Positions 1-64,000 of a stretch of DNA of 64,000 nt are shown here, piece after piece (the first letter of the stretch is position 1; each line of letters starts with the position of its first letter). The position numbers and the translations under genes are program-made. The stretch is from positions 1-64,000 of the IMG/VR virus record IMGVR_UViG_3300001589_007665, one strand, 5' to 3'. Below the pieces are notes generated by a model that was not told the DNA's origin, made no database searches, and saw nothing but the letters and a program-made list of their open reading frames with translations. The stretch is from a virus.

Positions 1-663
1 CCTCCTCCACCTCCGCCACCACCTCCGCCACCACCTCCTCCACCACCTCCGCCTCCACCGCCACCTCCACCGCCTCTTCCACCGCCACCGCCGCCACCTC
101 CTCCAAGTAATGATCCTCCTTGTAGCCAAGTATGTCAGGGTCAAGTTACTTTTATAGGACCAGGATCAGGTTTAACTGGACAACAGTGTGAAGATGGCGA
201 ACTTTGCTGTGATGGAAGCGGAGGAATTCTGGTTTGTGTAGACAATAATGGAGTTTCTGGTCCTCATTGTTGTTGTGCTCCAGATACTGCGACAAATCCA
301 AATCCTGGTGTGCCTTGTCCTATTGGAGCTTGTTGTCATTGTAGATATACTTATGGTAGTAGTATCTTAAATAACCCAGCTCTTGTTATTCAACAATGTG
401 AAGAGTGGATAGGAGACCCAAGATTCTGGGATCCTGCTCGAAATTGTGGACAATGTGAAGCTCACGAGGTTTTCCCGGGAGGCTATCGATGGAGAATAGC
501 TGTTCTCGATACTCCAGATAATGGTAATACTTGGAGAAAATATTGTGATATGCTCCCAGAAGGACAATGCTCTGAAGGGGATAATATGACTCAGTTTGAA
601 TGGTTCGGGCCACCACTAACATGTAACACACCAGGTTTGCCATGCACCGACTTTGTAACGTAA
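1..663 (+). CDS. 5'-truncated polyproline- and Cys-rich protein (probable virion/fibre protein)
   Basis: Frame 1 is open from base 1: a 35-codon Pro run with one Leu (1-105), then a Cys-rich region (CSQVC, LCCDG, HCCCAP, IGACCHC) in frame with the listed 310..663 ORF; TAA at 661-663. Confidence 0.75.
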   Translation, partial: PPPPPPPPPPPPPPPPPPPPPPPPPLPPPPPPPPPSNDPPCSQVCQGQVTFIGPGSGLTGQQCEDGELCCDGSGGILVCVDNNGVSGPHCCCAPDTATNPNPGVPCPIGACCHCRYTYGSSILNNPALVIQQCEEWIGDPRFWDPARNCGQCEAHEVFPGGYRWRIAVLDTPDNGNTWRKYCDMLPEGQCSEGDNMTQFEWFGPPLTCNTPGLPCTDFVT

Positions 664-708
664 TGCCAGGTTTTGAGTGTGATTGTTAACTAGAAAATCA
701 AGACAATT

Positions 709-727
709 AGTGTATATAAAACTATAA
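709..727 (+). promoter_or_regulatory. Candidate phage late-promoter motif RGTGTAWA (copy 1)
   Basis: AGTGTATATAAAACTATAA; GTGTA begins 47 nt before the ATG at 757; the same motif is in the other three long + strand intergenic gaps. Confidence 0.6.
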
Positions 728-756
728 CTTCTAAAAATATCTAAAGAACCCTTAAT

Positions 757-3700
757 ATGCCAAGAAGAATAACAGAAAACGGACAATCTTATCTATTATA
801 TGACGACTGTGAAGAGTATATTTATATTGGAAATGAGCCAGCTTGGAGAAACGGAGTTTTTTCAGACGTCAAGTTAGACAAATGTTGTGAAGGGCAAATT
901 TTAGATAGTGTTCCTGTAACAGCAACTCCAACACCTACAGTCACACCAACAGTTACTCCTAGTGTGACTTCTACAGCTACTCCTACGGTAACACCAACTG
1001 TTACTGCGACACCAACTATAACACCAACAGTTACTCCGACGATATCTGTTACTCCTAGTGTTACTCCAACAATTTCTGTAACTCCTTCAATAACCCCAAC
1101 AATTAGTTTAACTCCATCTGTAACTGCTACCGTGACTGTTACTCCTACTCTTACTATTTCTAATACTCCGACACTCACTCCTACTGTTAGCAATACTCCT
1201 ACTAATACTCCCACAATTAGTCTAACTCCCACTTTGTCTGCAACACCAACATTAACACCAACTCCTACAGTAACTCCTGTTACATTATCAGATGATAGCG
1301 GTATAGAGAAAATAGTATTAGCAGACGGTGCTGAAGAATATGAGATTATTAGTATAGATGTTGGAAATAGCACATCTATGATAGCAGGAGATGAGCATAT
1401 ACTTGCTGTTGTTGCACCTATTAATGATTATTCTTTTAATAACACCATCGACGCATCATATAATAAAGTATTAAAGTCCGATAATTATTTAACTGATTAT
1501 ACTATAGAAAATAAACTTATGACAGAAGCAAATGCTGCTATTTGGAATAATAGTGAGTATCCTTCTAGTAAAATTTCTAGTGTTCAGTATAATAATGATT
1601 TAAATAGATGGTTTATAGGAACAAATAGTCAAGCAGGTACTTCTATAGTATTTTTATATAGTATAGATTCGGCTTCAAATTATTTTATTCCACAAGGAGA
1701 TGTTATCGGTGGAGCAGGATCTATATGTGGTCCAACCAAAGTATATAGTGTAGATAATAAAACATTTTTATTCAATGATAGTAAAATTTATAGTTATACT
1801 ACATCAGACAAAACAAAAACAGGAAATGAATTAAGCTATCTATATTCCGAAGAAATTTTTAATTGTGAAAATAGTAATAGAATACAGTGCGGTGTTGACA
1901 GAACAGCATTGGGCAGTAATGTTAGTGTAAATTACAGACTGCCTTTAGTAAATAGTTCTAACAATCAATTATTTATACATCATGTGCCAGGAACAGGCAA
2001 TAATACAGTAGCAATAGACGGGATTGATTACGATTGTCCTGGTGTGATTGGTAATTATAGAGGATATAGTTTACATAGTTATGAATTTAATTTTACTATT
2101 AGCAGAATACAAATAAGTACAGAAAGTAATCAATTCTCTATTGATATTAAGTTTAATAAAGATATTAATTTTGATTATACTAATTTAGCACTATTGTATG
2201 GAAATAATAACATAACCATCGATCCTGCAAAAATTATATTAAATAAAATTTCAAACAAAAATTACTCAATAATTATTAACGACACGGATCTTATTGACGA
2301 TATCAATACACTACCTTATCATTTTAGACTTTCTAATTTATCCACTGGTAATACTTCGGATATTCCTAATGCTTTCATAGTACCTATATACGAAGTAGCA
2401 TCAGGTGAGGGTGGAAAAACTTATAACTATAATGCTGTTCAAGATGTTCGTTATACTAATTCAAATAGAGATAAAGTACCTGTTTTTTCTATTAATGCTT
2501 TAGATTTTATTACAGATAAAGACAAGACATTTGATTTTTATGTAGTGGCAGATACTACTTGTGATAGTGGATATAAATATACTATCATGGACAAGACTAA
2601 TGCTGGCAGTGGTTTAGATTATAATTTCTGTGTTTCTAGTTTAGAAGGAATAACTAGCACAGGAGAAGTCAAAGTTGTTCTTGCTAAAGGCGCAGAAATT
2701 TATATGTTGGTTCAACATACGTCTGATCCAGTAACAAAACCATATGATTTTTCTGAAGTTTACACATATAGTTTATTCAAGTCTAATAGTTTATTACCTA
2801 ATGGCTTTAGTTTAGTTGAAGACAATATTAAAGTTTTAAGAAAATTTGCTGGTCTTAATAGAGATATGACTAATGTTTGGAGTAATAGTTGTTTTATTAA
2901 TAGTTCTTATATGATAATAGGTGTTCCTAATAGTAGTACTGTTTTACGAATAAATTATAACGCCTCTCAAGTTATTGCTCCTCCTACTCCTACTCCGACT
3001 GTTACAACTACGGTTACAGCATCACCAGGACGTAGTCCAACACCAACTACTACTGGAACTCCAACTTCAACTCCTACTCCAACCGTAACCCTAACTACAG
3101 GAGCTAGTCCAACACCTACTCCTGCCAATACTTCAACGCCTAACCCAACCCCTACGCACACTGCAACACCAAGCCCAACACCGAGTCTAACACCATACGG
3201 AAGTTCAGGATTTACTGATTGGTATGCAGCTGGACCTCCTGCTAATCAACAAAACTGGATAGCAATTAGTAGTTCAGACACTGGACAAACTGTATTAGCA
3301 GCAGATGCTAATGATGCTAATTTATATATATCTACAGATTATGGTGCTACTTTTAACACTTCTAATGTTGGATCAAACACTCTTTGGAAAGATGTTGCCG
3401 TTTCTAATGACGGAGCTATAATGTATGCCTCTACTATCTTGGCTTACGGAGCAAGTCTTTATAAGTCTGTAGATGGTGGTGCTACGTGGAGTAATAATTT
3501 CTATAGTCCTATTGCAAGCACTTTAGGTTATACTAATAGTTTTATGGATGCATATTCGAGCAACATAGAAGATTTAGAAATTAGCGGAGATGGCAAACTT
3601 GTACTTGCCGATAATAAGAGTTTTAATGATTTAAGTAGAAGTAATAACTATGGAGGAGAGCCTGGTTCCGCTCATTCATCACCCGGTGAATTGCATGGTA

Positions 3701-4344
3701 TGGCCGTATCAAGAAATGGCAACTTGTATTATTACCTAACTAGATACCCAACAAGTGGGGGTAATGAAATAGTTAATATATATAGAGTTGCAGCTACTAG
3801 CCATAGTCCTAGCATAGTACTTAGTAGTGTCATTAGAGAATCAGGCGTTCCTGTTAAACATGGACTTGCAACCAATAATGACGGATCTTGTATTGTAACT
3901 AATATTGGTAGTGAAGTTTATGTGTCTAGAGATTCTGGAACATCATGGACCATGATCTTAGATAAAACATGGGATTATAATCAGTCTGATTGGCAGTGCG
4001 ACAGCTGTATCTTGGATTATTTCAAAATGTCTGATGATGGTTTAACTATAGCAGCTATTAGCGAAGGTGGTAGTGTCAATCCACAAATCTTAGAATACAA
4101 TAGTTCAGAAGACTCTTGGACACTCAAAGATACAGATTTAAAGACTGATGAAATTTCTACTTTCTCATTAGCAGAAGCCTCGAACAAAATTGCCATGACA
4201 TTTTCTGGAGATGCAAAGCGTTTGGCCGTAATAACCAATGATCCGACAACAGGACAAGGCTATATTTGGAGATCACAAAGCACAACTAACCTATATACAT
4301 TACAATTATTATCGCAATCTGATAATTTTAATGACATACCATAG
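757..4344 (+). CDS. Large Thr/Pro-rich virion-type protein with C-terminal Asp-box (BNR) beta-propeller
   Basis: 1195 aa; two TPT(V/I) tracts; Asp-box motifs STDYGATF, SVDGGATW, SRDSGTSW; no evident signal peptide. Confidence 0.75.
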   Translation: MPRRITENGQSYLLYDDCEEYIYIGNEPAWRNGVFSDVKLDKCCEGQILDSVPVTATPTPTVTPTVTPSVTSTATPTVTPTVTATPTITPTVTPTISVTPSVTPTISVTPSITPTISLTPSVTATVTVTPTLTISNTPTLTPTVSNTPTNTPTISLTPTLSATPTLTPTPTVTPVTLSDDSGIEKIVLADGAEEYEIISIDVGNSTSMIAGDEHILAVVAPINDYSFNNTIDASYNKVLKSDNYLTDYTIENKLMTEANAAIWNNSEYPSSKISSVQYNNDLNRWFIGTNSQAGTSIVFLYSIDSASNYFIPQGDVIGGAGSICGPTKVYSVDNKTFLFNDSKIYSYTTSDKTKTGNELSYLYSEEIFNCENSNRIQCGVDRTALGSNVSVNYRLPLVNSSNNQLFIHHVPGTGNNTVAIDGIDYDCPGVIGNYRGYSLHSYEFNFTISRIQISTESNQFSIDIKFNKDINFDYTNLALLYGNNNITIDPAKIILNKISNKNYSIIINDTDLIDDINTLPYHFRLSNLSTGNTSDIPNAFIVPIYEVASGEGGKTYNYNAVQDVRYTNSNRDKVPVFSINALDFITDKDKTFDFYVVADTTCDSGYKYTIMDKTNAGSGLDYNFCVSSLEGITSTGEVKVVLAKGAEIYMLVQHTSDPVTKPYDFSEVYTYSLFKSNSLLPNGFSLVEDNIKVLRKFAGLNRDMTNVWSNSCFINSSYMIIGVPNSSTVLRINYNASQVIAPPTPTPTVTTTVTASPGRSPTPTTTGTPTSTPTPTVTLTTGASPTPTPANTSTPNPTPTHTATPSPTPSLTPYGSSGFTDWYAAGPPANQQNWIAISSSDTGQTVLAADANDANLYISTDYGATFNTSNVGSNTLWKDVAVSNDGAIMYASTILAYGASLYKSVDGGATWSNNFYSPIASTLGYTNSFMDAYSSNIEDLEISGDGKLVLADNKSFNDLSRSNNYGGEPGSAHSSPGELHGMAVSRNGNLYYYLTRYPTSGGNEIVNIYRVAATSHSPSIVLSSVIRESGVPVKHGLATNNDGSCIVTNIGSEVYVSRDSGTSWTMILDKTWDYNQSDWQCDSCILDYFKMSDDGLTIAAISEGGSVNPQILEYNSSEDSWTLKDTDLKTDEISTFSLAEASNKIAMTFSGDAKRLAVITNDPTTGQGYIWRSQSTTNLYTLQLLSQSDNFNDIP
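913..1281 (+). repeat. Thr/Pro mucin-like coding repeat ([15 protein letters not shown])
   Basis: Degenerate ACN-CCN-rich repeat within the 757..4344 ORF; boundaries approximate. Confidence 0.9.
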
Positions 4345-4359
4345 TAAAATTGCTTTTAA

Positions 4360-4377
4360 AGTGTATATATAACTAAC
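4360..4377 (+). promoter_or_regulatory. Candidate late-promoter motif (copy 2)
   Basis: AGTGTATATATAACTAA; GTGTA at 4361, 53 nt before the ATG at 4414. Confidence 0.6.
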
Positions 4378-4413
4378 CGGATCGGAAACAGCTAGCATAA
4401 TTATGGAAAATTA

Positions 4414-7400
4414 ATGAATTATAATAAGCCTGATTTAATATGGTTCTCCAAGTTTAATACTGCATCACCACTTACTCAAACTAATAAAAAAAGATTTATT
4501 GTTCGATTGTCTGAAAAAGCAGTCAACAATATGGACAATATTAATGATGTTCAAAAAATTATTGGTCCAGACTATAGGGTGTTGTGCGGTTTGGGTCATC
4601 CAGGAATGGTTGTCGTAGAGACTAATGTAGCTAATACATTTAATACATTATCTAATAATTCTAATATTGAATATGTAGAAGAAGATCAAACTATTCAATT
4701 AGACGATCCTGTTGTAAGACCACAAGATATAAAAAAAAATAATTTTAATGCTCTCTCTAGCGACCCTAATGATCCAGACTTTGATAAATTATATGGCTTG
4801 AATCCAAATGAAGGCAATTATCATATTAACTGTAAAGATGTTTGGATTACCAATAAGGGAAGTCATAGTATTGTTGTTGGAGTGGTCGATACTGGCATAG
4901 ATTATAATCATCAAGATTTAAGAGTAAATATGTGGACCAATACTGCTGAAACAAGCAACGGTATTGATAGTGACAATAATGGTTATGTAGATGATATACA
5001 TGGAATAAATGCTATAACAAATTCTGGCGATCCTATGGATGATCAAAGTCATGGAACGCATTGTGCTGGAACTATTGGTGCTGTTGGAAATAATAGCACA
5101 GGCGTCGTCGGAGTTAACTGGAATATACAATTAATGGCATTGAAGTTTTTACGTGCTGATGGTGGTGGTAATTCATCTGATGCTATCAAATGTGTTGCTT
5201 ATGCAGAATTAATGAAAAGCAGAGGAGTAAATATAAAAGCTACTAGTAACAGTTGGGGAGGAGGAGTTTTTTCTCAAGGTATGTTTGATGTAATTTCATC
5301 TGCTTGGACCAATGAAGATATGCTTTTTATTGCAGCAGCTGGTAATGACACTGCAAACACAGATATTGGAACAGTTTATCCTCAAGGATATAATATTCCT
5401 GGTATTATTTCTGTGGGATCAAGCACTCAGCAAGGTACTGTATCAGGCTTCAGTAACTATGGAGCAACAAGTGTTGATGTGGCCGCACCAGGATCGGCTA
5501 TTTATTCTACGATTCCAGTAGTAACTAATTACGGTTACAAAAGCGGTACAAGCATGGCCTGTCCTCATGTTGCTGGTGCTGTGGCTTTATTGTATAGTAT
5601 ACATCCTAACGCTACTGGTACACAAATTAAAAATGCTCTTATAAATACTTGTCAAAAAGTTACTGCTTGGTCTGGCAAATGTGTTAGTGAAGGCATTATT
5701 GATGTTAAAGCAGCGTCTGCTAGTTTAGCGGGCTCTCTTGTTACTCCTACGCCTACAGAAACTATTAGGGTCACTCAAACAGCTACTCCCAGGATCACGC
5801 CTCCTCCAACCAATACTCCTCAAGTCACCGCTACTATAACACCAACACAAACCCCAAGTTATTTTCCTAGAAAAGAAGTAGGAGGATTAGGTCCATATGG
5901 CTCTGACTATATCATTAAATTTAAATTACCTGGATTTGAAAACTATATAGGCGAAAAACTTTCTGTTAAAATCGGTGGAGAAAAATGTTGCACCATTGAC
6001 GGTATTATAAATTACTCTTTTCCAGCATTTGTTGATCCGATAGTTCCCGCAACACCAACGCCGACATCTACTCCTAGTTCAACTCCAACTCCTACTCCGA
6101 CACATACCATAACTCCTACAGCAACTGTTACTTCAACAAATACTGCCACTCCTACTGTTACTCCTACAATTAGTGTTACGCCAAGCGTTACTCCTACAGT
6201 TAGTGTTACCCCTAGCATTACTCCTACTTATACGCCAACTTCTACAGTAACTCCGACGATTAGTGTTACTCCAACTAATACTCCGTCGATTACTCCGACA
6301 ATATCTTTGACTCCTTCTATCACACCAACTATTAGTGTGACACCTTCCATTACTCCTACTATATCTTTAACTCCAAGTGTTACTCCTACCTTGTCTCTTA
6401 CTGTTAGTCCTACGCCAACAGTTACTCCTACTATTACTCTTACTGCAAGCAACACTCCTACTCCAACACCAACACCAAGTATTACTCCGACTCATACCCC
6501 AACACCAACGGTAACACCAAGTGTCACTCCGACTACTAGTGCAACACCGACACTAACTCCTACATTAAGTTTAACAGCTCCATTTGAAGCTGATGTGTCT
6601 TATAGACAGGGTCATGATTATATTAATAATCATGGCTATGATGCTGCTTTCAATTCAGACAAAACATTATTATTTACTTGTGATAGAATTACAGGTGTTA
6701 ACATGTATGATATATCTGATAAATATCATCCTGTACATACATTTACTTATGATTTAAGATATTATGTAGAGAGTGTAAACTATAGTGATTCTTATAATTT
6801 CCTGGCTGTTGCTAATTCAGGATACGGCACACATATTTTTGGAGTAGAAAACAATATAGCACATCCAAAACCAAAAGTTTTACAGCTTAAATCTACTGCT
6901 TCTAGCAAACCAGATGGATATGCTCGCAACAGAATATATCATAGACATTCTATCTTAGGTACAGGTAGTGACGCTAGATATATCTATGTTGCGGATCAAG
7001 AGTATGGACTATTAATATATAGAATAAATCCTACAGATCTTACTGCTGCTCCATTACTAAGTGCTTCATTAAGATATATTGATCCTGTAGACGCATATTC
7101 TCGTTCTCTGTTGTGGAGATGCTACATTTCTCCTAGCGATCCTAATTTGTTATATGTAGGTACTCAAAGAGGTGTACTATTATTAGTAGATATTACTGAC
7201 AGATCAAGTCCTGTATTAAAATCTTCTTTGATTACTTTTGCAAATACTAGGTGGCCAAATGGCTACGGGCAGATATACGATATTGTAGAAGATAGTATTG
7301 ATAGTGATATTGTTTATGTTGCAAATAGTGCTTACGCAATTCTGGCGGTAGACAAAAAGAACACTAGTGCTCCAACAATTATTGGCAGTTATGTTAAATC

Positions 7401-7431
7401 CGGTATTACTTCGATTTCTATTAAGGAATAA
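4414..7431 (+). CDS. S8 subtilisin-like serine protease (prodomain plus intact triad) fused to a Thr/Pro stalk and LVIVD-like propeller repeats
   Basis: VGVVDTGID (Asp, 4888), SHGTHCAGTIGA (His, 5050), AAAGND (oxyanion Asn), SGTSMACPHVAGAVALL (Ser, 5551); TP tract ~6043-6582; YIYVADQEYGLLIY and LLLVDITDRSSPVL repeats. Confidence 0.92.
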   Translation: MNYNKPDLIWFSKFNTASPLTQTNKKRFIVRLSEKAVNNMDNINDVQKIIGPDYRVLCGLGHPGMVVVETNVANTFNTLSNNSNIEYVEEDQTIQLDDPVVRPQDIKKNNFNALSSDPNDPDFDKLYGLNPNEGNYHINCKDVWITNKGSHSIVVGVVDTGIDYNHQDLRVNMWTNTAETSNGIDSDNNGYVDDIHGINAITNSGDPMDDQSHGTHCAGTIGAVGNNSTGVVGVNWNIQLMALKFLRADGGGNSSDAIKCVAYAELMKSRGVNIKATSNSWGGGVFSQGMFDVISSAWTNEDMLFIAAAGNDTANTDIGTVYPQGYNIPGIISVGSSTQQGTVSGFSNYGATSVDVAAPGSAIYSTIPVVTNYGYKSGTSMACPHVAGAVALLYSIHPNATGTQIKNALINTCQKVTAWSGKCVSEGIIDVKAASASLAGSLVTPTPTETIRVTQTATPRITPPPTNTPQVTATITPTQTPSYFPRKEVGGLGPYGSDYIIKFKLPGFENYIGEKLSVKIGGEKCCTIDGIINYSFPAFVDPIVPATPTPTSTPSSTPTPTPTHTITPTATVTSTNTATPTVTPTISVTPSVTPTVSVTPSITPTYTPTSTVTPTISVTPTNTPSITPTISLTPSITPTISVTPSITPTISLTPSVTPTLSLTVSPTPTVTPTITLTASNTPTPTPTPSITPTHTPTPTVTPSVTPTTSATPTLTPTLSLTAPFEADVSYRQGHDYINNHGYDAAFNSDKTLLFTCDRITGVNMYDISDKYHPVHTFTYDLRYYVESVNYSDSYNFLAVANSGYGTHIFGVENNIAHPKPKVLQLKSTASSKPDGYARNRIYHRHSILGTGSDARYIYVADQEYGLLIYRINPTDLTAAPLLSASLRYIDPVDAYSRSLLWRCYISPSDPNLLYVGTQRGVLLLVDITDRSSPVLKSSLITFANTRWPNGYGQIYDIVEDSIDSDIVYVANSAYAILAVDKKNTSAPTIIGSYVKSGITSISIKE
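6043..6582 (+). repeat. Thr/Pro coding repeat ([10 protein letters not shown]-type 10-aa units)
   Basis: Roughly 180 codons of T/P/S/V/I within the subtilase ORF; boundaries approximate. Confidence 0.9.
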
Positions 7432-7433
7432 AA

Positions 7434-10400
7434 ATGAAAGTTAACTATGATGTTCCTAGTCAAGAATGGTTCGAATCTTTTATTACTGTAAACAGTATTT
7501 CTGAAGATACGGACAATTACTGGATAGTACGATTAACAGAAAAGGCTGTCTTAAATATGACTAATGTTTCTGATGTTAGTACTATCTTAGGATCTGGCTG
7601 GACACCATTATATTGCTTGGGATTACCTGGTTTATATTCTGTTCATAAATCTGCCGATGCTGTTAATTTATCAGGTAACGACAGTATTCAATATTTTTAT
7701 GCGGACAAACCTACTCCTAGTAATGATGTTGGTGTTTTGAATCAGCTTTATTCTCCAGAAGAAGAAGATCTGGAAGATGATATAAGCAGGATGGACGAAG
7801 ATACTATAGTTAATTTTGTTGCTGGTGTTCCTCAAGATCCATATTGGAATATGCAATGGGCATTAAATCCTGATCTTAGTCCATATGACATTAATGTTAC
7901 TGCACTTTGGCAGCAAGGTCGGAACATAACAACGCCAACATATATTGGTATTTTGTCAGAAGGCTATGATGCTCCGCAACCAGATGACATAAGCAGTGCG
8001 TATCGATACAATTCTCGTGCGGAAGACATTTCAGATAATCCAGATTCTAACAGAATATATAATGGTAGCATCAAAGGCAATGCTATTCAAGGCATTACTG
8101 GTGCTCGTCATGATGATGAGTGTGCTATTGCTGGTATTTGTCCAGGAGCTGTCCTACTTAGTGTTGCGACAACAACACTTGGTACAGGGTGTGCTCAAGA
8201 TTTTGCTATCATACGAGGTTTGACATTTATCTTAAATAAGAAAATTGAGGATGGTTTGAGTCTCCCGGTTATTGTATGGGATGGTCAAAGGGGTTGTAAT
8301 AGTGGGAGGTCTGATGGTATTAGAGATGCTATTAGGGCATGTCAAAGGCAGGAAATATTAATTGTTGTACCTGCTGAAGACGGAAATCCCTACGACAGGA
8401 GGGAAGAAAGCGGCAAAAACATAACAGATATTGCTGATCAATTTACCGCTATAACCTACGCAGATCTTGTAGTAACATCAATAAATAGAGAAGGTGAGAT
8501 GCCACGCACAGCTAATTGGGGTAGAACTGCAGTAGACATTAGTGCTCCAGGAGAAAGTGTAATTGCTAGTCATGGTCTTTGCGGAATACAGAATGTTTCA
8601 GGTACTTGGGTAGCTGCGGCTCATGTTGCTGGTGCTATTGCTCTTTTATATGAAGTAACAGGAAAAACAGGAAACGAAGTTACTCAGGCGATCATCTCAT
8701 CAGCTAAACAACTCAATGCTCATATGGCCAAGCCTATTAAATCAGGGGGCATGTTAGATGTGCAGGCAGCTTCTGCATATTTAGGCAACCCCATTTCTCC
8801 TCCACCGCCTCCTCCTCCTCCTACTCCTCCACCTCCTGGATTAGAGCCTTGTTTAGTAGATTCTAAATTTATTAATAATGGGTCGCCTTTTAGCGGTTTT
8901 ACAAATGACGCAATAATGAATTTAAAAGGATCTTATGATGGTAAAACACTCATTATGGCAGCTGAGGGTTCTGATACATCAGGCAGCGCAAACTCGTTGG
9001 GTTTTTATTCTGTGAGAGCAGATATTGAAACGAAGTTTCAAAAAATACCTACTGAAAATTTTAGCAATAGTGACAATAACAATCCAAAAAGTCCGGGATA
9101 TGCTGCATTTATAAATGCTTTTGATATATCTGATAATGGTAATAATTTAGTTGTTAGTAATTCATTTACTGTAGATAGCAGATTTGGGTATATTGAGTCT
9201 TTGTGCATTTCAGATAATGGCTATATCTATATGTATACAGGCGCTGCTTCTAGAGAATATGATAAAGTTTCCATATTAGTATCTACAGATAGAGGTGTTA
9301 ATTGGACAGAAAAAGTTATATTTCCTTTTGATGCAGATAATACGCCATACAGAGACCAAATATTACTTTCTAAAGATTATGGTAATACTTGGACGTCTGT
9401 AGCTGTTCCAGATAAATGGGTTAGTAATTATTATTACGGTGTTGACGGCTTTTATGGTCCAGAAACTACTACAAAAAGATGTCAGATAACACCGCCGCTG
9501 ATGATAAAACATTTATGTTCTACTAATTTAATATGTTCTGACGATGGAACAAGAGCAATGTTTCTATTAACTTATGGGGGCACTCCTTATAATCATATGG
9601 TAGCTAGAGGCAGGGCTGGTGGTAATAATGGGAGTTCTGCATACATTAGCTGGTTTTATGGACATCACCACAGTAATTATACACAAGGACATACGTCTTT
9701 ATTCATGAGTACTGACAATTCTGGAAATTATTGGAAACAAGGATCTGCAGATATGAAATTGCGATCTTCGCAGTCTGATCCTGGATATGCATTAGCTAAT
9801 GATTATGACGGAGGATTAGATAGCAACCGAGAGTATCAGGAAACTTTGTACAGTCCAGAATCATCAGTCCAAGAACCTATTCATAAAGTATACAAGTTAA
9901 TTAAAATGTCTCCTAATCTAGACGCTTTTGGTTTAGTAGCGACTGTAAAGTATAGTGGTCGCCAGACGACCTTGCCGCCTGCCTCGGAAACTCAAGACAT
10001 TTTTGGGCGAGTTGTTGTTAGTAAAATTATATATACTACAGATGGCGGAGAAACTTTTAAGCGAACTAAACATTTATTTGAAGCTGATTCAGATACTAGG
10101 CATTACATTAGTAAGGTATACTCTGATTCGGGGATAGAATCGGGATTGGTGCCATGTAGAAATTTAAATAAAATTAATACATCTTATGTAGATAGTAATG
10201 GCAATTTTACTATTTGTGCTCTTGTTAATAAAGTTGTGTTTCAACCCCCAGTTCCACCACCACCTCCACCACCTCCACCACCACCAGACAGTCCGCCAGT
10301 ACCAACGCCTGAAGTACCGATTTGGCCGGGGCCTCCTTTTGGAGGTCCAGGTGACGGAAACACTACAGTTGATGGAACATGGCAAGATTTTGGTGTCATG

Positions 10401-13400
10401 CCTGTGGTAGCTATGACAGAAGAAGGAAGTCTTGATGACTTTAATACTGCTAATCCTATTGTTTATGTTTTAAAAGATGATATAGGAAACCAATCAAATC
10501 AAGCTTGTTATATTTCTGGTTCTGGTAGAAATTTTCATGTTTTTACTTCTTTATGGTATAAGAATTTAGACAACTGTGCCTCCCTACCTTTAAGAACGGG
10601 CATTACTGCTACCAAGACGAATTCTTTAGAAAATCTATCTTTAGTTAATAGTATGACAGATTCTGATATATTTCCTCATGGACATAATCCTTCTCACTCA
10701 TCCCCGTTAAAGAATAGAACAGAGCAAGGAAGAGGTGTCAGGCAGCTTATAACATCTAAAGACAGTAACGAAATGGTTATGCTTTACACAGACACAACCA
10801 CAGAAAGTGGATGCGGGGATAATACTAATTTCAATAGGCAATATTTGCTTTATTCTAGTAATTCTGGAGTTACTTGGACTCAAAAATTAATTCATTTCGC
10901 AAGAAACTATCGAGGTCAAAGACCTGGGTCAAAATATACAAAGTCGTATCATTTTGATACCATGGGTATATACTCATCAAATTCTGGTAAATATTTACTT
11001 TATATTGGTCCCGGACCTAAGATAACCGACCCGGATGCCGGTGATATCTACGAATGTAGTAATCCTATTGTTGACCCTGCTGATACATATTGGATACATT
11101 GGTCCTCAGATTATGGCAAGACCTGGGATGAAAAACAGTCTCAGCAAATAAGGGATACAGAACGAAATATAACGAATGAACGATTAGAAAGATATGTTAA
11201 TAATGTTCTTACCACACCAAAGACTAGGAAAGAGTGGGTACCAAACTCATCCGGCCTAAGCAGCATTTCAATTAGAGATGATGGTACCGTGTTTGGCATC
11301 AGCCAAACTCAGGACATATATAGATCAAAATTTAGCGATTTCGGTACCACAACTTCTGCTAAATTAGGAGGTTCTTTCGTCAACGGATGGGATCAAATTG
11401 ATAGCTTTTCTCAGGTTATCAACCGAAGAGAACAGAAAGCTAATTACATACTAGCTTTGCCTAATAATAATGTAATAGTCGGTATTGGAGAACTCATCAG
11501 AGCCCCGAGTACCTCAAGGTCAATGCTGATACCCCATTTTTTCTTTATCTCTAATCAAGACGGAGCTGGAGGATGGAGACAGATGGGTTGGGACAGAAGT
11601 GATGATACGTCTTTGGCGGAATTTATTATTGGAGGATCAGCAAAGATCTTACCTATTGATATTGGAGATGGTAGAATTCGTTTCCTGGCCAAAAAATCAG
11701 ACCAGTTATCTAACTATAAGCTATACTCTTGTTCTTATGACGGCAAACAATTTATAGAAACCGATATAGATTGGACTAAACATCCGTATCATGAGAGAGA
11801 CTGGTTTGCTAAAACTTTCTTTCTTGGTGGTTCTCCAAAAATGCCCACCCGGTCCAATAATAGGCAACCATCCGGTTCTATACCGAGACGAAATATTATG
11901 TTCACTTATAAAAGTGGCATTATTACATATAATAAAGCATCTAAACATGTTTATATAGGAGTTTTAGATGACTCTTATCAAAACGAAACACTATTTAAGT
12001 TTAAATTAATGTCGGATACCTTATCTTTTGTAGAGTCTGCATCATGTATTCCTGCTATAAATACCAAACTTAATACTTCACAGGAATCAGCATCTCTGCG
12101 TGTTTATGACAGAGCTCATTTTCATGGAGATATAGCAGTAGATATAAATGATAATTTATTCTTATCTATGCCATCTAGTTATGGTAAAAGTCCCGTATTG
12201 CTCAAAACTGGAACGGTTGCACCTGCTCCACCGCCTCCACCACCGCCTCCACCACCTGGTTCACCGCCACCTCCTCCTCCACCTGGTTCTCCGCCACCTC
12301 CGCCTCCACCTGGTTCACCGCCACCTCCACCTCCACCTGGTTCACCGCCACCTCCGCCTCCACCTCCTCCTGTAAATCCTACAGATCCACATAATAAAAA
12401 AATATATGCATTGGATACTAGAGGACAGATACAAGTACTAGATATTGCTAATTTAATAGATATCAAAATAGATGCCATAAGTAAAATTAATTATGCTGAT
12501 GCAAATTATTATAATGTAGTCGTTGATCAAAGTCCTAATACATTTGATTTTATTTATGCTAGTAATTATAGATATGATTTGGACGTAGTATTATTTAATA
12601 AATCAAGTGCTAGTTCTTTAGGCATTGATGCTAATCAATTTGGAAACCTGATTAGTTTAAGATTATATCATTTGCGTATAGTCTGGAATCAAAAAGTTGA
12701 TGCTTTTAATGTTATAGATAAAAACAGAGGAAGCATAATATTAAAACACGGTAATACAATTACAAAATTAAAGAATACAGTATTGTCTCCAGTATATGGT
12801 ACTGACGGTAAAGCTAGAGAATTTATTCTTTCTACTACTACTAAATTTCCTGGAGCGATTAAGCCAGCAACTGCGCCTTCTACGGGGAAAAGTTCATTGC
12901 CTGTTGCTTATGTTCCTTATAATAAAGAAAAGGTTAGCTTAGTCATCATGCCTCAAGGAGGAGATGTCAGAAATCCTTTAAGAAGAATCAAGAACTCTAA
13001 CAGAGAAAGTCATCAATTAGGTTCTAGTTTGACGTTAGAACTAGATAGTAATTACATAAATCAATGTCATACATTTGGTAAAAATGGCACTGCTCCAGAG
13101 ATTGCAGGTATTGGTGATAATACCGGTGGTGGCTTAGGTAAAATGTTAAGAGATCGTTGTGCCGGTACTAAAGCCGACTATAGTTCTTATGGAATATCTA
13201 TATTTAAATCTACTGCTGATGGAGTCTTGCCTCCACGACCTGGTATGAGCACTTCAGCCAACCAACCTCTTACTGGCGACGAATTCCCCCATAGAGACAC
13301 TATGAAGGCCGTAGCAGGTAAGTATCAAACAATTACTGTTAATAATGATGGTCATGCGTATTATACTGGTAATTATAGATTCGGACCTCTTAAAACTGGT

Positions 13401-15743
13401 GATATCATACCATTTACTGCAACAGGTGGAGATGAGTATGATTTAGATGACGGAATACATAAGATTCATGTGTTTAAGTCTAATGGCACTTTCAGTATTA
13501 CTTCTAGTCCAGCAGACAGTGACATAGAAATTCTTGTTGTTGCTGGTGGTGGCGGTGGCGGTATCCTAGGAGATAAGGGCAGTGCTGGTGGTGGTGCTGG
13601 CGGGTTAATATCCGAAACCAATATAGATATGCCAGCTGGTCAATATAATATTTCTGTAGGAGATGGCGGTACCGTGGCTGTTAATGGACAAAACAGTTCA
13701 ATAATTGGTTTAGATGTTACATATACAGCTATTGGCGGTGGTGCTGGAGGTAATGGTGAAGGACAACCTAATAAACCAGGAAAAGCTGGGGGTAGTGGCG
13801 GTGGTGGAGGTTTCCAATATCGTGAAAGAAATAATGATTTCCATGGTCCGGGTGGAGCAGGTGTTCCCGGACAAGGATATAGTGGAGGCAATGGTAGTCC
13901 AGGTAATTATATCGGGGGAGGTGGAGGAGGTGGTGCTGGTGGACCAGGAGCTTATCCATCAGATTGTGGAGGAGGTCGAAGACGAGGAGGACAGGGTGGC
14001 ACAGGTAAAGAAAATTTAATTGCTAATGGCGCTAGTGTTAACTTTGGTGATATTAATCATCCTAACTGGTATGCTGGTGGTGGATCTGGCCATGGTCAAC
14101 AGTGTCAGTCTGGTGGATCAAAAGGCGGCGGAGCAGGAACAGGTGGTATTGGACAAGTCAACACAGGAGGTGGTGGAGGAGCAACGCAAGCTGGTGGTAG
14201 TGGAATTGTCATTATTAAATATAAGAAAACAACTATTGAAGCCCCTTATGACGCATCCGCATTTAGAAAAATACCTATTTATAAATCAGACCTTAATACC
14301 TTAATCAGTGATGATGTAAACATTGTAGATGCTGCTATTATGACATATAATCATGGTAATCAAAATCAAATCAATGATTTTGCATCATATATGTGTTACT
14401 TACTAGATTCAGAAGGTCAACTGTATGAGTTTGGTTATAATGTATCTGATCCAACTAATCATAAATACAAGTGTCGTAAGATAGATCAGTTTTTAAAGCA
14501 TAATACAGCACAGTATGCTCCTAATGAAATTACTAGCATATCTGCGGGTCATGATCACATGGTCGTTATTAGAAATGGATTTGCATATGGATTAGGTTCT
14601 GATAAGTATGGGCAATTAGGACAGGGAGGAGCAGGATATTATTCTCAACTTACTCTTCTTAATTCTAGAAATGATTTCATCAAGGCCGCTTGTGGTCCTT
14701 ATCATACAATGCTTCTTAATAGCAAAGGCAACATATTTGTTACTGGACGTAATGATGTTGGTCAATTAGGTCTTGCTAATACAGAAAACAGAAATACTTT
14801 TACTACAATAGCAGATTATGCTGGCAGATGGATCGACATCGAAGCATGTTGTGTGGGTGATTATTTTAATGTCTCGGATGCTCCACCTCCGCCACCTCCT
14901 CCTCCTCCCCCAGGTACTATTGGTGGTAGACCAATAGGGTCGAGAAGTGTGTCATCTACCTCGATAGAAAGACAAAAAACACATTGTCTGGGAATAATAG
15001 AAACTAGACAGCTTTTTGCTTGGGGAGACAATAGTTATGGACAGTGCGGAATTGGTCTTGGCTATGATGGATTAGACATTCCAGAACCACCATTTATTGG
15101 TAGCAATACAGACTATACTCGTCCAATTCTAAGACCTGCTCATGGACAGATACCATACATGTATGCATCTATTCCTGGTATCATTACTAATGGATCTGAT
15201 CTTATTACTAAAGTTCCGATTAGATTTGCTAATTATGTTAAATATGGTACTACTAATCCAGTACTCAATTTTTGTGATCAATTTACACATAATGGAGCAA
15301 ACTATAAACCATTTCCATTTGGACAGGTGGGTAGTGATGGCATTAAAAAATATACAAAGATTCAAGAAATTATTATAGACCCAAATGATGACACATACAT
15401 AACTCTTAGATTGAATTTCAGACCTGGTGAAGTACCGGGAACAAATACATTACCAACTGACAATTCTATATATGCCAGTGGTAAAGAAAGAACATTTACT
15501 AATGCATTATTTTATGCACTAAGACCAGAAGTTGGCAGAATGGCTGCAGGCAGACACACTTCGTTGTTTTTAAATAAGCTTAACAACTTGTACTATTGTG
15601 GTAATCCAAACAGTATTGTATGCACGGCTAGTGCTGGTTCTAAAGAACCATTTGCTACTTTACTTGGTTTGGAAGGTAATTACCATAAGGTTGCTGCTGG
15701 TTTAAGTCATTCTGTAGTAATTACCAGATCTCCAACAAGTTAG
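7434..15743 (+). CDS. Giant mosaic protein: inactive subtilase paralog, Asp-box propellers, polyproline tracts, Gly-rich domain and RCC1 repeats
   Basis: 2769 aa; N-terminus paralogous to the preceding ORF (WIVRLTEKAV vs FIVRLSEKAV) with the triad lost; Asp boxes STDRGVNW, SKDYGNTW, TTDGGETF, SSNSGVTW, SSDYGKTW; EILVVAGGGGGG...GGSGIVIIKY; RCC1 motifs AGHDHMV, GSDKYGQLG, GRNDVGQLG, WGDNSYGQCG; AAGGA SD upstream. Confidence 0.85.
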   Translation: MKVNYDVPSQEWFESFITVNSISEDTDNYWIVRLTEKAVLNMTNVSDVSTILGSGWTPLYCLGLPGLYSVHKSADAVNLSGNDSIQYFYADKPTPSNDVGVLNQLYSPEEEDLEDDISRMDEDTIVNFVAGVPQDPYWNMQWALNPDLSPYDINVTALWQQGRNITTPTYIGILSEGYDAPQPDDISSAYRYNSRAEDISDNPDSNRIYNGSIKGNAIQGITGARHDDECAIAGICPGAVLLSVATTTLGTGCAQDFAIIRGLTFILNKKIEDGLSLPVIVWDGQRGCNSGRSDGIRDAIRACQRQEILIVVPAEDGNPYDRREESGKNITDIADQFTAITYADLVVTSINREGEMPRTANWGRTAVDISAPGESVIASHGLCGIQNVSGTWVAAAHVAGAIALLYEVTGKTGNEVTQAIISSAKQLNAHMAKPIKSGGMLDVQAASAYLGNPISPPPPPPPPTPPPPGLEPCLVDSKFINNGSPFSGFTNDAIMNLKGSYDGKTLIMAAEGSDTSGSANSLGFYSVRADIETKFQKIPTENFSNSDNNNPKSPGYAAFINAFDISDNGNNLVVSNSFTVDSRFGYIESLCISDNGYIYMYTGAASREYDKVSILVSTDRGVNWTEKVIFPFDADNTPYRDQILLSKDYGNTWTSVAVPDKWVSNYYYGVDGFYGPETTTKRCQITPPLMIKHLCSTNLICSDDGTRAMFLLTYGGTPYNHMVARGRAGGNNGSSAYISWFYGHHHSNYTQGHTSLFMSTDNSGNYWKQGSADMKLRSSQSDPGYALANDYDGGLDSNREYQETLYSPESSVQEPIHKVYKLIKMSPNLDAFGLVATVKYSGRQTTLPPASETQDIFGRVVVSKIIYTTDGGETFKRTKHLFEADSDTRHYISKVYSDSGIESGLVPCRNLNKINTSYVDSNGNFTICALVNKVVFQPPVPPPPPPPPPPPDSPPVPTPEVPIWPGPPFGGPGDGNTTVDGTWQDFGVMPVVAMTEEGSLDDFNTANPIVYVLKDDIGNQSNQACYISGSGRNFHVFTSLWYKNLDNCASLPLRTGITATKTNSLENLSLVNSMTDSDIFPHGHNPSHSSPLKNRTEQGRGVRQLITSKDSNEMVMLYTDTTTESGCGDNTNFNRQYLLYSSNSGVTWTQKLIHFARNYRGQRPGSKYTKSYHFDTMGIYSSNSGKYLLYIGPGPKITDPDAGDIYECSNPIVDPADTYWIHWSSDYGKTWDEKQSQQIRDTERNITNERLERYVNNVLTTPKTRKEWVPNSSGLSSISIRDDGTVFGISQTQDIYRSKFSDFGTTTSAKLGGSFVNGWDQIDSFSQVINRREQKANYILALPNNNVIVGIGELIRAPSTSRSMLIPHFFFISNQDGAGGWRQMGWDRSDDTSLAEFIIGGSAKILPIDIGDGRIRFLAKKSDQLSNYKLYSCSYDGKQFIETDIDWTKHPYHERDWFAKTFFLGGSPKMPTRSNNRQPSGSIPRRNIMFTYKSGIITYNKASKHVYIGVLDDSYQNETLFKFKLMSDTLSFVESASCIPAINTKLNTSQESASLRVYDRAHFHGDIAVDINDNLFLSMPSSYGKSPVLLKTGTVAPAPPPPPPPPPPGSPPPPPPPGSPPPPPPPGSPPPPPPPGSPPPPPPPPPVNPTDPHNKKIYALDTRGQIQVLDIANLIDIKIDAISKINYADANYYNVVVDQSPNTFDFIYASNYRYDLDVVLFNKSSASSLGIDANQFGNLISLRLYHLRIVWNQKVDAFNVIDKNRGSIILKHGNTITKLKNTVLSPVYGTDGKAREFILSTTTKFPGAIKPATAPSTGKSSLPVAYVPYNKEKVSLVIMPQGGDVRNPLRRIKNSNRESHQLGSSLTLELDSNYINQCHTFGKNGTAPEIAGIGDNTGGGLGKMLRDRCAGTKADYSSYGISIFKSTADGVLPPRPGMSTSANQPLTGDEFPHRDTMKAVAGKYQTITVNNDGHAYYTGNYRFGPLKTGDIIPFTATGGDEYDLDDGIHKIHVFKSNGTFSITSSPADSDIEILVVAGGGGGGILGDKGSAGGGAGGLISETNIDMPAGQYNISVGDGGTVAVNGQNSSIIGLDVTYTAIGGGAGGNGEGQPNKPGKAGGSGGGGGFQYRERNNDFHGPGGAGVPGQGYSGGNGSPGNYIGGGGGGGAGGPGAYPSDCGGGRRRGGQGGTGKENLIANGASVNFGDINHPNWYAGGGSGHGQQCQSGGSKGGGAGTGGIGQVNTGGGGGATQAGGSGIVIIKYKKTTIEAPYDASAFRKIPIYKSDLNTLISDDVNIVDAAIMTYNHGNQNQINDFASYMCYLLDSEGQLYEFGYNVSDPTNHKYKCRKIDQFLKHNTAQYAPNEITSISAGHDHMVVIRNGFAYGLGSDKYGQLGQGGAGYYSQLTLLNSRNDFIKAACGPYHTMLLNSKGNIFVTGRNDVGQLGLANTENRNTFTTIADYAGRWIDIEACCVGDYFNVSDAPPPPPPPPPPGTIGGRPIGSRSVSSTSIERQKTHCLGIIETRQLFAWGDNSYGQCGIGLGYDGLDIPEPPFIGSNTDYTRPILRPAHGQIPYMYASIPGIITNGSDLITKVPIRFANYVKYGTTNPVLNFCDQFTHNGANYKPFPFGQVGSDGIKKYTKIQEIIIDPNDDTYITLRLNFRPGEVPGTNTLPTDNSIYASGKERTFTNALFYALRPEVGRMAAGRHTSLFLNKLNNLYYCGNPNSIVCTASAGSKEPFATLLGLEGNYHKVAAGLSHSVVITRSPTS
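12222..12372 (+). repeat. (Pro6-Gly-Ser)n tandem coding repeat, 24-bp unit
   Basis: Four CCTGGTTC(A/T)CCGCCACCT units encoding PPPPPPGS. Confidence 0.9.
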
Positions 15744-15753
15744 TGACGCATAA

Positions 15754-15770
15754 GGTGTAAATATAATTAT
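15754..15770 (+). promoter_or_regulatory. Candidate late-promoter motif (copy 3)
   Basis: GGTGTAAATATAATTAT; GTGTA at 15755, 45 nt before the ATG at 15800. Confidence 0.55.
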
Positions 15771-15799
15771 GATTAGAACTTTTAAAATAGGACAATTTT

Positions 15800-18196
15800 A
15801 TGACACTTAGGTATCAAGCACCACCATATATTCATGATGATGACTTTACGCATGGTAGCTATAATGGTGGATTCCCTCTGACTTATTTTGCTTATGGTAA
15901 CGCATTAGAAAAACAAATAGGTCCTGTTTTTACTGCTGCGGTTACTAAAGACTTAAAATACACAGCGACAGTAGATCATACAAATGGTATAATTTATTTA
16001 TTAGATAATAATCTAATTCATCAAAATAGAGATATTGCTGATAATATAAATCCTAACGTCAATCCTCCTGTGCCTCCTAAAAATCCACCAAAATGGGCAT
16101 CTGCTACAGAAAATGTTAAATGTTCTTCTGTAATTGGTTCTGGAGATATACTTGAAGATTTTAAAAAAACACCTAAACATTGTCATGTAAAATTTTTACA
16201 GTATTATGAAAATGGTAATCCTAAATTGTTCTGTGTTAATACTATTAAAGGATTATACTTTTTTAATATAGCATCTGATTTTTCAGACATAGGTTTAATT
16301 TCTGTATATAATCATTTAAATTTAAATCTACAATGTACAAATGCTGAACTAACAGATGATGGAAATACACTTTTCGCTTCATTTGGTCACTACTTGGCTG
16401 CTTTAGATATTACAAATGCTGAAACAGACAATCCTGTATTATTAGATCAATATGAAAATACTACCACACAGAATATTGTTGGTATGGGTTATGATAAAAC
16501 AAATTCTATATTAGCAATGTCTATAACCAATATTAATGGCTATGCTGATCATATAAAATTTATTTATTATGGCGCAGCAACTAAAAAATTTACCCAAGAT
16601 TTAAGATATGAAATAAAAGACAAACCTAATCATGACTATAGGTCTTTATATATTAATTCTCCAATTACGGCTGATGATCTGCCAGTGTTATATGTTACAA
16701 ATACAAACTCTATAGACATTAATGGTGAAGATAGTATGAGGAGTCAAGTTGGACTCAATGTTATATCTTTTAATAGTAACTATACCTCACATGTAAGAAT
16801 GTTAGTTCGACAATTGGGTGAATACTGGAACGATAATGTTATACCATTGGACAAAGCTAAAGAGCCCGGTTTTTTAGCGGGGCAACAAATAAAACAAAGA
16901 TATATTACGGTCAATCCTGATGGTATAATGTGCGTGAATTTTTGGAAAGACTTAACTCCGCAGTACCAAAATGAATATAGAGATTATTCTAAAGAGCGAC
17001 ATTCTGGTTTTGTTATGTATGATATATCTACTAGGACTAATGTCCCTACTAATATAGGCACTATTTATACTCCTATTACCCCTTGGGCTATTTGCTCTAA
17101 AGACAGGCCCGTGTCTAGTTTAATTGCCGAAAGAAACAATTGGGATCAGCATTGTACTCCTGTGTTTGATACTGTTTTAATACACGATGATTCTATATTG
17201 TATAATAAGCACTATCTTTCAATGACGGCTGGTCCAAATTTAACCGTGGCGCCTCGTGTACAAATGATTAATTATAATATATCTACTTCATATCAAGATA
17301 TATTTACTACAGATGAGGCTTACGAAACAGCAATGACGGGAGATGGTCAATATATATTTGTAGCACATGGGGCTGCTGGTATTAAAGCATATAGCTATGA
17401 TTCTACTACTCAACAATATAACACAGACTCTTATTATACATTTACTTTTAATAATAATAAACCTGTATATACATTGGCTATGAGTTTTCGAAATACAGAC
17501 GGCCTGAATCAAGCTAATGAACCATATCAATTATTTGTTGGTGGCGAAAATATCTATGCAATTTTTGATATAAGCAATCCTATAGCACCTTCTTTAATAT
17601 ATCAAGATAATAACGATATTGTGTTTGATACAGAGAATGGGAGTCCTGGTACTTTTAGAACACAATTGTTGCTAAGTAGTGGTTATAATGACTTAGAATA
17701 TACCGTTACTTCTATCAATCCTAACGAAACAGATCCAGAGAATACTACTATTAATTCTCAACCAGTAAATGTATTTACTGATGTTGTTGAAATTAAAAAA
17801 TATGCTGTTAAAGTATATCGTCAACAATTTGATCCAAATAATCCAAACACTAAAGCATTTGCTTTAAAGCTATCTACGGGTGACGGAGGTTATGTTGTTC
17901 GTCCAGAATTACCTATTGGGAGTAGTGCTTCTAATACCAACAGAATTTTAATATTTGATCAATCAGATATTTCTAACGAAGGGCATAGGTTGCTTTTCTC
18001 TACAACAAAAGATGGTACCCATAATACTACTCCCGGTTTTGAGTATCCTATAGGAGTAACAAAAGTTGGCACACCAGGTAATGTCGGTGCCTATACTAAA
18101 ATTAAAATTAATAAATTATTAACGCCAAGATTATGGTACTATTGTGAAAATCACGCATGTATGGGATATACATGTCGTGGAGTATCACCCACATAA
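15800..18196 (+). CDS. Beta-propeller (LVIVD-like) virion-type protein with C-terminal cupredoxin-like domain
   Basis: 798 aa; YIFVAHGAAGIKAY and IFDISNPIAPSLI repeats; C-terminal FDQSDISNEGH...GTPG...LWYYCENHACMG. Confidence 0.7.
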   Translation: MTLRYQAPPYIHDDDFTHGSYNGGFPLTYFAYGNALEKQIGPVFTAAVTKDLKYTATVDHTNGIIYLLDNNLIHQNRDIADNINPNVNPPVPPKNPPKWASATENVKCSSVIGSGDILEDFKKTPKHCHVKFLQYYENGNPKLFCVNTIKGLYFFNIASDFSDIGLISVYNHLNLNLQCTNAELTDDGNTLFASFGHYLAALDITNAETDNPVLLDQYENTTTQNIVGMGYDKTNSILAMSITNINGYADHIKFIYYGAATKKFTQDLRYEIKDKPNHDYRSLYINSPITADDLPVLYVTNTNSIDINGEDSMRSQVGLNVISFNSNYTSHVRMLVRQLGEYWNDNVIPLDKAKEPGFLAGQQIKQRYITVNPDGIMCVNFWKDLTPQYQNEYRDYSKERHSGFVMYDISTRTNVPTNIGTIYTPITPWAICSKDRPVSSLIAERNNWDQHCTPVFDTVLIHDDSILYNKHYLSMTAGPNLTVAPRVQMINYNISTSYQDIFTTDEAYETAMTGDGQYIFVAHGAAGIKAYSYDSTTQQYNTDSYYTFTFNNNKPVYTLAMSFRNTDGLNQANEPYQLFVGGENIYAIFDISNPIAPSLIYQDNNDIVFDTENGSPGTFRTQLLLSSGYNDLEYTVTSINPNETDPENTTINSQPVNVFTDVVEIKKYAVKVYRQQFDPNNPNTKAFALKLSTGDGGYVVRPELPIGSSASNTNRILIFDQSDISNEGHRLLFSTTKDGTHNTTPGFEYPIGVTKVGTPGNVGAYTKIKINKLLTPRLWYYCENHACMGYTCRGVSPT

Positions 18197-18208
18197 CAAG
18201 GAAAACCA

Positions 18209-20803
18209 ATGTCTCAATCATTTAAAATTATTTTTAGCGGCATAACACAAGCTGGAGATTCTAGTACAGTACCAGAATTTTCTGCCAGTTCTATTTTGAA
18301 TTACGATATCGCACCAAATAATAATAATGATATGGTTGTGATAGGTTCTACAAATTTAAATAGTTATTTTATAGACAAAAGACCAAACATAGGTAATACA
18401 AACCATAGTTATAATTATCCTAATACGCAGGTATATACAGATGTTAATTTTGCTTGTTCTACTGATTGGGATTTTAGTGGAGTAATTAGAGAGGGTCTTG
18501 TTAGAGCAGGACCATTAACAAAAATTACAGGACTTTCATCAGGAGCTGTTAGATCTGGAAGTACTATTTATCTATATAAAAATGGTGATGACGTTTATTT
18601 TCAAGGAGGTCAGGGAGCAGCTTTTGGGGCGAATAATGTTGAATTTTCGGATAATGAAATAATATTTGTACAATTTTATCATTTCTTCAGAACGGGAAAT
18701 AATTTTGAACAAGAAAAATATTTAGAATCAATTATTACAGGATATTATAAAGTTTCTTCAATAGAAGAGAGTTCGCCAGCAGGCAACTCTTTGATACATA
18801 TTACTTGTCCAGATGATAATGTTGTTAATTTTACTAATCCTGTAGATATTGTAGGCGGTTATGATATCGGATCATTAACTGATAGTGTTGATTATCCTAT
18901 AAATTTTGGTGGTAGTAATATACACTATTCTCATGAAAGTAGTGCTGGCAGGAAAGAGAGTAATTCTCCTAAGGTTGCTGCTATACCCCGATATAGAAGT
19001 GGTTTGTCGGTATGCAAATTAGACAGTCCACAAACCGATTTTGATATAGAAAATCCATCTAGCATTTCTACTATTTTAGAAAACTATATTTTAGGAGGCA
19101 ACTATACTTCTAATAGCAGCAGAGTTATTGATATTGTATCATATGATCGTGCTGGTGTTTTGTTTGTAGCAGTCAGGGTTTCTGGCGGTGTGCAAATTCA
19201 TATTGTTGATAGCACCACTCTCGCTTTTCAAACTATCAGGAGGTTTCCGTTACTAAAAGATTCTGTCTTCCTTAAAGCAGATAAGAGCTTTAAATTAGAA
19301 ATACCCAACGCTATTACAGGAACAAGAACTGAAAATACTTATCCTTCACTACCAATACAGCCAGACAAATTAGTTGCTTCTTATGCTAGTGTCGATGGGA
19401 CTAACGGTATTAGAATTTACGATCTATCCAGTTTAGAAGATTTTGTTCCTATCATACCATCTGCTACTCCTACCCCAACGCCAACACTTACTCCTACAAT
19501 TACCGTTACTCCTACAGTAACACCAAGTATGCCAGTAACACCATCTAATACTCCCACACTTACTGCTACTTCTACACCTACTCCAACACCTACTCCCAGC
19601 GATAAGGCCCAGTATAGATATACCAGAAAAAGCATAGTATTAGAAAATTTAGACTGTGGAGAGTATGAGTTAACCATAGATTATATGTCTGCTCAATCCG
19701 GACCAGTTGATGTACAGATATTAGATAGTGACGATATAGAAAAAGGACAGTTTGATAATATAATTAAATTTACTCCACAAAATATACAAAATTATCGAAG
19801 AGCAAGTGTATCGGGCATTTCAGAAAAAATAGCTAGCGATGAAAAATATAATCAAAGAATATTTTATACTGTATATCATAGTATTAATATTGATCAAGCT
19901 ATTTTAAAATTTACTCTTAAACATTTGCAATCAGGCAAAGAAAGAGTTGAAACAAGAATAATAGAATGTGAAGGAGTAAGTAATTGCTTAGAAGATCGCG
20001 TTGAATGCGTAAAACAAGATATACAAAAATTTATACAGTTGCCTGACGGTTCTTTTGAGATGTACGTAAAACTTAATCCTCCTCCAACAGTTAGAGAAGA
20101 CGAAAAAGATGTAGCAAAAGCACTTAAAGAAATTATTAATAAAAGCAAGTGTTGCGACATAGCTTTGCAAGTAGAAGACATTCTAGATTGGTATGAAATA
20201 GACCGTACGAATATTACACTGTGTGATCCATATACCGGTGTTCCCACACCTACTCCTAGCGTAACACCAACAATTACGCCTACGCCATCTGTTACGTTAA
20301 CATCCACACCAACTGCAACATCAACTCCAACACCTACCCCTACTACAACTGATTCGGTTATTCCTTGTGGAGAACTAATACAAGAAGGTGGTCAAGGATT
20401 TTTTACATATGATGTTCCATTATTACAAGAAGGAGGAATCATAATATTTGATGTTGATCCCGATGAGGTGCCAGATAAAATAGAATTAATTCATAATGGT
20501 GTTACCAAAGCTACTAGCAGCATGACTAATGATGGTAATTATGGACCATTTGATAGTACTGATGATCCGTTTGCTACACAATTTATTGGTACTTCAAAAG
20601 GAGAAATACCAGATAGGATAGCACAGTTTAAATCTTCTACAGGAATAAGTTCTTATACGATATCTTCTGGATATAAACAGACGTTATGGTGGACATATAC
20701 TTCATCAGATTGGTCTACTGCGGTGTATGCAACTATTAGAGTTGGAGCTCCGTCTAGTGGAACTAAATGGAAACTTAATAGAAGATGTGAAGGAGAATCT
20801 TAA
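18209..20803 (+). CDS. Thr/Pro-rich mosaic virion-type protein
   Basis: 864 aa; propeller-like segments, two TP tracts, C-terminal beta domain ([14 protein letters not shown]...IRVGAP); AAGGA SD. Confidence 0.7.
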
Positions 20804-20807
20804 AGAT

Positions 20808-23800
20808 ATGACCGATTATAAAAAACAAAGCTATCATGGGACTCCACCTCCGCCACCTCCACCACCTCCGCCATCGTCTCCACCACCACCTCTTCCACCT
20901 CCGCCACCACCTCCGCCTCCGCCATCATCTCCGCCACCACCCCCACCTCTTCCTCCACCTCCTGGGGTTAGTCCTAGTCCTACTCCTACTAATGCCAACA
21001 CGATTGCTGGTGCTATAGATGTTGTTATTTGTATAGATACTAGTTTTAAGTATCCATTACAGAATTGGACACAATTTAAAGATGAGTTATATAAATTTAT
21101 TTATGACACTAATAGCAGAGCAGATTTTGCTAACGATAAAGTAAGAATTGGTATCACTACCAACTTTAATGAATATCCTCTGACCTCAAACTATAATGCT
21201 TTATTACAAAATCTAAATAATATTTCTTTTGATTCGCCGCCACCGCCTTTCCCTCCTCCTCCTCCCGGCGTTGAATTTCCTAAGTTTTATACATTTCGCT
21301 TAAAACATCAACTGCAAAAAGCAAAAACACAACTAAACAATTCAAAGATTTGTAATAAATTAATCGTTGTTGCTACTCCTGCTTTCAGTACAGACATTGT
21401 ACAAGAATCACTAGCTATCGACGAAGCAAAAGCAATTAATAAGTTAACAGTAAATGATGGAACATCTTACTATCCTTATAGTATTAAGATGATTAGCGCA
21501 TATAGTCCTTTAAGTAAATATCCAAAAACGCCATCAAATAATACTAAATTACAAATTATATATGACCAATCTACAGCAAAAAATGGAGGAGCTTCGTGGT
21601 TACAATATGAAAATTTATGGAACTACGGCTATGGAACTAATAGTACTACCGGTATTAATACGGTGGTTCCGACTTTAAGATACTTTATCACAAATATGGT
21701 ATCAATATCTCCTACTCCTACTCCAACACCTACTCCTACAGCAACACCAATACCTTTGCCTGGGGGTATACCTAATAACATAGCAGGATGTAACGGCGAA
21801 GCATTTTTTGTAGATTGTCTTCCTACAGAAATAGCTGTTGGTAATTCTATAGATGACTATGCTAATATTTGGACACCTACTAATATTACGCTTAAAAAAG
21901 GCGACACAATCAGAATATCCTCTAGAGGATGTATGTGTTCAGAAAGCGTTGCTTTACAAAATATTAATAATCAAGATTTACAATTAGACGACGAAACACT
22001 AGTTCTTACAGAAGATGCTGATAGCTTATGTTCAGATTTTACAGGAGTACCAGGATCTAATGTTAATAGATTGTATGGTACGATTTTACCGGATGGAGTT
22101 AAGCCTAGTATTATTAATCAATTTGATATTGATCTTGGACCAAATATGGCAGGAGGAACAGCGGTAAGTAAAATAACTAAACCTGGAACTGGTAAATTGT
22201 GGTTGCTGCCTTATGCTCCAAGCTATAGTAACACAAATGCTTATAAATTTTGTGCTTCTATTTATGTAGACGCATTTTTTGCTACTCCAACAGCTACTCC
22301 AACAATCACCCCTACACCTACTGTCACTCCTAGTATTACTCCAACAATATCATTAACTCCATCTATTACTCCTTCTAATAGCCCAACTGTTACGGTTACT
22401 CCTACTGTTACACCTACACTCACAATTAGCAGTACTCCTACTTTGACCCCCACTCCTACTTTAGCGGGATGTAATCTTGAAATATCATCTTTAGCATTAA
22501 ATGATAGTAGTATGTCTATTATAGATGAGGGCCAAAACCATATATATGTTGCTGATGGTTATGACGGAATCAAAATAGTTAAGAATCATGGCAGTACTTT
22601 AGAATTATTAAAATACGTTAATAAAGGACAAAATATAGATAAAATAGCAGTTGACTTTAGTTTAAGAAAACTTTGTGCTGGCTACAATAAACAGATAGAT
22701 ATAATATCAATTGCAACTCCTGCTACGGCCTCCGTTTCTGCTACAATAGATCTGTCTTCTGTACTTACTGGTGGCACAGATAAAATAACAGATATTAAAG
22801 TTTTAGAGTCTCATAATACTGCTTATGTTATCTCTAAGCTAGGTGTATTTGTTGCGATTAATCTTGCTACTAATTCTATCATTAATAGTTCTACTTTAGT
22901 TAGTAGTGTTAATTACGATTTCAATTCACTAGACATAGCAACTTATCCTAATTATGATTATGTTTATGTAGCATTAAGAGGCTCTACAGGTGGAGGAATT
23001 TACAGAGTAGAAGCCGACACTCTTACAGTAAGTAATGTTACTTCAGTAGCTATATTAGCACCCAGTTCAACATATAGTTATGTGTATCCAAAATCTATAG
23101 CCGTTATTGGTAATTATGCTTATTTAGCGATTACTACGGGTAATGTAATAATATTCAAATTAGATCCTTTTACACTAATGTCTAGTCTTGAAATTAAGAC
23201 AGCTGGGACTGCTGTAAATATTACTAAGTCTTGGGAAGATCAATATCTATTTATTGCAGACTCTCAACAAGGATATACTATAGCTAATGTAGCAGATGTT
23301 GATAACATACATCTCAACTCTGTAGATAACCACAATACGGTTTCTAATGTCGATATGTCTTCTGATGCTACTAAATTAGTTTTGTCACAAGGATATAAAG
23401 GCATCACTGTTGTAAAAAGTTGTGTTGGTAATTTTAGACCTACTCCAACTTCAACCCCAACCCCTACAATTACGCCTACAAATACAGTTACTCCTACCGT
23501 CACTATTACTGCAACACCTACTGTTACACCTACTATTACTGCTACTCCTACGGTTACTCCATCTTTAACTCCTACAATTTCTTTAACACCATCTAATACT
23601 CCTACTAACACAGTTACTCCTACTATTCCAACAACATTGACACCAACCCCAACAAATACTCCTACTTCATCACCAACACCAACCCTAACAGTAACTTCGA
23701 GTGTTACTCCTACTGTTACTGCTACTAAGACACCAACACCAACATTAACGCCTACACATACAACCACTCCTACTATTACTCAAACGGTTACGCCAAGTCA

Positions 23801-24701
23801 TACCTCTACGCCTACAACAACACCTACTAGCACCCCGACACCAACTATTACTTTGGTTGATAGAACCAATAGGGCTAATTATAATAGCACAGCTTCTTGG
23901 GGGAGCGGCTCTCGTATTACTACTGTAGGAACCAATGGTGGAACTAGTTATTATGGCTGCTATGATTTTTCTGGACTTTTATTTGAATGGCTAGATGATG
24001 AGCCTTCTTCATTATATAAATGGGTAAGGGGCGGAGCATATACATCTGCTTTATTTTATATAAGCAAAGCGTTTAGAAGTATACAATCTCCAGTAGCGCA
24101 TTCACAATATACTGGATTTAGAGTATCTGCAAAAACTACATCCTCAGACTTAATAGATTTTGTTACTGTATCAAATATAGACAATGCTAATGATAGCACA
24201 GGATTTGGTGCTGTATCTTACGAATACAAAATAGGTAAATATCAAATTACCAATGCTCAATATGTAGACTTTCTTAATGCTGTAGCTACGACAGATCTTT
24301 ATGGTCTATATCGTGTATATATGGGAACAGAACCTGATGGAGGAATAACTAGACATGGATCATCAGGTACTTATGTTTATACCTATAGGAATTATATGCA
24401 AAATAAGCCAGTAAATCATGTCAATTGGTTTGATTGTGCAAGATATTGCAATTGGTTACATAACGGCAAACCCACAGGTTCACAGATAAGTTCTACTACA
24501 GAAGCCGGGGCATATACCTTAAACGGTGCTATTGCTGGTATTATAGATAAAAATACGGACGCCAAATATTATATTCCAACAGAAGATGAATTTGTCAAAG
24601 CGGCATACTATAATAATTCGATATATTATGATTATGGTACCCAATCAAATACTGCGCCTTCTGCTGTTACAGCTAGTCCAGATGGCGACGGATTATTTTA
24701 G
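20808..24701 (+). CDS. Polyproline / vWA / LVIVD-like / Thr-Pro protein with C-terminal circularly permuted FGE-sulfatase (C-type lectin fold) domain; candidate adhesin or receptor-binding protein
   Basis: Start re-called to the ATG at 20808 (after the upstream stop, AAGGAG upstream). DVVICIDTS vWA-like strand; [12 protein letters not shown] and [12 protein letters not shown] repeats; FGE motifs [34 protein letters not shown]...GFRV in permuted order. Confidence 0.8.
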
Positions 24702-24726
24702 AACATATATAGGATAATAAAACAAT

Positions 24727-26706
24727 ATGGTATATAATAAATTTGAATTACCTGATTCAACAGTTGAGATACAGTCTGATGCTCCTAGAGATCCTACTGT
24801 TATAATAGAATTTAATGGTAGTGGCATACACAAGATTGCTGGGCCAACTCCGCAATTTGCATTTAGTACTAGCTACAATAGATCTTCTGTAGGACAATTA
24901 GATAGTGTTGATAGAAAAATCACACTAGAAGGTCAAATAGTAAGATCTGCAAATCCATCATTTTCATTTCCTGTAGTACCAGATCAATCTGGAGTAAAGG
25001 GATTAACAGGCGCACACGAAGCATTAAAAGCTTTATTTTCTGAATGTAGTGCTGGTACTCTTGCCATGTATTGCGACGGAAACCTGTTTTTTGAAAAACA
25101 TAATGTTAGAGTAGACAGTATAGAATTTAATAGTAGCGACAATAATTTTATACAAGTTGCTGAATATTCTGTTGGGTTAAGTTTCTTTGAAGCAGGATCT
25201 CATGGATATGCTGTTAAGAGCACATCAGATGACTGGAGTATAGAACCTTTAGATGAAATTGTTCATCAAGATTTTACTATAACAGAAGCAGATGCTGGTG
25301 GAGAATTGCATAATCCTTCAAGAGATTCAATTGGGGGAGGCAGACAGACTCCAACTGATAATACCGTCATTAATTTTTCCTCTATTCCTAGATATAAAAT
25401 TTCTAGAAAATTATCTGCCGCTGGATTACCTAATACTGGAGTTGGTAGTGGCTGTACAGATGTTGGTGTTAATACATCATACCTAGAAGCTAAAGGTTGG
25501 GTAGAATCAAAACTAGGAACCGCCTATAATGGATCGAGTAATGATAGTTCTGTTTTAAGTAGTGGATTACCATTTTTCACTGACTCTCCTGACTATGGTA
25601 GTATGAAAGGAACAACGTTCTTATATAATCATGTAAGAACTACTAATTTTAGTATTTCTGAAGGTGTGTATTCTGTTAATGAAACATGGTTAGCAATGCC
25701 AACAGGAGTTAGATTTTTAGAAAACTATGATATTGATGTTTCTACAGATGCAAGTTTTATAAAAACAGTTAGTGTCAAAGGAGAGATACAAGGTCTTTAT
25801 TTAAAAGAAATGACTGCTTTAACTGGAGAAAATTTAACTCCTAACAGTAGTGGTCTTATTGAAATTGACAATGACAACACGAAACAAGCTACCTTGCCAA
25901 ACGGATCATTGCCTGCTGCTTCTCCTTTTGGTAACGAAACTAGTAAAAAGAATCTAGTATCCAAAAATAAATTTGAGAATGCCCTTAGTGGCTATGTGGA
26001 TCACGTTAAACCATTTTTATATCAAAGAGCTAATATAGGATTAAATAATAGATATTATAAGAAATATTGGTTAGACGAAACCACTAGTCAAAATAATACT
26101 GTTTCTTCTGGTGATGATGTTATTCCTAACGCTCCACAAATTAGAAATCCAATTTATGTTAAAGAACAACAGTTAAATGTTATTCCTATCAGTACAAGCG
26201 AGGCCCATAATATACAAAAAGGCAGTATTAGCTATAATTATCAGTTTGATAACAAAAGAAATATTTGTACTGGTGTATTAAGTTCTAATGTTACTGTAGA
26301 TACAAATTTTCCTACAGATGTATTTGCTGAAGCTTTTGTTTTAGGAAGAGCACTTGGTCCAGTTTTACAAAATTTAGGAACAATAACTTCTGCTAAAAAA
26401 AGTATAAGTATAGAGGTTAAAGTTATACCCCCTAGAGATATAGATGGATATAGTATGAATAATGTAACCTGTCCTCTATATGTGGGCGGGAACATATATC
26501 AAACTATTACTGGCATCGCTAATTCTCTTAAACCTTATGGAGATCAAACAACAGCTTTGGGATATAAGAACGATAGTGTAAATAATAAAGGACACGTTTA
26601 CACATCAACAGATTCAGAAAATTGGAATCCCATAGATGGGTCTTATAGTCTACAACTTTCGTTTACTTATCAACCATGTAATCTCAGTCAATCTTTTAGG
26701 ACTTAG
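24727..26706 (+). CDS. Hypothetical beta-rich protein, probably structural (tail/baseplate region)
   Basis: 659-aa ORF, AGGA SD, co-oriented with the structural block; no recognisable motif. Confidence 0.6.
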   Translation: MVYNKFELPDSTVEIQSDAPRDPTVIIEFNGSGIHKIAGPTPQFAFSTSYNRSSVGQLDSVDRKITLEGQIVRSANPSFSFPVVPDQSGVKGLTGAHEALKALFSECSAGTLAMYCDGNLFFEKHNVRVDSIEFNSSDNNFIQVAEYSVGLSFFEAGSHGYAVKSTSDDWSIEPLDEIVHQDFTITEADAGGELHNPSRDSIGGGRQTPTDNTVINFSSIPRYKISRKLSAAGLPNTGVGSGCTDVGVNTSYLEAKGWVESKLGTAYNGSSNDSSVLSSGLPFFTDSPDYGSMKGTTFLYNHVRTTNFSISEGVYSVNETWLAMPTGVRFLENYDIDVSTDASFIKTVSVKGEIQGLYLKEMTALTGENLTPNSSGLIEIDNDNTKQATLPNGSLPAASPFGNETSKKNLVSKNKFENALSGYVDHVKPFLYQRANIGLNNRYYKKYWLDETTSQNNTVSSGDDVIPNAPQIRNPIYVKEQQLNVIPISTSEAHNIQKGSISYNYQFDNKRNICTGVLSSNVTVDTNFPTDVFAEAFVLGRALGPVLQNLGTITSAKKSISIEVKVIPPRDIDGYSMNNVTCPLYVGGNIYQTITGIANSLKPYGDQTTALGYKNDSVNNKGHVYTSTDSENWNPIDGSYSLQLSFTYQPCNLSQSFRT

Positions 26707-26716
26707 GAATGTATAA

Positions 26717-29700
26717 ATGCCAACTCAGCCGTGCAACAACAATAAAAAGATAGCACAAACTTTATTTCTTGGTGCTAGTGTTGCTAATTTTAATACTAGT
26801 TTAGGATGGGGAGATCAATCCTCACAGTTAACCGTTAATCTTATAGAAGATAAAGCCTCTGGTTTTTGTAATACTAGTGGAGGAGCACTATTTGCTCAAT
26901 TCCCTAATTCAAGAGAGGTTTCTCCTAATCATTATCATAATTGTATTAATGATGATTGTTATATGTTGTCTGATGGTAAACCTTTTAATTCAAAAAATAA
27001 TGACTATAAAGATAGACAATTATTAGGTAAAGTTTATTACCAGTTTTATGATGATCCTCCTGTGATTCCGACAACAGGAAAAACAAATGCCGTGCTGTCA
27101 AATTACTGGACGCTTCCAGATCCAGGATTTATTGGTGCAGAAACAGCAATCAACAGAGATGGTACTACTATAGAAAGATATGATCCTACAGGAGCAAGTC
27201 TTAATCCTGGTTATGATATTATTAATTGTCCTGTATATTTTAGAGTTGGAGATTTTAGTTTTGGCGGATTAGTTCAGTCTTGGACAACATCAGCTTCTAA
27301 TTCTGGTGAAACCATAACCGTTAATATTCAAGATATGAAATCTTTGTTGTCTGAATGTTATATTATTTTGGGTAAATTTTCTGGTGCTGTATTTAGCAAA
27401 ATAAAAAACTCCGAGAGTTTTTATGGAAAACCACATAATTGGGTAGGAGACAATGTAGATTACTTAGGCAGGCTTTATAATGGCAATACTCCCAACGTTT
27501 TTAATGTTTATGGTTTTTTAGAATCTTTTGGAGCAAATAGTTTTGGTGCTGCTAATCTTAATCAAAATGGTATTTCCGCCAATAAAGTAATAGACGCTTT
27601 AAGTGTATTAGCGGGCAATGTAGATACAGACTCTAGTATTTTTAATCCTGCCCAAACAGGTTATGCTCAGAAAAGTGCTTTTTCTCCTTTTGGTAGAATA
27701 TTATCTAAAACACCACAAGCATATGATACTTATGTTAATATTAGTACTGGTTTTGGTAAGTTTGGAATAGTACCTCCTACGACATCTTTAGCAGATGGCG
27801 TCGATAGAAGTGAGTTTGTTTTAGATTTAAGTGAAATTCCTAGACTACCAGACGATTTTAGAATAGCTGAGCCTGTAATGAGTATTACTGACTTCATTAC
27901 TAGAATAGCTGACGAATCTGGATTTGACTTTTTAGTAGATTATTCTCCTATAAGTTATAATAGTAAGATTACTAATGTTATTAAAATAAAAGTCGTATCT
28001 AGAAACAGTCAACCAGTGCCTAATCAAATTAGTAATACTGTAAAAAATCTTTCTTGTAATGGTTTCTTAATTTCTTCTAATAGCATAGGTAAAGAAAAAA
28101 ATAATACAAATTTAAAAAGCATTGTTATTGGAGGCAATCAAAAAAGATTATTACAAATTAAATCCAATAGACTTGCTTATACTCAAACTAATTTAATATT
28201 TAATCCTACTACTTTAGAATTTGTGAATTATGACACATTAGGCAATAGTCCTACGGCATCAAATAAATTTGCACATGGTAAATACAGATTTCCTTCTGCA
28301 TTTTCTACTAATAATATAGACTTATCTAAACAAGTTAATCCTAATCAGGAAGATAGGTATAATGCTGAAGACACATTTACTGATATTGTTACTGGTTCTG
28401 ACGAGGGAGATAAAGATACTTTATATAACGACTCTATGCTTGGTGGAGCAGAATCTGATCCTACACAAGGAAATTATTGGAAGACTATTGAAATTGATCA
28501 ATCAGACCCTATAAGTCTTAATAATCCAGGTAGCGCAAGAGATAGTGTCGTTGGAAATGGCTTTAGATGGTTTCCTTTGTTTAAAGATGCTATCTGTCCC
28601 TTTTTTGGATATGTGAGAGAAGAAGAGCTTAAAGTAGATACAGAAGATAAAAATACAGACTTTCGAGTTCCAAGACCTGTTTATCTAGATACTTGGACAG
28701 GACAGCTAGCTGTTATTGTTAGACTGCATGAATTGCCAGAAATAAGCATACCTTTAAATACAAACTTTTCATTAGAGGGACAACAATGTGTTCTAATTTC
28801 AGAAAGTGAAATAAGATCTGCTCTAGTAGGCTTCGATAATTTTTTAGTCTATTCTTTAGCTAAACAATATCGTCCTGATCTTTTAGAATCTTTAAGACTA
28901 AGTCATAGAACTAAATATTTTAACAAATTGATAGCTGAAAGAACTAATTCAGCAGAAGCTGCTGCTATGGCTAATAAAAAATATGATTGGTTCTGGAGAC
29001 AAATCCATGGAAACATAGCTGGTCCAGATGGTCAACCTATCGAGATAGCTCCTGCTAAGAATGATGGATCATCTTATATAGACGAAAAGGCTATGCAAGA
29101 TTTACAAATATTACATCAGTTTATTAGTACTCTTGCTGGATATTATGGTAAACAGTACATGGTGTCTTTACCAAATTTACAGTCTTATAGAGATCAACAA
29201 TATGCTGATATTACTCTAAATACAGAATATGGAGATGCTATTGTTTTTCAAGGTGGGGGAGAAATTTTTTATAATTATGAACCAACTGATGCTGCTTGGG
29301 AAGAACCAGGGAACGCTATAGATAATACTATTTCTGTAGGAGGTGCTAATTATTATGCTTTGGCTGAAAAAGATGGTAAAATAGGCCCTGTTTTAGGATA
29401 TAATTCTAATAAATATTTTGATTATACTAAAAAAGAAATGTGTCGATTTGCTCAATCTGTTTTTAATCAGAATAGAGCAGACTTAACTGATCAAAAAATT
29501 AATCCTGCTTGGAGTTATGATATATTTGATGAATTATTAACAATGAAAGACCAGCAATGTCCTGATAATGGTTTTATTTTTAATAGTATTAATTTAGCAA
29601 GTATACCGACTACAGAATATATCAACATTAGTGCCGGAGGTGCTGCGAAAGATGCTTTTGCTCAATCTATGGCAAGTACACCTTTACAGAAATGTTATTT

Positions 29701-32700
29701 AAAAGCACAAGCTAATCCGCAAATAGCATATCTTAATCCTAAAAATTTCTATTTCCCTAAAGCTATTGTTACATCTCCAGGATTAACTCTTAATACATCC
29801 AGTAGTCAATATAATCAAGATCCTAATAGGACAGTAATAACCAATGTATCTACTGAAGATCTAATTATTTATTTAAAAACAACAAATAAAAAATATTGGG
29901 ACTATGAATTTATAGGCTATTTATTATATTATGTTAGTCCTGCTTTTAGAAATCAATTCTACGGTAATTTTGCTGTCTCTAGTAATGAATCAGCTACGCA
30001 TGTTGAAATAGCGCCAAAAGCTGCACATCCGTTTTTTGCAGCAATCCCCATAGAATTAAAAAATTATGTATATGGACCTTGGGCTAATAATGTTTATGTT
30101 GATTATTTAAGAGATCCTCAAGCTGTTTTTCCAGATGGAGTAACGGTTAAAACAGGAGATGGATTTCCGCCAACATGCACAACAGACTCCTCAACGGTCA
30201 ATGACGAACAAGCAAAAAATATTATAGATAATTTAATTGGTCCCATGAACATAGAAGTCGATGAAGAATTAGTTCCTTGGAATTTCGGTGGTGCTGGTTT
30301 TATGGATAAAGTAGCTAATCTTAAAGCATATTCAAAACTAAACTATCAGAGTATAATAGAAACTGCTCAAATAAAAATGCCCGGAATCCCGATCTTTGAT
30401 ATAGGTTCAAGTTTTGACACTACTACTTTTAATAATGTAGCAATTAATTTTGGTAGCTATATTAGTAATAAAACATATACATATAACGACGTTAAGTTCG
30501 GCAATAATACTTTAGATAATTATGATGGTTTTGATTTGCCCAATTCTTTAAGCACATTATATTCTTTTAACCCACCTAGTGCTCCTAAGACCGAAACATA
30601 TAACTATACTACAATTGCTCTTAAGACACCATTAGCTAGTCCTAGTACAGTTATTAGTAATATACAGGTTAATGTGGGGAACGGAGCTATTGAAACCACA
30701 TACTCTTTAAGAACTTATACCAAGAAATTATCTCTATTTAATAAAACAGAAGTAGACAGGGCGGCAAAACAAGGAAGAGAAGGAATATCAAGAAATAAAC
30801 AAATAGCCAGCATATCACAACAAAATAATAACAATTTAATACAACAGTTTAAAACTAGAGAAGATCAGAGAATAAATAGTGCTAATAAGAATTTTGATAG
30901 TATAGGCTTTAGTAGTAAATTATTTGGATGGAGTCCTACAACAGTTTTGGTGGGTCAGGCTTCTCCATATTTAAAGTCTCTAAACACTTTTCCTACTTTT
31001 ATACCTCCTAGTTCTGAATATGTATTTCCTGATGAATTTGGATCTTTAGGCTCAGATAATAAAACATATACTTTGCCTACGAGTAAATCTATTGGTGATG
31101 ACGATGACTCTAGGTCTGCTGCTTTAATTCAAGGAGAAAGTACCCATGTTCCTACTTTATTAAATAGCAGTAAGTTTAGAGTTGATGTTGGTATGTATGA
31201 CGTTAAAGAAGTTAGGACACAATTAAGTTCTGATTATGGTTTGCAATCTGCTATGAGTTTAGACGGTTTATTATCTCCTGTTTCTTTTTATCCAACATTT
31301 AAAAGAAGTACTTTTAGTTATAGCAAATATGATCTGAACAGCTGTCCATTTTGTAAAGGTACCAAAAAAATAAAATCAGAATATAAATTCTATATTAGCG
31401 GTAGTGAGAAAAAAATTGTAGATTTTGTATATTGTGACTATTGTGCTAGAAGAGATGAAAATCTTAAGTACAAGTTAACAGCAGGTGCTAGTAGTGCTTC
31501 TTCAGAAGTATTACCTCCATATGTTATTACAAATGAAACAAGCCAATCTGTTCTAGAATTATTTAAAGGACTAAGTGGTGGAGGCAGTTCTTCCAGTACT
31601 GCTGGGGATAAACCCGAAATTAATCTTGCTACTTTAAATCCAATCTTAGTCGGTGATGGAGATTTTCGTAATACAAATACCCAAAACTATGTTGGTAAGC
31701 ATCCAGATGGCAAACATGAAGAATTGTTTTTTGGAAATACTCCTAGACCTTTTAAGGATAGATCTAGACATGGTATAGAAATAGTGGCTAGAGGAGCTGT
31801 TGTTCAAAATAGTTTAGAAATTAGCAGTTCTAAATATGAATATCAATATGATTCAGACTTTAATCCAGATTATCATAGCAGAGATTTGGAATTAAATAAA
31901 AGTGTTAAGGCAGCAGGGGCAATACCAACATTAAAAGATTATCAGATGAATCAAAGGTTCTTAGGATTAAGAGGACCACTAGTGATGCATGCTTGGGGAT
32001 ACGACAAAGAAGGATATCCTGTTCCTAACGCTGCTGATGAGCCAAGACTGATTGATCAATTAGGAAGACCTAAAAGATTTAAATTAAAAATAAAACAAGG
32101 CTACCCTAAAAAGATAGCATATTCTGAATTAGCTAATGGATCAGCATATGCAAGCGGTAATGGTATTATAACAAAAGGTGAAGAGTCAACACCTCCAGAA
32201 GATGAGACAGAAGTACAGCATTATGTTTATGAAAACGACTTGGAAAATAATGGAGGTTTCCTAGATGCCAGCATGACAGGAGAAGATAGGATGACTGGTT
32301 TTCAGGGAGATATTATTAGCAAGACACAATCTTTTGATAATGGTAAATGGTCAGAAAAGACTAAATTAAAAGAATTTTACTTAAATTTTGGAGAACGTCC
32401 TGATTTATGGCCAGTTGGACCAATTGATCTGCGATGGGATGAAGATAGACATGTTTGGAGTGTTCCTGTAGACGTTACTGTATACAAGATGGTTTATGTG
32501 ACTTTAGAAGAGAATATGATAAAAGCAGCAGATTATTTTGATGAGACATTACCCGCTAGAGGATTTTTAGATGAATTAGAATATAGACAAGAACCGTTGC
32601 CTAATAATGCTAGGAGATTAGTATATGTAAGAGATAAAAGTGGTTATACCGCACCTAGAGGAGCAAAATTATTATGCAGATATGATACAGGCTCAGGATA

Positions 32701-32923
32701 TTACGAGCCAGTATCTAAACCTTCTTTTAGTGCATATGGAGTTTTACTAGATGATAATCAGGCTACAATAGACATGGATTATGCTCAAGGTAAAGTAGCA
32801 GGTTCTGTACCAACTATGCAAGTTAAATATGATAATAAATTTAATGAGACTTTTAGTATAAATGCTAAAGCATTTTTTAATTTTAATGGAGGCAAGTGGA
32901 TATTAATTCGCGCTGGATATTAA
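26717..32923 (+). CDS. Very large hypothetical protein, probably tail/baseplate hub-like; internal Zn-ribbon motif
   Basis: 2068 aa; CPFC...CDYC at ~31343-31444; AGGA SD; function inferred from context only. Confidence 0.55.
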   Translation: MPTQPCNNNKKIAQTLFLGASVANFNTSLGWGDQSSQLTVNLIEDKASGFCNTSGGALFAQFPNSREVSPNHYHNCINDDCYMLSDGKPFNSKNNDYKDRQLLGKVYYQFYDDPPVIPTTGKTNAVLSNYWTLPDPGFIGAETAINRDGTTIERYDPTGASLNPGYDIINCPVYFRVGDFSFGGLVQSWTTSASNSGETITVNIQDMKSLLSECYIILGKFSGAVFSKIKNSESFYGKPHNWVGDNVDYLGRLYNGNTPNVFNVYGFLESFGANSFGAANLNQNGISANKVIDALSVLAGNVDTDSSIFNPAQTGYAQKSAFSPFGRILSKTPQAYDTYVNISTGFGKFGIVPPTTSLADGVDRSEFVLDLSEIPRLPDDFRIAEPVMSITDFITRIADESGFDFLVDYSPISYNSKITNVIKIKVVSRNSQPVPNQISNTVKNLSCNGFLISSNSIGKEKNNTNLKSIVIGGNQKRLLQIKSNRLAYTQTNLIFNPTTLEFVNYDTLGNSPTASNKFAHGKYRFPSAFSTNNIDLSKQVNPNQEDRYNAEDTFTDIVTGSDEGDKDTLYNDSMLGGAESDPTQGNYWKTIEIDQSDPISLNNPGSARDSVVGNGFRWFPLFKDAICPFFGYVREEELKVDTEDKNTDFRVPRPVYLDTWTGQLAVIVRLHELPEISIPLNTNFSLEGQQCVLISESEIRSALVGFDNFLVYSLAKQYRPDLLESLRLSHRTKYFNKLIAERTNSAEAAAMANKKYDWFWRQIHGNIAGPDGQPIEIAPAKNDGSSYIDEKAMQDLQILHQFISTLAGYYGKQYMVSLPNLQSYRDQQYADITLNTEYGDAIVFQGGGEIFYNYEPTDAAWEEPGNAIDNTISVGGANYYALAEKDGKIGPVLGYNSNKYFDYTKKEMCRFAQSVFNQNRADLTDQKINPAWSYDIFDELLTMKDQQCPDNGFIFNSINLASIPTTEYINISAGGAAKDAFAQSMASTPLQKCYLKAQANPQIAYLNPKNFYFPKAIVTSPGLTLNTSSSQYNQDPNRTVITNVSTEDLIIYLKTTNKKYWDYEFIGYLLYYVSPAFRNQFYGNFAVSSNESATHVEIAPKAAHPFFAAIPIELKNYVYGPWANNVYVDYLRDPQAVFPDGVTVKTGDGFPPTCTTDSSTVNDEQAKNIIDNLIGPMNIEVDEELVPWNFGGAGFMDKVANLKAYSKLNYQSIIETAQIKMPGIPIFDIGSSFDTTTFNNVAINFGSYISNKTYTYNDVKFGNNTLDNYDGFDLPNSLSTLYSFNPPSAPKTETYNYTTIALKTPLASPSTVISNIQVNVGNGAIETTYSLRTYTKKLSLFNKTEVDRAAKQGREGISRNKQIASISQQNNNNLIQQFKTREDQRINSANKNFDSIGFSSKLFGWSPTTVLVGQASPYLKSLNTFPTFIPPSSEYVFPDEFGSLGSDNKTYTLPTSKSIGDDDDSRSAALIQGESTHVPTLLNSSKFRVDVGMYDVKEVRTQLSSDYGLQSAMSLDGLLSPVSFYPTFKRSTFSYSKYDLNSCPFCKGTKKIKSEYKFYISGSEKKIVDFVYCDYCARRDENLKYKLTAGASSASSEVLPPYVITNETSQSVLELFKGLSGGGSSSSTAGDKPEINLATLNPILVGDGDFRNTNTQNYVGKHPDGKHEELFFGNTPRPFKDRSRHGIEIVARGAVVQNSLEISSSKYEYQYDSDFNPDYHSRDLELNKSVKAAGAIPTLKDYQMNQRFLGLRGPLVMHAWGYDKEGYPVPNAADEPRLIDQLGRPKRFKLKIKQGYPKKIAYSELANGSAYASGNGIITKGEESTPPEDETEVQHYVYENDLENNGGFLDASMTGEDRMTGFQGDIISKTQSFDNGKWSEKTKLKEFYLNFGERPDLWPVGPIDLRWDEDRHVWSVPVDVTVYKMVYVTLEENMIKAADYFDETLPARGFLDELEYRQEPLPNNARRLVYVRDKSGYTAPRGAKLLCRYDTGSGYYEPVSKPSFSAYGVLLDDNQATIDMDYAQGKVAGSVPTMQVKYDNKFNETFSINAKAFFNFNGGKWILIRAGY

Positions 32924-32939
32924 TTAACTTAGGATAAAT

Positions 32940-35900
32940 ATGTCATCTTTTTTTAATAACTACATGGTAAATGATTTAGAATCTTATAATTTACCACCTG
33001 ATGCTAGTGTTATAAATTTCCCTGAAGGATTTAGTGGCGACGTATCTATAAATACAGAGTGGCTACTAAGCCAAATGCAAAACACTAGTGTTGATAGAGA
33101 AGGGTGGAGACCAATATGGGTGACATTAGGTAGTTCGAATGTTACTACAAAAACCATTAATAGGAATCTAACAGAATCAAAATCTATACTTGGCTGTGAA
33201 AGGTTTTTAAGTTTCCAGCCCAAATTTCGTGAGTGGCAAGTTAAGTCTGGTTTTCCTAATATGTCATTAGATTGGCACTTAAATACAAATGATTTACCCC
33301 ACGATCCTTTGTATGGTATCATTGGATGGTTTGCTAAATCGACTGCTTCAAATTTTAATATCGGTGAACAATCATATAATTTATATATTGCTGATGGTGA
33401 CATATTTTCTTATGCTGATTCCGCGTTGCCAAGGCAGGTGATATACAATTTGAGCCTATGTTCAAAAACACATATATCTCCTACTTTATGGAAAAAATAT
33501 CAAAAAATATATAGTATTTTAACTTCTAATCGACCAATGCAAAATACAGATGGCGATGCTATTTCTTTTCATCAACAAAGATGGTTAAGAAAAATAGCTG
33601 CTGTTTTTGCTTCTGGCCCACAGTTAGATGGTATCACACAAGAAATACTTACAGACTCTAATGTTTTAGACTTTTTGTTTACAGAGACAATACCTTCTCT
33701 TATTACGAGCTCAACAAATGAAATTACGGCTATAAATAAATTTTTAGATTATATTGATAATAATACAAGTAGTACACAATTAAATGGTAGCATATATGAA
33801 AACCAGATAAATTATAGTTACATAAGTACAAAAAAAGAACTCTTTACTAAACTAATGAGTAAATATACTGCTTATTTAGACTTGAATAAGCCTTCTGTAA
33901 TTTCATATCCTATTGATAATGGTCCACATTTTTATATGAATCAAGTACTAACAGACCATTGCGACAAAAACTTAAAGGGAACAACCGTATATAATAATAT
34001 ACATTTTCAGGCAGGTCCATATGAATTTAAGTCTAATTTTAGCAATAGGACTACAGAATACATAATTAAAGGAGCTGATAAAGAATATAAAATTCCTACA
34101 TTTGATATAGCTAAAAATTTTCAGTTTTATGAGATAGACAAGCCTATTGGAGTTACTGTTGGAGGGGACGTCTATATACCGGTTACTAAACAAGGTAATA
34201 GTAATTTAAATGAAGACAATACGGCCAGATGCGAAGATGGAAGGCTCGCTACTGGAGTAACGTTGCCTAAATTACAATTAAGTACAGAATATTTAAGATC
34301 GGTTTTAGGAGATGCATATTTTCCATTTTTTGATATAGATGCTGCTACTTTTTCTTTTAAATTAATATCTGGACCTAATAAAGGTATTATATTTACAGAA
34401 AATGATTTAGAACAAGAAATGAATTTTACTAAAATAGGTAGATATAGAATAAGATTAACTGTTTCTATAGACACCTTATCTGTATCTGATGAATTTTCTG
34501 TAACACTCGTTAACAAAACAGGATGTATAATAGGTATTGATGCAAATGGGGAGATAGCTGTTAAAGATCCAGCATCTAATGATGGTGGCTGGTCTGTTGA
34601 CGGAGGACTTTCTGACAGTGAGAGGCGGAGGTTTCTAGGAGGAGGAGCTGAAGCTGAAGAAGCTGATGAAGCTGTAGATTTTATACCAGATAATTATTAT
34701 AGTCCTACCAATGAAAGCCCAGTTACATTTGGTAGAAATAGAGCTAAACAATATGTTAATTATATAGATAATAGAAAGTCTGTATTGACTATACAGGAAA
34801 TACCTGTTGATACTGTAAAACCATTATGTCCTGGAGTTAGACAGTTGATGATGAGTAAATATGGAGTTATTTGTCCTGTAAAAACCAATTCATATATTGC
34901 TGTTGACGCCCCAGACACATTACCTAATGACGATGGGCAATCTTCTGGTGCAGATACTATTCTAAGACTTGATGATGCTACAAGATTCAACAAGTTTTTC
35001 TTTAAAACTATTGAATCAGGTGACAATTCTACAGAATTAAAGATAAGTTATATTCCTGGCAATGCGACCATGAAACTTTATAGGATGAATTTAGAATCTA
35101 TTAGAGATGGGGATTCCAATGGCTTTTCGAATACCGGCTACGGATCAGGGAGTAGCACTGCTAAAAGTCCATATCAAAACTTTCTATACAAAATAAAGAA
35201 ACCAAACAGAGAAAGGACAGCTAACGAAACCAAATTTTATAGAGAAGCACCTGGAGAAACAAGTATGCTATTAAGATATAATAAAGATAAAGCATACATC
35301 GAAAGCGTAGAAACTTATCCTAGTTTAGAATTTGGTCTTGAGCGTGCTCCGGGTATTGCTACTTTCGGTGGATGGGAAGGCGATAAAGAAGGTTTATTCG
35401 AAAATACCCCAGATTATGATCAGTTAAAAAATTATTTTATCAGTAAGGGCAATGTCAGTTACTTTCCAAAATATGTAAAAGGCCACTGGTTGAATTATCA
35501 CAAACCTGGAGATGCTGAATTTGGAGGAGGCTGGAAGGGCCCACCCGCTATATGCTATTTAAGAGAAGCAAAAGTGTATTCTGATACAGATTCTTCAAAC
35601 GGCTATGATGCCCTTAATCCCAATATACGGTTTCAAAAAGGTACATTTGATCCTTCTGTTGGTTTTTTATTGGGAGATAATCCATATAACAATAAAACTA
35701 GTTCTTTAAAATTTAATGCTGGTAATAAAAAAAGTTTTCTTTTTAAAGGTCCAGGATTTTACAATGGCATTAGAGGTGATGGGTCTGTGCCTATTAAAGA
35801 AGGCAAGGAAAATATTAATGAAGTCCCCCAATCTGTTTCTATGAGGTCTAATATAACATTAAACAATAATGGATGGCAAGCACAATTTGTAAATGTAGAA

Positions 35901-38900
35901 GGATCAGATGGACAGACAGAAATAATTTTAGATAATCCAAACGTTATAGAAGAATTTGCTACGCATCATGGCTACAGAAGATTGGGTGGCTATGGAGATG
36001 CAAAAATACCACAATTGTGGAAGTCTGATGAATATGAAGTAAGTCCAGGTTCTTATACTTTCGCACAAAGAGGCAAGAGATTGATTGCAGAAGGTAGGGA
36101 TCAAGATGGCACTCTAATAGCTGCACAAATTAAAGATGTAGAAGTAAAACTAAATTTCTTGAATCAAGTTAATCTGAAAGATGTTAAAATTAAATTATCA
36201 ATGAGGCCATCTTTTTCTACAAGATCTAGAATGAAACCCAAAAGTGATGGTATAAGTTTAAATCCAACTACTAAAGAATTCAACACAGATCCATATAGCT
36301 ACGCTAATTCTACAACTACCCAGACGATACAAAACTTTAATACAGAAGCTGATGAGTATACAGAAGCATATGAAGATAGAAGCTCTTTATACGACAATAT
36401 ACAACATGAAGGATTGGCTCAGTATATGAGATCTTTAGATCTTGATAATAATATCACAACCGATTCGTTTACTTTAACCTTATTAAATAGAGAAAATGTA
36501 GATGCTAATACCATAGATACTTGCTTACGCTTTTCAGACAGAGCTAATAAATACAATGTTCCAACTAATTATAATATATATAATAGTGGTTTAAATTTAA
36601 ATCAAAATATTACTAGTACAATATTACCACCTTCATTATCGAATCCAAGGTATTCAATGAAAGAGATAAATGAATATTCCGCAATGATGAGAACTAATGA
36701 CTTTATACCATTGTCTAATACATTTGCTAAATTTAGAAATCATTTTATTTTTAAGGGTGCCCTAGAGGAATCAGATAAAGAAGGCTCAATAGTAAAACCA
36801 GACTCTAATACAACCTTTACTTTAGAAATAGAATGTTTTGGCGACGACGATATGGTAAGTCTAGATACCATTTCAAATCTAGCCAGCAAATTAGACGAAA
36901 AGCCATCTGAAAATAAAAGAAGTTCTGATAGCTTATTTAATTCCTTGTGTTCTTGGGAAGTTATTATTCATACAGATACTCCAAAGATGAATGATGGAGA
37001 CAGTCTTGGTATGATTAATTATGGATATGCCCCAGATATACCAGGACATAATTATATATCAACGGATCCTAATATTAAATTAAAACTACCTAAAACAGTT
37101 TTAGATGCTCCAAATAATTCTTTGTCTGACTATAGTGATTGTATTTTTGATGACGAGACACGAGAAACTATTGGATATATAAGACCTCCTGAAGCTATTA
37201 AATTTCCATCAGCTGCATTAGCTATGGCTTTGGCATCGATTGCATCTATGGGATTGCTTGGTGGAGTAGTTGGGATTATGGCTGCTTTTGTAATTTCATT
37301 ACCAAGTTTTAGCTTTATCACTAAAATGTTAAGTAATATTAGAAGGGCAGAAGTAGATCAAGCCCTGTCTGACGCAACAGTAAAGAGCGATTATACTAAA
37401 TATGGATATGGTCAATCAGACAAGATATTGCTTAATGTTGGATCGAATAAAGGCATAGTATATAACTTAGAAGCGGCAATATATAGGTATTCAAATACTC
37501 CTATATTAAAACAAAAAGTTAGAGATTATGTTAAGCCAGGCCCTTGTTTCTTGCCAGAATTAGGAACGTTCCCCTTAACAGAACTTAAAGATATTCTTGA
37601 TTTATTTGAACCAGAAGATATTAGTAAGGAATTAGCAGATGAACTTAAAACAAAACCCAGCATTAATAGCATACCACATAAGATATTAATGAATAATAAC
37701 ATTATGTCTTTAGATCTTGAATCCCCTCAAACTATGAGATTAATTCCTGGTAAAAGAGCTTATAATTATTTTGATGTGGGTCAAGAAGTATATGATCCAG
37801 GAATTTTTTGTACAGACGTAGGGCCTAAATTCGACCTGGTCTCAAATCTTGGGCCTCCGTCCTACTCACCACCACCACCTTCTCCTCCACCTCTTCCTCC
37901 TCCTTCTCCACCTTCTCCTCCGCCACCAAGTTCACCAGGTTTCGAGTCTGCGTCCTATCACGAGGAAGAGCCTTCTCCTTCGCCTCCACCTAGTTCACCG
38001 CCACCACCTGTTTCATTGCCACCTCCTCCTCCGCCACCGAAGCCTGCTACGATATTGGCAAAAGGTTTTATTTTAATAAATGGACTGTACTATACTATAT
38101 TACAATTTAATATCTCTTTACAATATTCTTCTATATGTTTAAAGCCTGATGAAAATCCTAATATTCTTGTATATTCAACAGTAGGAGATGCCCCTTCCTA
38201 TAATCATGTAATTCCTGCAAGCCAAACAAACAATACTCTATTCCCCCAATTATCCTATGGCTCTTCTCAAATTGTAAATTCTTCTTTTGTTAGCAATCAA
38301 GATATTCATAATAGACTACCAACTATATATGATATTTTTAATAATCAAGAAAACAATGTAAAGTCACTAAGTCGTGTAAATTTATTTGGCAAATATCTTA
38401 CCAAAGGGGACGGATCAATTGGAGGAAGATTAACAAGAAATTCCATACCTGAAAAACATGATTTAGAAAATTATAAAGGCAAAGAGTCTATGGCCACAAC
38501 ATCAGACCCTGATAACGGTTCGACTACTGCTGTAGCAGGATACTCATATAATTTATTTGATTTGTATTCTCCCATATCAAGAACAAGTTCCCAAGGAATA
38601 GAACTAAAAACACAAGATAGCAATTTAATATCTCCTAACCTACAAGACCTATTAACAAATATAGAAAATGTGTCGGATAAACACTTTAATATAGTAGAAA
38701 TAAAATCACAAAAATTTTCAAAACCTTGGCAAGATGTAGATATTCAAGGTTTCGCTACTATTGAAAATGAATTTCAACCAGGTTTTTGTATTGGCTTAAA
38801 TAGTATCCAAGGCAAAAATGGTACTATAGTAACACACATTATAGACAGATTAAACTTTTTAAATTCTACAGATTCTCTTGTGGGAGATGAATCCTTTAAT

Positions 38901-40253
38901 CAAATGTCTATACCTAACCTAAAGATAAAAATAGCAGGATTACAAGATGATAGCGTTGGTTGTTTTTTAGACAAACAAGGGAATGCTGTTCGGCCATCAA
39001 ATCTTACACAGTATGAGATAGACTGTCCTAAAACAGTTTGTACACAAGCATTTTTAGCCAGATCTCAAGAAAGAACAGATTTGTTTAAAGTATTAGAAGA
39101 AATAGGAGTTAAGTATCAAACAGATCCTAGTGACAATATTGAAGTTGTGTATTCTCCCTATACTGATAATCAGGATATACATTCTCATAAAACCTATCGC
39201 TTTACTAATAATACCGAACAGTCTAAAGAGCCCTTTGTTTATAATATAGAAGTTGATGACGATTCATACTGGATCAATATAGACCCAAGACAAAAATGCA
39301 AAACTAGTAGAGATATGTCAGCTAAAATTTTAGTTAAAGCAGTTTACACTTGTGTTCCAACAGTAGGTATCGTTACTAAGATGATTGAATATGATGTAGC
39401 AACAGACAATGCTCAGTCTATATGTGCTAGGAAGACCGCTAGTATCGAAGGTCCAGTTACTAGGATGGAAAACAGAGGCAATACTTTTGAATATACTTTT
39501 GACTTAGCTCATATATCTAGAATGAAGTTTTGGTATCAAGAAAAATATGGAATACCACTTAATGTTTGGGAAGAAAAAACTTTTCCTGGAAAAGCTCCTG
39601 CATTAGGAAACGGTACTATTACTAGATCATTTTTTATAAGACCAGGTGTAGAAGCAGAAGATGTTTTGGTAGAAGTTACGGAGACTTATCTAACTCCTTC
39701 AGAAAATTATTTTCGTAGTACTATAGGTCTAGACCCTAAGAACAATGTTGCTGCACAGTGGGACACTAGTGATCCGAGTTGGGATGAGGTTTATGGAAGA
39801 GGTCAATATTCTGATGATTATGTAAATAAAGAACCTTATGTTGAAACATATGGTGAGTATGTTGGAGAAGTAAGAGATATTATACCTGATTCTATATTAG
39901 AGAATCCATATTTAATTTGTAGTAGTAGAGTTATTCCAAGAAAATTAAAAAACCTAGATACTCATTATGAAAAATATACATATGGTCCTATGGGCGAAGT
40001 ATACAAGAATTTTCCTAGTGTTGGGCCTGGAGGTCCTTTCACTAATATCTTACAAATGTGGCATTGTGTGGATCCTACTAAACAATTAAACAATACTGAA
40101 GCTCCAGATTATTTTAAACTGCAAAATGAAATGATATTTAGAGCTTACTTTGGAAGTAACGACAATTTGGAACATAAAGATAATTATGTTGATAGTTTAG
40201 AAACTTTTGAGTGGACTCCCTATGAATACATACCAGAAAGGGATGAAAACTAA
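32940..40253 (+). CDS. Very large mosaic protein with PKD/Ig-like segment, interrupted P-domain-like segment, hydrophobic segment and Ser-Pro tract
   Basis: 2437 aa; FKLISGP...GRYRIRLTVS...SDEFSVTL; IKDVEVKLNF...DVKIKL...FTLEI...LCSWEVII; AALAMALASIASMGLLGGVVGIMAAFVISL; SPPPP tract ~37854-38045. Confidence 0.6.
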   Translation: MSSFFNNYMVNDLESYNLPPDASVINFPEGFSGDVSINTEWLLSQMQNTSVDREGWRPIWVTLGSSNVTTKTINRNLTESKSILGCERFLSFQPKFREWQVKSGFPNMSLDWHLNTNDLPHDPLYGIIGWFAKSTASNFNIGEQSYNLYIADGDIFSYADSALPRQVIYNLSLCSKTHISPTLWKKYQKIYSILTSNRPMQNTDGDAISFHQQRWLRKIAAVFASGPQLDGITQEILTDSNVLDFLFTETIPSLITSSTNEITAINKFLDYIDNNTSSTQLNGSIYENQINYSYISTKKELFTKLMSKYTAYLDLNKPSVISYPIDNGPHFYMNQVLTDHCDKNLKGTTVYNNIHFQAGPYEFKSNFSNRTTEYIIKGADKEYKIPTFDIAKNFQFYEIDKPIGVTVGGDVYIPVTKQGNSNLNEDNTARCEDGRLATGVTLPKLQLSTEYLRSVLGDAYFPFFDIDAATFSFKLISGPNKGIIFTENDLEQEMNFTKIGRYRIRLTVSIDTLSVSDEFSVTLVNKTGCIIGIDANGEIAVKDPASNDGGWSVDGGLSDSERRRFLGGGAEAEEADEAVDFIPDNYYSPTNESPVTFGRNRAKQYVNYIDNRKSVLTIQEIPVDTVKPLCPGVRQLMMSKYGVICPVKTNSYIAVDAPDTLPNDDGQSSGADTILRLDDATRFNKFFFKTIESGDNSTELKISYIPGNATMKLYRMNLESIRDGDSNGFSNTGYGSGSSTAKSPYQNFLYKIKKPNRERTANETKFYREAPGETSMLLRYNKDKAYIESVETYPSLEFGLERAPGIATFGGWEGDKEGLFENTPDYDQLKNYFISKGNVSYFPKYVKGHWLNYHKPGDAEFGGGWKGPPAICYLREAKVYSDTDSSNGYDALNPNIRFQKGTFDPSVGFLLGDNPYNNKTSSLKFNAGNKKSFLFKGPGFYNGIRGDGSVPIKEGKENINEVPQSVSMRSNITLNNNGWQAQFVNVEGSDGQTEIILDNPNVIEEFATHHGYRRLGGYGDAKIPQLWKSDEYEVSPGSYTFAQRGKRLIAEGRDQDGTLIAAQIKDVEVKLNFLNQVNLKDVKIKLSMRPSFSTRSRMKPKSDGISLNPTTKEFNTDPYSYANSTTTQTIQNFNTEADEYTEAYEDRSSLYDNIQHEGLAQYMRSLDLDNNITTDSFTLTLLNRENVDANTIDTCLRFSDRANKYNVPTNYNIYNSGLNLNQNITSTILPPSLSNPRYSMKEINEYSAMMRTNDFIPLSNTFAKFRNHFIFKGALEESDKEGSIVKPDSNTTFTLEIECFGDDDMVSLDTISNLASKLDEKPSENKRSSDSLFNSLCSWEVIIHTDTPKMNDGDSLGMINYGYAPDIPGHNYISTDPNIKLKLPKTVLDAPNNSLSDYSDCIFDDETRETIGYIRPPEAIKFPSAALAMALASIASMGLLGGVVGIMAAFVISLPSFSFITKMLSNIRRAEVDQALSDATVKSDYTKYGYGQSDKILLNVGSNKGIVYNLEAAIYRYSNTPILKQKVRDYVKPGPCFLPELGTFPLTELKDILDLFEPEDISKELADELKTKPSINSIPHKILMNNNIMSLDLESPQTMRLIPGKRAYNYFDVGQEVYDPGIFCTDVGPKFDLVSNLGPPSYSPPPPSPPPLPPPSPPSPPPPSSPGFESASYHEEEPSPSPPPSSPPPPVSLPPPPPPPKPATILAKGFILINGLYYTILQFNISLQYSSICLKPDENPNILVYSTVGDAPSYNHVIPASQTNNTLFPQLSYGSSQIVNSSFVSNQDIHNRLPTIYDIFNNQENNVKSLSRVNLFGKYLTKGDGSIGGRLTRNSIPEKHDLENYKGKESMATTSDPDNGSTTAVAGYSYNLFDLYSPISRTSSQGIELKTQDSNLISPNLQDLLTNIENVSDKHFNIVEIKSQKFSKPWQDVDIQGFATIENEFQPGFCIGLNSIQGKNGTIVTHIIDRLNFLNSTDSLVGDESFNQMSIPNLKIKIAGLQDDSVGCFLDKQGNAVRPSNLTQYEIDCPKTVCTQAFLARSQERTDLFKVLEEIGVKYQTDPSDNIEVVYSPYTDNQDIHSHKTYRFTNNTEQSKEPFVYNIEVDDDSYWINIDPRQKCKTSRDMSAKILVKAVYTCVPTVGIVTKMIEYDVATDNAQSICARKTASIEGPVTRMENRGNTFEYTFDLAHISRMKFWYQEKYGIPLNVWEEKTFPGKAPALGNGTITRSFFIRPGVEAEDVLVEVTETYLTPSENYFRSTIGLDPKNNVAAQWDTSDPSWDEVYGRGQYSDDYVNKEPYVETYGEYVGEVRDIIPDSILENPYLICSSRVIPRKLKNLDTHYEKYTYGPMGEVYKNFPSVGPGGPFTNILQMWHCVDPTKQLNNTEAPDYFKLQNEMIFRAYFGSNDNLEHKDNYVDSLETFEWTPYEYIPERDEN

Positions 40254-40627
40254 TGGAATTGTGTGAGCTATTAACACATGATGGATATGATTTTAAATGT
40301 AAAAACTGTGGTATAGTTTTGAGTTTTCAAGAGTACCAATTGAGTGAACCAGTATATGTTTGTAATATGTCTATTAAGAAAAATGAAAGTTTTCCATCTT
40401 TTATTAAAAAAATTAAAAATTTTGCATTGGCCACAATAACTCATATAGCTACTGGTGCAAAAATGTGTGATGATAAAACAATACAGAAACGTTATGAAAT
40501 ATGCCAATCTTGCAGTAATTTTACCAATAATTCTTGTAAATTATGTGGGTGTTCATTGAGTAGAAATAAGCGTTTTATTAGCAAATTGGCTTGGAAAGAT
40601 CAAAAATGCCCAATAAACAAGTGGTAG
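40253..40627 (+). CDS. Small Cys-rich protein (DUF6171-like C-terminus)
   Basis: RYEICQSC...CKLCGC...KLAWKDQKCPINKW; TAATG coupling to the upstream gene. Confidence 0.7.
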   Translation: MELCELLTHDGYDFKCKNCGIVLSFQEYQLSEPVYVCNMSIKKNESFPSFIKKIKNFALATITHIATGAKMCDDKTIQKRYEICQSCSNFTNNSCKLCGCSLSRNKRFISKLAWKDQKCPINKW

Positions 40628-40645
40628 GTGTATAAGTAAACATAA
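40627..40645 (+). promoter_or_regulatory. Candidate late-promoter motif (copy 4)
   Basis: GGTGTATAAGTAAACATAA; GTGTA at 40628, 48 nt before the ATG at 40676. Confidence 0.55.
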
Positions 40646-40675
40646 CTATATAGTCTTAAAATGATAGGATAAGTC

Positions 40676-41722
40676 ATGCCCAAAATTTCAGAATTAGACA
40701 TTATTAAACGGTTAACCGAAGATGATTTTTTTCTGGTTGTAGACAAAGAGACTTCTACAACAAGACAGATTAAACTTTCTGATATTTTAGATATTGTTCA
40801 GCATGTTTTTAAATTAGAGATTAGAAGAGATCCTCCAGGACCAATAGAAAGACCTCCTTTAGCAGTTGTACGTACTCCTGGAACTTTAATTTCTAGCCCA
40901 GATTTATCCTCACAAATATTCAACACCCAAACCTCTGTCGCTGGTAAGATTGGAAAATCTGGTAGCCTGTCTTTTACAAGACACACAATCTCAAGATTAA
41001 ATACAGAACTTTTAGCTTTAGGATTCAAGCTAGTATCAACCTCAGGAGCTAATACTGGAGGTAAAACTAATTATACTCAACCAAACAATAATACTCATCA
41101 TTCATGGAATAGAGCTAAAAATACTTGGGAAACTATTCCCGCTACTCAAAGCAGCTGGATAGGCTCTATGACCATAATTCCAAATACAGATATCTCTAAT
41201 TTAATTGACTCATACTCTGTCACATCTACAGAAAGTATAATTACATTAGCATATGATTCATTTGCTTTGCCTAATAGATATATTGTTACTGCTGTCAACG
41301 CTAATGAACAATACGGATCTGCAGAATCTAATGTGGTAATATTTGATACATATCATGAGGTTACTGGAGCTCAAACAGTTAGTATGTGTAAACCTTCTGG
41401 TTACAATAAAATAAGAGTACAAATTAAATCTGAAAGAGGAAATAGTTTTGAGTACACCTTAAAAGATAGTGGTACAGCATGTTCGGTATCTCCTACTCCT
41501 ATACCTGTGACACCAACTGTTACTCCGACATCATTTGCTACTCCTACTCCAACTTCTACTCCTAGAGTAACACCTAATGCTCCTACAGCGACACCAACTG
41601 TTACTCCAACTAGTTCTGCAACACCAACCGTTACGCCAACTAGTTCTGTGACACCAACTGTTACTCTAACAAGCTCAGTAACTCCAACCAAAACACCGAC
41701 ACCAACAGTCACCCCATCCTAA
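40676..41722 (+). CDS. Fibre-type protein with KISEL N-terminal module and C-terminal Thr/Pro tail
   Basis: MPKISEL...DDFFLVVD...TRQIKLSDI resembles N-termini of phage fibre/structural proteins; YDSFALPNRYIV domain resembles the 18209 ORF C-terminus; 30-bp TPTVTPTSSA repeats at ~41590-41680. Confidence 0.65.
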   Translation: MPKISELDIIKRLTEDDFFLVVDKETSTTRQIKLSDILDIVQHVFKLEIRRDPPGPIERPPLAVVRTPGTLISSPDLSSQIFNTQTSVAGKIGKSGSLSFTRHTISRLNTELLALGFKLVSTSGANTGGKTNYTQPNNNTHHSWNRAKNTWETIPATQSSWIGSMTIIPNTDISNLIDSYSVTSTESIITLAYDSFALPNRYIVTAVNANEQYGSAESNVVIFDTYHEVTGAQTVSMCKPSGYNKIRVQIKSERGNSFEYTLKDSGTACSVSPTPIPVTPTVTPTSFATPTPTSTPRVTPNAPTATPTVTPTSSATPTVTPTSSVTPTVTLTSSVTPTKTPTPTVTPS

Positions 41723-41742
41723 TAAAAATATAGGTTATAACA

Positions 41743-43890
41743 ATGGCGCATACATCACTATTTGATTTTACTAGACCCCATAGATCTGTTAATTTGCTCA
41801 CCACTTCTGGTGAATGGGATGGAAAAATTAGAGCTACTACGGTAGGCACTAATGGCATGCCATCATATTATGAAACTTATGATCAAAATGGAGGAGTTTC
41901 TGAATTTACAGAAAAGTCTGTACTTTTAAGAGACAAAGATTTAAATGGAATGCCATATAATTTTTCTATGGGTAAACAGGCTTGGGGAGGTAATTATCTT
42001 TTATCAAAAGATGGATTTACAGCTTCTAGAAACCAAGAATCATTTACTACAGTAGCTATTAGTTCTGGCAATTCCGGTTTTGGATTCAGAGTCGGTTCTA
42101 TCAGCTCTTCTATAGAATTAAGCGGTACCGTTTCTGGTGCAAATATTACTTTTTCTGCTGGAACATATGATCCAATACACATGGATAAAAGAGTTGAAGT
42201 TTCAGGTTCTGGCATGTTGAGCTTTGCAACTATTGCTAATGTAGTTCTAAAATCTAACAACGAAGTAAAAGTCATATTAGATAGAGATAGTAATGTTAAT
42301 GGAGACAGAAATATAAAACTTACTTTGTCAAACCCTTTTAATATTCCACATATGGCTATTGTAGCTAATTCTGGAAACAGTCCAGATGGTTTTTCACCAG
42401 GACATGGTAAAGTTGATTCTAATTATAATATTGGTAAATATTGTGTCACTAATGATCAATGGACAAATTTTTTAAATACAGCAGCTTCTGGATCTTTACA
42501 TGATGAGCTATGGAATTCAAAAATGGAAGGTATTGAAAGAACTGGCGTAGGCTCTACTTATGAATATACAACCAAAGATCTCTATTACAACAAGCCTTTA
42601 GAAGTTGTCAGCTGGCAAGCTGCTGCTATGTATTGCAATTTCTTGCATAATTCTAGTAAAAACGACACAAGACCAGCTTCTGCAAGATTATTAGATGGGG
42701 CTTATGATCTCAAAAGTAATGTTAAAAGCTTTAATAGAAGTTCTGGTGCGAGATACTTTTTGCCGTCTGTTAGTGAATGGTATAAAGCAGCATATTATAA
42801 TCCTGGTGGTACAGATATTTATGGTAGAACATATATTCCTAGTGGTGCGGGATATAAAGATTTTGCTATTATGAATGATGAAGAACCTTCTGTTCAAGAA
42901 AGCATCAATGATCATGGCGATGGTCCCCAAGTATTAGATGCTGGTCTTTTTGATAGAAATAGTTTCGAAGAAATTGTAAAATTATCTGGACATAGTGGTT
43001 CTGATAAAATTTTATGGGCTTTACATGGAGCCGCTGACAGATGGGATAGTGTTATTACTCTTATTAGAGATTATAGACATAAAGATGCTCAGACACAAGG
43101 TCAATACAAGAATTCTGCTAGATATTTTCAAATGAAAACAGCATATGAGCATCATTCTGCAGCCATTAGAAAAACAGGAGCTCTTTGGTATGGACTTAAG
43201 CTAGATCAGATTAATTTTTATTCTAGTTCTGATAACAGCATAGCGTCTTGTGGACCTCAAATGATAGCGTTTACAGATGATAAACTTCCTGGCTCTGTTA
43301 CCTCATGTAGACAAAGATGGATGCCATTAACATTTGTTTTAGACGTTAATACACGTTTTTTAAATACTTTTAGCGAAAATGATTGGTTGGAAATTATGAC
43401 TCATGAATTGGGTCATGGTTTAGGTTTCGGCACTTTATGGAACAGAAATTTTGGCCCTAACGTAAGAAATCCATGGAACAGCTGTAGTAGTGCAGGTGGA
43501 ACTGGATCTGAAGGAGCATATAATGCTACTGATTTAGATGGAGATTTCTTTATTAACACAAGCAAAGCATACAATTCTGCTGTTAATGACGGAGTAGAAA
43601 GAAGACTAATACCCATTACTGGAGCTCACTGGGTTAGTAATTATAGGGACGATACTACCGCTACAGACGGATTAGAATATCCAGGCTTAAGTAACGAGTT
43701 GATGCAAGTTAATTATATTGCTAACAGTATAATTTCAACAGTAACTATTAATAACATGATTGACTTAGGTTATTACGGTCATGTAAATCATATTACTGGC
43801 GAATCCAGCTTAAGTTTAGACAACAAAGTAGGTGCATCTTCTATACCTAGAATTATAGGTCTCGGTGACCCAAATTGTCGTCAAGTATAA
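41743..43890 (+). CDS. Circularly permuted FGE/CLec-fold domain fused to an HExxH zinc metallopeptidase (leishmanolysin/M8-like)
   Basis: TTVGTNG.PSYY.TYDQNG...GFRV precedes IGKYCVTNDQW...VSWQAAAMYCN...LPSVSEWYKAAYY; then THELGHGLGFG (43402), AHW and NELM Met-turn. Confidence 0.8.
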   Translation: MAHTSLFDFTRPHRSVNLLTTSGEWDGKIRATTVGTNGMPSYYETYDQNGGVSEFTEKSVLLRDKDLNGMPYNFSMGKQAWGGNYLLSKDGFTASRNQESFTTVAISSGNSGFGFRVGSISSSIELSGTVSGANITFSAGTYDPIHMDKRVEVSGSGMLSFATIANVVLKSNNEVKVILDRDSNVNGDRNIKLTLSNPFNIPHMAIVANSGNSPDGFSPGHGKVDSNYNIGKYCVTNDQWTNFLNTAASGSLHDELWNSKMEGIERTGVGSTYEYTTKDLYYNKPLEVVSWQAAAMYCNFLHNSSKNDTRPASARLLDGAYDLKSNVKSFNRSSGARYFLPSVSEWYKAAYYNPGGTDIYGRTYIPSGAGYKDFAIMNDEEPSVQESINDHGDGPQVLDAGLFDRNSFEEIVKLSGHSGSDKILWALHGAADRWDSVITLIRDYRHKDAQTQGQYKNSARYFQMKTAYEHHSAAIRKTGALWYGLKLDQINFYSSSDNSIASCGPQMIAFTDDKLPGSVTSCRQRWMPLTFVLDVNTRFLNTFSENDWLEIMTHELGHGLGFGTLWNRNFGPNVRNPWNSCSSAGGTGSEGAYNATDLDGDFFINTSKAYNSAVNDGVERRLIPITGAHWVSNYRDDTTATDGLEYPGLSNELMQVNYIANSIISTVTINNMIDLGYYGHVNHITGESSLSLDNKVGASSIPRIIGLGDPNCRQV

Positions 43891-43891
43891 A

Positions 43892-44218
43892 TTATTTTTT
43901 ATTATTGGATGTATATTTATACCATCCATTATTCTTGGTATAATTACCATCGGCATCTTTTCTCTTGGGGAAAAGAGTTCCGCCCTTTTTATGTTGACCA
44001 TATGACAGAACTGCTCCGCAGTCCATGCATCGTAATTCATAGTATTCATTATCATCCACAACTCTTACTACAAACTTAATATTTTCAGATCCACATATTC
44101 CACATTTAACTTCTCCAAAAATTTCTTGGATACTAGCTATTTCTTTAAAAAGCTCTTTTTGGCCAGCACCATCTAATTCAAACTCAAGTTTGTCTCCTAC
44201 CTTATATTTTGCTTTCAT
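43892..44218 (-). CDS. Small Zn-ribbon protein, unknown function
   Basis: 108 aa; CGIC...CMDC. Confidence 0.7.
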   Translation of the reverse strand: MKAKYKVGDKLEFELDGAGQKELFKEIASIQEIFGEVKCGICGSENIKFVVRVVDDNEYYELRCMDCGAVLSYGQHKKGGTLFPKRKDADGNYTKNNGWYKYTSNNKK

Positions 44219-44222
44219 AATA

Positions 44223-44900
44223 CTATTTCCACTCCGAATTATATTCTAGGATAGTTGAAGGTATATTATCTACGTCTTGTTGATAGGCAGATAATTTTCT
44301 AATCATCTTAACAGCATCTCCATGGTCCATAGCATATATATTCTTAGAATCTATACTTTCAGAATCAAGCAATGATGTTATATTTATATTAAGTCTTTTT
44401 CCTAATACGTCAATGAAATTAATCTGATTATTTGTTATTTTACTAACAGTATTCCCATCTAGATCCTCTACCTCTTTAGCTATTTCTTCCGCAGCAACAA
44501 CTTTTCTAAGCTTTAAGCCCCTTCTCAAGGCCCTACCTTCAGCCCTAGTTTCTGCTACAGCAATAGGATGATTTCTATATATCTTGTCGCAATTGCCCCA
44601 ATAAACGTCAGCGGCCCCATTAACGGTTATTGTTTTAAATTGTTGATCAATCTTCGGATCATTTAAAATATAGACCAGGGTGTGTATCACTGTGGCTCTG
44701 TTGCCATTCTCTGGGTTTGGAAACTGAGGTATGCTAGAAGAACACTCTACGAGAGTACAATCCAAAGCGGCCTCAAATATTCTTCTCAAGCCATCTGTAG
44801 TAGGATTGTCCGCAATTTTTTCATCATCAGACAATAGTCCTAGAACGTAATCATTCCATTCAATATCATTAGGAGAAGGCTTATTAGGTTTTCTTGGCAT
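44223..44900 (-). CDS. Putative ssDNA-annealing protein (Rad52/Sak/ERF-like)
   Basis: GAADV...VAETRAEGRALRRGL motif, C-terminal ITNNQINFI helical module, replication context. Confidence 0.5.
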   Translation of the reverse strand: MPRKPNKPSPNDIEWNDYVLGLLSDDEKIADNPTTDGLRRIFEAALDCTLVECSSSIPQFPNPENGNRATVIHTLVYILNDPKIDQQFKTITVNGAADVYWGNCDKIYRNHPIAVAETRAEGRALRRGLKLRKVVAAEEIAKEVEDLDGNTVSKITNNQINFIDVLGKRLNINITSLLDSESIDSKNIYAMDHGDAVKMIRKLSAYQQDVDNIPSTILEYNSEWK

Positions 44901-44902
44901 TT

Positions 44903-45712
44903 TTAATTATCCTTAATGTGAAAAATTCTATTATCTGCATCTGGAAATTTATCAGTTATTTGTTTAACAATATCTAGTAATTGATCAAATATTAGGTAGG
45001 ATCTAGAAACGGAAAAGTCCATTTTTTGTTGTATGCGTACTAGCACCATTCCTTTGCCTAATATTAAACCTTGTTTTTTATTATCATATGTTTTAGTCTT
45101 CTTTAATGTATCCGATCCCCATACAGGACTAAAATGTGAAGGCCCATCAACTTCTATCGCTACATTTATCTTAGGAAGATACAGGTCTATTTGCAACTTT
45201 GTATTTACAAGACTTTGCTCTTGATGAAATATAACATCTATATTGTTCTTAATGAGTTGCTCTAATAAAAATTTTTCTAGTTTTGACCCAACTTTACTAG
45301 TAGTTCTTATCGCTTCATTAGCAGATTGTTTCATTAATTGCTTTTGCTCATCAGACATGTCATTCCATAGTTTTCTATGAGTTTCTTTTCTTTGTTCAAG
45401 TTCGTTACTATCTAAACTATCCCAAGACTGCAAAACTCCCATGCCTATTTTCCTTTTCGTTTCTTCGGTGCGATGAGTACCTTTGGTTGGATGTTTATGT
45501 TTACCTGTTTTTAAAGCATTTTTTTGTGCTTCGCTTTTATTTCTAATTGGTATATTAAACTTTTTAGCATCTCTCCTTAACTTATTGGCATATGTATTAT
45601 ATGTGGACGCTATATCAGCAAAACTGTTTTTGTTTTTAACATATAAGTCTTTTAGCAGTTCTATTTTTTTAGCGTCTGTTAAATTATTATAGGATGTTTT
45701 TGATGCTTTCAT
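44903..45712 (-). CDS. HTH + NUMOD3 + DUF559/Vsr-like endonuclease (homing-endonuclease-like architecture)
   Basis: LYVKNKNSFADIA...FNIPIR; HPTKGTHRTEETKRKIG; QIDLYLP...AIEVDGPSHF...YD. Confidence 0.75.
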   Translation of the reverse strand: MKASKTSYNNLTDAKKIELLKDLYVKNKNSFADIASTYNTYANKLRRDAKKFNIPIRNKSEAQKNALKTGKHKHPTKGTHRTEETKRKIGMGVLQSWDSLDSNELEQRKETHRKLWNDMSDEQKQLMKQSANEAIRTTSKVGSKLEKFLLEQLIKNNIDVIFHQEQSLVNTKLQIDLYLPKINVAIEVDGPSHFSPVWGSDTLKKTKTYDNKKQGLILGKGMVLVRIQQKMDFSVSRSYLIFDQLLDIVKQITDKFPDADNRIFHIKDN

Positions 45713-46145
45713 GGTTTAGGTTCCTAGAGATACATATTGGTTTTTTCCAGCATAAGTCATAAACTTCTGATATTTTATCATTAGAAGCTATAAATTCCAA
45801 ATTCTTTGTTTCAAACATTTCTTTTATGTTTTGATATCTAGAATATGATTGATTAGACCATATAGAATCTGAAACAAAAAAGAATATTTTATTAATATTA
45901 GGAAAATTCTTTGCCATCATTAATGACAAACTATCAAATACAACAAGATTGCCATAGAAAAACTTTGCCTGATTAATGTGTAATATAGGTATGTTTTTGG
46001 TGTGTAATTTTTCGTTATAGCTATTAAAAATACATATCTGATTATACGGATTGCTATCTATTATAGATTTTATAGACTCAAATATAGATTCATGCATTTG
46101 GGCATTATTCGTTTTTAGTATTATAAATCCTAAATCTTGTTTCAT
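45687..46145 (-). CDS. Glycosyltransferase-associated hypothetical protein (GT-B N-terminal-like fragment)
   Basis: 152 aa; KIFFFVSD..W and EFIASN segments; position in the GT cluster. Confidence 0.45.
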   Translation of the reverse strand: MKQDLGFIILKTNNAQMHESIFESIKSIIDSNPYNQICIFNSYNEKLHTKNIPILHINQAKFFYGNLVVFDSLSLMMAKNFPNINKIFFFVSDSIWSNQSYSRYQNIKEMFETKNLEFIASNDKISEVYDLCWKKPICISRNLNHESIKNIL

Positions 46146-46801
46146 TTAATGATGCTCCCAATATAGTCTGAGTATGTTTGATATTTTTTAGAGTCTAAAT
46201 TTATTTCGTTTAATTTTGTGTCTAATACCTTGCATCCACACAAAGTTGCCTCTAAAGCATAGAATTGATTTTGACAGATGTAAGTGTGGGAATCATTTAA
46301 GACATTATTTTTATCATTCTCTGTTAAGAAACCTAAATTCTGTACATGATTTATTTTTTGATTATTAAACATTTTAATTTTATATTTGCTTTTATTAGGA
46401 TATAATAACCGTGTCATATCATCGTTTATATCTGTTTCATTATCTAAAAAGTAAGAAGCATTAATGCCTCTGCTTTTATTTTGTTGATTAAAAAATCTAT
46501 ATGGATTGTATAATAGAGGGATATCTTTGTCATATAGATGAACGATATTTTTTATCTTATCGACATCTGTTGCTTGTTCTGAAATATGATAAACTATTAT
46601 TTTACTATCAGTAATATTTGTACAGAAATGAATCTCTTCATGCGTGAGTTTTTCTGCAACAAAAATATACAGATTTGGTTTTTTAGTTTGATGTATTTTA
46701 TATACATTGTTGAAAAAGTCAATATACGCAATAGTATGGCCAGATACAGAGTCTAGATTATTAATAAACTTATTATCATCTTTTTGTACAATTATTTGCA
46801 T
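46142..46801 (-). CDS. Degenerate GT-B/GT4-like protein
   Basis: 219 aa; YNPYRFFN, NLGFLTE...VLN...LEATLCGCKVL retains only the second Glu of the E-x7-E motif. Confidence 0.5.
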   Translation of the reverse strand: MQIIVQKDDNKFINNLDSVSGHTIAYIDFFNNVYKIHQTKKPNLYIFVAEKLTHEEIHFCTNITDSKIIVYHISEQATDVDKIKNIVHLYDKDIPLLYNPYRFFNQQNKSRGINASYFLDNETDINDDMTRLLYPNKSKYKIKMFNNQKINHVQNLGFLTENDKNNVLNDSHTYICQNQFYALEATLCGCKVLDTKLNEINLDSKKYQTYSDYIGSIIK

Positions 46802-47475
46802 TGAACAAACCTTTTGGCTTTCTTTATGTCATTAGTACTATTTACTTTCATAATATTCCTATATGATATTGTATGATGCTCTATATCAGAACTTTCTTGT
46901 AAAAAATTTATAATTTCAAATAGAAAATAATTATTAATTTGTTTCTGTTCATTCATTGTTAATATCTTTTGCAGATCAGACTTAACCAAAAAAGCACATT
47001 CGCACCATTTTTGTTGTAATTCGTAGAATAAATATTTAGAATCCTTGTTATGACAACCTATACTAAAATTATCTTTATCTCTGTCTAAAAGAAAAATTTT
47101 TGATTTATCTTTTTTTCTAATGCTGCTAAAACACCTATTTTTAAATAAAACTCCATTTTTTATAATAAACAGATTATTGAGACTATCTATATTGTTTTTA
47201 ATATAATTGATAATGTGCTTAGATTCGTTACAATTTTCGTATTCAGATTCATAAATACTATGTACATTTTTATACTTATCTGCAACCTTTTTAACTTTGT
47301 TATGTTGGAATCCAGTAGATAAATATATTTTATTTTGTCTATTCATTATTTTTATTGATTTAATCTGATAGTCTAAGATTGTGTTTTTTGAATTAATAGG
47401 CAAAAGAGCTTTTGAACCTATTGATTTCATACCTTTTGTAATTTCTGGCATTATTATTAGATAGTCATTACTCAT
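46792..47475 (-). CDS. Sugar/choline-phosphate nucleotidyltransferase-like protein with degenerate signature
   Basis: LIIMPEITKGMKSIGSKALLPI...TILDYQI...STGF; C-terminal MKVNSTNDIKKA; the GxGxR motif is missing. Confidence 0.65.
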   Translation of the reverse strand: MSNDYLIIMPEITKGMKSIGSKALLPINSKNTILDYQIKSIKIMNRQNKIYLSTGFQHNKVKKVADKYKNVHSIYESEYENCNESKHIINYIKNNIDSLNNLFIIKNGVLFKNRCFSSIRKKDKSKIFLLDRDKDNFSIGCHNKDSKYLFYELQQKWCECAFLVKSDLQKILTMNEQKQINNYFLFEIINFLQESSDIEHHTISYRNIMKVNSTNDIKKAKRFVQCK

Positions 47476-48220
47476 AGTACGGATGTATTACTTCTGTGTC
47501 TTTTTTTAAGGTGTCCATATAGTATTTATTATTTTTTTCGGAATATGATTTAATTTCTTTAAACGTCACTATAGGCAGACATAAACCATTTAGATCTCCA
47601 GTAGATTTTCTTAATCCAGCAACTCCTGGTGGTCTTTTGACGGTAGCTAAAAAATTTACATAATTAATTTGTTCTTGTAGTTCTGAAAAATTTTCACGAC
47701 TATAGCACAAGTATCCTGTCTTATTTGCTTCTAAATTAGTACCTGTAATTGTATTAAAAATATTATTTTCATCCATATTGCCTGTACTATTAACAAAATT
47801 ATGTGATTTCCAAGAAATCTTATTTCTTTTTTTCATGCCATCAATAAATTTTAGAATATCTTCTTTATTTAGGACACAAGCTATAGATATTTCATATGGC
47901 TTGATATATAATTTATCTATATAGTCGTCATATATTTTAAATATATCGTCTACTGTTTTATCTACTAAATTTAATATTAGGTAGTAACTAATAGCATTTT
48001 TACGACGAACATAATCTATAAAATCTTTTGATAAATCATCTTTATGTTTATTGAATTGTTTTTTAGAAAAAGCGTAAGAACATTTATAGTTTTTAATAAT
48101 GGTGTTACTGTCTGTTTCTTCAACCGTATATTCTTTTGAAATCAAAGAAGGTATATTAAACAAGCAATCACTGTCTTGAAAAAAATAACAAAGAGAACAT
48201 ACAGTATTAACTTCGCTCAT
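47468..48220 (-). CDS. Hypothetical protein in the glycosyltransferase cluster
   Basis: 250 aa; N-terminal CSLC..F...C; coupled to both neighbours. Confidence 0.6.
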   Translation of the reverse strand: MSEVNTVCSLCYFFQDSDCLFNIPSLISKEYTVEETDSNTIIKNYKCSYAFSKKQFNKHKDDLSKDFIDYVRRKNAISYYLILNLVDKTVDDIFKIYDDYIDKLYIKPYEISIACVLNKEDILKFIDGMKKRNKISWKSHNFVNSTGNMDENNIFNTITGTNLEANKTGYLCYSRENFSELQEQINYVNFLATVKRPPGVAGLRKSTGDLNGLCLPIVTFKEIKSYSEKNNKYYMDTLKKDTEVIHPYYE

Positions 48221-48630
48221 AAAGAAATCCTTTGAATTTTATACAAACTATGTATATCATCACTAGATACGTCTACAATTTTTACATCTGGCTTATTATG
48301 AAACATTTCAAAAATTTCTGGCTGGTTAATAATACAAGTAACTCCATGCATGGACTTACAAACATCATCATCAGATATTTTTTGAAACTTGTAAGAATCA
48401 ATTATATGATTAAAGTTTAACAGTTTTAATGTCAGAGTCCCAGACTGTTTAAGTTTGTTTACAGCAATATTAATAATATTTAAACTATCTGTTTTTGGAA
48501 ACATATTTAATATAGCAAGATACATATTGTTGTTTGAAAAATTGGGTATAGAGTCTAACGAATTGATGTCTATATTTTCAGCAGACTCCAACTGATGGGT
48601 GTCTTTATAACAAATGTTAGTTAGGCGCAT
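48217..48630 (-). CDS. Truncated/degenerate class I SAM-methyltransferase-like protein
   Basis: 137 aa; IPNFS...ILNMFP...NKLKQSGTLTL resembles the 'LKPGG' half of the fold; no GxG motif I. Confidence 0.4.
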   Translation of the reverse strand: MRLTNICYKDTHQLESAENIDINSLDSIPNFSNNNMYLAILNMFPKTDSLNIINIAVNKLKQSGTLTLKLLNFNHIIDSYKFQKISDDDVCKSMHGVTCIINQPEIFEMFHNKPDVKIVDVSSDDIHSLYKIQRISL

Positions 48631-49477
48631 TATTGGCTCCCTGTAAAATTTTTGTCAAATTATCATTAAAAGTTTCAATATTATATATCTCAGATAAGTC
48701 TGATATGTCTGTTGGGTCTTTACTCATTGCATAATTTACGCATTCAAAAGCATTCTGAAAACTACCAAATTGTAATATATGGTTATTTATAGGAGAGTCC
48801 GTCAAATCTAAACTTGTAATACCAACACCTTTACATAGTGTACAAAGTATTAAATTGATTTTTGATTCTAGGTCTATAACTACTTTATATTTACCTATTT
48901 GATTTATCGTGTTTTCTATATCTCCACTTGTACTATTGATCATATCAGAATCTTTATCTGTTTTTTTAATTTCTTCAAATAGCTGATTTAATACATCATT
49001 ATTGCTGTGGTTAATAATTAATATATTTTTTTCTTTTTTAACATTTGTTGCATAGGGGATACCATATTCTATATTGTAGCTTTTTTTAAGTACACTGTCA
49101 GAATTTCTATTAAAATTAATAATAGTAATATAATCATGTTTTAAATTATTATTTAATATATGTAAATCTTCTCTTTTTATCTTAGTAAGATCTTCATGAT
49201 TAAAAATGATAATATGTATATTTGAATTTTTTAATTCTAGCAGGGCAGAAGATTCTATCATAAGAGTGTTAAATAGCATATAGTCATAATTAAAATCGTA
49301 TACCTTATTTTGTTCAGCAAGTGTTTGTTTATAGAGAACTACGATTTCAGGATGTTCAAAAAGTATAGCGTCAAAAATTGTATTGTTGGAGTTAGATAAA
49401 CAGATATTTTTAAAACTATTTACCTTAGTTCTTAATCTGTGAAAAACATTAGATATGGGCCATTCATTGTTTAACAT
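48617..49477 (-). CDS. Degenerate glycosyltransferase-like protein
   Basis: 286 aa; IEYGIP, YKVVIDL...LCKGVGITS and YNIETFNDNL GT-B-like segments without catalytic Glu residues. Confidence 0.45.
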   Translation of the reverse strand: MLNNEWPISNVFHRLRTKVNSFKNICLSNSNNTIFDAILFEHPEIVVLYKQTLAEQNKVYDFNYDYMLFNTLMIESSALLELKNSNIHIIIFNHEDLTKIKREDLHILNNNLKHDYITIINFNRNSDSVLKKSYNIEYGIPYATNVKKEKNILIINHSNNDVLNQLFEEIKKTDKDSDMINSTSGDIENTINQIGKYKVVIDLESKINLILCTLCKGVGITSLDLTDSPINNHILQFGSFQNAFECVNYAMSKDPTDISDLSEIYNIETFNDNLTKILQGANNAPN

Positions 49478-50397
49478 AATAAGTCTTTAATATTTATCTC
49501 GTTGTTTTTTGATTGTTTTGCGTCTTTTGTTTGAAATGATGCTTGCAAAGATTTATTGATAATAGTATAAGTTGTATTATTGTGGTTATTATTAATATCT
49601 AAGTCTAGGTCACTATAATCAATACAACGATTGCCGTATGATCTAGACAGAGAATATTGTAATACGGGGAAATAGTCTTGGTTTAAAGCCAAAAAGACAT
49701 CTCCGGCATTATGAAGAGAATGTAATACTTCTTCGTCTTTATCGAACATAAAAAATACCCTATCTGTATAGATATTGACATTATAGTACTTCTTAGCATT
49801 CCGATAAAAGTCAATAATTTCTGTTGCATTTGTTCTGTCATCAAATCGACAATAAATAACCAAAGAATTGTTTTGTGGTATTTGTAGAAAATTAGAAATT
49901 ATTAGCTTTAATACTTGCATATCCTGATCTTCTGCTATTGCATAAAATTTTGTAGTATCTTCGTATACAGGTAAAGACAAAGTATCTGTTTTTGTTTCTT
50001 GTTCAAAAGGTTTCAAGTGTATCAATCTATCTTTTTTAATACCGATACCAACAAAAGCATTGTAGTCAGAATTATTTGTTGTTAAAATTTTATCTACAAG
50101 TTCTAATTTGTTTTTAAATTCTAATGGTATGCTTTGCGTCGGAGACATTATTGGGACGAAGTAAGTTTTACTATTAATGTCTGGATGTAAATCAATTATG
50201 GTACAGTGTTGAATATTTATATCGGGATATTTTGTACAGCTTAGAACATTTTCATATGAAATATTTTGAGAGCCTCCATATATTGGATAGACATAATTAT
50301 TATTGCTCGTAACTTGGGATATCTCTTTGAAGAAAGAGACAGAAGCTTTACCGAGAAAAGAGTGTTGTAGTAATGGTCCTATATAAAGTATATTCAT
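49471..50397 (-). CDS. Degenerate GT4-like glycosyltransferase
   Basis: MNILYIGP...LGKAS; KFYAIAE; SLHNAGDVFLAL...YGN, with the E-x7-E residues absent. Confidence 0.6.
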   Translation of the reverse strand: MNILYIGPLLQHSFLGKASVSFFKEISQVTSNNNYVYPIYGGSQNISYENVLSCTKYPDINIQHCTIIDLHPDINSKTYFVPIMSPTQSIPLEFKNKLELVDKILTTNNSDYNAFVGIGIKKDRLIHLKPFEQETKTDTLSLPVYEDTTKFYAIAEDQDMQVLKLIISNFLQIPQNNSLVIYCRFDDRTNATEIIDFYRNAKKYYNVNIYTDRVFFMFDKDEEVLHSLHNAGDVFLALNQDYFPVLQYSLSRSYGNRCIDYSDLDLDINNNHNNTTYTIINKSLQASFQTKDAKQSKNNEINIKDLLC

Positions 50398-52049
50398 TGT
50401 TGTGTTTTTAATCTAGCATATTGAATAAAATCGTCGTCAAACTGTATATTATTGTCTATAGCAAATTTTAATTCATTATTGTTTTTTACATAAGTGTTGA
50501 TTTGGTCTATAATAGTATTAATGTCTATGGCTTTAGTCTGTAAACCATTCATCTGAAAGCCGTTGTCTATATCATTTAAAAAGTGTAACATTCTGCTAGA
50601 AGAAATTTTTTCTATATCTCCCAACCCTTTATGACACATTAAAATCATTTGATCTATATTTTCGGATATATCAATATCTCCAACACGGTCTACTTTTTGT
50701 AGTTCTGGCACTTTAGACCAATCAGACTTATAATTCTGTTGAGACAAACTGTCTAAATATGTTTCCCATTTTTTAGCTATAATATCCCAGTCATAAAATT
50801 TTTCTGTTAATTCTCTTATCTGTTTTCTTTTTTTATCTACCATAGACTGAGGCAGATTTAATGTCTTATTGATCGTACTAATTAAATCATCATTATCTGG
50901 ATAGACTCGTACGGCTCTTGTTTCTAATTCTTTAAATGGAGACTGAACTTTTATAGGATATGCTTTAAGCTTTTTTATAACATCACACATAGCACTATAG
51001 TTTACTGTCGCTACCGGAACACCGCATGCTGCTGCTTCTACTTGTGGCATGCCGAAACCTTCGCAGATAGCATATTGCACATAAAGATTAAATGTGTTAT
51101 AAATAGTAGATAGTTGTTCTGTACTTATTCCAGAACTAACACTAGGAAATACTTTCGATCTTTTTAGACATTTTGTACACAATATATTAGGACCAGAAAA
51201 TACCTGAGAAGAAACATGATCACAATTTTTGCAAACATAAGTAAATAGTACTTTATTGGCAAGCCGATTTTCTTTTAATACTTCTGGTAAATCCCATCCT
51301 GCATCGGGCCAACTAGTATGTAAATAAAGATATAAATTTTTACCTATAGAGGCATTACTTTTTTCGCATTGATCTAAAAGTTTTCTAAATGCACCACATA
51401 ATCTAGGTATAAGTTTTCTTTTTTGGTTTCTCATTACAGAACCAATAATAATACTGTCTTTATCTATGCCTAAAGACTGTTTGCATTCTTGCATATTTTT
51501 AATTCTAAAAGTCTTTAAGTCTACTCCAGGGGATGCTGTGTCTATATAATTAACATTATCACTAGACTGTTCTTTTAAAACATTGGCTCCCCAATCAGAA
51601 TAAGTAAAAACTGCGTCAGCAGATAGATATGTATCCATCCACATCTGCTGTTGTGGGGCAGAGTCTATCGTGGGCATAAGTATCCAATGAAAATATGGCC
51701 TACAGGGAGAAAGCTCTTGATAAGCACTCATCCAATAGTCTCTTATGTCTATAACAACATCTGGCTTAAAATCTACAACAACTTTGTCAAATCTCCATCG
51801 ACCAAAAGCATTGTCTGGTCGAGACGAATACTCTTTATGTCTTGAGTCTTGATCATTAACAGAATTAGCATATAGTTTCCATGGGATATCTTTATCTCTA
51901 GGGTCATTAACAGTTGCATAACTAGCAAATTCTGCTATTTCATATTTTTGTGTAGCATATAACCTATTTAAAATTTCTCTGGTATAGGTGCCATATCCTG
52001 AATTTAGGAAACTGGCTTCTGAACACATTAGTATTTTAAGTTTGCTCAT
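50394..52049 (-). CDS. GT4-family glycosyltransferase with inserted Zn-finger
   Basis: SGYGTY, PGVDLKTF, RNQKRK, YNTFNLYV...EGFGMPQVEAAACGVP (intact E-x7-E); CKNC...CTKC insertion. Confidence 0.9.
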   Translation of the reverse strand: MSKLKILMCSEASFLNSGYGTYTREILNRLYATQKYEIAEFASYATVNDPRDKDIPWKLYANSVNDQDSRHKEYSSRPDNAFGRWRFDKVVVDFKPDVVIDIRDYWMSAYQELSPCRPYFHWILMPTIDSAPQQQMWMDTYLSADAVFTYSDWGANVLKEQSSDNVNYIDTASPGVDLKTFRIKNMQECKQSLGIDKDSIIIGSVMRNQKRKLIPRLCGAFRKLLDQCEKSNASIGKNLYLYLHTSWPDAGWDLPEVLKENRLANKVLFTYVCKNCDHVSSQVFSGPNILCTKCLKRSKVFPSVSSGISTEQLSTIYNTFNLYVQYAICEGFGMPQVEAAACGVPVATVNYSAMCDVIKKLKAYPIKVQSPFKELETRAVRVYPDNDDLISTINKTLNLPQSMVDKKRKQIRELTEKFYDWDIIAKKWETYLDSLSQQNYKSDWSKVPELQKVDRVGDIDISENIDQMILMCHKGLGDIEKISSSRMLHFLNDIDNGFQMNGLQTKAIDINTIIDQINTYVKNNNELKFAIDNNIQFDDDFIQYARLKTQQ

Positions 52050-52053
52050 ATAT

Positions 52054-52080
52054 AAAAACAGGGGTCTTTGCAGACCCCCT
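52054..52080 (-). terminator. Rho-independent terminator downstream of ssb
   Basis: Minus strand reads AGGGGGTCT-GCAA-AGACCCCT-GTTTTT: 7-bp GC-rich stem, GNRA loop, U tract. Confidence 0.8.
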
Positions 52081-52096
52081 TAAAAGATAAAAATAA

Positions 52097-52492
52097 TTAA
52101 AAAGCCACAACTTCTTCTTTATCGGAAGAACCAGTTTGAGCATTTTGTTCTTTCTTATATCTAGAAAGCTTGGTCAGCTTAGAAAAGTTGTTCACCCTAA
52201 CCTTAAAGCTATTGTGCTTAACTCCATCCTTTTCCCATGAATCATTTCGCAAAGATCCTTCAACCATTACTAAATCTCCTTTGTTGAAAGACTCTGCAAT
52301 AATTTCAGCACCGGTATCCCATGCTTCACAGTTAATAAACGAAGTGACCTTGTCTCTTTCGCCATTAGCCTTAGTATATTCCCTAGAAGTAGCAACAGTA
52401 AAATTAACAACTGTTGTATCTTTACCTCCAGTACTAACTTTTCTATGTTCTGGGTCTCTAGCTAGATTTCCTCTTAAAATTACAAGATTCAT
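52097..52492 (-). CDS. ssb: Single-stranded DNA-binding protein
   Basis: MNLVILRGNLARDPE...FTVAT...FINCEAW...KGDLVMVEGSLRNDSWEKDG; acidic tail EEVVAF; start re-called to the ATG at 52492 downstream of AAGGAG. Confidence 0.95.
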   Translation of the reverse strand: MNLVILRGNLARDPEHRKVSTGGKDTTVVNFTVATSREYTKANGERDKVTSFINCEAWDTGAEIIAESFNKGDLVMVEGSLRNDSWEKDGVKHNSFKVRVNNFSKLTKLSRYKKEQNAQTGSSDKEEVVAF

Positions 52493-52536
52493 TATCATCT
52501 CCTTAAAAAGTAAATTATCCAAAACCAACACAATGT

Positions 52537-52564
52537 ATTATAAAACCTAATCGGATATAGTCAA
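52537..52564 (-). promoter_or_regulatory. Sigma70-type promoter for ssb
   Basis: TTGACT-N16-TATAAT on the minus strand, overlapping the dnaE-C stop codon. Confidence 0.7.
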
Positions 52565-54186
52565 GCCTTAGGAATAAAACATTTTTCTACGATTAGACTA
52601 TCTTTATTTTTTGACTTCTTACCAGTAAAAATTAATACATTTCCTTCAAACACATGAGTCCTATATGACGCCCATGTTTCTGGAAAAAGAATAATAGAAT
52701 CTAATAAACCATACTGGTCTTCTCCTGTGACGAAAGCCATTTCTGCACCAGGGTTTTTACCGTTTTTTGTTTTGGTAACATTGACGCCAACAACTTCTGC
52801 CGCTAATATAATATCATTAGTTTTATATGTTTTTTTAAAATCTTTGCAGTTGGTATTGGTCATTTCTATTTTGTAAGAATCTAATTTTGAGCATGTGATG
52901 GCTGCTCCTAATAGAGAGTTCTCTGAATCTGACAACCATTCTATTTTATCTGTTAGTGAATAAGGAGGATTATCTATAGAGGCTATTAAATTATTAATAA
53001 TTTCTTTTCTATTGATGTTAACTCTTTTAGTTAGTAGCTCTGTGAGTATGGTCTTTAAATTATTTTCTTCATTAGCTATTGCTTCTTGACATTTTTCCAT
53101 TTCTTTTTTTGTCAAGGTATTGAATACTTCGTACTCAAACAACATTTTAGTCCTAGATATTTTAAAATAATCTAATGCACCGCATGATATTAAGGCTTTA
53201 GTTGCGGTACTGTTAATCTTACACAAAACTTTATTAAGCATATCGTACCAATTTAATTGTTTTATATTTATCTTGTCTTTTTCTAAGATTTCTAATATCT
53301 TTTTATATACAGAGTTGCCTAAGCCTTTTATGTCTGTTAGTCCAAAAAATATTTTTCTGTCTTTTATAGAAAACAGTTCATTAAGATTTCTAATATCTGG
53401 AGTTTGTATATTGATATCCATCTCGTTGGCATTTCTGACCAATTCTTTAATCTCTTGTTGTGGATCTATTTTGTCTTTAGCGAATTTCAGATATGAAGCA
53501 AAGAAGACTCTTGGAAAATGAGCTTTGGCGTATGCTGAAAGATATGCGTTCATAGCATAACTTACTGCATGGGATTTATTAAAACTATATCTTTGACTTT
53601 TTTCAATCCATCCAAATATTTCTTCTGCTGTGTCTTTATCTACCTCGTTGACCCTTTTGGCTCCTTGTAAGAAAGACTTCTTAACTTCTGCCATTAAATC
53701 AGCCTTTTTCTTACCGATAGCCTTTCTAAGAACATCGGCTTCTTGAAGATCAAATCCAGACACTACTCTAGATATTTCCATAGCCTGTTCTTGATAAATC
53801 ATTTCACCATAGGTTGTTTCCAATACTCTTTGCAGAATGGGGTGATAATAGTCTACAGATTCTTCTCCGTTTTTCTTATCAATATAGTGATTAGATACTG
53901 TTTTACCATCTCTCACGGCCTCTAAACATCCAGGTCTTAAAATACTAATTAGGGCTGAAAGCTGTTCTATGTTTCCTGGCTTTAGTCTTTTAGCCATGCT
54001 TTGTCCTAGTCTAGACTCTAACTGAAAACAACCTTTTGTGTTTCCTGAAGAAATCAAGTCCCAGGTTTTAGAACATTCCAAATTAATTTTTTCTAATTTT
54101 GGCTCAAATTGTATTCTAGGAAATTCTTCATTATTCCCTGTAATCTCAAATTTACAACCACAATCAAAAGTATAATAATCAGACAT
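52561..54186 (-). CDS. dnaE: DNA polymerase III alpha, C-terminal half (fingers, HhH, OB fold) of a split DnaE
   Basis: TKGCFQLES, RPG, TYGEMIYQEQAM, ADVLRKAIGKKK, YSFNKSHAVSYA, FGLTDIKGLG, MAFVTGED. Confidence 0.93.
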   Translation of the reverse strand: MSDYYTFDCGCKFEITGNNEEFPRIQFEPKLEKINLECSKTWDLISSGNTKGCFQLESRLGQSMAKRLKPGNIEQLSALISILRPGCLEAVRDGKTVSNHYIDKKNGEESVDYYHPILQRVLETTYGEMIYQEQAMEISRVVSGFDLQEADVLRKAIGKKKADLMAEVKKSFLQGAKRVNEVDKDTAEEIFGWIEKSQRYSFNKSHAVSYAMNAYLSAYAKAHFPRVFFASYLKFAKDKIDPQQEIKELVRNANEMDINIQTPDIRNLNELFSIKDRKIFFGLTDIKGLGNSVYKKILEILEKDKINIKQLNWYDMLNKVLCKINSTATKALISCGALDYFKISRTKMLFEYEVFNTLTKKEMEKCQEAIANEENNLKTILTELLTKRVNINRKEIINNLIASIDNPPYSLTDKIEWLSDSENSLLGAAITCSKLDSYKIEMTNTNCKDFKKTYKTNDIILAAEVVGVNVTKTKNGKNPGAEMAFVTGEDQYGLLDSIILFPETWASYRTHVFEGNVLIFTGKKSKNKDSLIVEKCFIPKA

Positions 54187-54871
54187 TATTAAAGGCGTTT
54201 CTAAACTTAATCTTTGGTGACAAACTTCTAAATAGCTTCATAAATCTAATCAGTATTTCTGCAGTATCTTGTACATCCTTTAACGCATCATGGGCATTTT
54301 CTTTAGATAGTCCCATATAGTCTCTAAGATTATCAAGAGTATAATTTTTTAATTCGTTATTATTCTCAAACCAATAAAAAATAACATTCATGATATCTAA
54401 AACATCTCTAGGATAAAATATGTCAGTTTTGTTTTCCTTGTTGACATTTTTATATTTTTGACTTAACCTATTAATAATTGGTAGGTCAAATCTATTAATG
54501 TTGTAACCAGCAGCAATAGGCGCACTAAAGCAGTTCTTTTTAACAGATCTTGTATGGTACATTTGTAAATAACTTACAAACATTTTCCAAGCCTGTTCTT
54601 GCTTTTGATGCTTTTTCCAAGACTTGAGAACTTCCCCTTTGGTTGTTCCTTGGACTTTTGCATGAAAATCTAAAACATCAGAATCATCATAAGTATATTT
54701 AGGGTTATCTTGTAGTGCTTCAGGCTTTAAGCAAATATTAAATTCTGAATCTGGCACCACCTCCAATTTAATTGGATCAATAATAACGGCTGCAATCTGG
54801 ACAGGACTACAAACTTCTGGATTGCAACCGTCTGTTTCTAAATCAAAAACACAAATTTTTTGACTGTTAAT
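54179..54871 (-). CDS. DEDDh 3'-5' exonuclease (DnaQ/epsilon-like); start uncertain (ATT at 54871 or ATG at 54934)
   Basis: VFDLETDG (ExoI), GYNINRFDL (ExoII), HDALKD (ExoIII). Confidence 0.88.
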   Translation of the reverse strand: MNSQKICVFDLETDGCNPEVCSPVQIAAVIIDPIKLEVVPDSEFNICLKPEALQDNPKYTYDDSDVLDFHAKVQGTTKGEVLKSWKKHQKQEQAWKMFVSYLQMYHTRSVKKNCFSAPIAAGYNINRFDLPIINRLSQKYKNVNKENKTDIFYPRDVLDIMNVIFYWFENNNELKNYTLDNLRDYMGLSKENAHDALKDVQDTAEILIRFMKLFRSLSPKIKFRNAFNNV

Positions 54872-55049
54872 CTGACACCTCCACCTTCTGGTCTGGACGA
54901 ATAAAATGTTTGTTGTTAGGATCTGCTGCCACATAGCAGTTGATACTTTTACAACAAGTAACCTTAACTGAATTTACTTTGACATATTCTGTGTTGTTGA
55001 GTTTAAAAGATTTACCAACAGCAACTTCTTGAAATATTTTTTGCATCAT
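54867..55049 (-). CDS. Small hypothetical protein (60 aa) between the DnaE halves
   Basis: GGAG SD, TAATG coupling with the dnaE-N stop; TCCKSINC motif. Confidence 0.65.
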   Translation of the reverse strand: MMQKIFQEVAVGKSFKLNNTEYVKVNSVKVTCCKSINCYVAADPNNKHFIRPDQKVEVSD

Positions 55050-56920
55050 TATTCTCCGTATGATAGTGTATCTGATATTGACATAACCTTATCTAACATA
55101 GCCACACCAAGGATATCAAACTTGATAATACCCAAAGATTCTAGATCTTGCATTTCCATACCAGCTATAGTGGTTTTGTTTTTTGTATCATAAATCATTG
55201 GACACATCGTATCTAAGTTGTGACTACTAATTACTACACCGGCAGCGTGTTTTGATTGGTTGGATTTGGTACCCTCTAATCTAATAGCCTGTTCGAACCT
55301 TTTGGCAAGGGGGCCTTTTAATTTATTTCCCTGTTTAGATATTGAGCACCATTCTTTAAGTCTATCAGTATTATTTTCTAAAGCCCATCTAATTATAGAA
55401 GCTTCCCCATAATCGTCTTTCATTTCTTGTAATTCATCTGCAATTTTTGCTTCATCGGGTATGCATTTTGTTATCTGGTTCATTTCATCAAAACTTATGT
55501 TGCCATAGACACGCAAGACTTCTTTTAGTGCGCCTCTTCCTTTCATGGTATTAAAAGTGATCATTTGAGAAACTTTATTTTCTCCATATCTTCCTCTAAT
55601 ATATGATATGATGTCTTCTCTTTTATTAATCGGGACATCTACATCTATATCTGGCATAGAGACCCTACCTTCTGTATTCCTACCAGAGTTATAAAATCTT
55701 TCAAAAATTAGGCCATATTTCATTGGATCAATTGAGGTGATTCCAATAAGATAAGATACCAAACAGCCAGCAGCAGAACCTCTTCCTGGCCCTGGCAACC
55801 ACCCTTGAGACCGCACACGATCGACAATATCGGCAACAATTAAAAAATAGCTAGATAAGTCAGCTCCTTGTAAAACAGACAGCTCTTGCTTGATTCTTTC
55901 GGTATATTCATGATGTTTTTCTTTAGGTACATTATTGGCTATTTTGTCCCTCCAGCCGTTACGACATAACTGCCTTAAATATTCATCAGGATTTTGTTCG
56001 TTAGGACATTTAAAAGGAGGAAGTAATGGTCTGTTTAATATATCGTATTCTTCACACATACTATCTATTAGTTGTGTATTTTCTATTTCTTCTTCTGTAT
56101 GTATTTCTGCCATTTCTTCAGGAGAAAGAATATAGTATTTGTCAGACTTAAAAAAGCAACTAAAGGGAACATCTTGTCCATCCAACATCTTTTTATTAAT
56201 ATCTGTTAATGTCGTTTTTATATTGTTGCACAAGAGGATTCTTTGATCCGTGGCATCTTCTTGCTCAGAATAATGAGCATCAGGAGTGCATATAACTTTT
56301 GTTTTTGTTATTGCTGCTAAAGCTCTAATTTTTTCGCTTAATTCTTTTTGCTTTGGCATATATTCTTGATCCATTAATTGTGTTTCAAGAAAAAAGTTTT
56401 CCTTGCCAAATATGTCCTTCATTTGATCTACAAAATTTAAGCAGAGTTTTTGATAATTATCTGGATTGTTTGCGATAAGATCTGGGATATATGAACCCAT
56501 ATGTCCGCAGAAGCTTATTAAATTTTCCCCCTTTACCACTTCTTGTAATTTATCTATAGAAAGTCTTGGTTTACGATAATAATTATTAGGATTATTGGAT
56601 TCAGAAACTATGCGAATCAAGTTTTTCCAACCTTCAAAGTTCTTAGCCAAAACTAAGAAATGAGTTAGCTTACTATTCTCTGGTGTCTTTATATTAGAAT
56701 CATCAAAGGACAAATATAATTCACATCCTAAAATAGGTTTTATATTATTAGATTTAAGAGTTTGATGCATTTGAACAGCACCAGATATCGAACCGTGATC
56801 AGTAATTGCACAACTTTTAACTCCAATATTTTTACACCTTCTAGCTATTTGTTTAGGCTTAGATAGGCCGTCCAGCAAAGAATAGTGGCTATGAACATGT
56901 AAAGGTATATAATTTTTCAT
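55049..56920 (-). CDS. dnaE: DNA polymerase III alpha, N-terminal half (PHP, palm, thumb) of a split DnaE
   Basis: HVHSHYSLLDG, ITDHG, DAHY, GPGRGSAAG, FERF, MPDIDVD, HAAGVVI, KFDILG. Confidence 0.95.
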   Translation of the reverse strand: MKNYIPLHVHSHYSLLDGLSKPKQIARRCKNIGVKSCAITDHGSISGAVQMHQTLKSNNIKPILGCELYLSFDDSNIKTPENSKLTHFLVLAKNFEGWKNLIRIVSESNNPNNYYRKPRLSIDKLQEVVKGENLISFCGHMGSYIPDLIANNPDNYQKLCLNFVDQMKDIFGKENFFLETQLMDQEYMPKQKELSEKIRALAAITKTKVICTPDAHYSEQEDATDQRILLCNNIKTTLTDINKKMLDGQDVPFSCFFKSDKYYILSPEEMAEIHTEEEIENTQLIDSMCEEYDILNRPLLPPFKCPNEQNPDEYLRQLCRNGWRDKIANNVPKEKHHEYTERIKQELSVLQGADLSSYFLIVADIVDRVRSQGWLPGPGRGSAAGCLVSYLIGITSIDPMKYGLIFERFYNSGRNTEGRVSMPDIDVDVPINKREDIISYIRGRYGENKVSQMITFNTMKGRGALKEVLRVYGNISFDEMNQITKCIPDEAKIADELQEMKDDYGEASIIRWALENNTDRLKEWCSISKQGNKLKGPLAKRFEQAIRLEGTKSNQSKHAAGVVISSHNLDTMCPMIYDTKNKTTIAGMEMQDLESLGIIKFDILGVAMLDKVMSISDTLSYGE

Positions 56921-57966
56921 TCAATACTTCCTGGAGCTTGGTAATGACCTACATTATACCCTGGCACCGTGTACTCGTCAACTACATTTTCTAAACCTTT
57001 TAATTGTATGTCATGAGCAACTTGTTCACACATGGTCATATTATATCCAGGATTACAAACTTGTCCTTCTCTATATTCTAGTATCGGCAATATATCCTTA
57101 TTGTCTTGAAAAGAATTTTTGCCATAATGACATAATTTTCTACATTTCCATGTTTTAGACAGTTTGGGTCTTTTTGTGTTTTTAATATGATAAAATTTTT
57201 GCCTTAATAAATCTTCAGTCTTTTGCATATCTGACTTATTAAAAGTCATACTAAAAGGACCTCCGTCATTAATAAAGTATATCGTTATGATACAAGTTTC
57301 TATATGTGGATATAGTTTCTGTACAGCATAGAAATATATCATTAGTTGTGGATCAACCTCTAATTTTTCTTGAGTTTTTTCCTCACCCGTTGCCCAATTT
57401 AATCTTCTGCCTGTTTTCCAATCGATAATTTCTAAGGTATTTTCTGCTGGTTGAGTAATTAAATCTATTGTGCCTTTAATTGACAGATTTCCTTTAAGCT
57501 TTTCTCCGCTAGGCAATTCGTACTCGTACTCTGCCCAAGGCTTATTAATAGTTATATCAAATCTTTGTTCGGGGTAAAGAATATTTCTATTTCTTGGATC
57601 AAACATACCACCAGCATATTCTATTGCCTTGTATGTCCATTTTTTACAATCTTTAAAATCTTTATCTGACCAATCATGATGACTAAAGCCTGTAGTGTAA
57701 TACTCATAGACTCTTTCTATTATATCGTCTAGATCATAATTATATACATTAATTTCTCCAAGAATATCATCTTTGAATGTAGATTCCCCTTTCTGTACAG
57801 TATATTTTACAAAAGCTAAAATTTCTAAATTTTTATGTACTATAGTTCCTTTGTCTGCTTTTTTATTGGAGGGAGATCTGTAGCCCATAACATAATCAAA
57901 AAGATATTGTTGTTCACACATATTATGTGTGTTATAGCTGGAACTACGAAAGTATGTAATTATTAT
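56917..57966 (-). CDS. PD-(D/E)XK Cas4/AddB-like exonuclease; probable ATA start at 57966
   Basis: YFRSSSYNTHNMCEQ, GTIVH, EQRF, KGTIDL, IIDWKTG, QLMIY, CRKLC; the frame is open 15 codons upstream of the listed ATG (57921). Confidence 0.85.
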   Translation of the reverse strand: MIITYFRSSSYNTHNMCEQQYLFDYVMGYRSPSNKKADKGTIVHKNLEILAFVKYTVQKGESTFKDDILGEINVYNYDLDDIIERVYEYYTTGFSHHDWSDKDFKDCKKWTYKAIEYAGGMFDPRNRNILYPEQRFDITINKPWAEYEYELPSGEKLKGNLSIKGTIDLITQPAENTLEIIDWKTGRRLNWATGEEKTQEKLEVDPQLMIYFYAVQKLYPHIETCIITIYFINDGGPFSMTFNKSDMQKTEDLLRQKFYHIKNTKRPKLSKTWKCRKLCHYGKNSFQDNKDILPILEYREGQVCNPGYNMTMCEQVAHDIQLKGLENVVDEYTVPGYNVGHYQAPGSIE

Positions 57967-58703
57967 GATATCACCTCGTTTAAGATTGTTTCTATTTCTA
58001 TGGATTGATTATATATGTCTATGTCGTTATTATTAACAATATAGTCAAACTTTTCCCAATCGTAATTCTCTTTATCCAATGCTGTTTCGCTAATATGAGT
58101 AGAGTCATAAGTATTTCTATTAAGTCTAACTACCACGCCGTTATTTTGTTGAATACAATCTACCTCATTAGGGAATCTACAATCAGTAATTAAAGATAGT
58201 TTACTTTTATCTCTTTTAATTTTGGCAATAATTGCTGCAGTCCAGACATCAGATTTCATTTTTCTAAACATGTCAGTACCGACATACTGCATAACTTCTC
58301 TAGCTGTCATGGCACTATTAGTACCTGGCCAAAAACAGTTTACTAATTCATTTTTTGAATTGTCTGAACCATAACAATGTTCATGTGTTAATCCTAGTAT
58401 ATTCATACATACATCTTTTTTTAATGGATCAGCAAAACTATATACTTTTATAAAAGGATCTATAGTGGAGCAGACCTGTCTCATAATATAATCATTAGAA
58501 TCATGAATATGAGATGGGTCAAATGGACCACTGTAGTCTTTATTTCCTAAAAGATCGCTAACATGTATTAATCCATCATCATTAATTTTTACTTTTTTAG
58601 CAATCCTAAGATTGATCATAAAAGTAGAATATATAAAATTAACACAAGTATTCTTTCCTGACTGCTTTCTTCCTGAAAAAGCAATAATATTTTTGTTAGA
58701 CAT
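57963..58703 (-). CDS. Deoxynucleoside monophosphate kinase
   Basis: SGRKQSGKNT P-loop, FADPLK, REVMQYVGTDMFR, ITDCRFPNE, HISE. Confidence 0.9.
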   Translation of the reverse strand: MSNKNIIAFSGRKQSGKNTCVNFIYSTFMINLRIAKKVKINDDGLIHVSDLLGNKDYSGPFDPSHIHDSNDYIMRQVCSTIDPFIKVYSFADPLKKDVCMNILGLTHEHCYGSDNSKNELVNCFWPGTNSAMTAREVMQYVGTDMFRKMKSDVWTAAIIAKIKRDKSKLSLITDCRFPNEVDCIQQNNGVVVRLNRNTYDSTHISETALDKENYDWEKFDYIVNNNDIDIYNQSIEIETILNEVIS

Positions 58704-59847
58704 ACTCCAACCTTGGTTTAATAAATTCCTGTATTTGTTCCACTGTCATTGTCGCAATATCCTGATAATCAATCTGGACATCTACAATATTATAAGTCCT
58801 TTCGCATTTCTTGTAAACATTCTCTGCCGCCTTCTTACCAGCATCATCGTTATCCATAATTGTATATATCGTCATAGCTCCTGACGTATCTAAAATCATT
58901 TTTTGAATATCCGCTAAAGAAGATCCAAAGATAGCAACAGAATTATGTATTCCTGCTTCTTCTAGTCTCCATACATTTCCGGGGCTTTCTACTAAAATTA
59001 CAGATCTAGATTGTTTGATATGTTCCTGAGCAAACCAATAATTATAAAGATGATTTTGTGTTTTAAATCCATAATTATGTCTCCATTTACAATAAAGATA
59101 TAGTGACTCTTGTTTTGGACAGTCTTTTTCTAAATGATAATGATTACAAACATCGCACTTTTCTGTAGTAGCACGGCCAGTACATCCTACCATATATTTT
59201 CTATTATTATCATATACAGGAACTACTGCTCTACCAGACATTGGCTTACCACTCTTTATACAATCTCCAACATCATATTTAGTAAGAATATTTTCGCTAA
59301 AACCTCTAGACATAAAATATTTAGAAGGTATATCTAATGAGTTCATAATAGATGTTCTTGATATTTTTTTGGAGTCATCAGGTTTTGTATTACTTATATA
59401 TTTGACAGCATTGACAAAGAGACTTTTTTCTTTATCTTTATTGTTGATTTTTATATTACTTAACTTATCCCCTAGAAATTGTTCAGCAAATGTTATCGTC
59501 TCTTTAAAGGTGCATATATTTTCACTATTATTAGGCCAGTCAAACCTTCTCTTTGATAGACATCCTCTAATAAAACCTAATATCGAAGATTTAAATGTTT
59601 CTTCACACCCATGTGTTCTGCATTTCCAGTTGCCTCTATAAGAATCTCCTGTGTGATATAGATTAAATGCAGAATCATTATCTCCTCCATGTATTGGGCA
59701 ACTACAAATTACCATTTTATCTGATATTCTATAGTCTTCGACGTCTAATACATCTAATAGCTCTTCTATATTATCACAAAGCCTATCTGACATCACCTTT
59801 AGTTGGGCTTGATCAGGAAAATTCGATTGCTTGGTCTTCGTTATCAT
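58696..59847 (-). CDS. dnaG: DNA primase (Zn-binding domain plus TOPRIM)
   Basis: CPIHGGDN...CRTHGC; YFMSRG; RAVVP...GR; LVESPGNV; MDNDDAG. Confidence 0.88.
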   Translation of the reverse strand: MITKTKQSNFPDQAQLKVMSDRLCDNIEELLDVLDVEDYRISDKMVICSCPIHGGDNDSAFNLYHTGDSYRGNWKCRTHGCEETFKSSILGFIRGCLSKRRFDWPNNSENICTFKETITFAEQFLGDKLSNIKINNKDKEKSLFVNAVKYISNTKPDDSKKISRTSIMNSLDIPSKYFMSRGFSENILTKYDVGDCIKSGKPMSGRAVVPVYDNNRKYMVGCTGRATTEKCDVCNHYHLEKDCPKQESLYLYCKWRHNYGFKTQNHLYNYWFAQEHIKQSRSVILVESPGNVWRLEEAGIHNSVAIFGSSLADIQKMILDTSGAMTIYTIMDNDDAGKKAAENVYKKCERTYNIVDVQIDYQDIATMTVEQIQEFIKPRLEYV

Positions 59848-61273
59848 TGATTATAAACCCATCGTTATCAGGAGTGTTACCATTAGTTAATTCTAGTCTA
59901 GTTTGACCTTCTGTGATTTTTGCACACCAACCCTTCATATTGCAGTTGATGTAATCGTTGTCATCCAATCCTCCACCATGTCGACTAATAACAGGCAACA
60001 ACTTTCTATTGCCAGCATTTGGTCCGTCTTCTGCTATTTCTTCATCTGTCTTTCTTTTAAATATTGTAAAGTTGCTACAAAGCCATATAATTCTATCGGA
60101 ACCACTAGCTGTATCAGTACTTTCTTTGGTTATGCCGTCTCTGTTAAGCTGTACAAATGCTACCACAGGAATACCATATTTGCAAGCAAAATTATGTAAA
60201 GAAGTCATCATAAAGCCTAGGACCTGATATTCTTTAAGGTCTTGAGACATACCTTGACTATCCATTAGTTTAAGATAGTCATAGAATACAACACAGTCAT
60301 TAGCTGTACCGTCTGATTTTAAACCTACTTCTTTGACAATCCATCTTCGCATAACAGCTAGCTGTTCTTCAAAAGGTTTACCAGCAATACTTTTATGATA
60401 TAGTGGGATATTTGCAATGTTCTTAGCAGAGTCTTTAATTTTCTTTTTCATATTAGGAGAATCAGCAAATTTACCAGATTCAATTTTATTAATTTCTACT
60501 TCAGTAGACATGGCTAATATTCTATGGATATGATCTTCTTTCGTCATTTCAGTATCCATATTAAGAACTGGTATTTTTAATTCGTTTGCTATATAAAAAC
60601 CCATGTTGTCAGATAAAAGGGTTTTACCAGTTTTCGGTCTTGCAGCAATAACATTGATTGTATTTCTTCTTAATCCTCCGCCAATAGACCTGTCGTATAC
60701 AGGAAAGCCTGTAGAGATACCTATTTGATCTACTGGATTTGTTTCTAGATAATCCACATAATCTTCTATAGAAGAACCCATGGTCGTTGGAGCAGTTTCG
60801 GAATCTGTTAATTTAGAAGAAAAGTCAAATACCGCATCTTCTGCAATACCTAATATAGCAGCTATAGATTCATTACCATTAATGTCTAATATTTTATTTT
60901 GTGTGTTTTTTAATTCTGAATGTAAGTCTCTAGCAATCTGTAGTTTTTTAATTTTGGCAGCAAATTTTCTAGCATTATTACCGTCTACAGGAAAGTCTTT
61001 AATTGCTTTTATATGCTGAGATTCTTGTTTAGTATTTAATAAGTTTGAAAGACCTAGCTCTTGAGCAACAGAGAATACAGATGCTATATCAATATGAACA
61101 CAGGTTTCTTGTTCAGATATATGCTTTAAGCACTGGAACAGATATTGGTTACTGTCTATGGTGAAGGTCTGTTCATCAATTAAATCTGCAATGTCCAAGA
61201 AGGCTTTATCACCACCTTGCATTATTGAACTCAAAACTGCTCTTTCGGCAGCGGGATCACACAATATCATCAA
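59813..61273 (-). CDS. dnaB: Replicative DNA helicase
   Basis: AERAVL, GISTGF, AARPKTGKT, DTEM, YDYLKLM, VQLNR, SRHG. Confidence 0.95.
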   Translation of the reverse strand: MMILCDPAAERAVLSSIMQGGDKAFLDIADLIDEQTFTIDSNQYLFQCLKHISEQETCVHIDIASVFSVAQELGLSNLLNTKQESQHIKAIKDFPVDGNNARKFAAKIKKLQIARDLHSELKNTQNKILDINGNESIAAILGIAEDAVFDFSSKLTDSETAPTTMGSSIEDYVDYLETNPVDQIGISTGFPVYDRSIGGGLRRNTINVIAARPKTGKTLLSDNMGFYIANELKIPVLNMDTEMTKEDHIHRILAMSTEVEINKIESGKFADSPNMKKKIKDSAKNIANIPLYHKSIAGKPFEEQLAVMRRWIVKEVGLKSDGTANDCVVFYDYLKLMDSQGMSQDLKEYQVLGFMMTSLHNFACKYGIPVVAFVQLNRDGITKESTDTASGSDRIIWLCSNFTIFKRKTDEEIAEDGPNAGNRKLLPVISRHGGGLDDNDYINCNMKGWCAKITEGQTRLELTNGNTPDNDGFIINDNEDQAIEFS

Positions 61274-61680
61274 CCAGCTCCTTTAGCACAACTATTACAT
61301 TTATATCTATTTACACCATCAACGATTAGCTGTCCACTAACTTGTTCTTCTTTGCCGCATACTCTACATCTTACATCAATTAATGCTGCTGGCCTGTTAC
61401 GCATAATCGGTTGCGAAGACTTTAATTTTTCGTCTATAGCAACATCATTTTTGTGCATATTTTTTTCTGGCATATCTAAGAATAGGTTCTCTTCTAAACC
61501 ATAAGGCTGTCTTTTTCTAACATTGGGGTTTTTAGATTTAGGAGCAGATATTTTTTTTTGAGGAACTTCTATAGATTCTGATGTTGAAGACTTTTCAGGA
61601 TCAGGAGTTTCTTCCCCGTCTAATGTTTCTATCATTGCATATAATAGTTGTTTTAATTTATCTGTGTCTACATTAGCCAT
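61270..61680 (-). CDS. Hypothetical protein with C-terminal Zn ribbon
   Basis: CRVC...CNSC. Confidence 0.7.
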   Translation of the reverse strand: MANVDTDKLKQLLYAMIETLDGEETPDPEKSSTSESIEVPQKKISAPKSKNPNVRKRQPYGLEENLFLDMPEKNMHKNDVAIDEKLKSSQPIMRNRPAALIDVRCRVCGKEEQVSGQLIVDGVNRYKCNSCAKGAG

Positions 61681-62155
61681 TTTTCACCTTATTCCTTTGT
61701 ATTGAAATAATAATATCTGATAAGTTTTTTAAAGTATTAGCCATATAAGAAAGCCTGTCTATTCTTTGCTTGGCATATCGTTTAATCTTATTTAAAGAAT
61801 CTGCTTTGGAGTTATGTTTGATTGCTTGCAAAGATTTTTCAATATATCCATATCCTTTGTAGCTGTTTATTTCATCAGCAATAACTTCTTTGATTTTGTC
61901 ATCAGACCAATTGTACCTAGCTAGTTCTCTGTTAATAGTTCTCTGTATATGGAAAGCAAATTGAGATAAGCGATATGCTATTTCTCCACATTGATCTGGA
62001 GTAACTTTTTCTAAAACATCCCTAGACATTGTTAAATACTCATTAAGTTCTTCAGAAGGTAGGCTTTCTGTGACGTAATTGGGTAGTCCCATCCCTTGTT
62101 CATATTCATCTAATATTGTATCCCAGTGTTCTAATTCTTCTTTAGTTGTTTTCAT
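61673..62155 (-). CDS. Helical hypothetical protein (possible UvsY-like recombination mediator)
   Basis: Start re-called to MKTTKEEL (ATGA overlap); coiled-coil character; near recA. The function is a guess. Confidence 0.5.
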   Translation of the reverse strand: MKTTKEELEHWDTILDEYEQGMGLPNYVTESLPSEELNEYLTMSRDVLEKVTPDQCGEIAYRLSQFAFHIQRTINRELARYNWSDDKIKEVIADEINSYKGYGYIEKSLQAIKHNSKADSLNKIKRYAKQRIDRLSYMANTLKNLSDIIISIQRNKVKNG

Positions 62156-62556
62156 GTTAATAGTCTGTCTCTCCATTCCTCTTCTGATTCTGAATAAGGA
62201 AGTTCTACGTATTCAATATCGTTTTTTTCACACCATTCTTTTTTTTGCTGATCTCTTTTTCTATGCTTCAAAAATCCTAAAGTGTTGTTGTGATAAAATT
62301 GTACAAATTTATAATGCTGTTCACCGTGAACCTCTATACAAGTTTTACTCAATGGGAGATAAAAGTCAAGATACAAAGTTTCATTTTTTCTAATGGGTGC
62401 TCCTACCTCTTCTAATATCTGCAGTGTGGGGAAACATTCTTTAATTAATTTTCTAGCTTTAAGATGCAGACCCGATTTATTAAGCCTACTACCTTTTGCT
62501 ATATGACCCTTTAAAGACCATTTCTTAATATTGTCGTCCAAATCACTGATGTTCAT
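62152..62556 (-). CDS. Small PD-(D/E)XK / DUF559-like endonuclease
   Basis: LYLDFYLP...CIEVHGEQHY...RD..K; start re-called to MNISD (ATGA overlap with the recA stop). Confidence 0.8.
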   Translation of the reverse strand: MNISDLDDNIKKWSLKGHIAKGSRLNKSGLHLKARKLIKECFPTLQILEEVGAPIRKNETLYLDFYLPLSKTCIEVHGEQHYKFVQFYHNNTLGFLKHRKRDQQKKEWCEKNDIEYVELPYSESEEEWRDRLLT

Positions 62557-63566
62557 TGTATACCCATAGTTGTTTTTACTTCTTTCCAAAGACTATCATA
62601 AATTTTAGGATTCTGTGCTATAAAATCTCTAGCTTTTTCTCCACCTTGAAACTTAGGACTATCTTTGACACCAGAAAAGGTATACCAAGCACCACCTTTA
62701 TCTATCAGTCCCAAATCTGTAGCCAAATTAAACAGTTCCATTTCTTTATCTACTCCAATTCCATATCTAATATAGCTAGTAATTTTAGCACCCGGAGGAC
62801 CTAGAGCAGAACATATTACTTGCCAATCAATCGTTTGACCAATTTGTGTCTCTTCCTTGCCAACGTTCCATGCTTTAAAATATGCTGCTTTTAATTTAAT
62901 ATCTGTTTGATAAGCAATTGCTTGTCCGGATTTTTCTTTCCATTCACTACTGCCATATCCAGGATTGCCCATAAGATGAGTAATTCCTATCACAATATTT
63001 TTATTTACAGGGATTACATTAGCTACTTTTCTACAAAACTTTGCTAATAACTTTGCCCCATCTGCTCTTTGCATTTTGCTCATATCCGATGTAATTTCTG
63101 ATTCTGTACACAACGCAGAATACGAGTCTATAATAACTACTGAACCAGGAACTTCATTAATGATTCTTTCTCCGATTTGTAGATATTCTTCAGCATGTAA
63201 TATTTTCCCTGTTTTAGATCCTATAATATGGAACCTGTCTAAATCTAATCCAGCTATACCGTTAAGGTCTCTCTTTTTCAGCCTACCCTCTATATTTAGG
63301 TAGTACACCTCTCTACCATCAGCAAAATCTCCATGAGCATATTTCTTCTGTTGGGCAATCGCCGCAACAAAAAGAGATGTTGTTGTTTTACCACATTTCG
63401 GCTGTCCTGTAAAGATGACAAAACTACCTTCTGGAATACCTCCGTTAAGGGCTATATCTAAAGAAGGACTTATAGGAATAGTTACAATATTTTTATCAAT
63501 TACAGAATTACCAGATAGTATAATATCATCGCCAAAAGTTTTTTTAATATCAGTTTGTATGCTCAT
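62553..63566 (-). CDS. recA: RecA/UvsX-like recombinase
   Basis: SLDIALNGGIPEG, GQPKCGKTT, VVIIDSYSAL, GLIDKGGAWY...KFQG. Confidence 0.92.
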   Translation of the reverse strand: MSIQTDIKKTFGDDIILSGNSVIDKNIVTIPISPSLDIALNGGIPEGSFVIFTGQPKCGKTTTSLFVAAIAQQKKYAHGDFADGREVYYLNIEGRLKKRDLNGIAGLDLDRFHIIGSKTGKILHAEEYLQIGERIINEVPGSVVIIDSYSALCTESEITSDMSKMQRADGAKLLAKFCRKVANVIPVNKNIVIGITHLMGNPGYGSSEWKEKSGQAIAYQTDIKLKAAYFKAWNVGKEETQIGQTIDWQVICSALGPPGAKITSYIRYGIGVDKEMELFNLATDLGLIDKGGAWYTFSGVKDSPKFQGGEKARDFIAQNPKIYDSLWKEVKTTMGIQ

Positions 63567-63969
63567 CGTCCATATCCTCTAATTTAGAAAGTATATTGTT
63601 TTTAATTTTATTTTTCCGGAAGGTTTTTCCTTGGGCTCTTTCAATAGGTTTTGAAAGTTCATTATTTTCTGTCATTAATTTTTTTTGTTCTGATTCTATT
63701 ACGGGAGATAACAGAGGAGCCCTCAGAGAATATGTATTTCTGGTTTTTGGATTTTTTAATGCTCTAATTATAGCTTTTGCTTTATACTTTTTCAACAGTT
63801 TGTGTGCAGCACCAATTTGATTTTTATAAAAATTTTCCCATTCTTTATTTAACCAGAATCTATAATGCAAATCTTTCTTTTCTCTTTTAGCTTTTTTTTC
63901 ACATATTATTTCTGTAATATACTGAGCATCAGAGACCTCTTTGCCGTTAGAATATTTTGATATATACAT
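63550..63969 (-). CDS. Hypothetical basic protein upstream of recA
   Basis: 139-aa ORF overlapping the recA start; G-rich SD-like sequence upstream. Confidence 0.7.
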   Translation of the reverse strand: MYISKYSNGKEVSDAQYITEIICEKKAKREKKDLHYRFWLNKEWENFYKNQIGAAHKLLKKYKAKAIIRALKNPKTRNTYSLRAPLLSPVIESEQKKLMTENNELSKPIERAQGKTFRKNKIKNNILSKLEDMDDEHTN

Positions 63970-64000
63970 AGCCCCACCTATTGGTTTGGCTTATAAATAT

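Follow-up and report, generated by a model that had tools for sequence, protein, structure and literature searches.

The window analysed here, 64,000 nucleotides from a 78.9-kb record (~55% complete) of an uncultured large marine tailed phage, holds a plus-strand block of genes (1-43890), three minus-strand spacer genes and, 1.8 kb past the block, a minus-strand operon of eight overlapping, intact ORFs (45687-52049). The block and the spacer genes are as follows:

1-663, plus: ORF truncated at its 5' end; the polyproline tract (nt 1-132) has 36 Pro among 44 aa, 25 of them in one run
757-4344, plus: 1195-aa protein; Thr/Pro (TP) tracts at nt 904-1125, 1141-1290 and 2977-3210
4414-7431, plus: 1005-aa protein; prodomain-like N-terminus, S8 subtilase, TP tracts (nt 5797-5859 and 6028-6585, the latter of 186 aa), C-terminal LVIVD repeats
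7434-15743, plus: 2769-aa protein; N-terminal dead subtilase paralogue, polyPro tracts (nt 8772-8858, 10233-10328 and 12204-12395; 10-Pro run near nt 14883), Gly_rich_2, RCC1 propeller
15800-18196, plus: 798-aa protein, tract-free; matches to tail-fibre PHROGs in the C-terminal 75 aa (phrog_693, 1e-9)
18209-20803, plus: 864-aa protein; TP tracts at nt 19445-19612 and 20225-20371, domains without family match
20727-24701, plus: 1324-aa protein; one polyPro/SPPPP tract (nt 20820-21002), three TP tracts (nt 21687-21773, 22275-22469 and, with 148 aa, 23427-23870), C-terminal FGE-sulfatase domain
24727-26706, plus: 659-aa lineage-core protein; Dit/tail-hub-like fold at aa 23-155 (N-terminal)
26717-32923, plus: 2068-aa lineage-core protein after the Dit-like gene; Tal by position only
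32940-40253, plus: 2437-aa lineage-core protein; carries a hydrophobic pair (aa 1425-1461) and an SPPPP/polyPro tract (nt 37839-38057)
40253-40627, plus: 124-aa conserved small protein (phrog_13558, 7e-11)
40676-41722, plus: 348-aa protein ending in an 82-aa TP tail (nt 41474-41719), no distal domain
41743-43890, plus: 715-aa protein; FGE-sulfatase domain, C-terminal zincin-like motif HELGHGLGF
43892-45712, minus: three spacer genes, for a 108-aa zinc-ribbon protein, a 225-aa protein and a 269-aa HNH-like protein

Tracts were delimited in the ORFs by a fixed rule (20-aa windows with T+P+S ≥ 70% and at least 4 Pro). Exactly eight plus-strand ORFs carry them (1-663, 757-4344, 4414-7431, 7434-15743, 18209-20803, 20727-24701, 32940-40253 and 40676-41722; 1,141 residues in total), in agreement with the preliminary description, which had counted at least eight stalked proteins, and the minus-strand ORFs have none under the same rule. 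The frequency of TP and PT dipeptides is 27.4 per 1000 aa in plus-strand proteins compared with 2.8 in minus-strand proteins, and the longest proline runs reach 25, 11 and 10 residues. In a contig whose stalk proteins are 81-86% identical, the tracts recur in the same places and with similar lengths, which marks them as conserved coding features. An N-terminal hydrophobic segment or signal peptide was found in none of the plus-strand proteins, as had been noted before.

As extended stalks, the SPPPP and PTS-rich tracts recall plant and algal extensins and animal mucins, but the resemblance is compositional only. Extensin-type chemistry, in which the prolines of these tracts would be hydroxylated and then arabinosylated or galactosylated, could draw on the SPPPP-like motifs in 20727-24701 and 32940-40253; most polyPro runs, however, are without Ser, and the genome search for a prolyl hydroxylase that had been proposed returned no 2OG-Fe(II) prolyl 4-hydroxylase from the 79-kb record or from the relatives G001, G003 and G004, with one sub-threshold match in G002. 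Nor were HPAT/SGT1-family or GT27-type initiating enzymes detected, in a comparison in which the HPAT control was also silent. Since the hydroxylase was not found in the record and these three relatives, we regard such chemistry as highly improbable. The tracts are also like the Pro/Thr-box linkers of Cellulomonas fimi CenA and Cex, (T/S)P(T/S)x-type spacers that join catalytic and binding domains and that are O-glycosylated and thereby shielded from proteolysis. Hydrolases of this type are secreted and glycosylated outside the cytoplasm, whereas the phage proteins lack a signal peptide and are assembled within it. Pro-rich linkers are intrinsically protease-resistant, so that glycans protecting the stalks from proteases would not be needed.

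The preliminary description had placed propeller, vWA, lectin-fold and protease heads on these stalks, and all of these save the vWA domain were recovered. The S8 subtilase of 4414-7431 is intact (6e-51), with DTG, HGTH and GTSMA visible, and the LVIVD repeat domain (propeller) of the same protein scores above the cut-off. In 7434-15743, which also has the RCC1 propeller, the subtilase paralogue (BLASTP, 7e-25) has its D, H and S replaced and is catalytically dead. The two FGE-sulfatase domains, of C-type-lectin-like fold, lie in 20727-24701 and 41743-43890, and for the latter protein the basis of the metalloprotease label is the HExxH motif alone. The vWA match in 20727-24701 stayed below threshold (18.5 bits, cut-off 23.8), and so did a weak Sortilin/BNR (propeller)-like match of the C-terminal domain of 757-4344. 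The 176-aa domain behind the polyproline tract of 1-663 gives no family match, and 26717-32923 has neither tract nor family match. In the arrangement that we propose, modular, fast-changing appendage proteins would carry globular heads (an active and a dead subtilase, propellers, FGE-sulfatase domains of lectin fold, a zincin-like motif) spaced out on extended linkers of Thr/Pro or on stiff rods of polyproline; the heads would most likely serve to reach and bind the host surface and to digest it locally. The suggestion that the stalked heads bind and cut such a surface gains from the fact that one of them is an intact protease.

The position of these proteins in the virion can be approached through their neighbours. 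A structure search with the predicted model of 24727-26706 aligned its N-terminal domain with the SPP1 Dit over 110 aa (Z = 8.9, rmsd = 2.9), and nearly every one of the 30 best matches is a phage tail-hub, tail-tube or baseplate protein; Atlas leads to Dit_like and DNA_circ_N are independent and weak. Both structure models used here, this one and that of the operon protein m07 (see below), are of low confidence (pLDDT 48.8 and 57), and Z-scores of 8-9 fall in the range where chance common arrangements occur, so that the fold case depends on the consistency of the hit lists. The Dit-like fold and the tail-fibre PHROG match in 15800-18196 point to a tail tip, which the 659-aa, 2068-aa and 2437-aa proteins would form. 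Terminase, portal and major head protein share a strand block with homologues of this block in the complete relative G001. Database comparison found no cultured-phage relative for any protein of the stretch, and virion membership is therefore assigned by context only. For the flanking proteins with tracts, relatives have few homologues or none; among the three lineage-core genes of the tail tip (24727-26706, 26717-32923 and 32940-40253), the first two are without tracts. The favoured reading, held with moderate confidence as a whole, takes the plus-strand block as the distal tail-tip/baseplate end of the virion module and the operon as a separate unit; the virion setting claimed earlier is thus retained, at the tail tip.

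This layout shares the Dit, Tal and receptor-binding arrangement of the siphophage tail tip (SPP1 gp19.1, lactococcal p2 and TP901-1, staphylococcal 80alpha), in which very large tip proteins come after a protein of Dit fold and variable multi-domain appendage proteins of carbohydrate-binding type or enzymatic nature surround it. There is no sequence similarity, however, and the tip proteins here (2068 and 2437 aa) are far larger. To our knowledge, those baseplates have neither TP or polyproline stalks nor a subtilase head.

The operon, all on the minus strand, comprises:

45687-46145: m04, 152 aa; conserved operon member, no fold or family recognised
46142-46801: m05, 219 aa; a short, weak GT-B C-terminal-like motif only
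46792-47475: m06, 227 aa; nucleotidyltransferase-like
47468-48220: m07, 250 aa; accessory member, N-terminal Cys cluster and GT-A/NDP-sugar-transferase-like core at aa 75-197
48217-48630: m08, 137 aa
48617-49477: m09, 286 aa; diverged GT-B (GT1)-like, matching GT1 at 77%
49471-50397: m10, 308 aa; GT-B (GT1)-like, matching the canonical GT1 of a relative (98.9%)
50394-52049: GT4 glycosyltransferase, 551 aa; invariant E-x7-E, inserted Cys4 ribbon

Pfam GT1/GT4 matches were obtained for the 551-aa protein only. Beyond this clear GT4, profile or fold comparisons indicate, with weaker support, two GT-B-like proteins, one GT-A-like protein (m07, whose core gave Z = 8.4, 8.3 and 8.2 for GT-A folds with a low-confidence predicted model) and one nucleotidyltransferase-like protein (m06, which matches the NTP_transf_3 protein of a relative at 99% and has GxGxR replaced by a conserved ITKGMKS). 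The methyltransferase-like label previously attached to m08 could not be confirmed. None of the eight proteins has a transmembrane segment and dN/dS lies between 0.06 and 0.23 across all eight genes; judged from sequence, the operon is a functional, soluble glycan-building unit under purifying selection. Its GC content is 25-27% and its amino acid identity 54-80%, compared with 88-95% for neighbouring genes; the three spacer genes show 53-95% identity in five compared relatives and are less similar but recognisable in distant contigs. With a second sugar cassette (RmlB/RmlC/GT2-GT1) at 69820-74496, the sizeable glycosylation capacity ascribed to the phage is borne out.

GT4, m10, m08 and m06 form the core of the operon in a deep clade. 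The GT4 gene always follows SSB/DnaE: the order DnaE-SSB-GT4 is invariant in all of the more than 20 related loci examined, and DnaE-exo-DnaE-SSB-GT4 is kept down to 35% identity and over GC contents of 29-52%. The core thus appears, from gene order, welded to the replication genes across a deep phage clade, and the contigs that carry it (GC 29-52%, inconsistent MAG bins) probably come from phages whose hosts differ in envelope. Glycosylation of phage DNA by GT4 and its partners would explain the fixed position, and the genome holds a dNMP kinase and a dCMP deaminase. However, neither a thymidylate-synthase-family hydroxymethylase nor a C5 DNA methylase was found in the record or in its relatives (three of which are complete), which leaves no known route to a hydroxymethyl acceptor base; TET/JBP gave no match there either, with a silent positive control. 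A multi-GT operon also exceeds the known needs of DNA glucosylation, and DNA as the GT4 acceptor is disfavoured, as an improbable reading.

The operon had been proposed to serve the stalks, and its distribution across relatives speaks against this link. Tracts amount to 1141, 1442, 1655, 376, 316 and 47 residues in six operon-bearing genomes, but to 0 in the complete 223-kb relative G003, in its partial sister G006 and in four partial distant contigs (G009:C7, G009:C9, G010:C64 and G011), all with the operon core and without TP/polyPro tracts or Ser/Thr-rich tags. G003 and G006 have the intact operon minus only m07; the four contigs keep the core alone. The preliminary description had itself listed relatives of this kind, with the GT cluster but not the TP-rich proteins, as grounds against its proposal. 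Because the core persists in tract-free relatives, its primary acceptor should not be the stalks as such.

This independence would suit an operon whose enzymes act during infection on a glycan of the host envelope (LPS core, teichoic acid or a capsule precursor), remodelling it at the inner face of the membrane, with the stalks as plain, unglycosylated spacers. Such remodelling could block superinfection or keep progeny off debris, and GT4 enzymes such as WaaG work on lipid-linked acceptors without transmembrane segments. In the Atlas, GT4 has as neighbours large clusters of GT4 proteins that are viral almost throughout, one of them automatically named RfaG-like; in a distant relative the operon includes GT2, an epimerase and GT25, which is an LPS family. 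However, the operon here showed no gene for a flippase, a polymerase or a lipid-carrier transferase, and the probable diversity of host envelopes also counts against this reading, which we consider only tentatively. It is the usual one for GT-rich cyanophages (PMC12801897). Like the GT-rich aquatic phages, among them cyanomyovirus S-SCSM2R with 13 GTs (PMC12801897) and the moraphages with four core GT orthogroups (PMC12619734), the present phage is large and has a set of core GTs together with nucleotide-sugar enzymes; it differs in its split DnaE, where those phages have family B/A polymerases, and in its fixed SSB-GT4 synteny, and lies outside those lineages.

Alternatively, the soluble enzymes of the operon, perhaps with those of the 69820-74496 cassette, might attach O-glycans to the Thr/Pro stalks while these are still in the cytoplasm, ahead of assembly, yielding a sugar-coated, protease-resistant fringe of heads on the tail tip. 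The solubility of all operon proteins, the selection on their genes, the several GT folds, the nucleotidyltransferase-like protein and the second cassette are consistent with this, as are a low GC content and fast evolution like those of bacterial surface-glycan loci. A precedent is the virion glycosylation reportedly measured in mycobacteriophages Che8, Corndog and Myrna, with glycans at the C-termini of capsid and tail-tube subunits (Freeman et al. 2023, as cited in PMC12619734 and PMC10877033). The likeness lies in phage-encoded GTs and in virion proteins as a possible acceptor; by contrast, the GTs here gave no match in the phage database and are unrelated to those, and relatives keep the operon where Ser/Thr-rich tags are missing. 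Transcription of the operon with replication genes rather than virion genes and its tract-free occurrences make stalk glycosylation by the whole operon doubtful.

The accessory gene m07 shows a distribution of its own. All six tract-bearing genomes have it and the complete, tract-free G003 lacks it; in G001 it is located within the virion module, with a TP-rich gene 1.6 kb away. This distribution and position fit stalk glycosylation better than the separate-unit reading. m07-like genes, however, also occur in tract-free partial contigs, and the tract-bearing genomes form one sub-clade, so that the association may reflect one or two events and is a weak lead.

On the favoured reading, of a tail-tip block and a separate sugar operon, the operon would be a unit apart from the stalk block, and its acceptor is more likely a conserved virion or cell-envelope molecule. 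Stalk glycosylation is then a possible added function, for which m07 would be the best candidate enzyme.

The virus record measures 78,909 bp with a GC content of 33.7%, and the window is its first 64 kb. CheckV rates the record ~55% complete, and neither a terminal repeat nor a tRNA was found in it. Of 30 genes, 20 are preceded by an AGGA (Shine-Dalgarno-like) sequence, and the gene layout is as follows.

Gene layout of the virus record
1-43890, + strand: 13 large ORFs
From 43892 onward, - strand: three conserved small genes, then the eight-gene sugar cluster (45687-52049)
After the eight-gene cluster: bacterial-type replication module with SSB, DnaE in two parts that flank an exonuclease, PD-(D/E)XK nuclease, dNMP kinase, primase and DnaB
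Past the window end: PhoH, ribonucleotide reductase and dCMP deaminase
Past the window: second sugar cassette with a 4,6-dehydratase (3e-49), RmlC (3e-44) and a GT2+GT1 fusion
Last in the record: lysis-like set of membrane proteins

The three small genes that separate the sugar operon from the virion block (43892-45712) code for proteins of 108 aa (zinc ribbon), 225 aa and 269 aa (HNH-like), and are among the best-conserved of the clade, with up to 71% identity in distant relatives. As the HNH-like gene is conserved clade-wide, distant relatives included, it is not a mobile homing endonuclease. At 69820-70872 of the record, 5.8 kb past the window end, a 350-aa protein adjoins the RmlB/RmlC/GT2-GT1 cassette. 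It falls into an unnamed metagenomic family (35 proteins), shows an invariant L-E-x-D-C as well as an H-I-N-G-G motif, has no Pfam or PDB sequence match, and may be a new GT-A-type transferase. Beside the small membrane proteins, a 308-aa protein (75853-76779; 74-87% identity among close relatives, no Pfam match) may be a lysis enzyme.

The stalks, that is, tracts rich in Thr/Pro/Ser or polyproline, were called wherever 20 consecutive residues held at least 4 Pro and T+P+S of at least 70%, the same rule being applied throughout. They occur in exactly eight + strand ORFs, bearing out the count of the preliminary description, and sum to 1,141 residues, with none in minus-strand ORFs. Per 1000 residues, the + strand proteins contain 27.4 TP and PT dipeptides and the others 2.8, and the longest Pro runs comprise 25 residues (ORF 1-663), 11 and 10 (7434-15743) and 10 (20727-24701). 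In a contig whose structural homologues are 81-86% identical, the tracts lie at the same positions and have similar lengths (141 versus 148, 65 versus 65 and 84 versus 82 residues); they are conserved, translated features. The TP tracts are only 60-70% alike in nucleotides and are therefore not recent copies of each other, which rules out recent gene conversion among them. The absence of signal peptides also stands, as none of the + strand proteins carries an N-terminal hydrophobic segment. Runs of 10 to 25 consecutive Pro in late proteins (1-132, 12204-12395 and 20820-21002) constitute a separate observation: no EF-P gene was found in five genomes searched, and because the phages encode none, translation of these proteins should lean heavily on host EF-P.

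The heads, globular domains held on these stalks, largely agree with the preliminary description. The protein encoded at 4414-7431 contains an S8 subtilase domain (PF00082, 6e-51, profile positions 3-275, above cut-off), with the catalytic motifs DTG, HGTH and GTSMA visible in the translation and pairwise alignment, as well as an LVIVD repeat domain. The N-terminus of the adjacent protein (7434-15743) is a paralogue of this subtilase (BLASTP 7e-25). It gives no Pfam S8 match and lacks the catalytic triad, the Asp being replaced by Ser/Glu, the His motif lost and the Ser replaced by Trp; judged from these substitutions, the domain is a predicted pseudo-protease. An RCC1 domain, a glycine-rich domain and two FGE-sulfatase domains were found as well. 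The vWA head proposed earlier (residues ~98-166 of 20727-24701) scores 18.5 bits against a Pfam cut-off of 23.8, covers only the first 71 profile positions and has no match among PDB sequences. A Sortilin/BNR match also falls below its Pfam cut-off. The putative metalloprotease at 41743-43890 is called from its HELGHGLGF motif, and a search of its C-terminus against the PDB found nothing. Thus the intact S8, LVIVD, RCC1 and both FGE-sulfatase domains stand, while the vWA remains sub-threshold, the metalloprotease a motif, and one of the S8 copies is dead. The anatomy of the stalked proteins is real and unusual.

Three genes, 24727-26706, 26717-32923 and 32940-40253, form the conserved core of the + strand block, with 22-60% identity in four relatives, a near-identical contig aside; for the flanking tract-bearing genes, relatives have few homologues or none. 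In a complete relative of 175 kb (G001), the homologues of these three genes close a single-strand block that opens with the terminase large subunit (5e-22), the portal (1e-10) and the major head protein (weak, 8e-4). The structure model of 24727-26706 has an overall pLDDT of only 48.8, its N-terminal domain (residues 23-155) being better modelled. This domain superimposes by VIA onto the SPP1 Dit (PDB code 2x8k; Z = 8.9, r.m.s.d. = 2.9 Å, 110 residues), a Z-score near the chance ceiling. Similar values were obtained for 80alpha (Z = 8.7) and the TP901-1 Dit (Z = 8.6), the p2 baseplate Dit was also aligned, and tail-hub or tube proteins occupy nearly all of the top 30 rows of the fold list. 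Dit_like and DNA_circ_N are independent weak leads from the Atlas. A profile of the first 500 residues of 26717-32923, searched against PDB sequences for a Tal/gp27-like domain, found nothing. Matches to tail-fibre PHROGs were obtained for the C-terminus of 15800-18196. Based on the strand block of G001, the putative Dit-like fold and the tail-fibre match, we read the block as the tail-tip or baseplate end of the virion module, and a virion location of the stalked proteins is supported. They would then be variable appendages of the tail tip that may bind and cut the host surface.

Two further features of the block were noted. The block contains a single strongly hydrophobic segment pair, placed midway along the 2437-aa tail-tip protein 32940-40253 (residues 1425-1461; 37212-37322), which suggests a membrane-inserting step at infection. 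Copies of AGTGTATA/GGTGTAWA at 709, 4360, 15754 and 40627 precede four + strand genes by ~45 nt and occupy four of the few intergenic gaps. Over the entire window, RGTGTAWA is not above chance (12 found versus 14.6 expected), and the sugar operon has no copy.

In the eight-gene operon, the 551-aa protein at 50394-52049 matches PF00534 (Glycos_transf_1, 4.9e-12, above cut-off). Eight orthologues show no variation in its E-x7-E motif (E330, E338) or its inserted Cys4 ribbon, and in the Atlas the protein falls among large, nearly all-viral GT4 clusters; these signatures place it in glycosyltransferase family 4 (GT-B). A PF20706 'GT4-conflict' match was below cut-off, and a PC4 match, the sole PDB match for GT4 searched alone, was spurious. 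The other seven proteins returned no Pfam or PHROGs match, and profiles of four operon proteins found nothing among PDB sequences. A distant relative, whose GT4 is 45% identical, carries canonical enzymes in this operon: a pair of GT1, one GT2, NTP_transf_3, Glyco_trans_1_2, an epimerase and a GT25. Operon proteins were tied to these enzymes by profile-profile comparison, and the accessory protein m07 was assigned by folding.

Assignments of operon proteins
49471-50397, - strand: first GT1 of the distant relative (profile-profile, 98.9%)
46792-47475, - strand: nucleotidyltransferase of the distant relative (profile-profile, 99%)
48217-48630, - strand: unnamed neighbour gene of the distant relative (profile-profile, 91%)
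48617-49477, - strand: second GT1 of the distant relative (profile-profile, 77%)
47468-48220 (m07), - strand: core residues 75-197 with a GT-A / nucleotide-sugar-transferase fold (model pLDDT 57)

The m07 model, of pLDDT 57, aligns with CHSY3-CHPF (Z = 8.4), BcsA (Z = 8.3), EXTL2 (Z = 8.2) and GtrB (Z = 7.7) in VIA-align, and Foldseek returned no match at E ≤ 0.001. Profile searches assigned no family to 46142-46801 and 45687-46145. The cluster had been described as containing glycosyltransferase-, nucleotidyltransferase- and methyltransferase-like genes; GT4, GT-B-like, GT-A-like and nucleotidyltransferase-like members are upheld, and the methyltransferase label stays putative. None of the eight proteins has a membrane segment. 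All eight genes have dN/dS values of 0.06-0.23 against a close relative, with dS near saturation, and are therefore working genes. They evolve faster than their neighbours (54-80% versus 88-95% identity) and lie in a GC trough of 25-27%. The glycosylation capacity of the phage is real.

GT4 and the replication genes are shared by 19 viral and 6 MAG-binned contigs, and for 12 of these the entire genome or contig was compared. The order DnaE-N, exonuclease, DnaE-C, SSB, GT4 is the same in all loci that were compared, the most diverged of which retain ~35% identity, with GC contents ranging from 29 to 52%. DnaE itself, at 52561-56920 and in all related loci, consists of two genes, one for the N-terminal PHP/polymerase part and one for the C-terminal fingers/HhH part, between which lies a gene for a DEDD exonuclease. 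In the GenBank phage collection, the 2068-aa protein, the Dit-like protein and GT4 have no match and the best match of DnaE is only ~33%; when words were sampled from a 9-kb stretch, 20-47% of them recurred in marine metagenomes of at least four further studies. The MAG bins of the relatives (Alphaproteobacteria, SAR202, Verrucomicrobiales, Flavobacteriales and Hydrogenophaga) are mutually inconsistent, probably through mis-binning, and a host assignment from them was rejected. A further cluster of ~20 kb was seen in G001 (4000-24500, loci L022-L023), where the N-termini of the ORFs, read by eye, resemble sugar-pathway enzymes (aminotransferase, SIS isomerase, GHMP kinase, cytidylyltransferase, epimerase and GT-like). 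The glycan capacity of the clade appears to be larger than the core operon.

The striking linkage of the operon to replication genes could be taken to mean that its glycosyltransferases modify phage DNA. However, of the enzymes that would provide a hydroxymethyl acceptor base by a T4-type or TET-type route, thymidylate-synthase-type hydroxymethylases (PF00303) and C5-methylases (PF00145) are absent from this record and four relatives (G000-G004), with positive controls, and TET/JBP (PF12851) was not found either, although here the control was silent; DNA glycosylation is accordingly a weak alternative.

The proposal that the operon O-glycosylates the virion stalks was assessed by comparing the occurrence of tracts and of the operon core (GT4, the first GT-B, a 137-aa protein and the nucleotidyltransferase-like protein). 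These four proteins are clade-wide, except at two loci, which are either truncated or the most distant.

Tract residues in genomes and contigs carrying the operon core
G000 (the entire record): 1141
G004: 1442
G002: 1655
G001: 376
G005: 316
G007: 47
G003 (complete, 223 kb): 0
G006: 0
G009:C7: 0 (one polyPro run, in a short frame)
G009:C9: 0
G010:C64: 0
G011: 0
G012:C20: 0

The core is present in all 13 and the tracts in 6; G003 is also devoid of other Ser/Thr-rich tags or similar low-complexity linkers. The expected co-occurrence of the cluster with TP/polyPro proteins therefore fails, because the core persists in seven genomes or contigs that lack tracts, the complete G003 among them. The preliminary description had itself named this situation as one that would refute its proposal. 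Extensin-type chemistry fares no better: a 2OG-Fe(II) prolyl 4-hydroxylase (PF13640) is absent from the ~55% complete record and from G001, G003 and G004, and G002 has one sub-threshold match (26.4 bits). HPAT/SGT1-type enzymes (PF23452) were not found, the control genomes being equally silent.

The sole operon member that comes and goes is m07. All six genomes with tracts have a member of its family, and none was detected at E ≤ 0.1 in G003 and its partial sister G006. In G001 the homologue has moved out of the operon into the virion module, where a gene with a TP tract of 142 residues lies 1.6 kb away. The genomes with tracts belong to a single sub-clade, and clear or weak members of the family also occur in tract-free partial contigs, so that the association is one-directional and reflects few independent events. 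The link from operon to stalks is thus unsupported for the operon overall, and we keep it as a minority hypothesis that is unlikely to be correct. In its fullest and rather improbable form, this deep clade of uncultured aquatic DnaE phages would have a cytoplasmic protein O-glycosylation pathway. In the marine and freshwater sub-clade with mucin-like Thr/Pro tail-tip stalks, the GT-A-like enzyme of the m07 family would start the stalk glycans and the core GT-B enzymes would extend them, so that protease, propeller and lectin heads would form a sugar-coated fringe on the phage.

Tail-tip proteins can be assembled from heads carried on long rods of Thr/Pro or polyproline, one head being an intact subtilase and another its inactivated copy. 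Among large aquatic phages, a widespread and uncultured clade has kept a predicted glycan-building operon joined to its replication genes. Stalks that do prove glycosylated would represent a mucin-like glycoprotein coat made by a bacterial virus with its own enzymes, and the operon would then provide a tractable set of soluble peptide glycosyltransferases.
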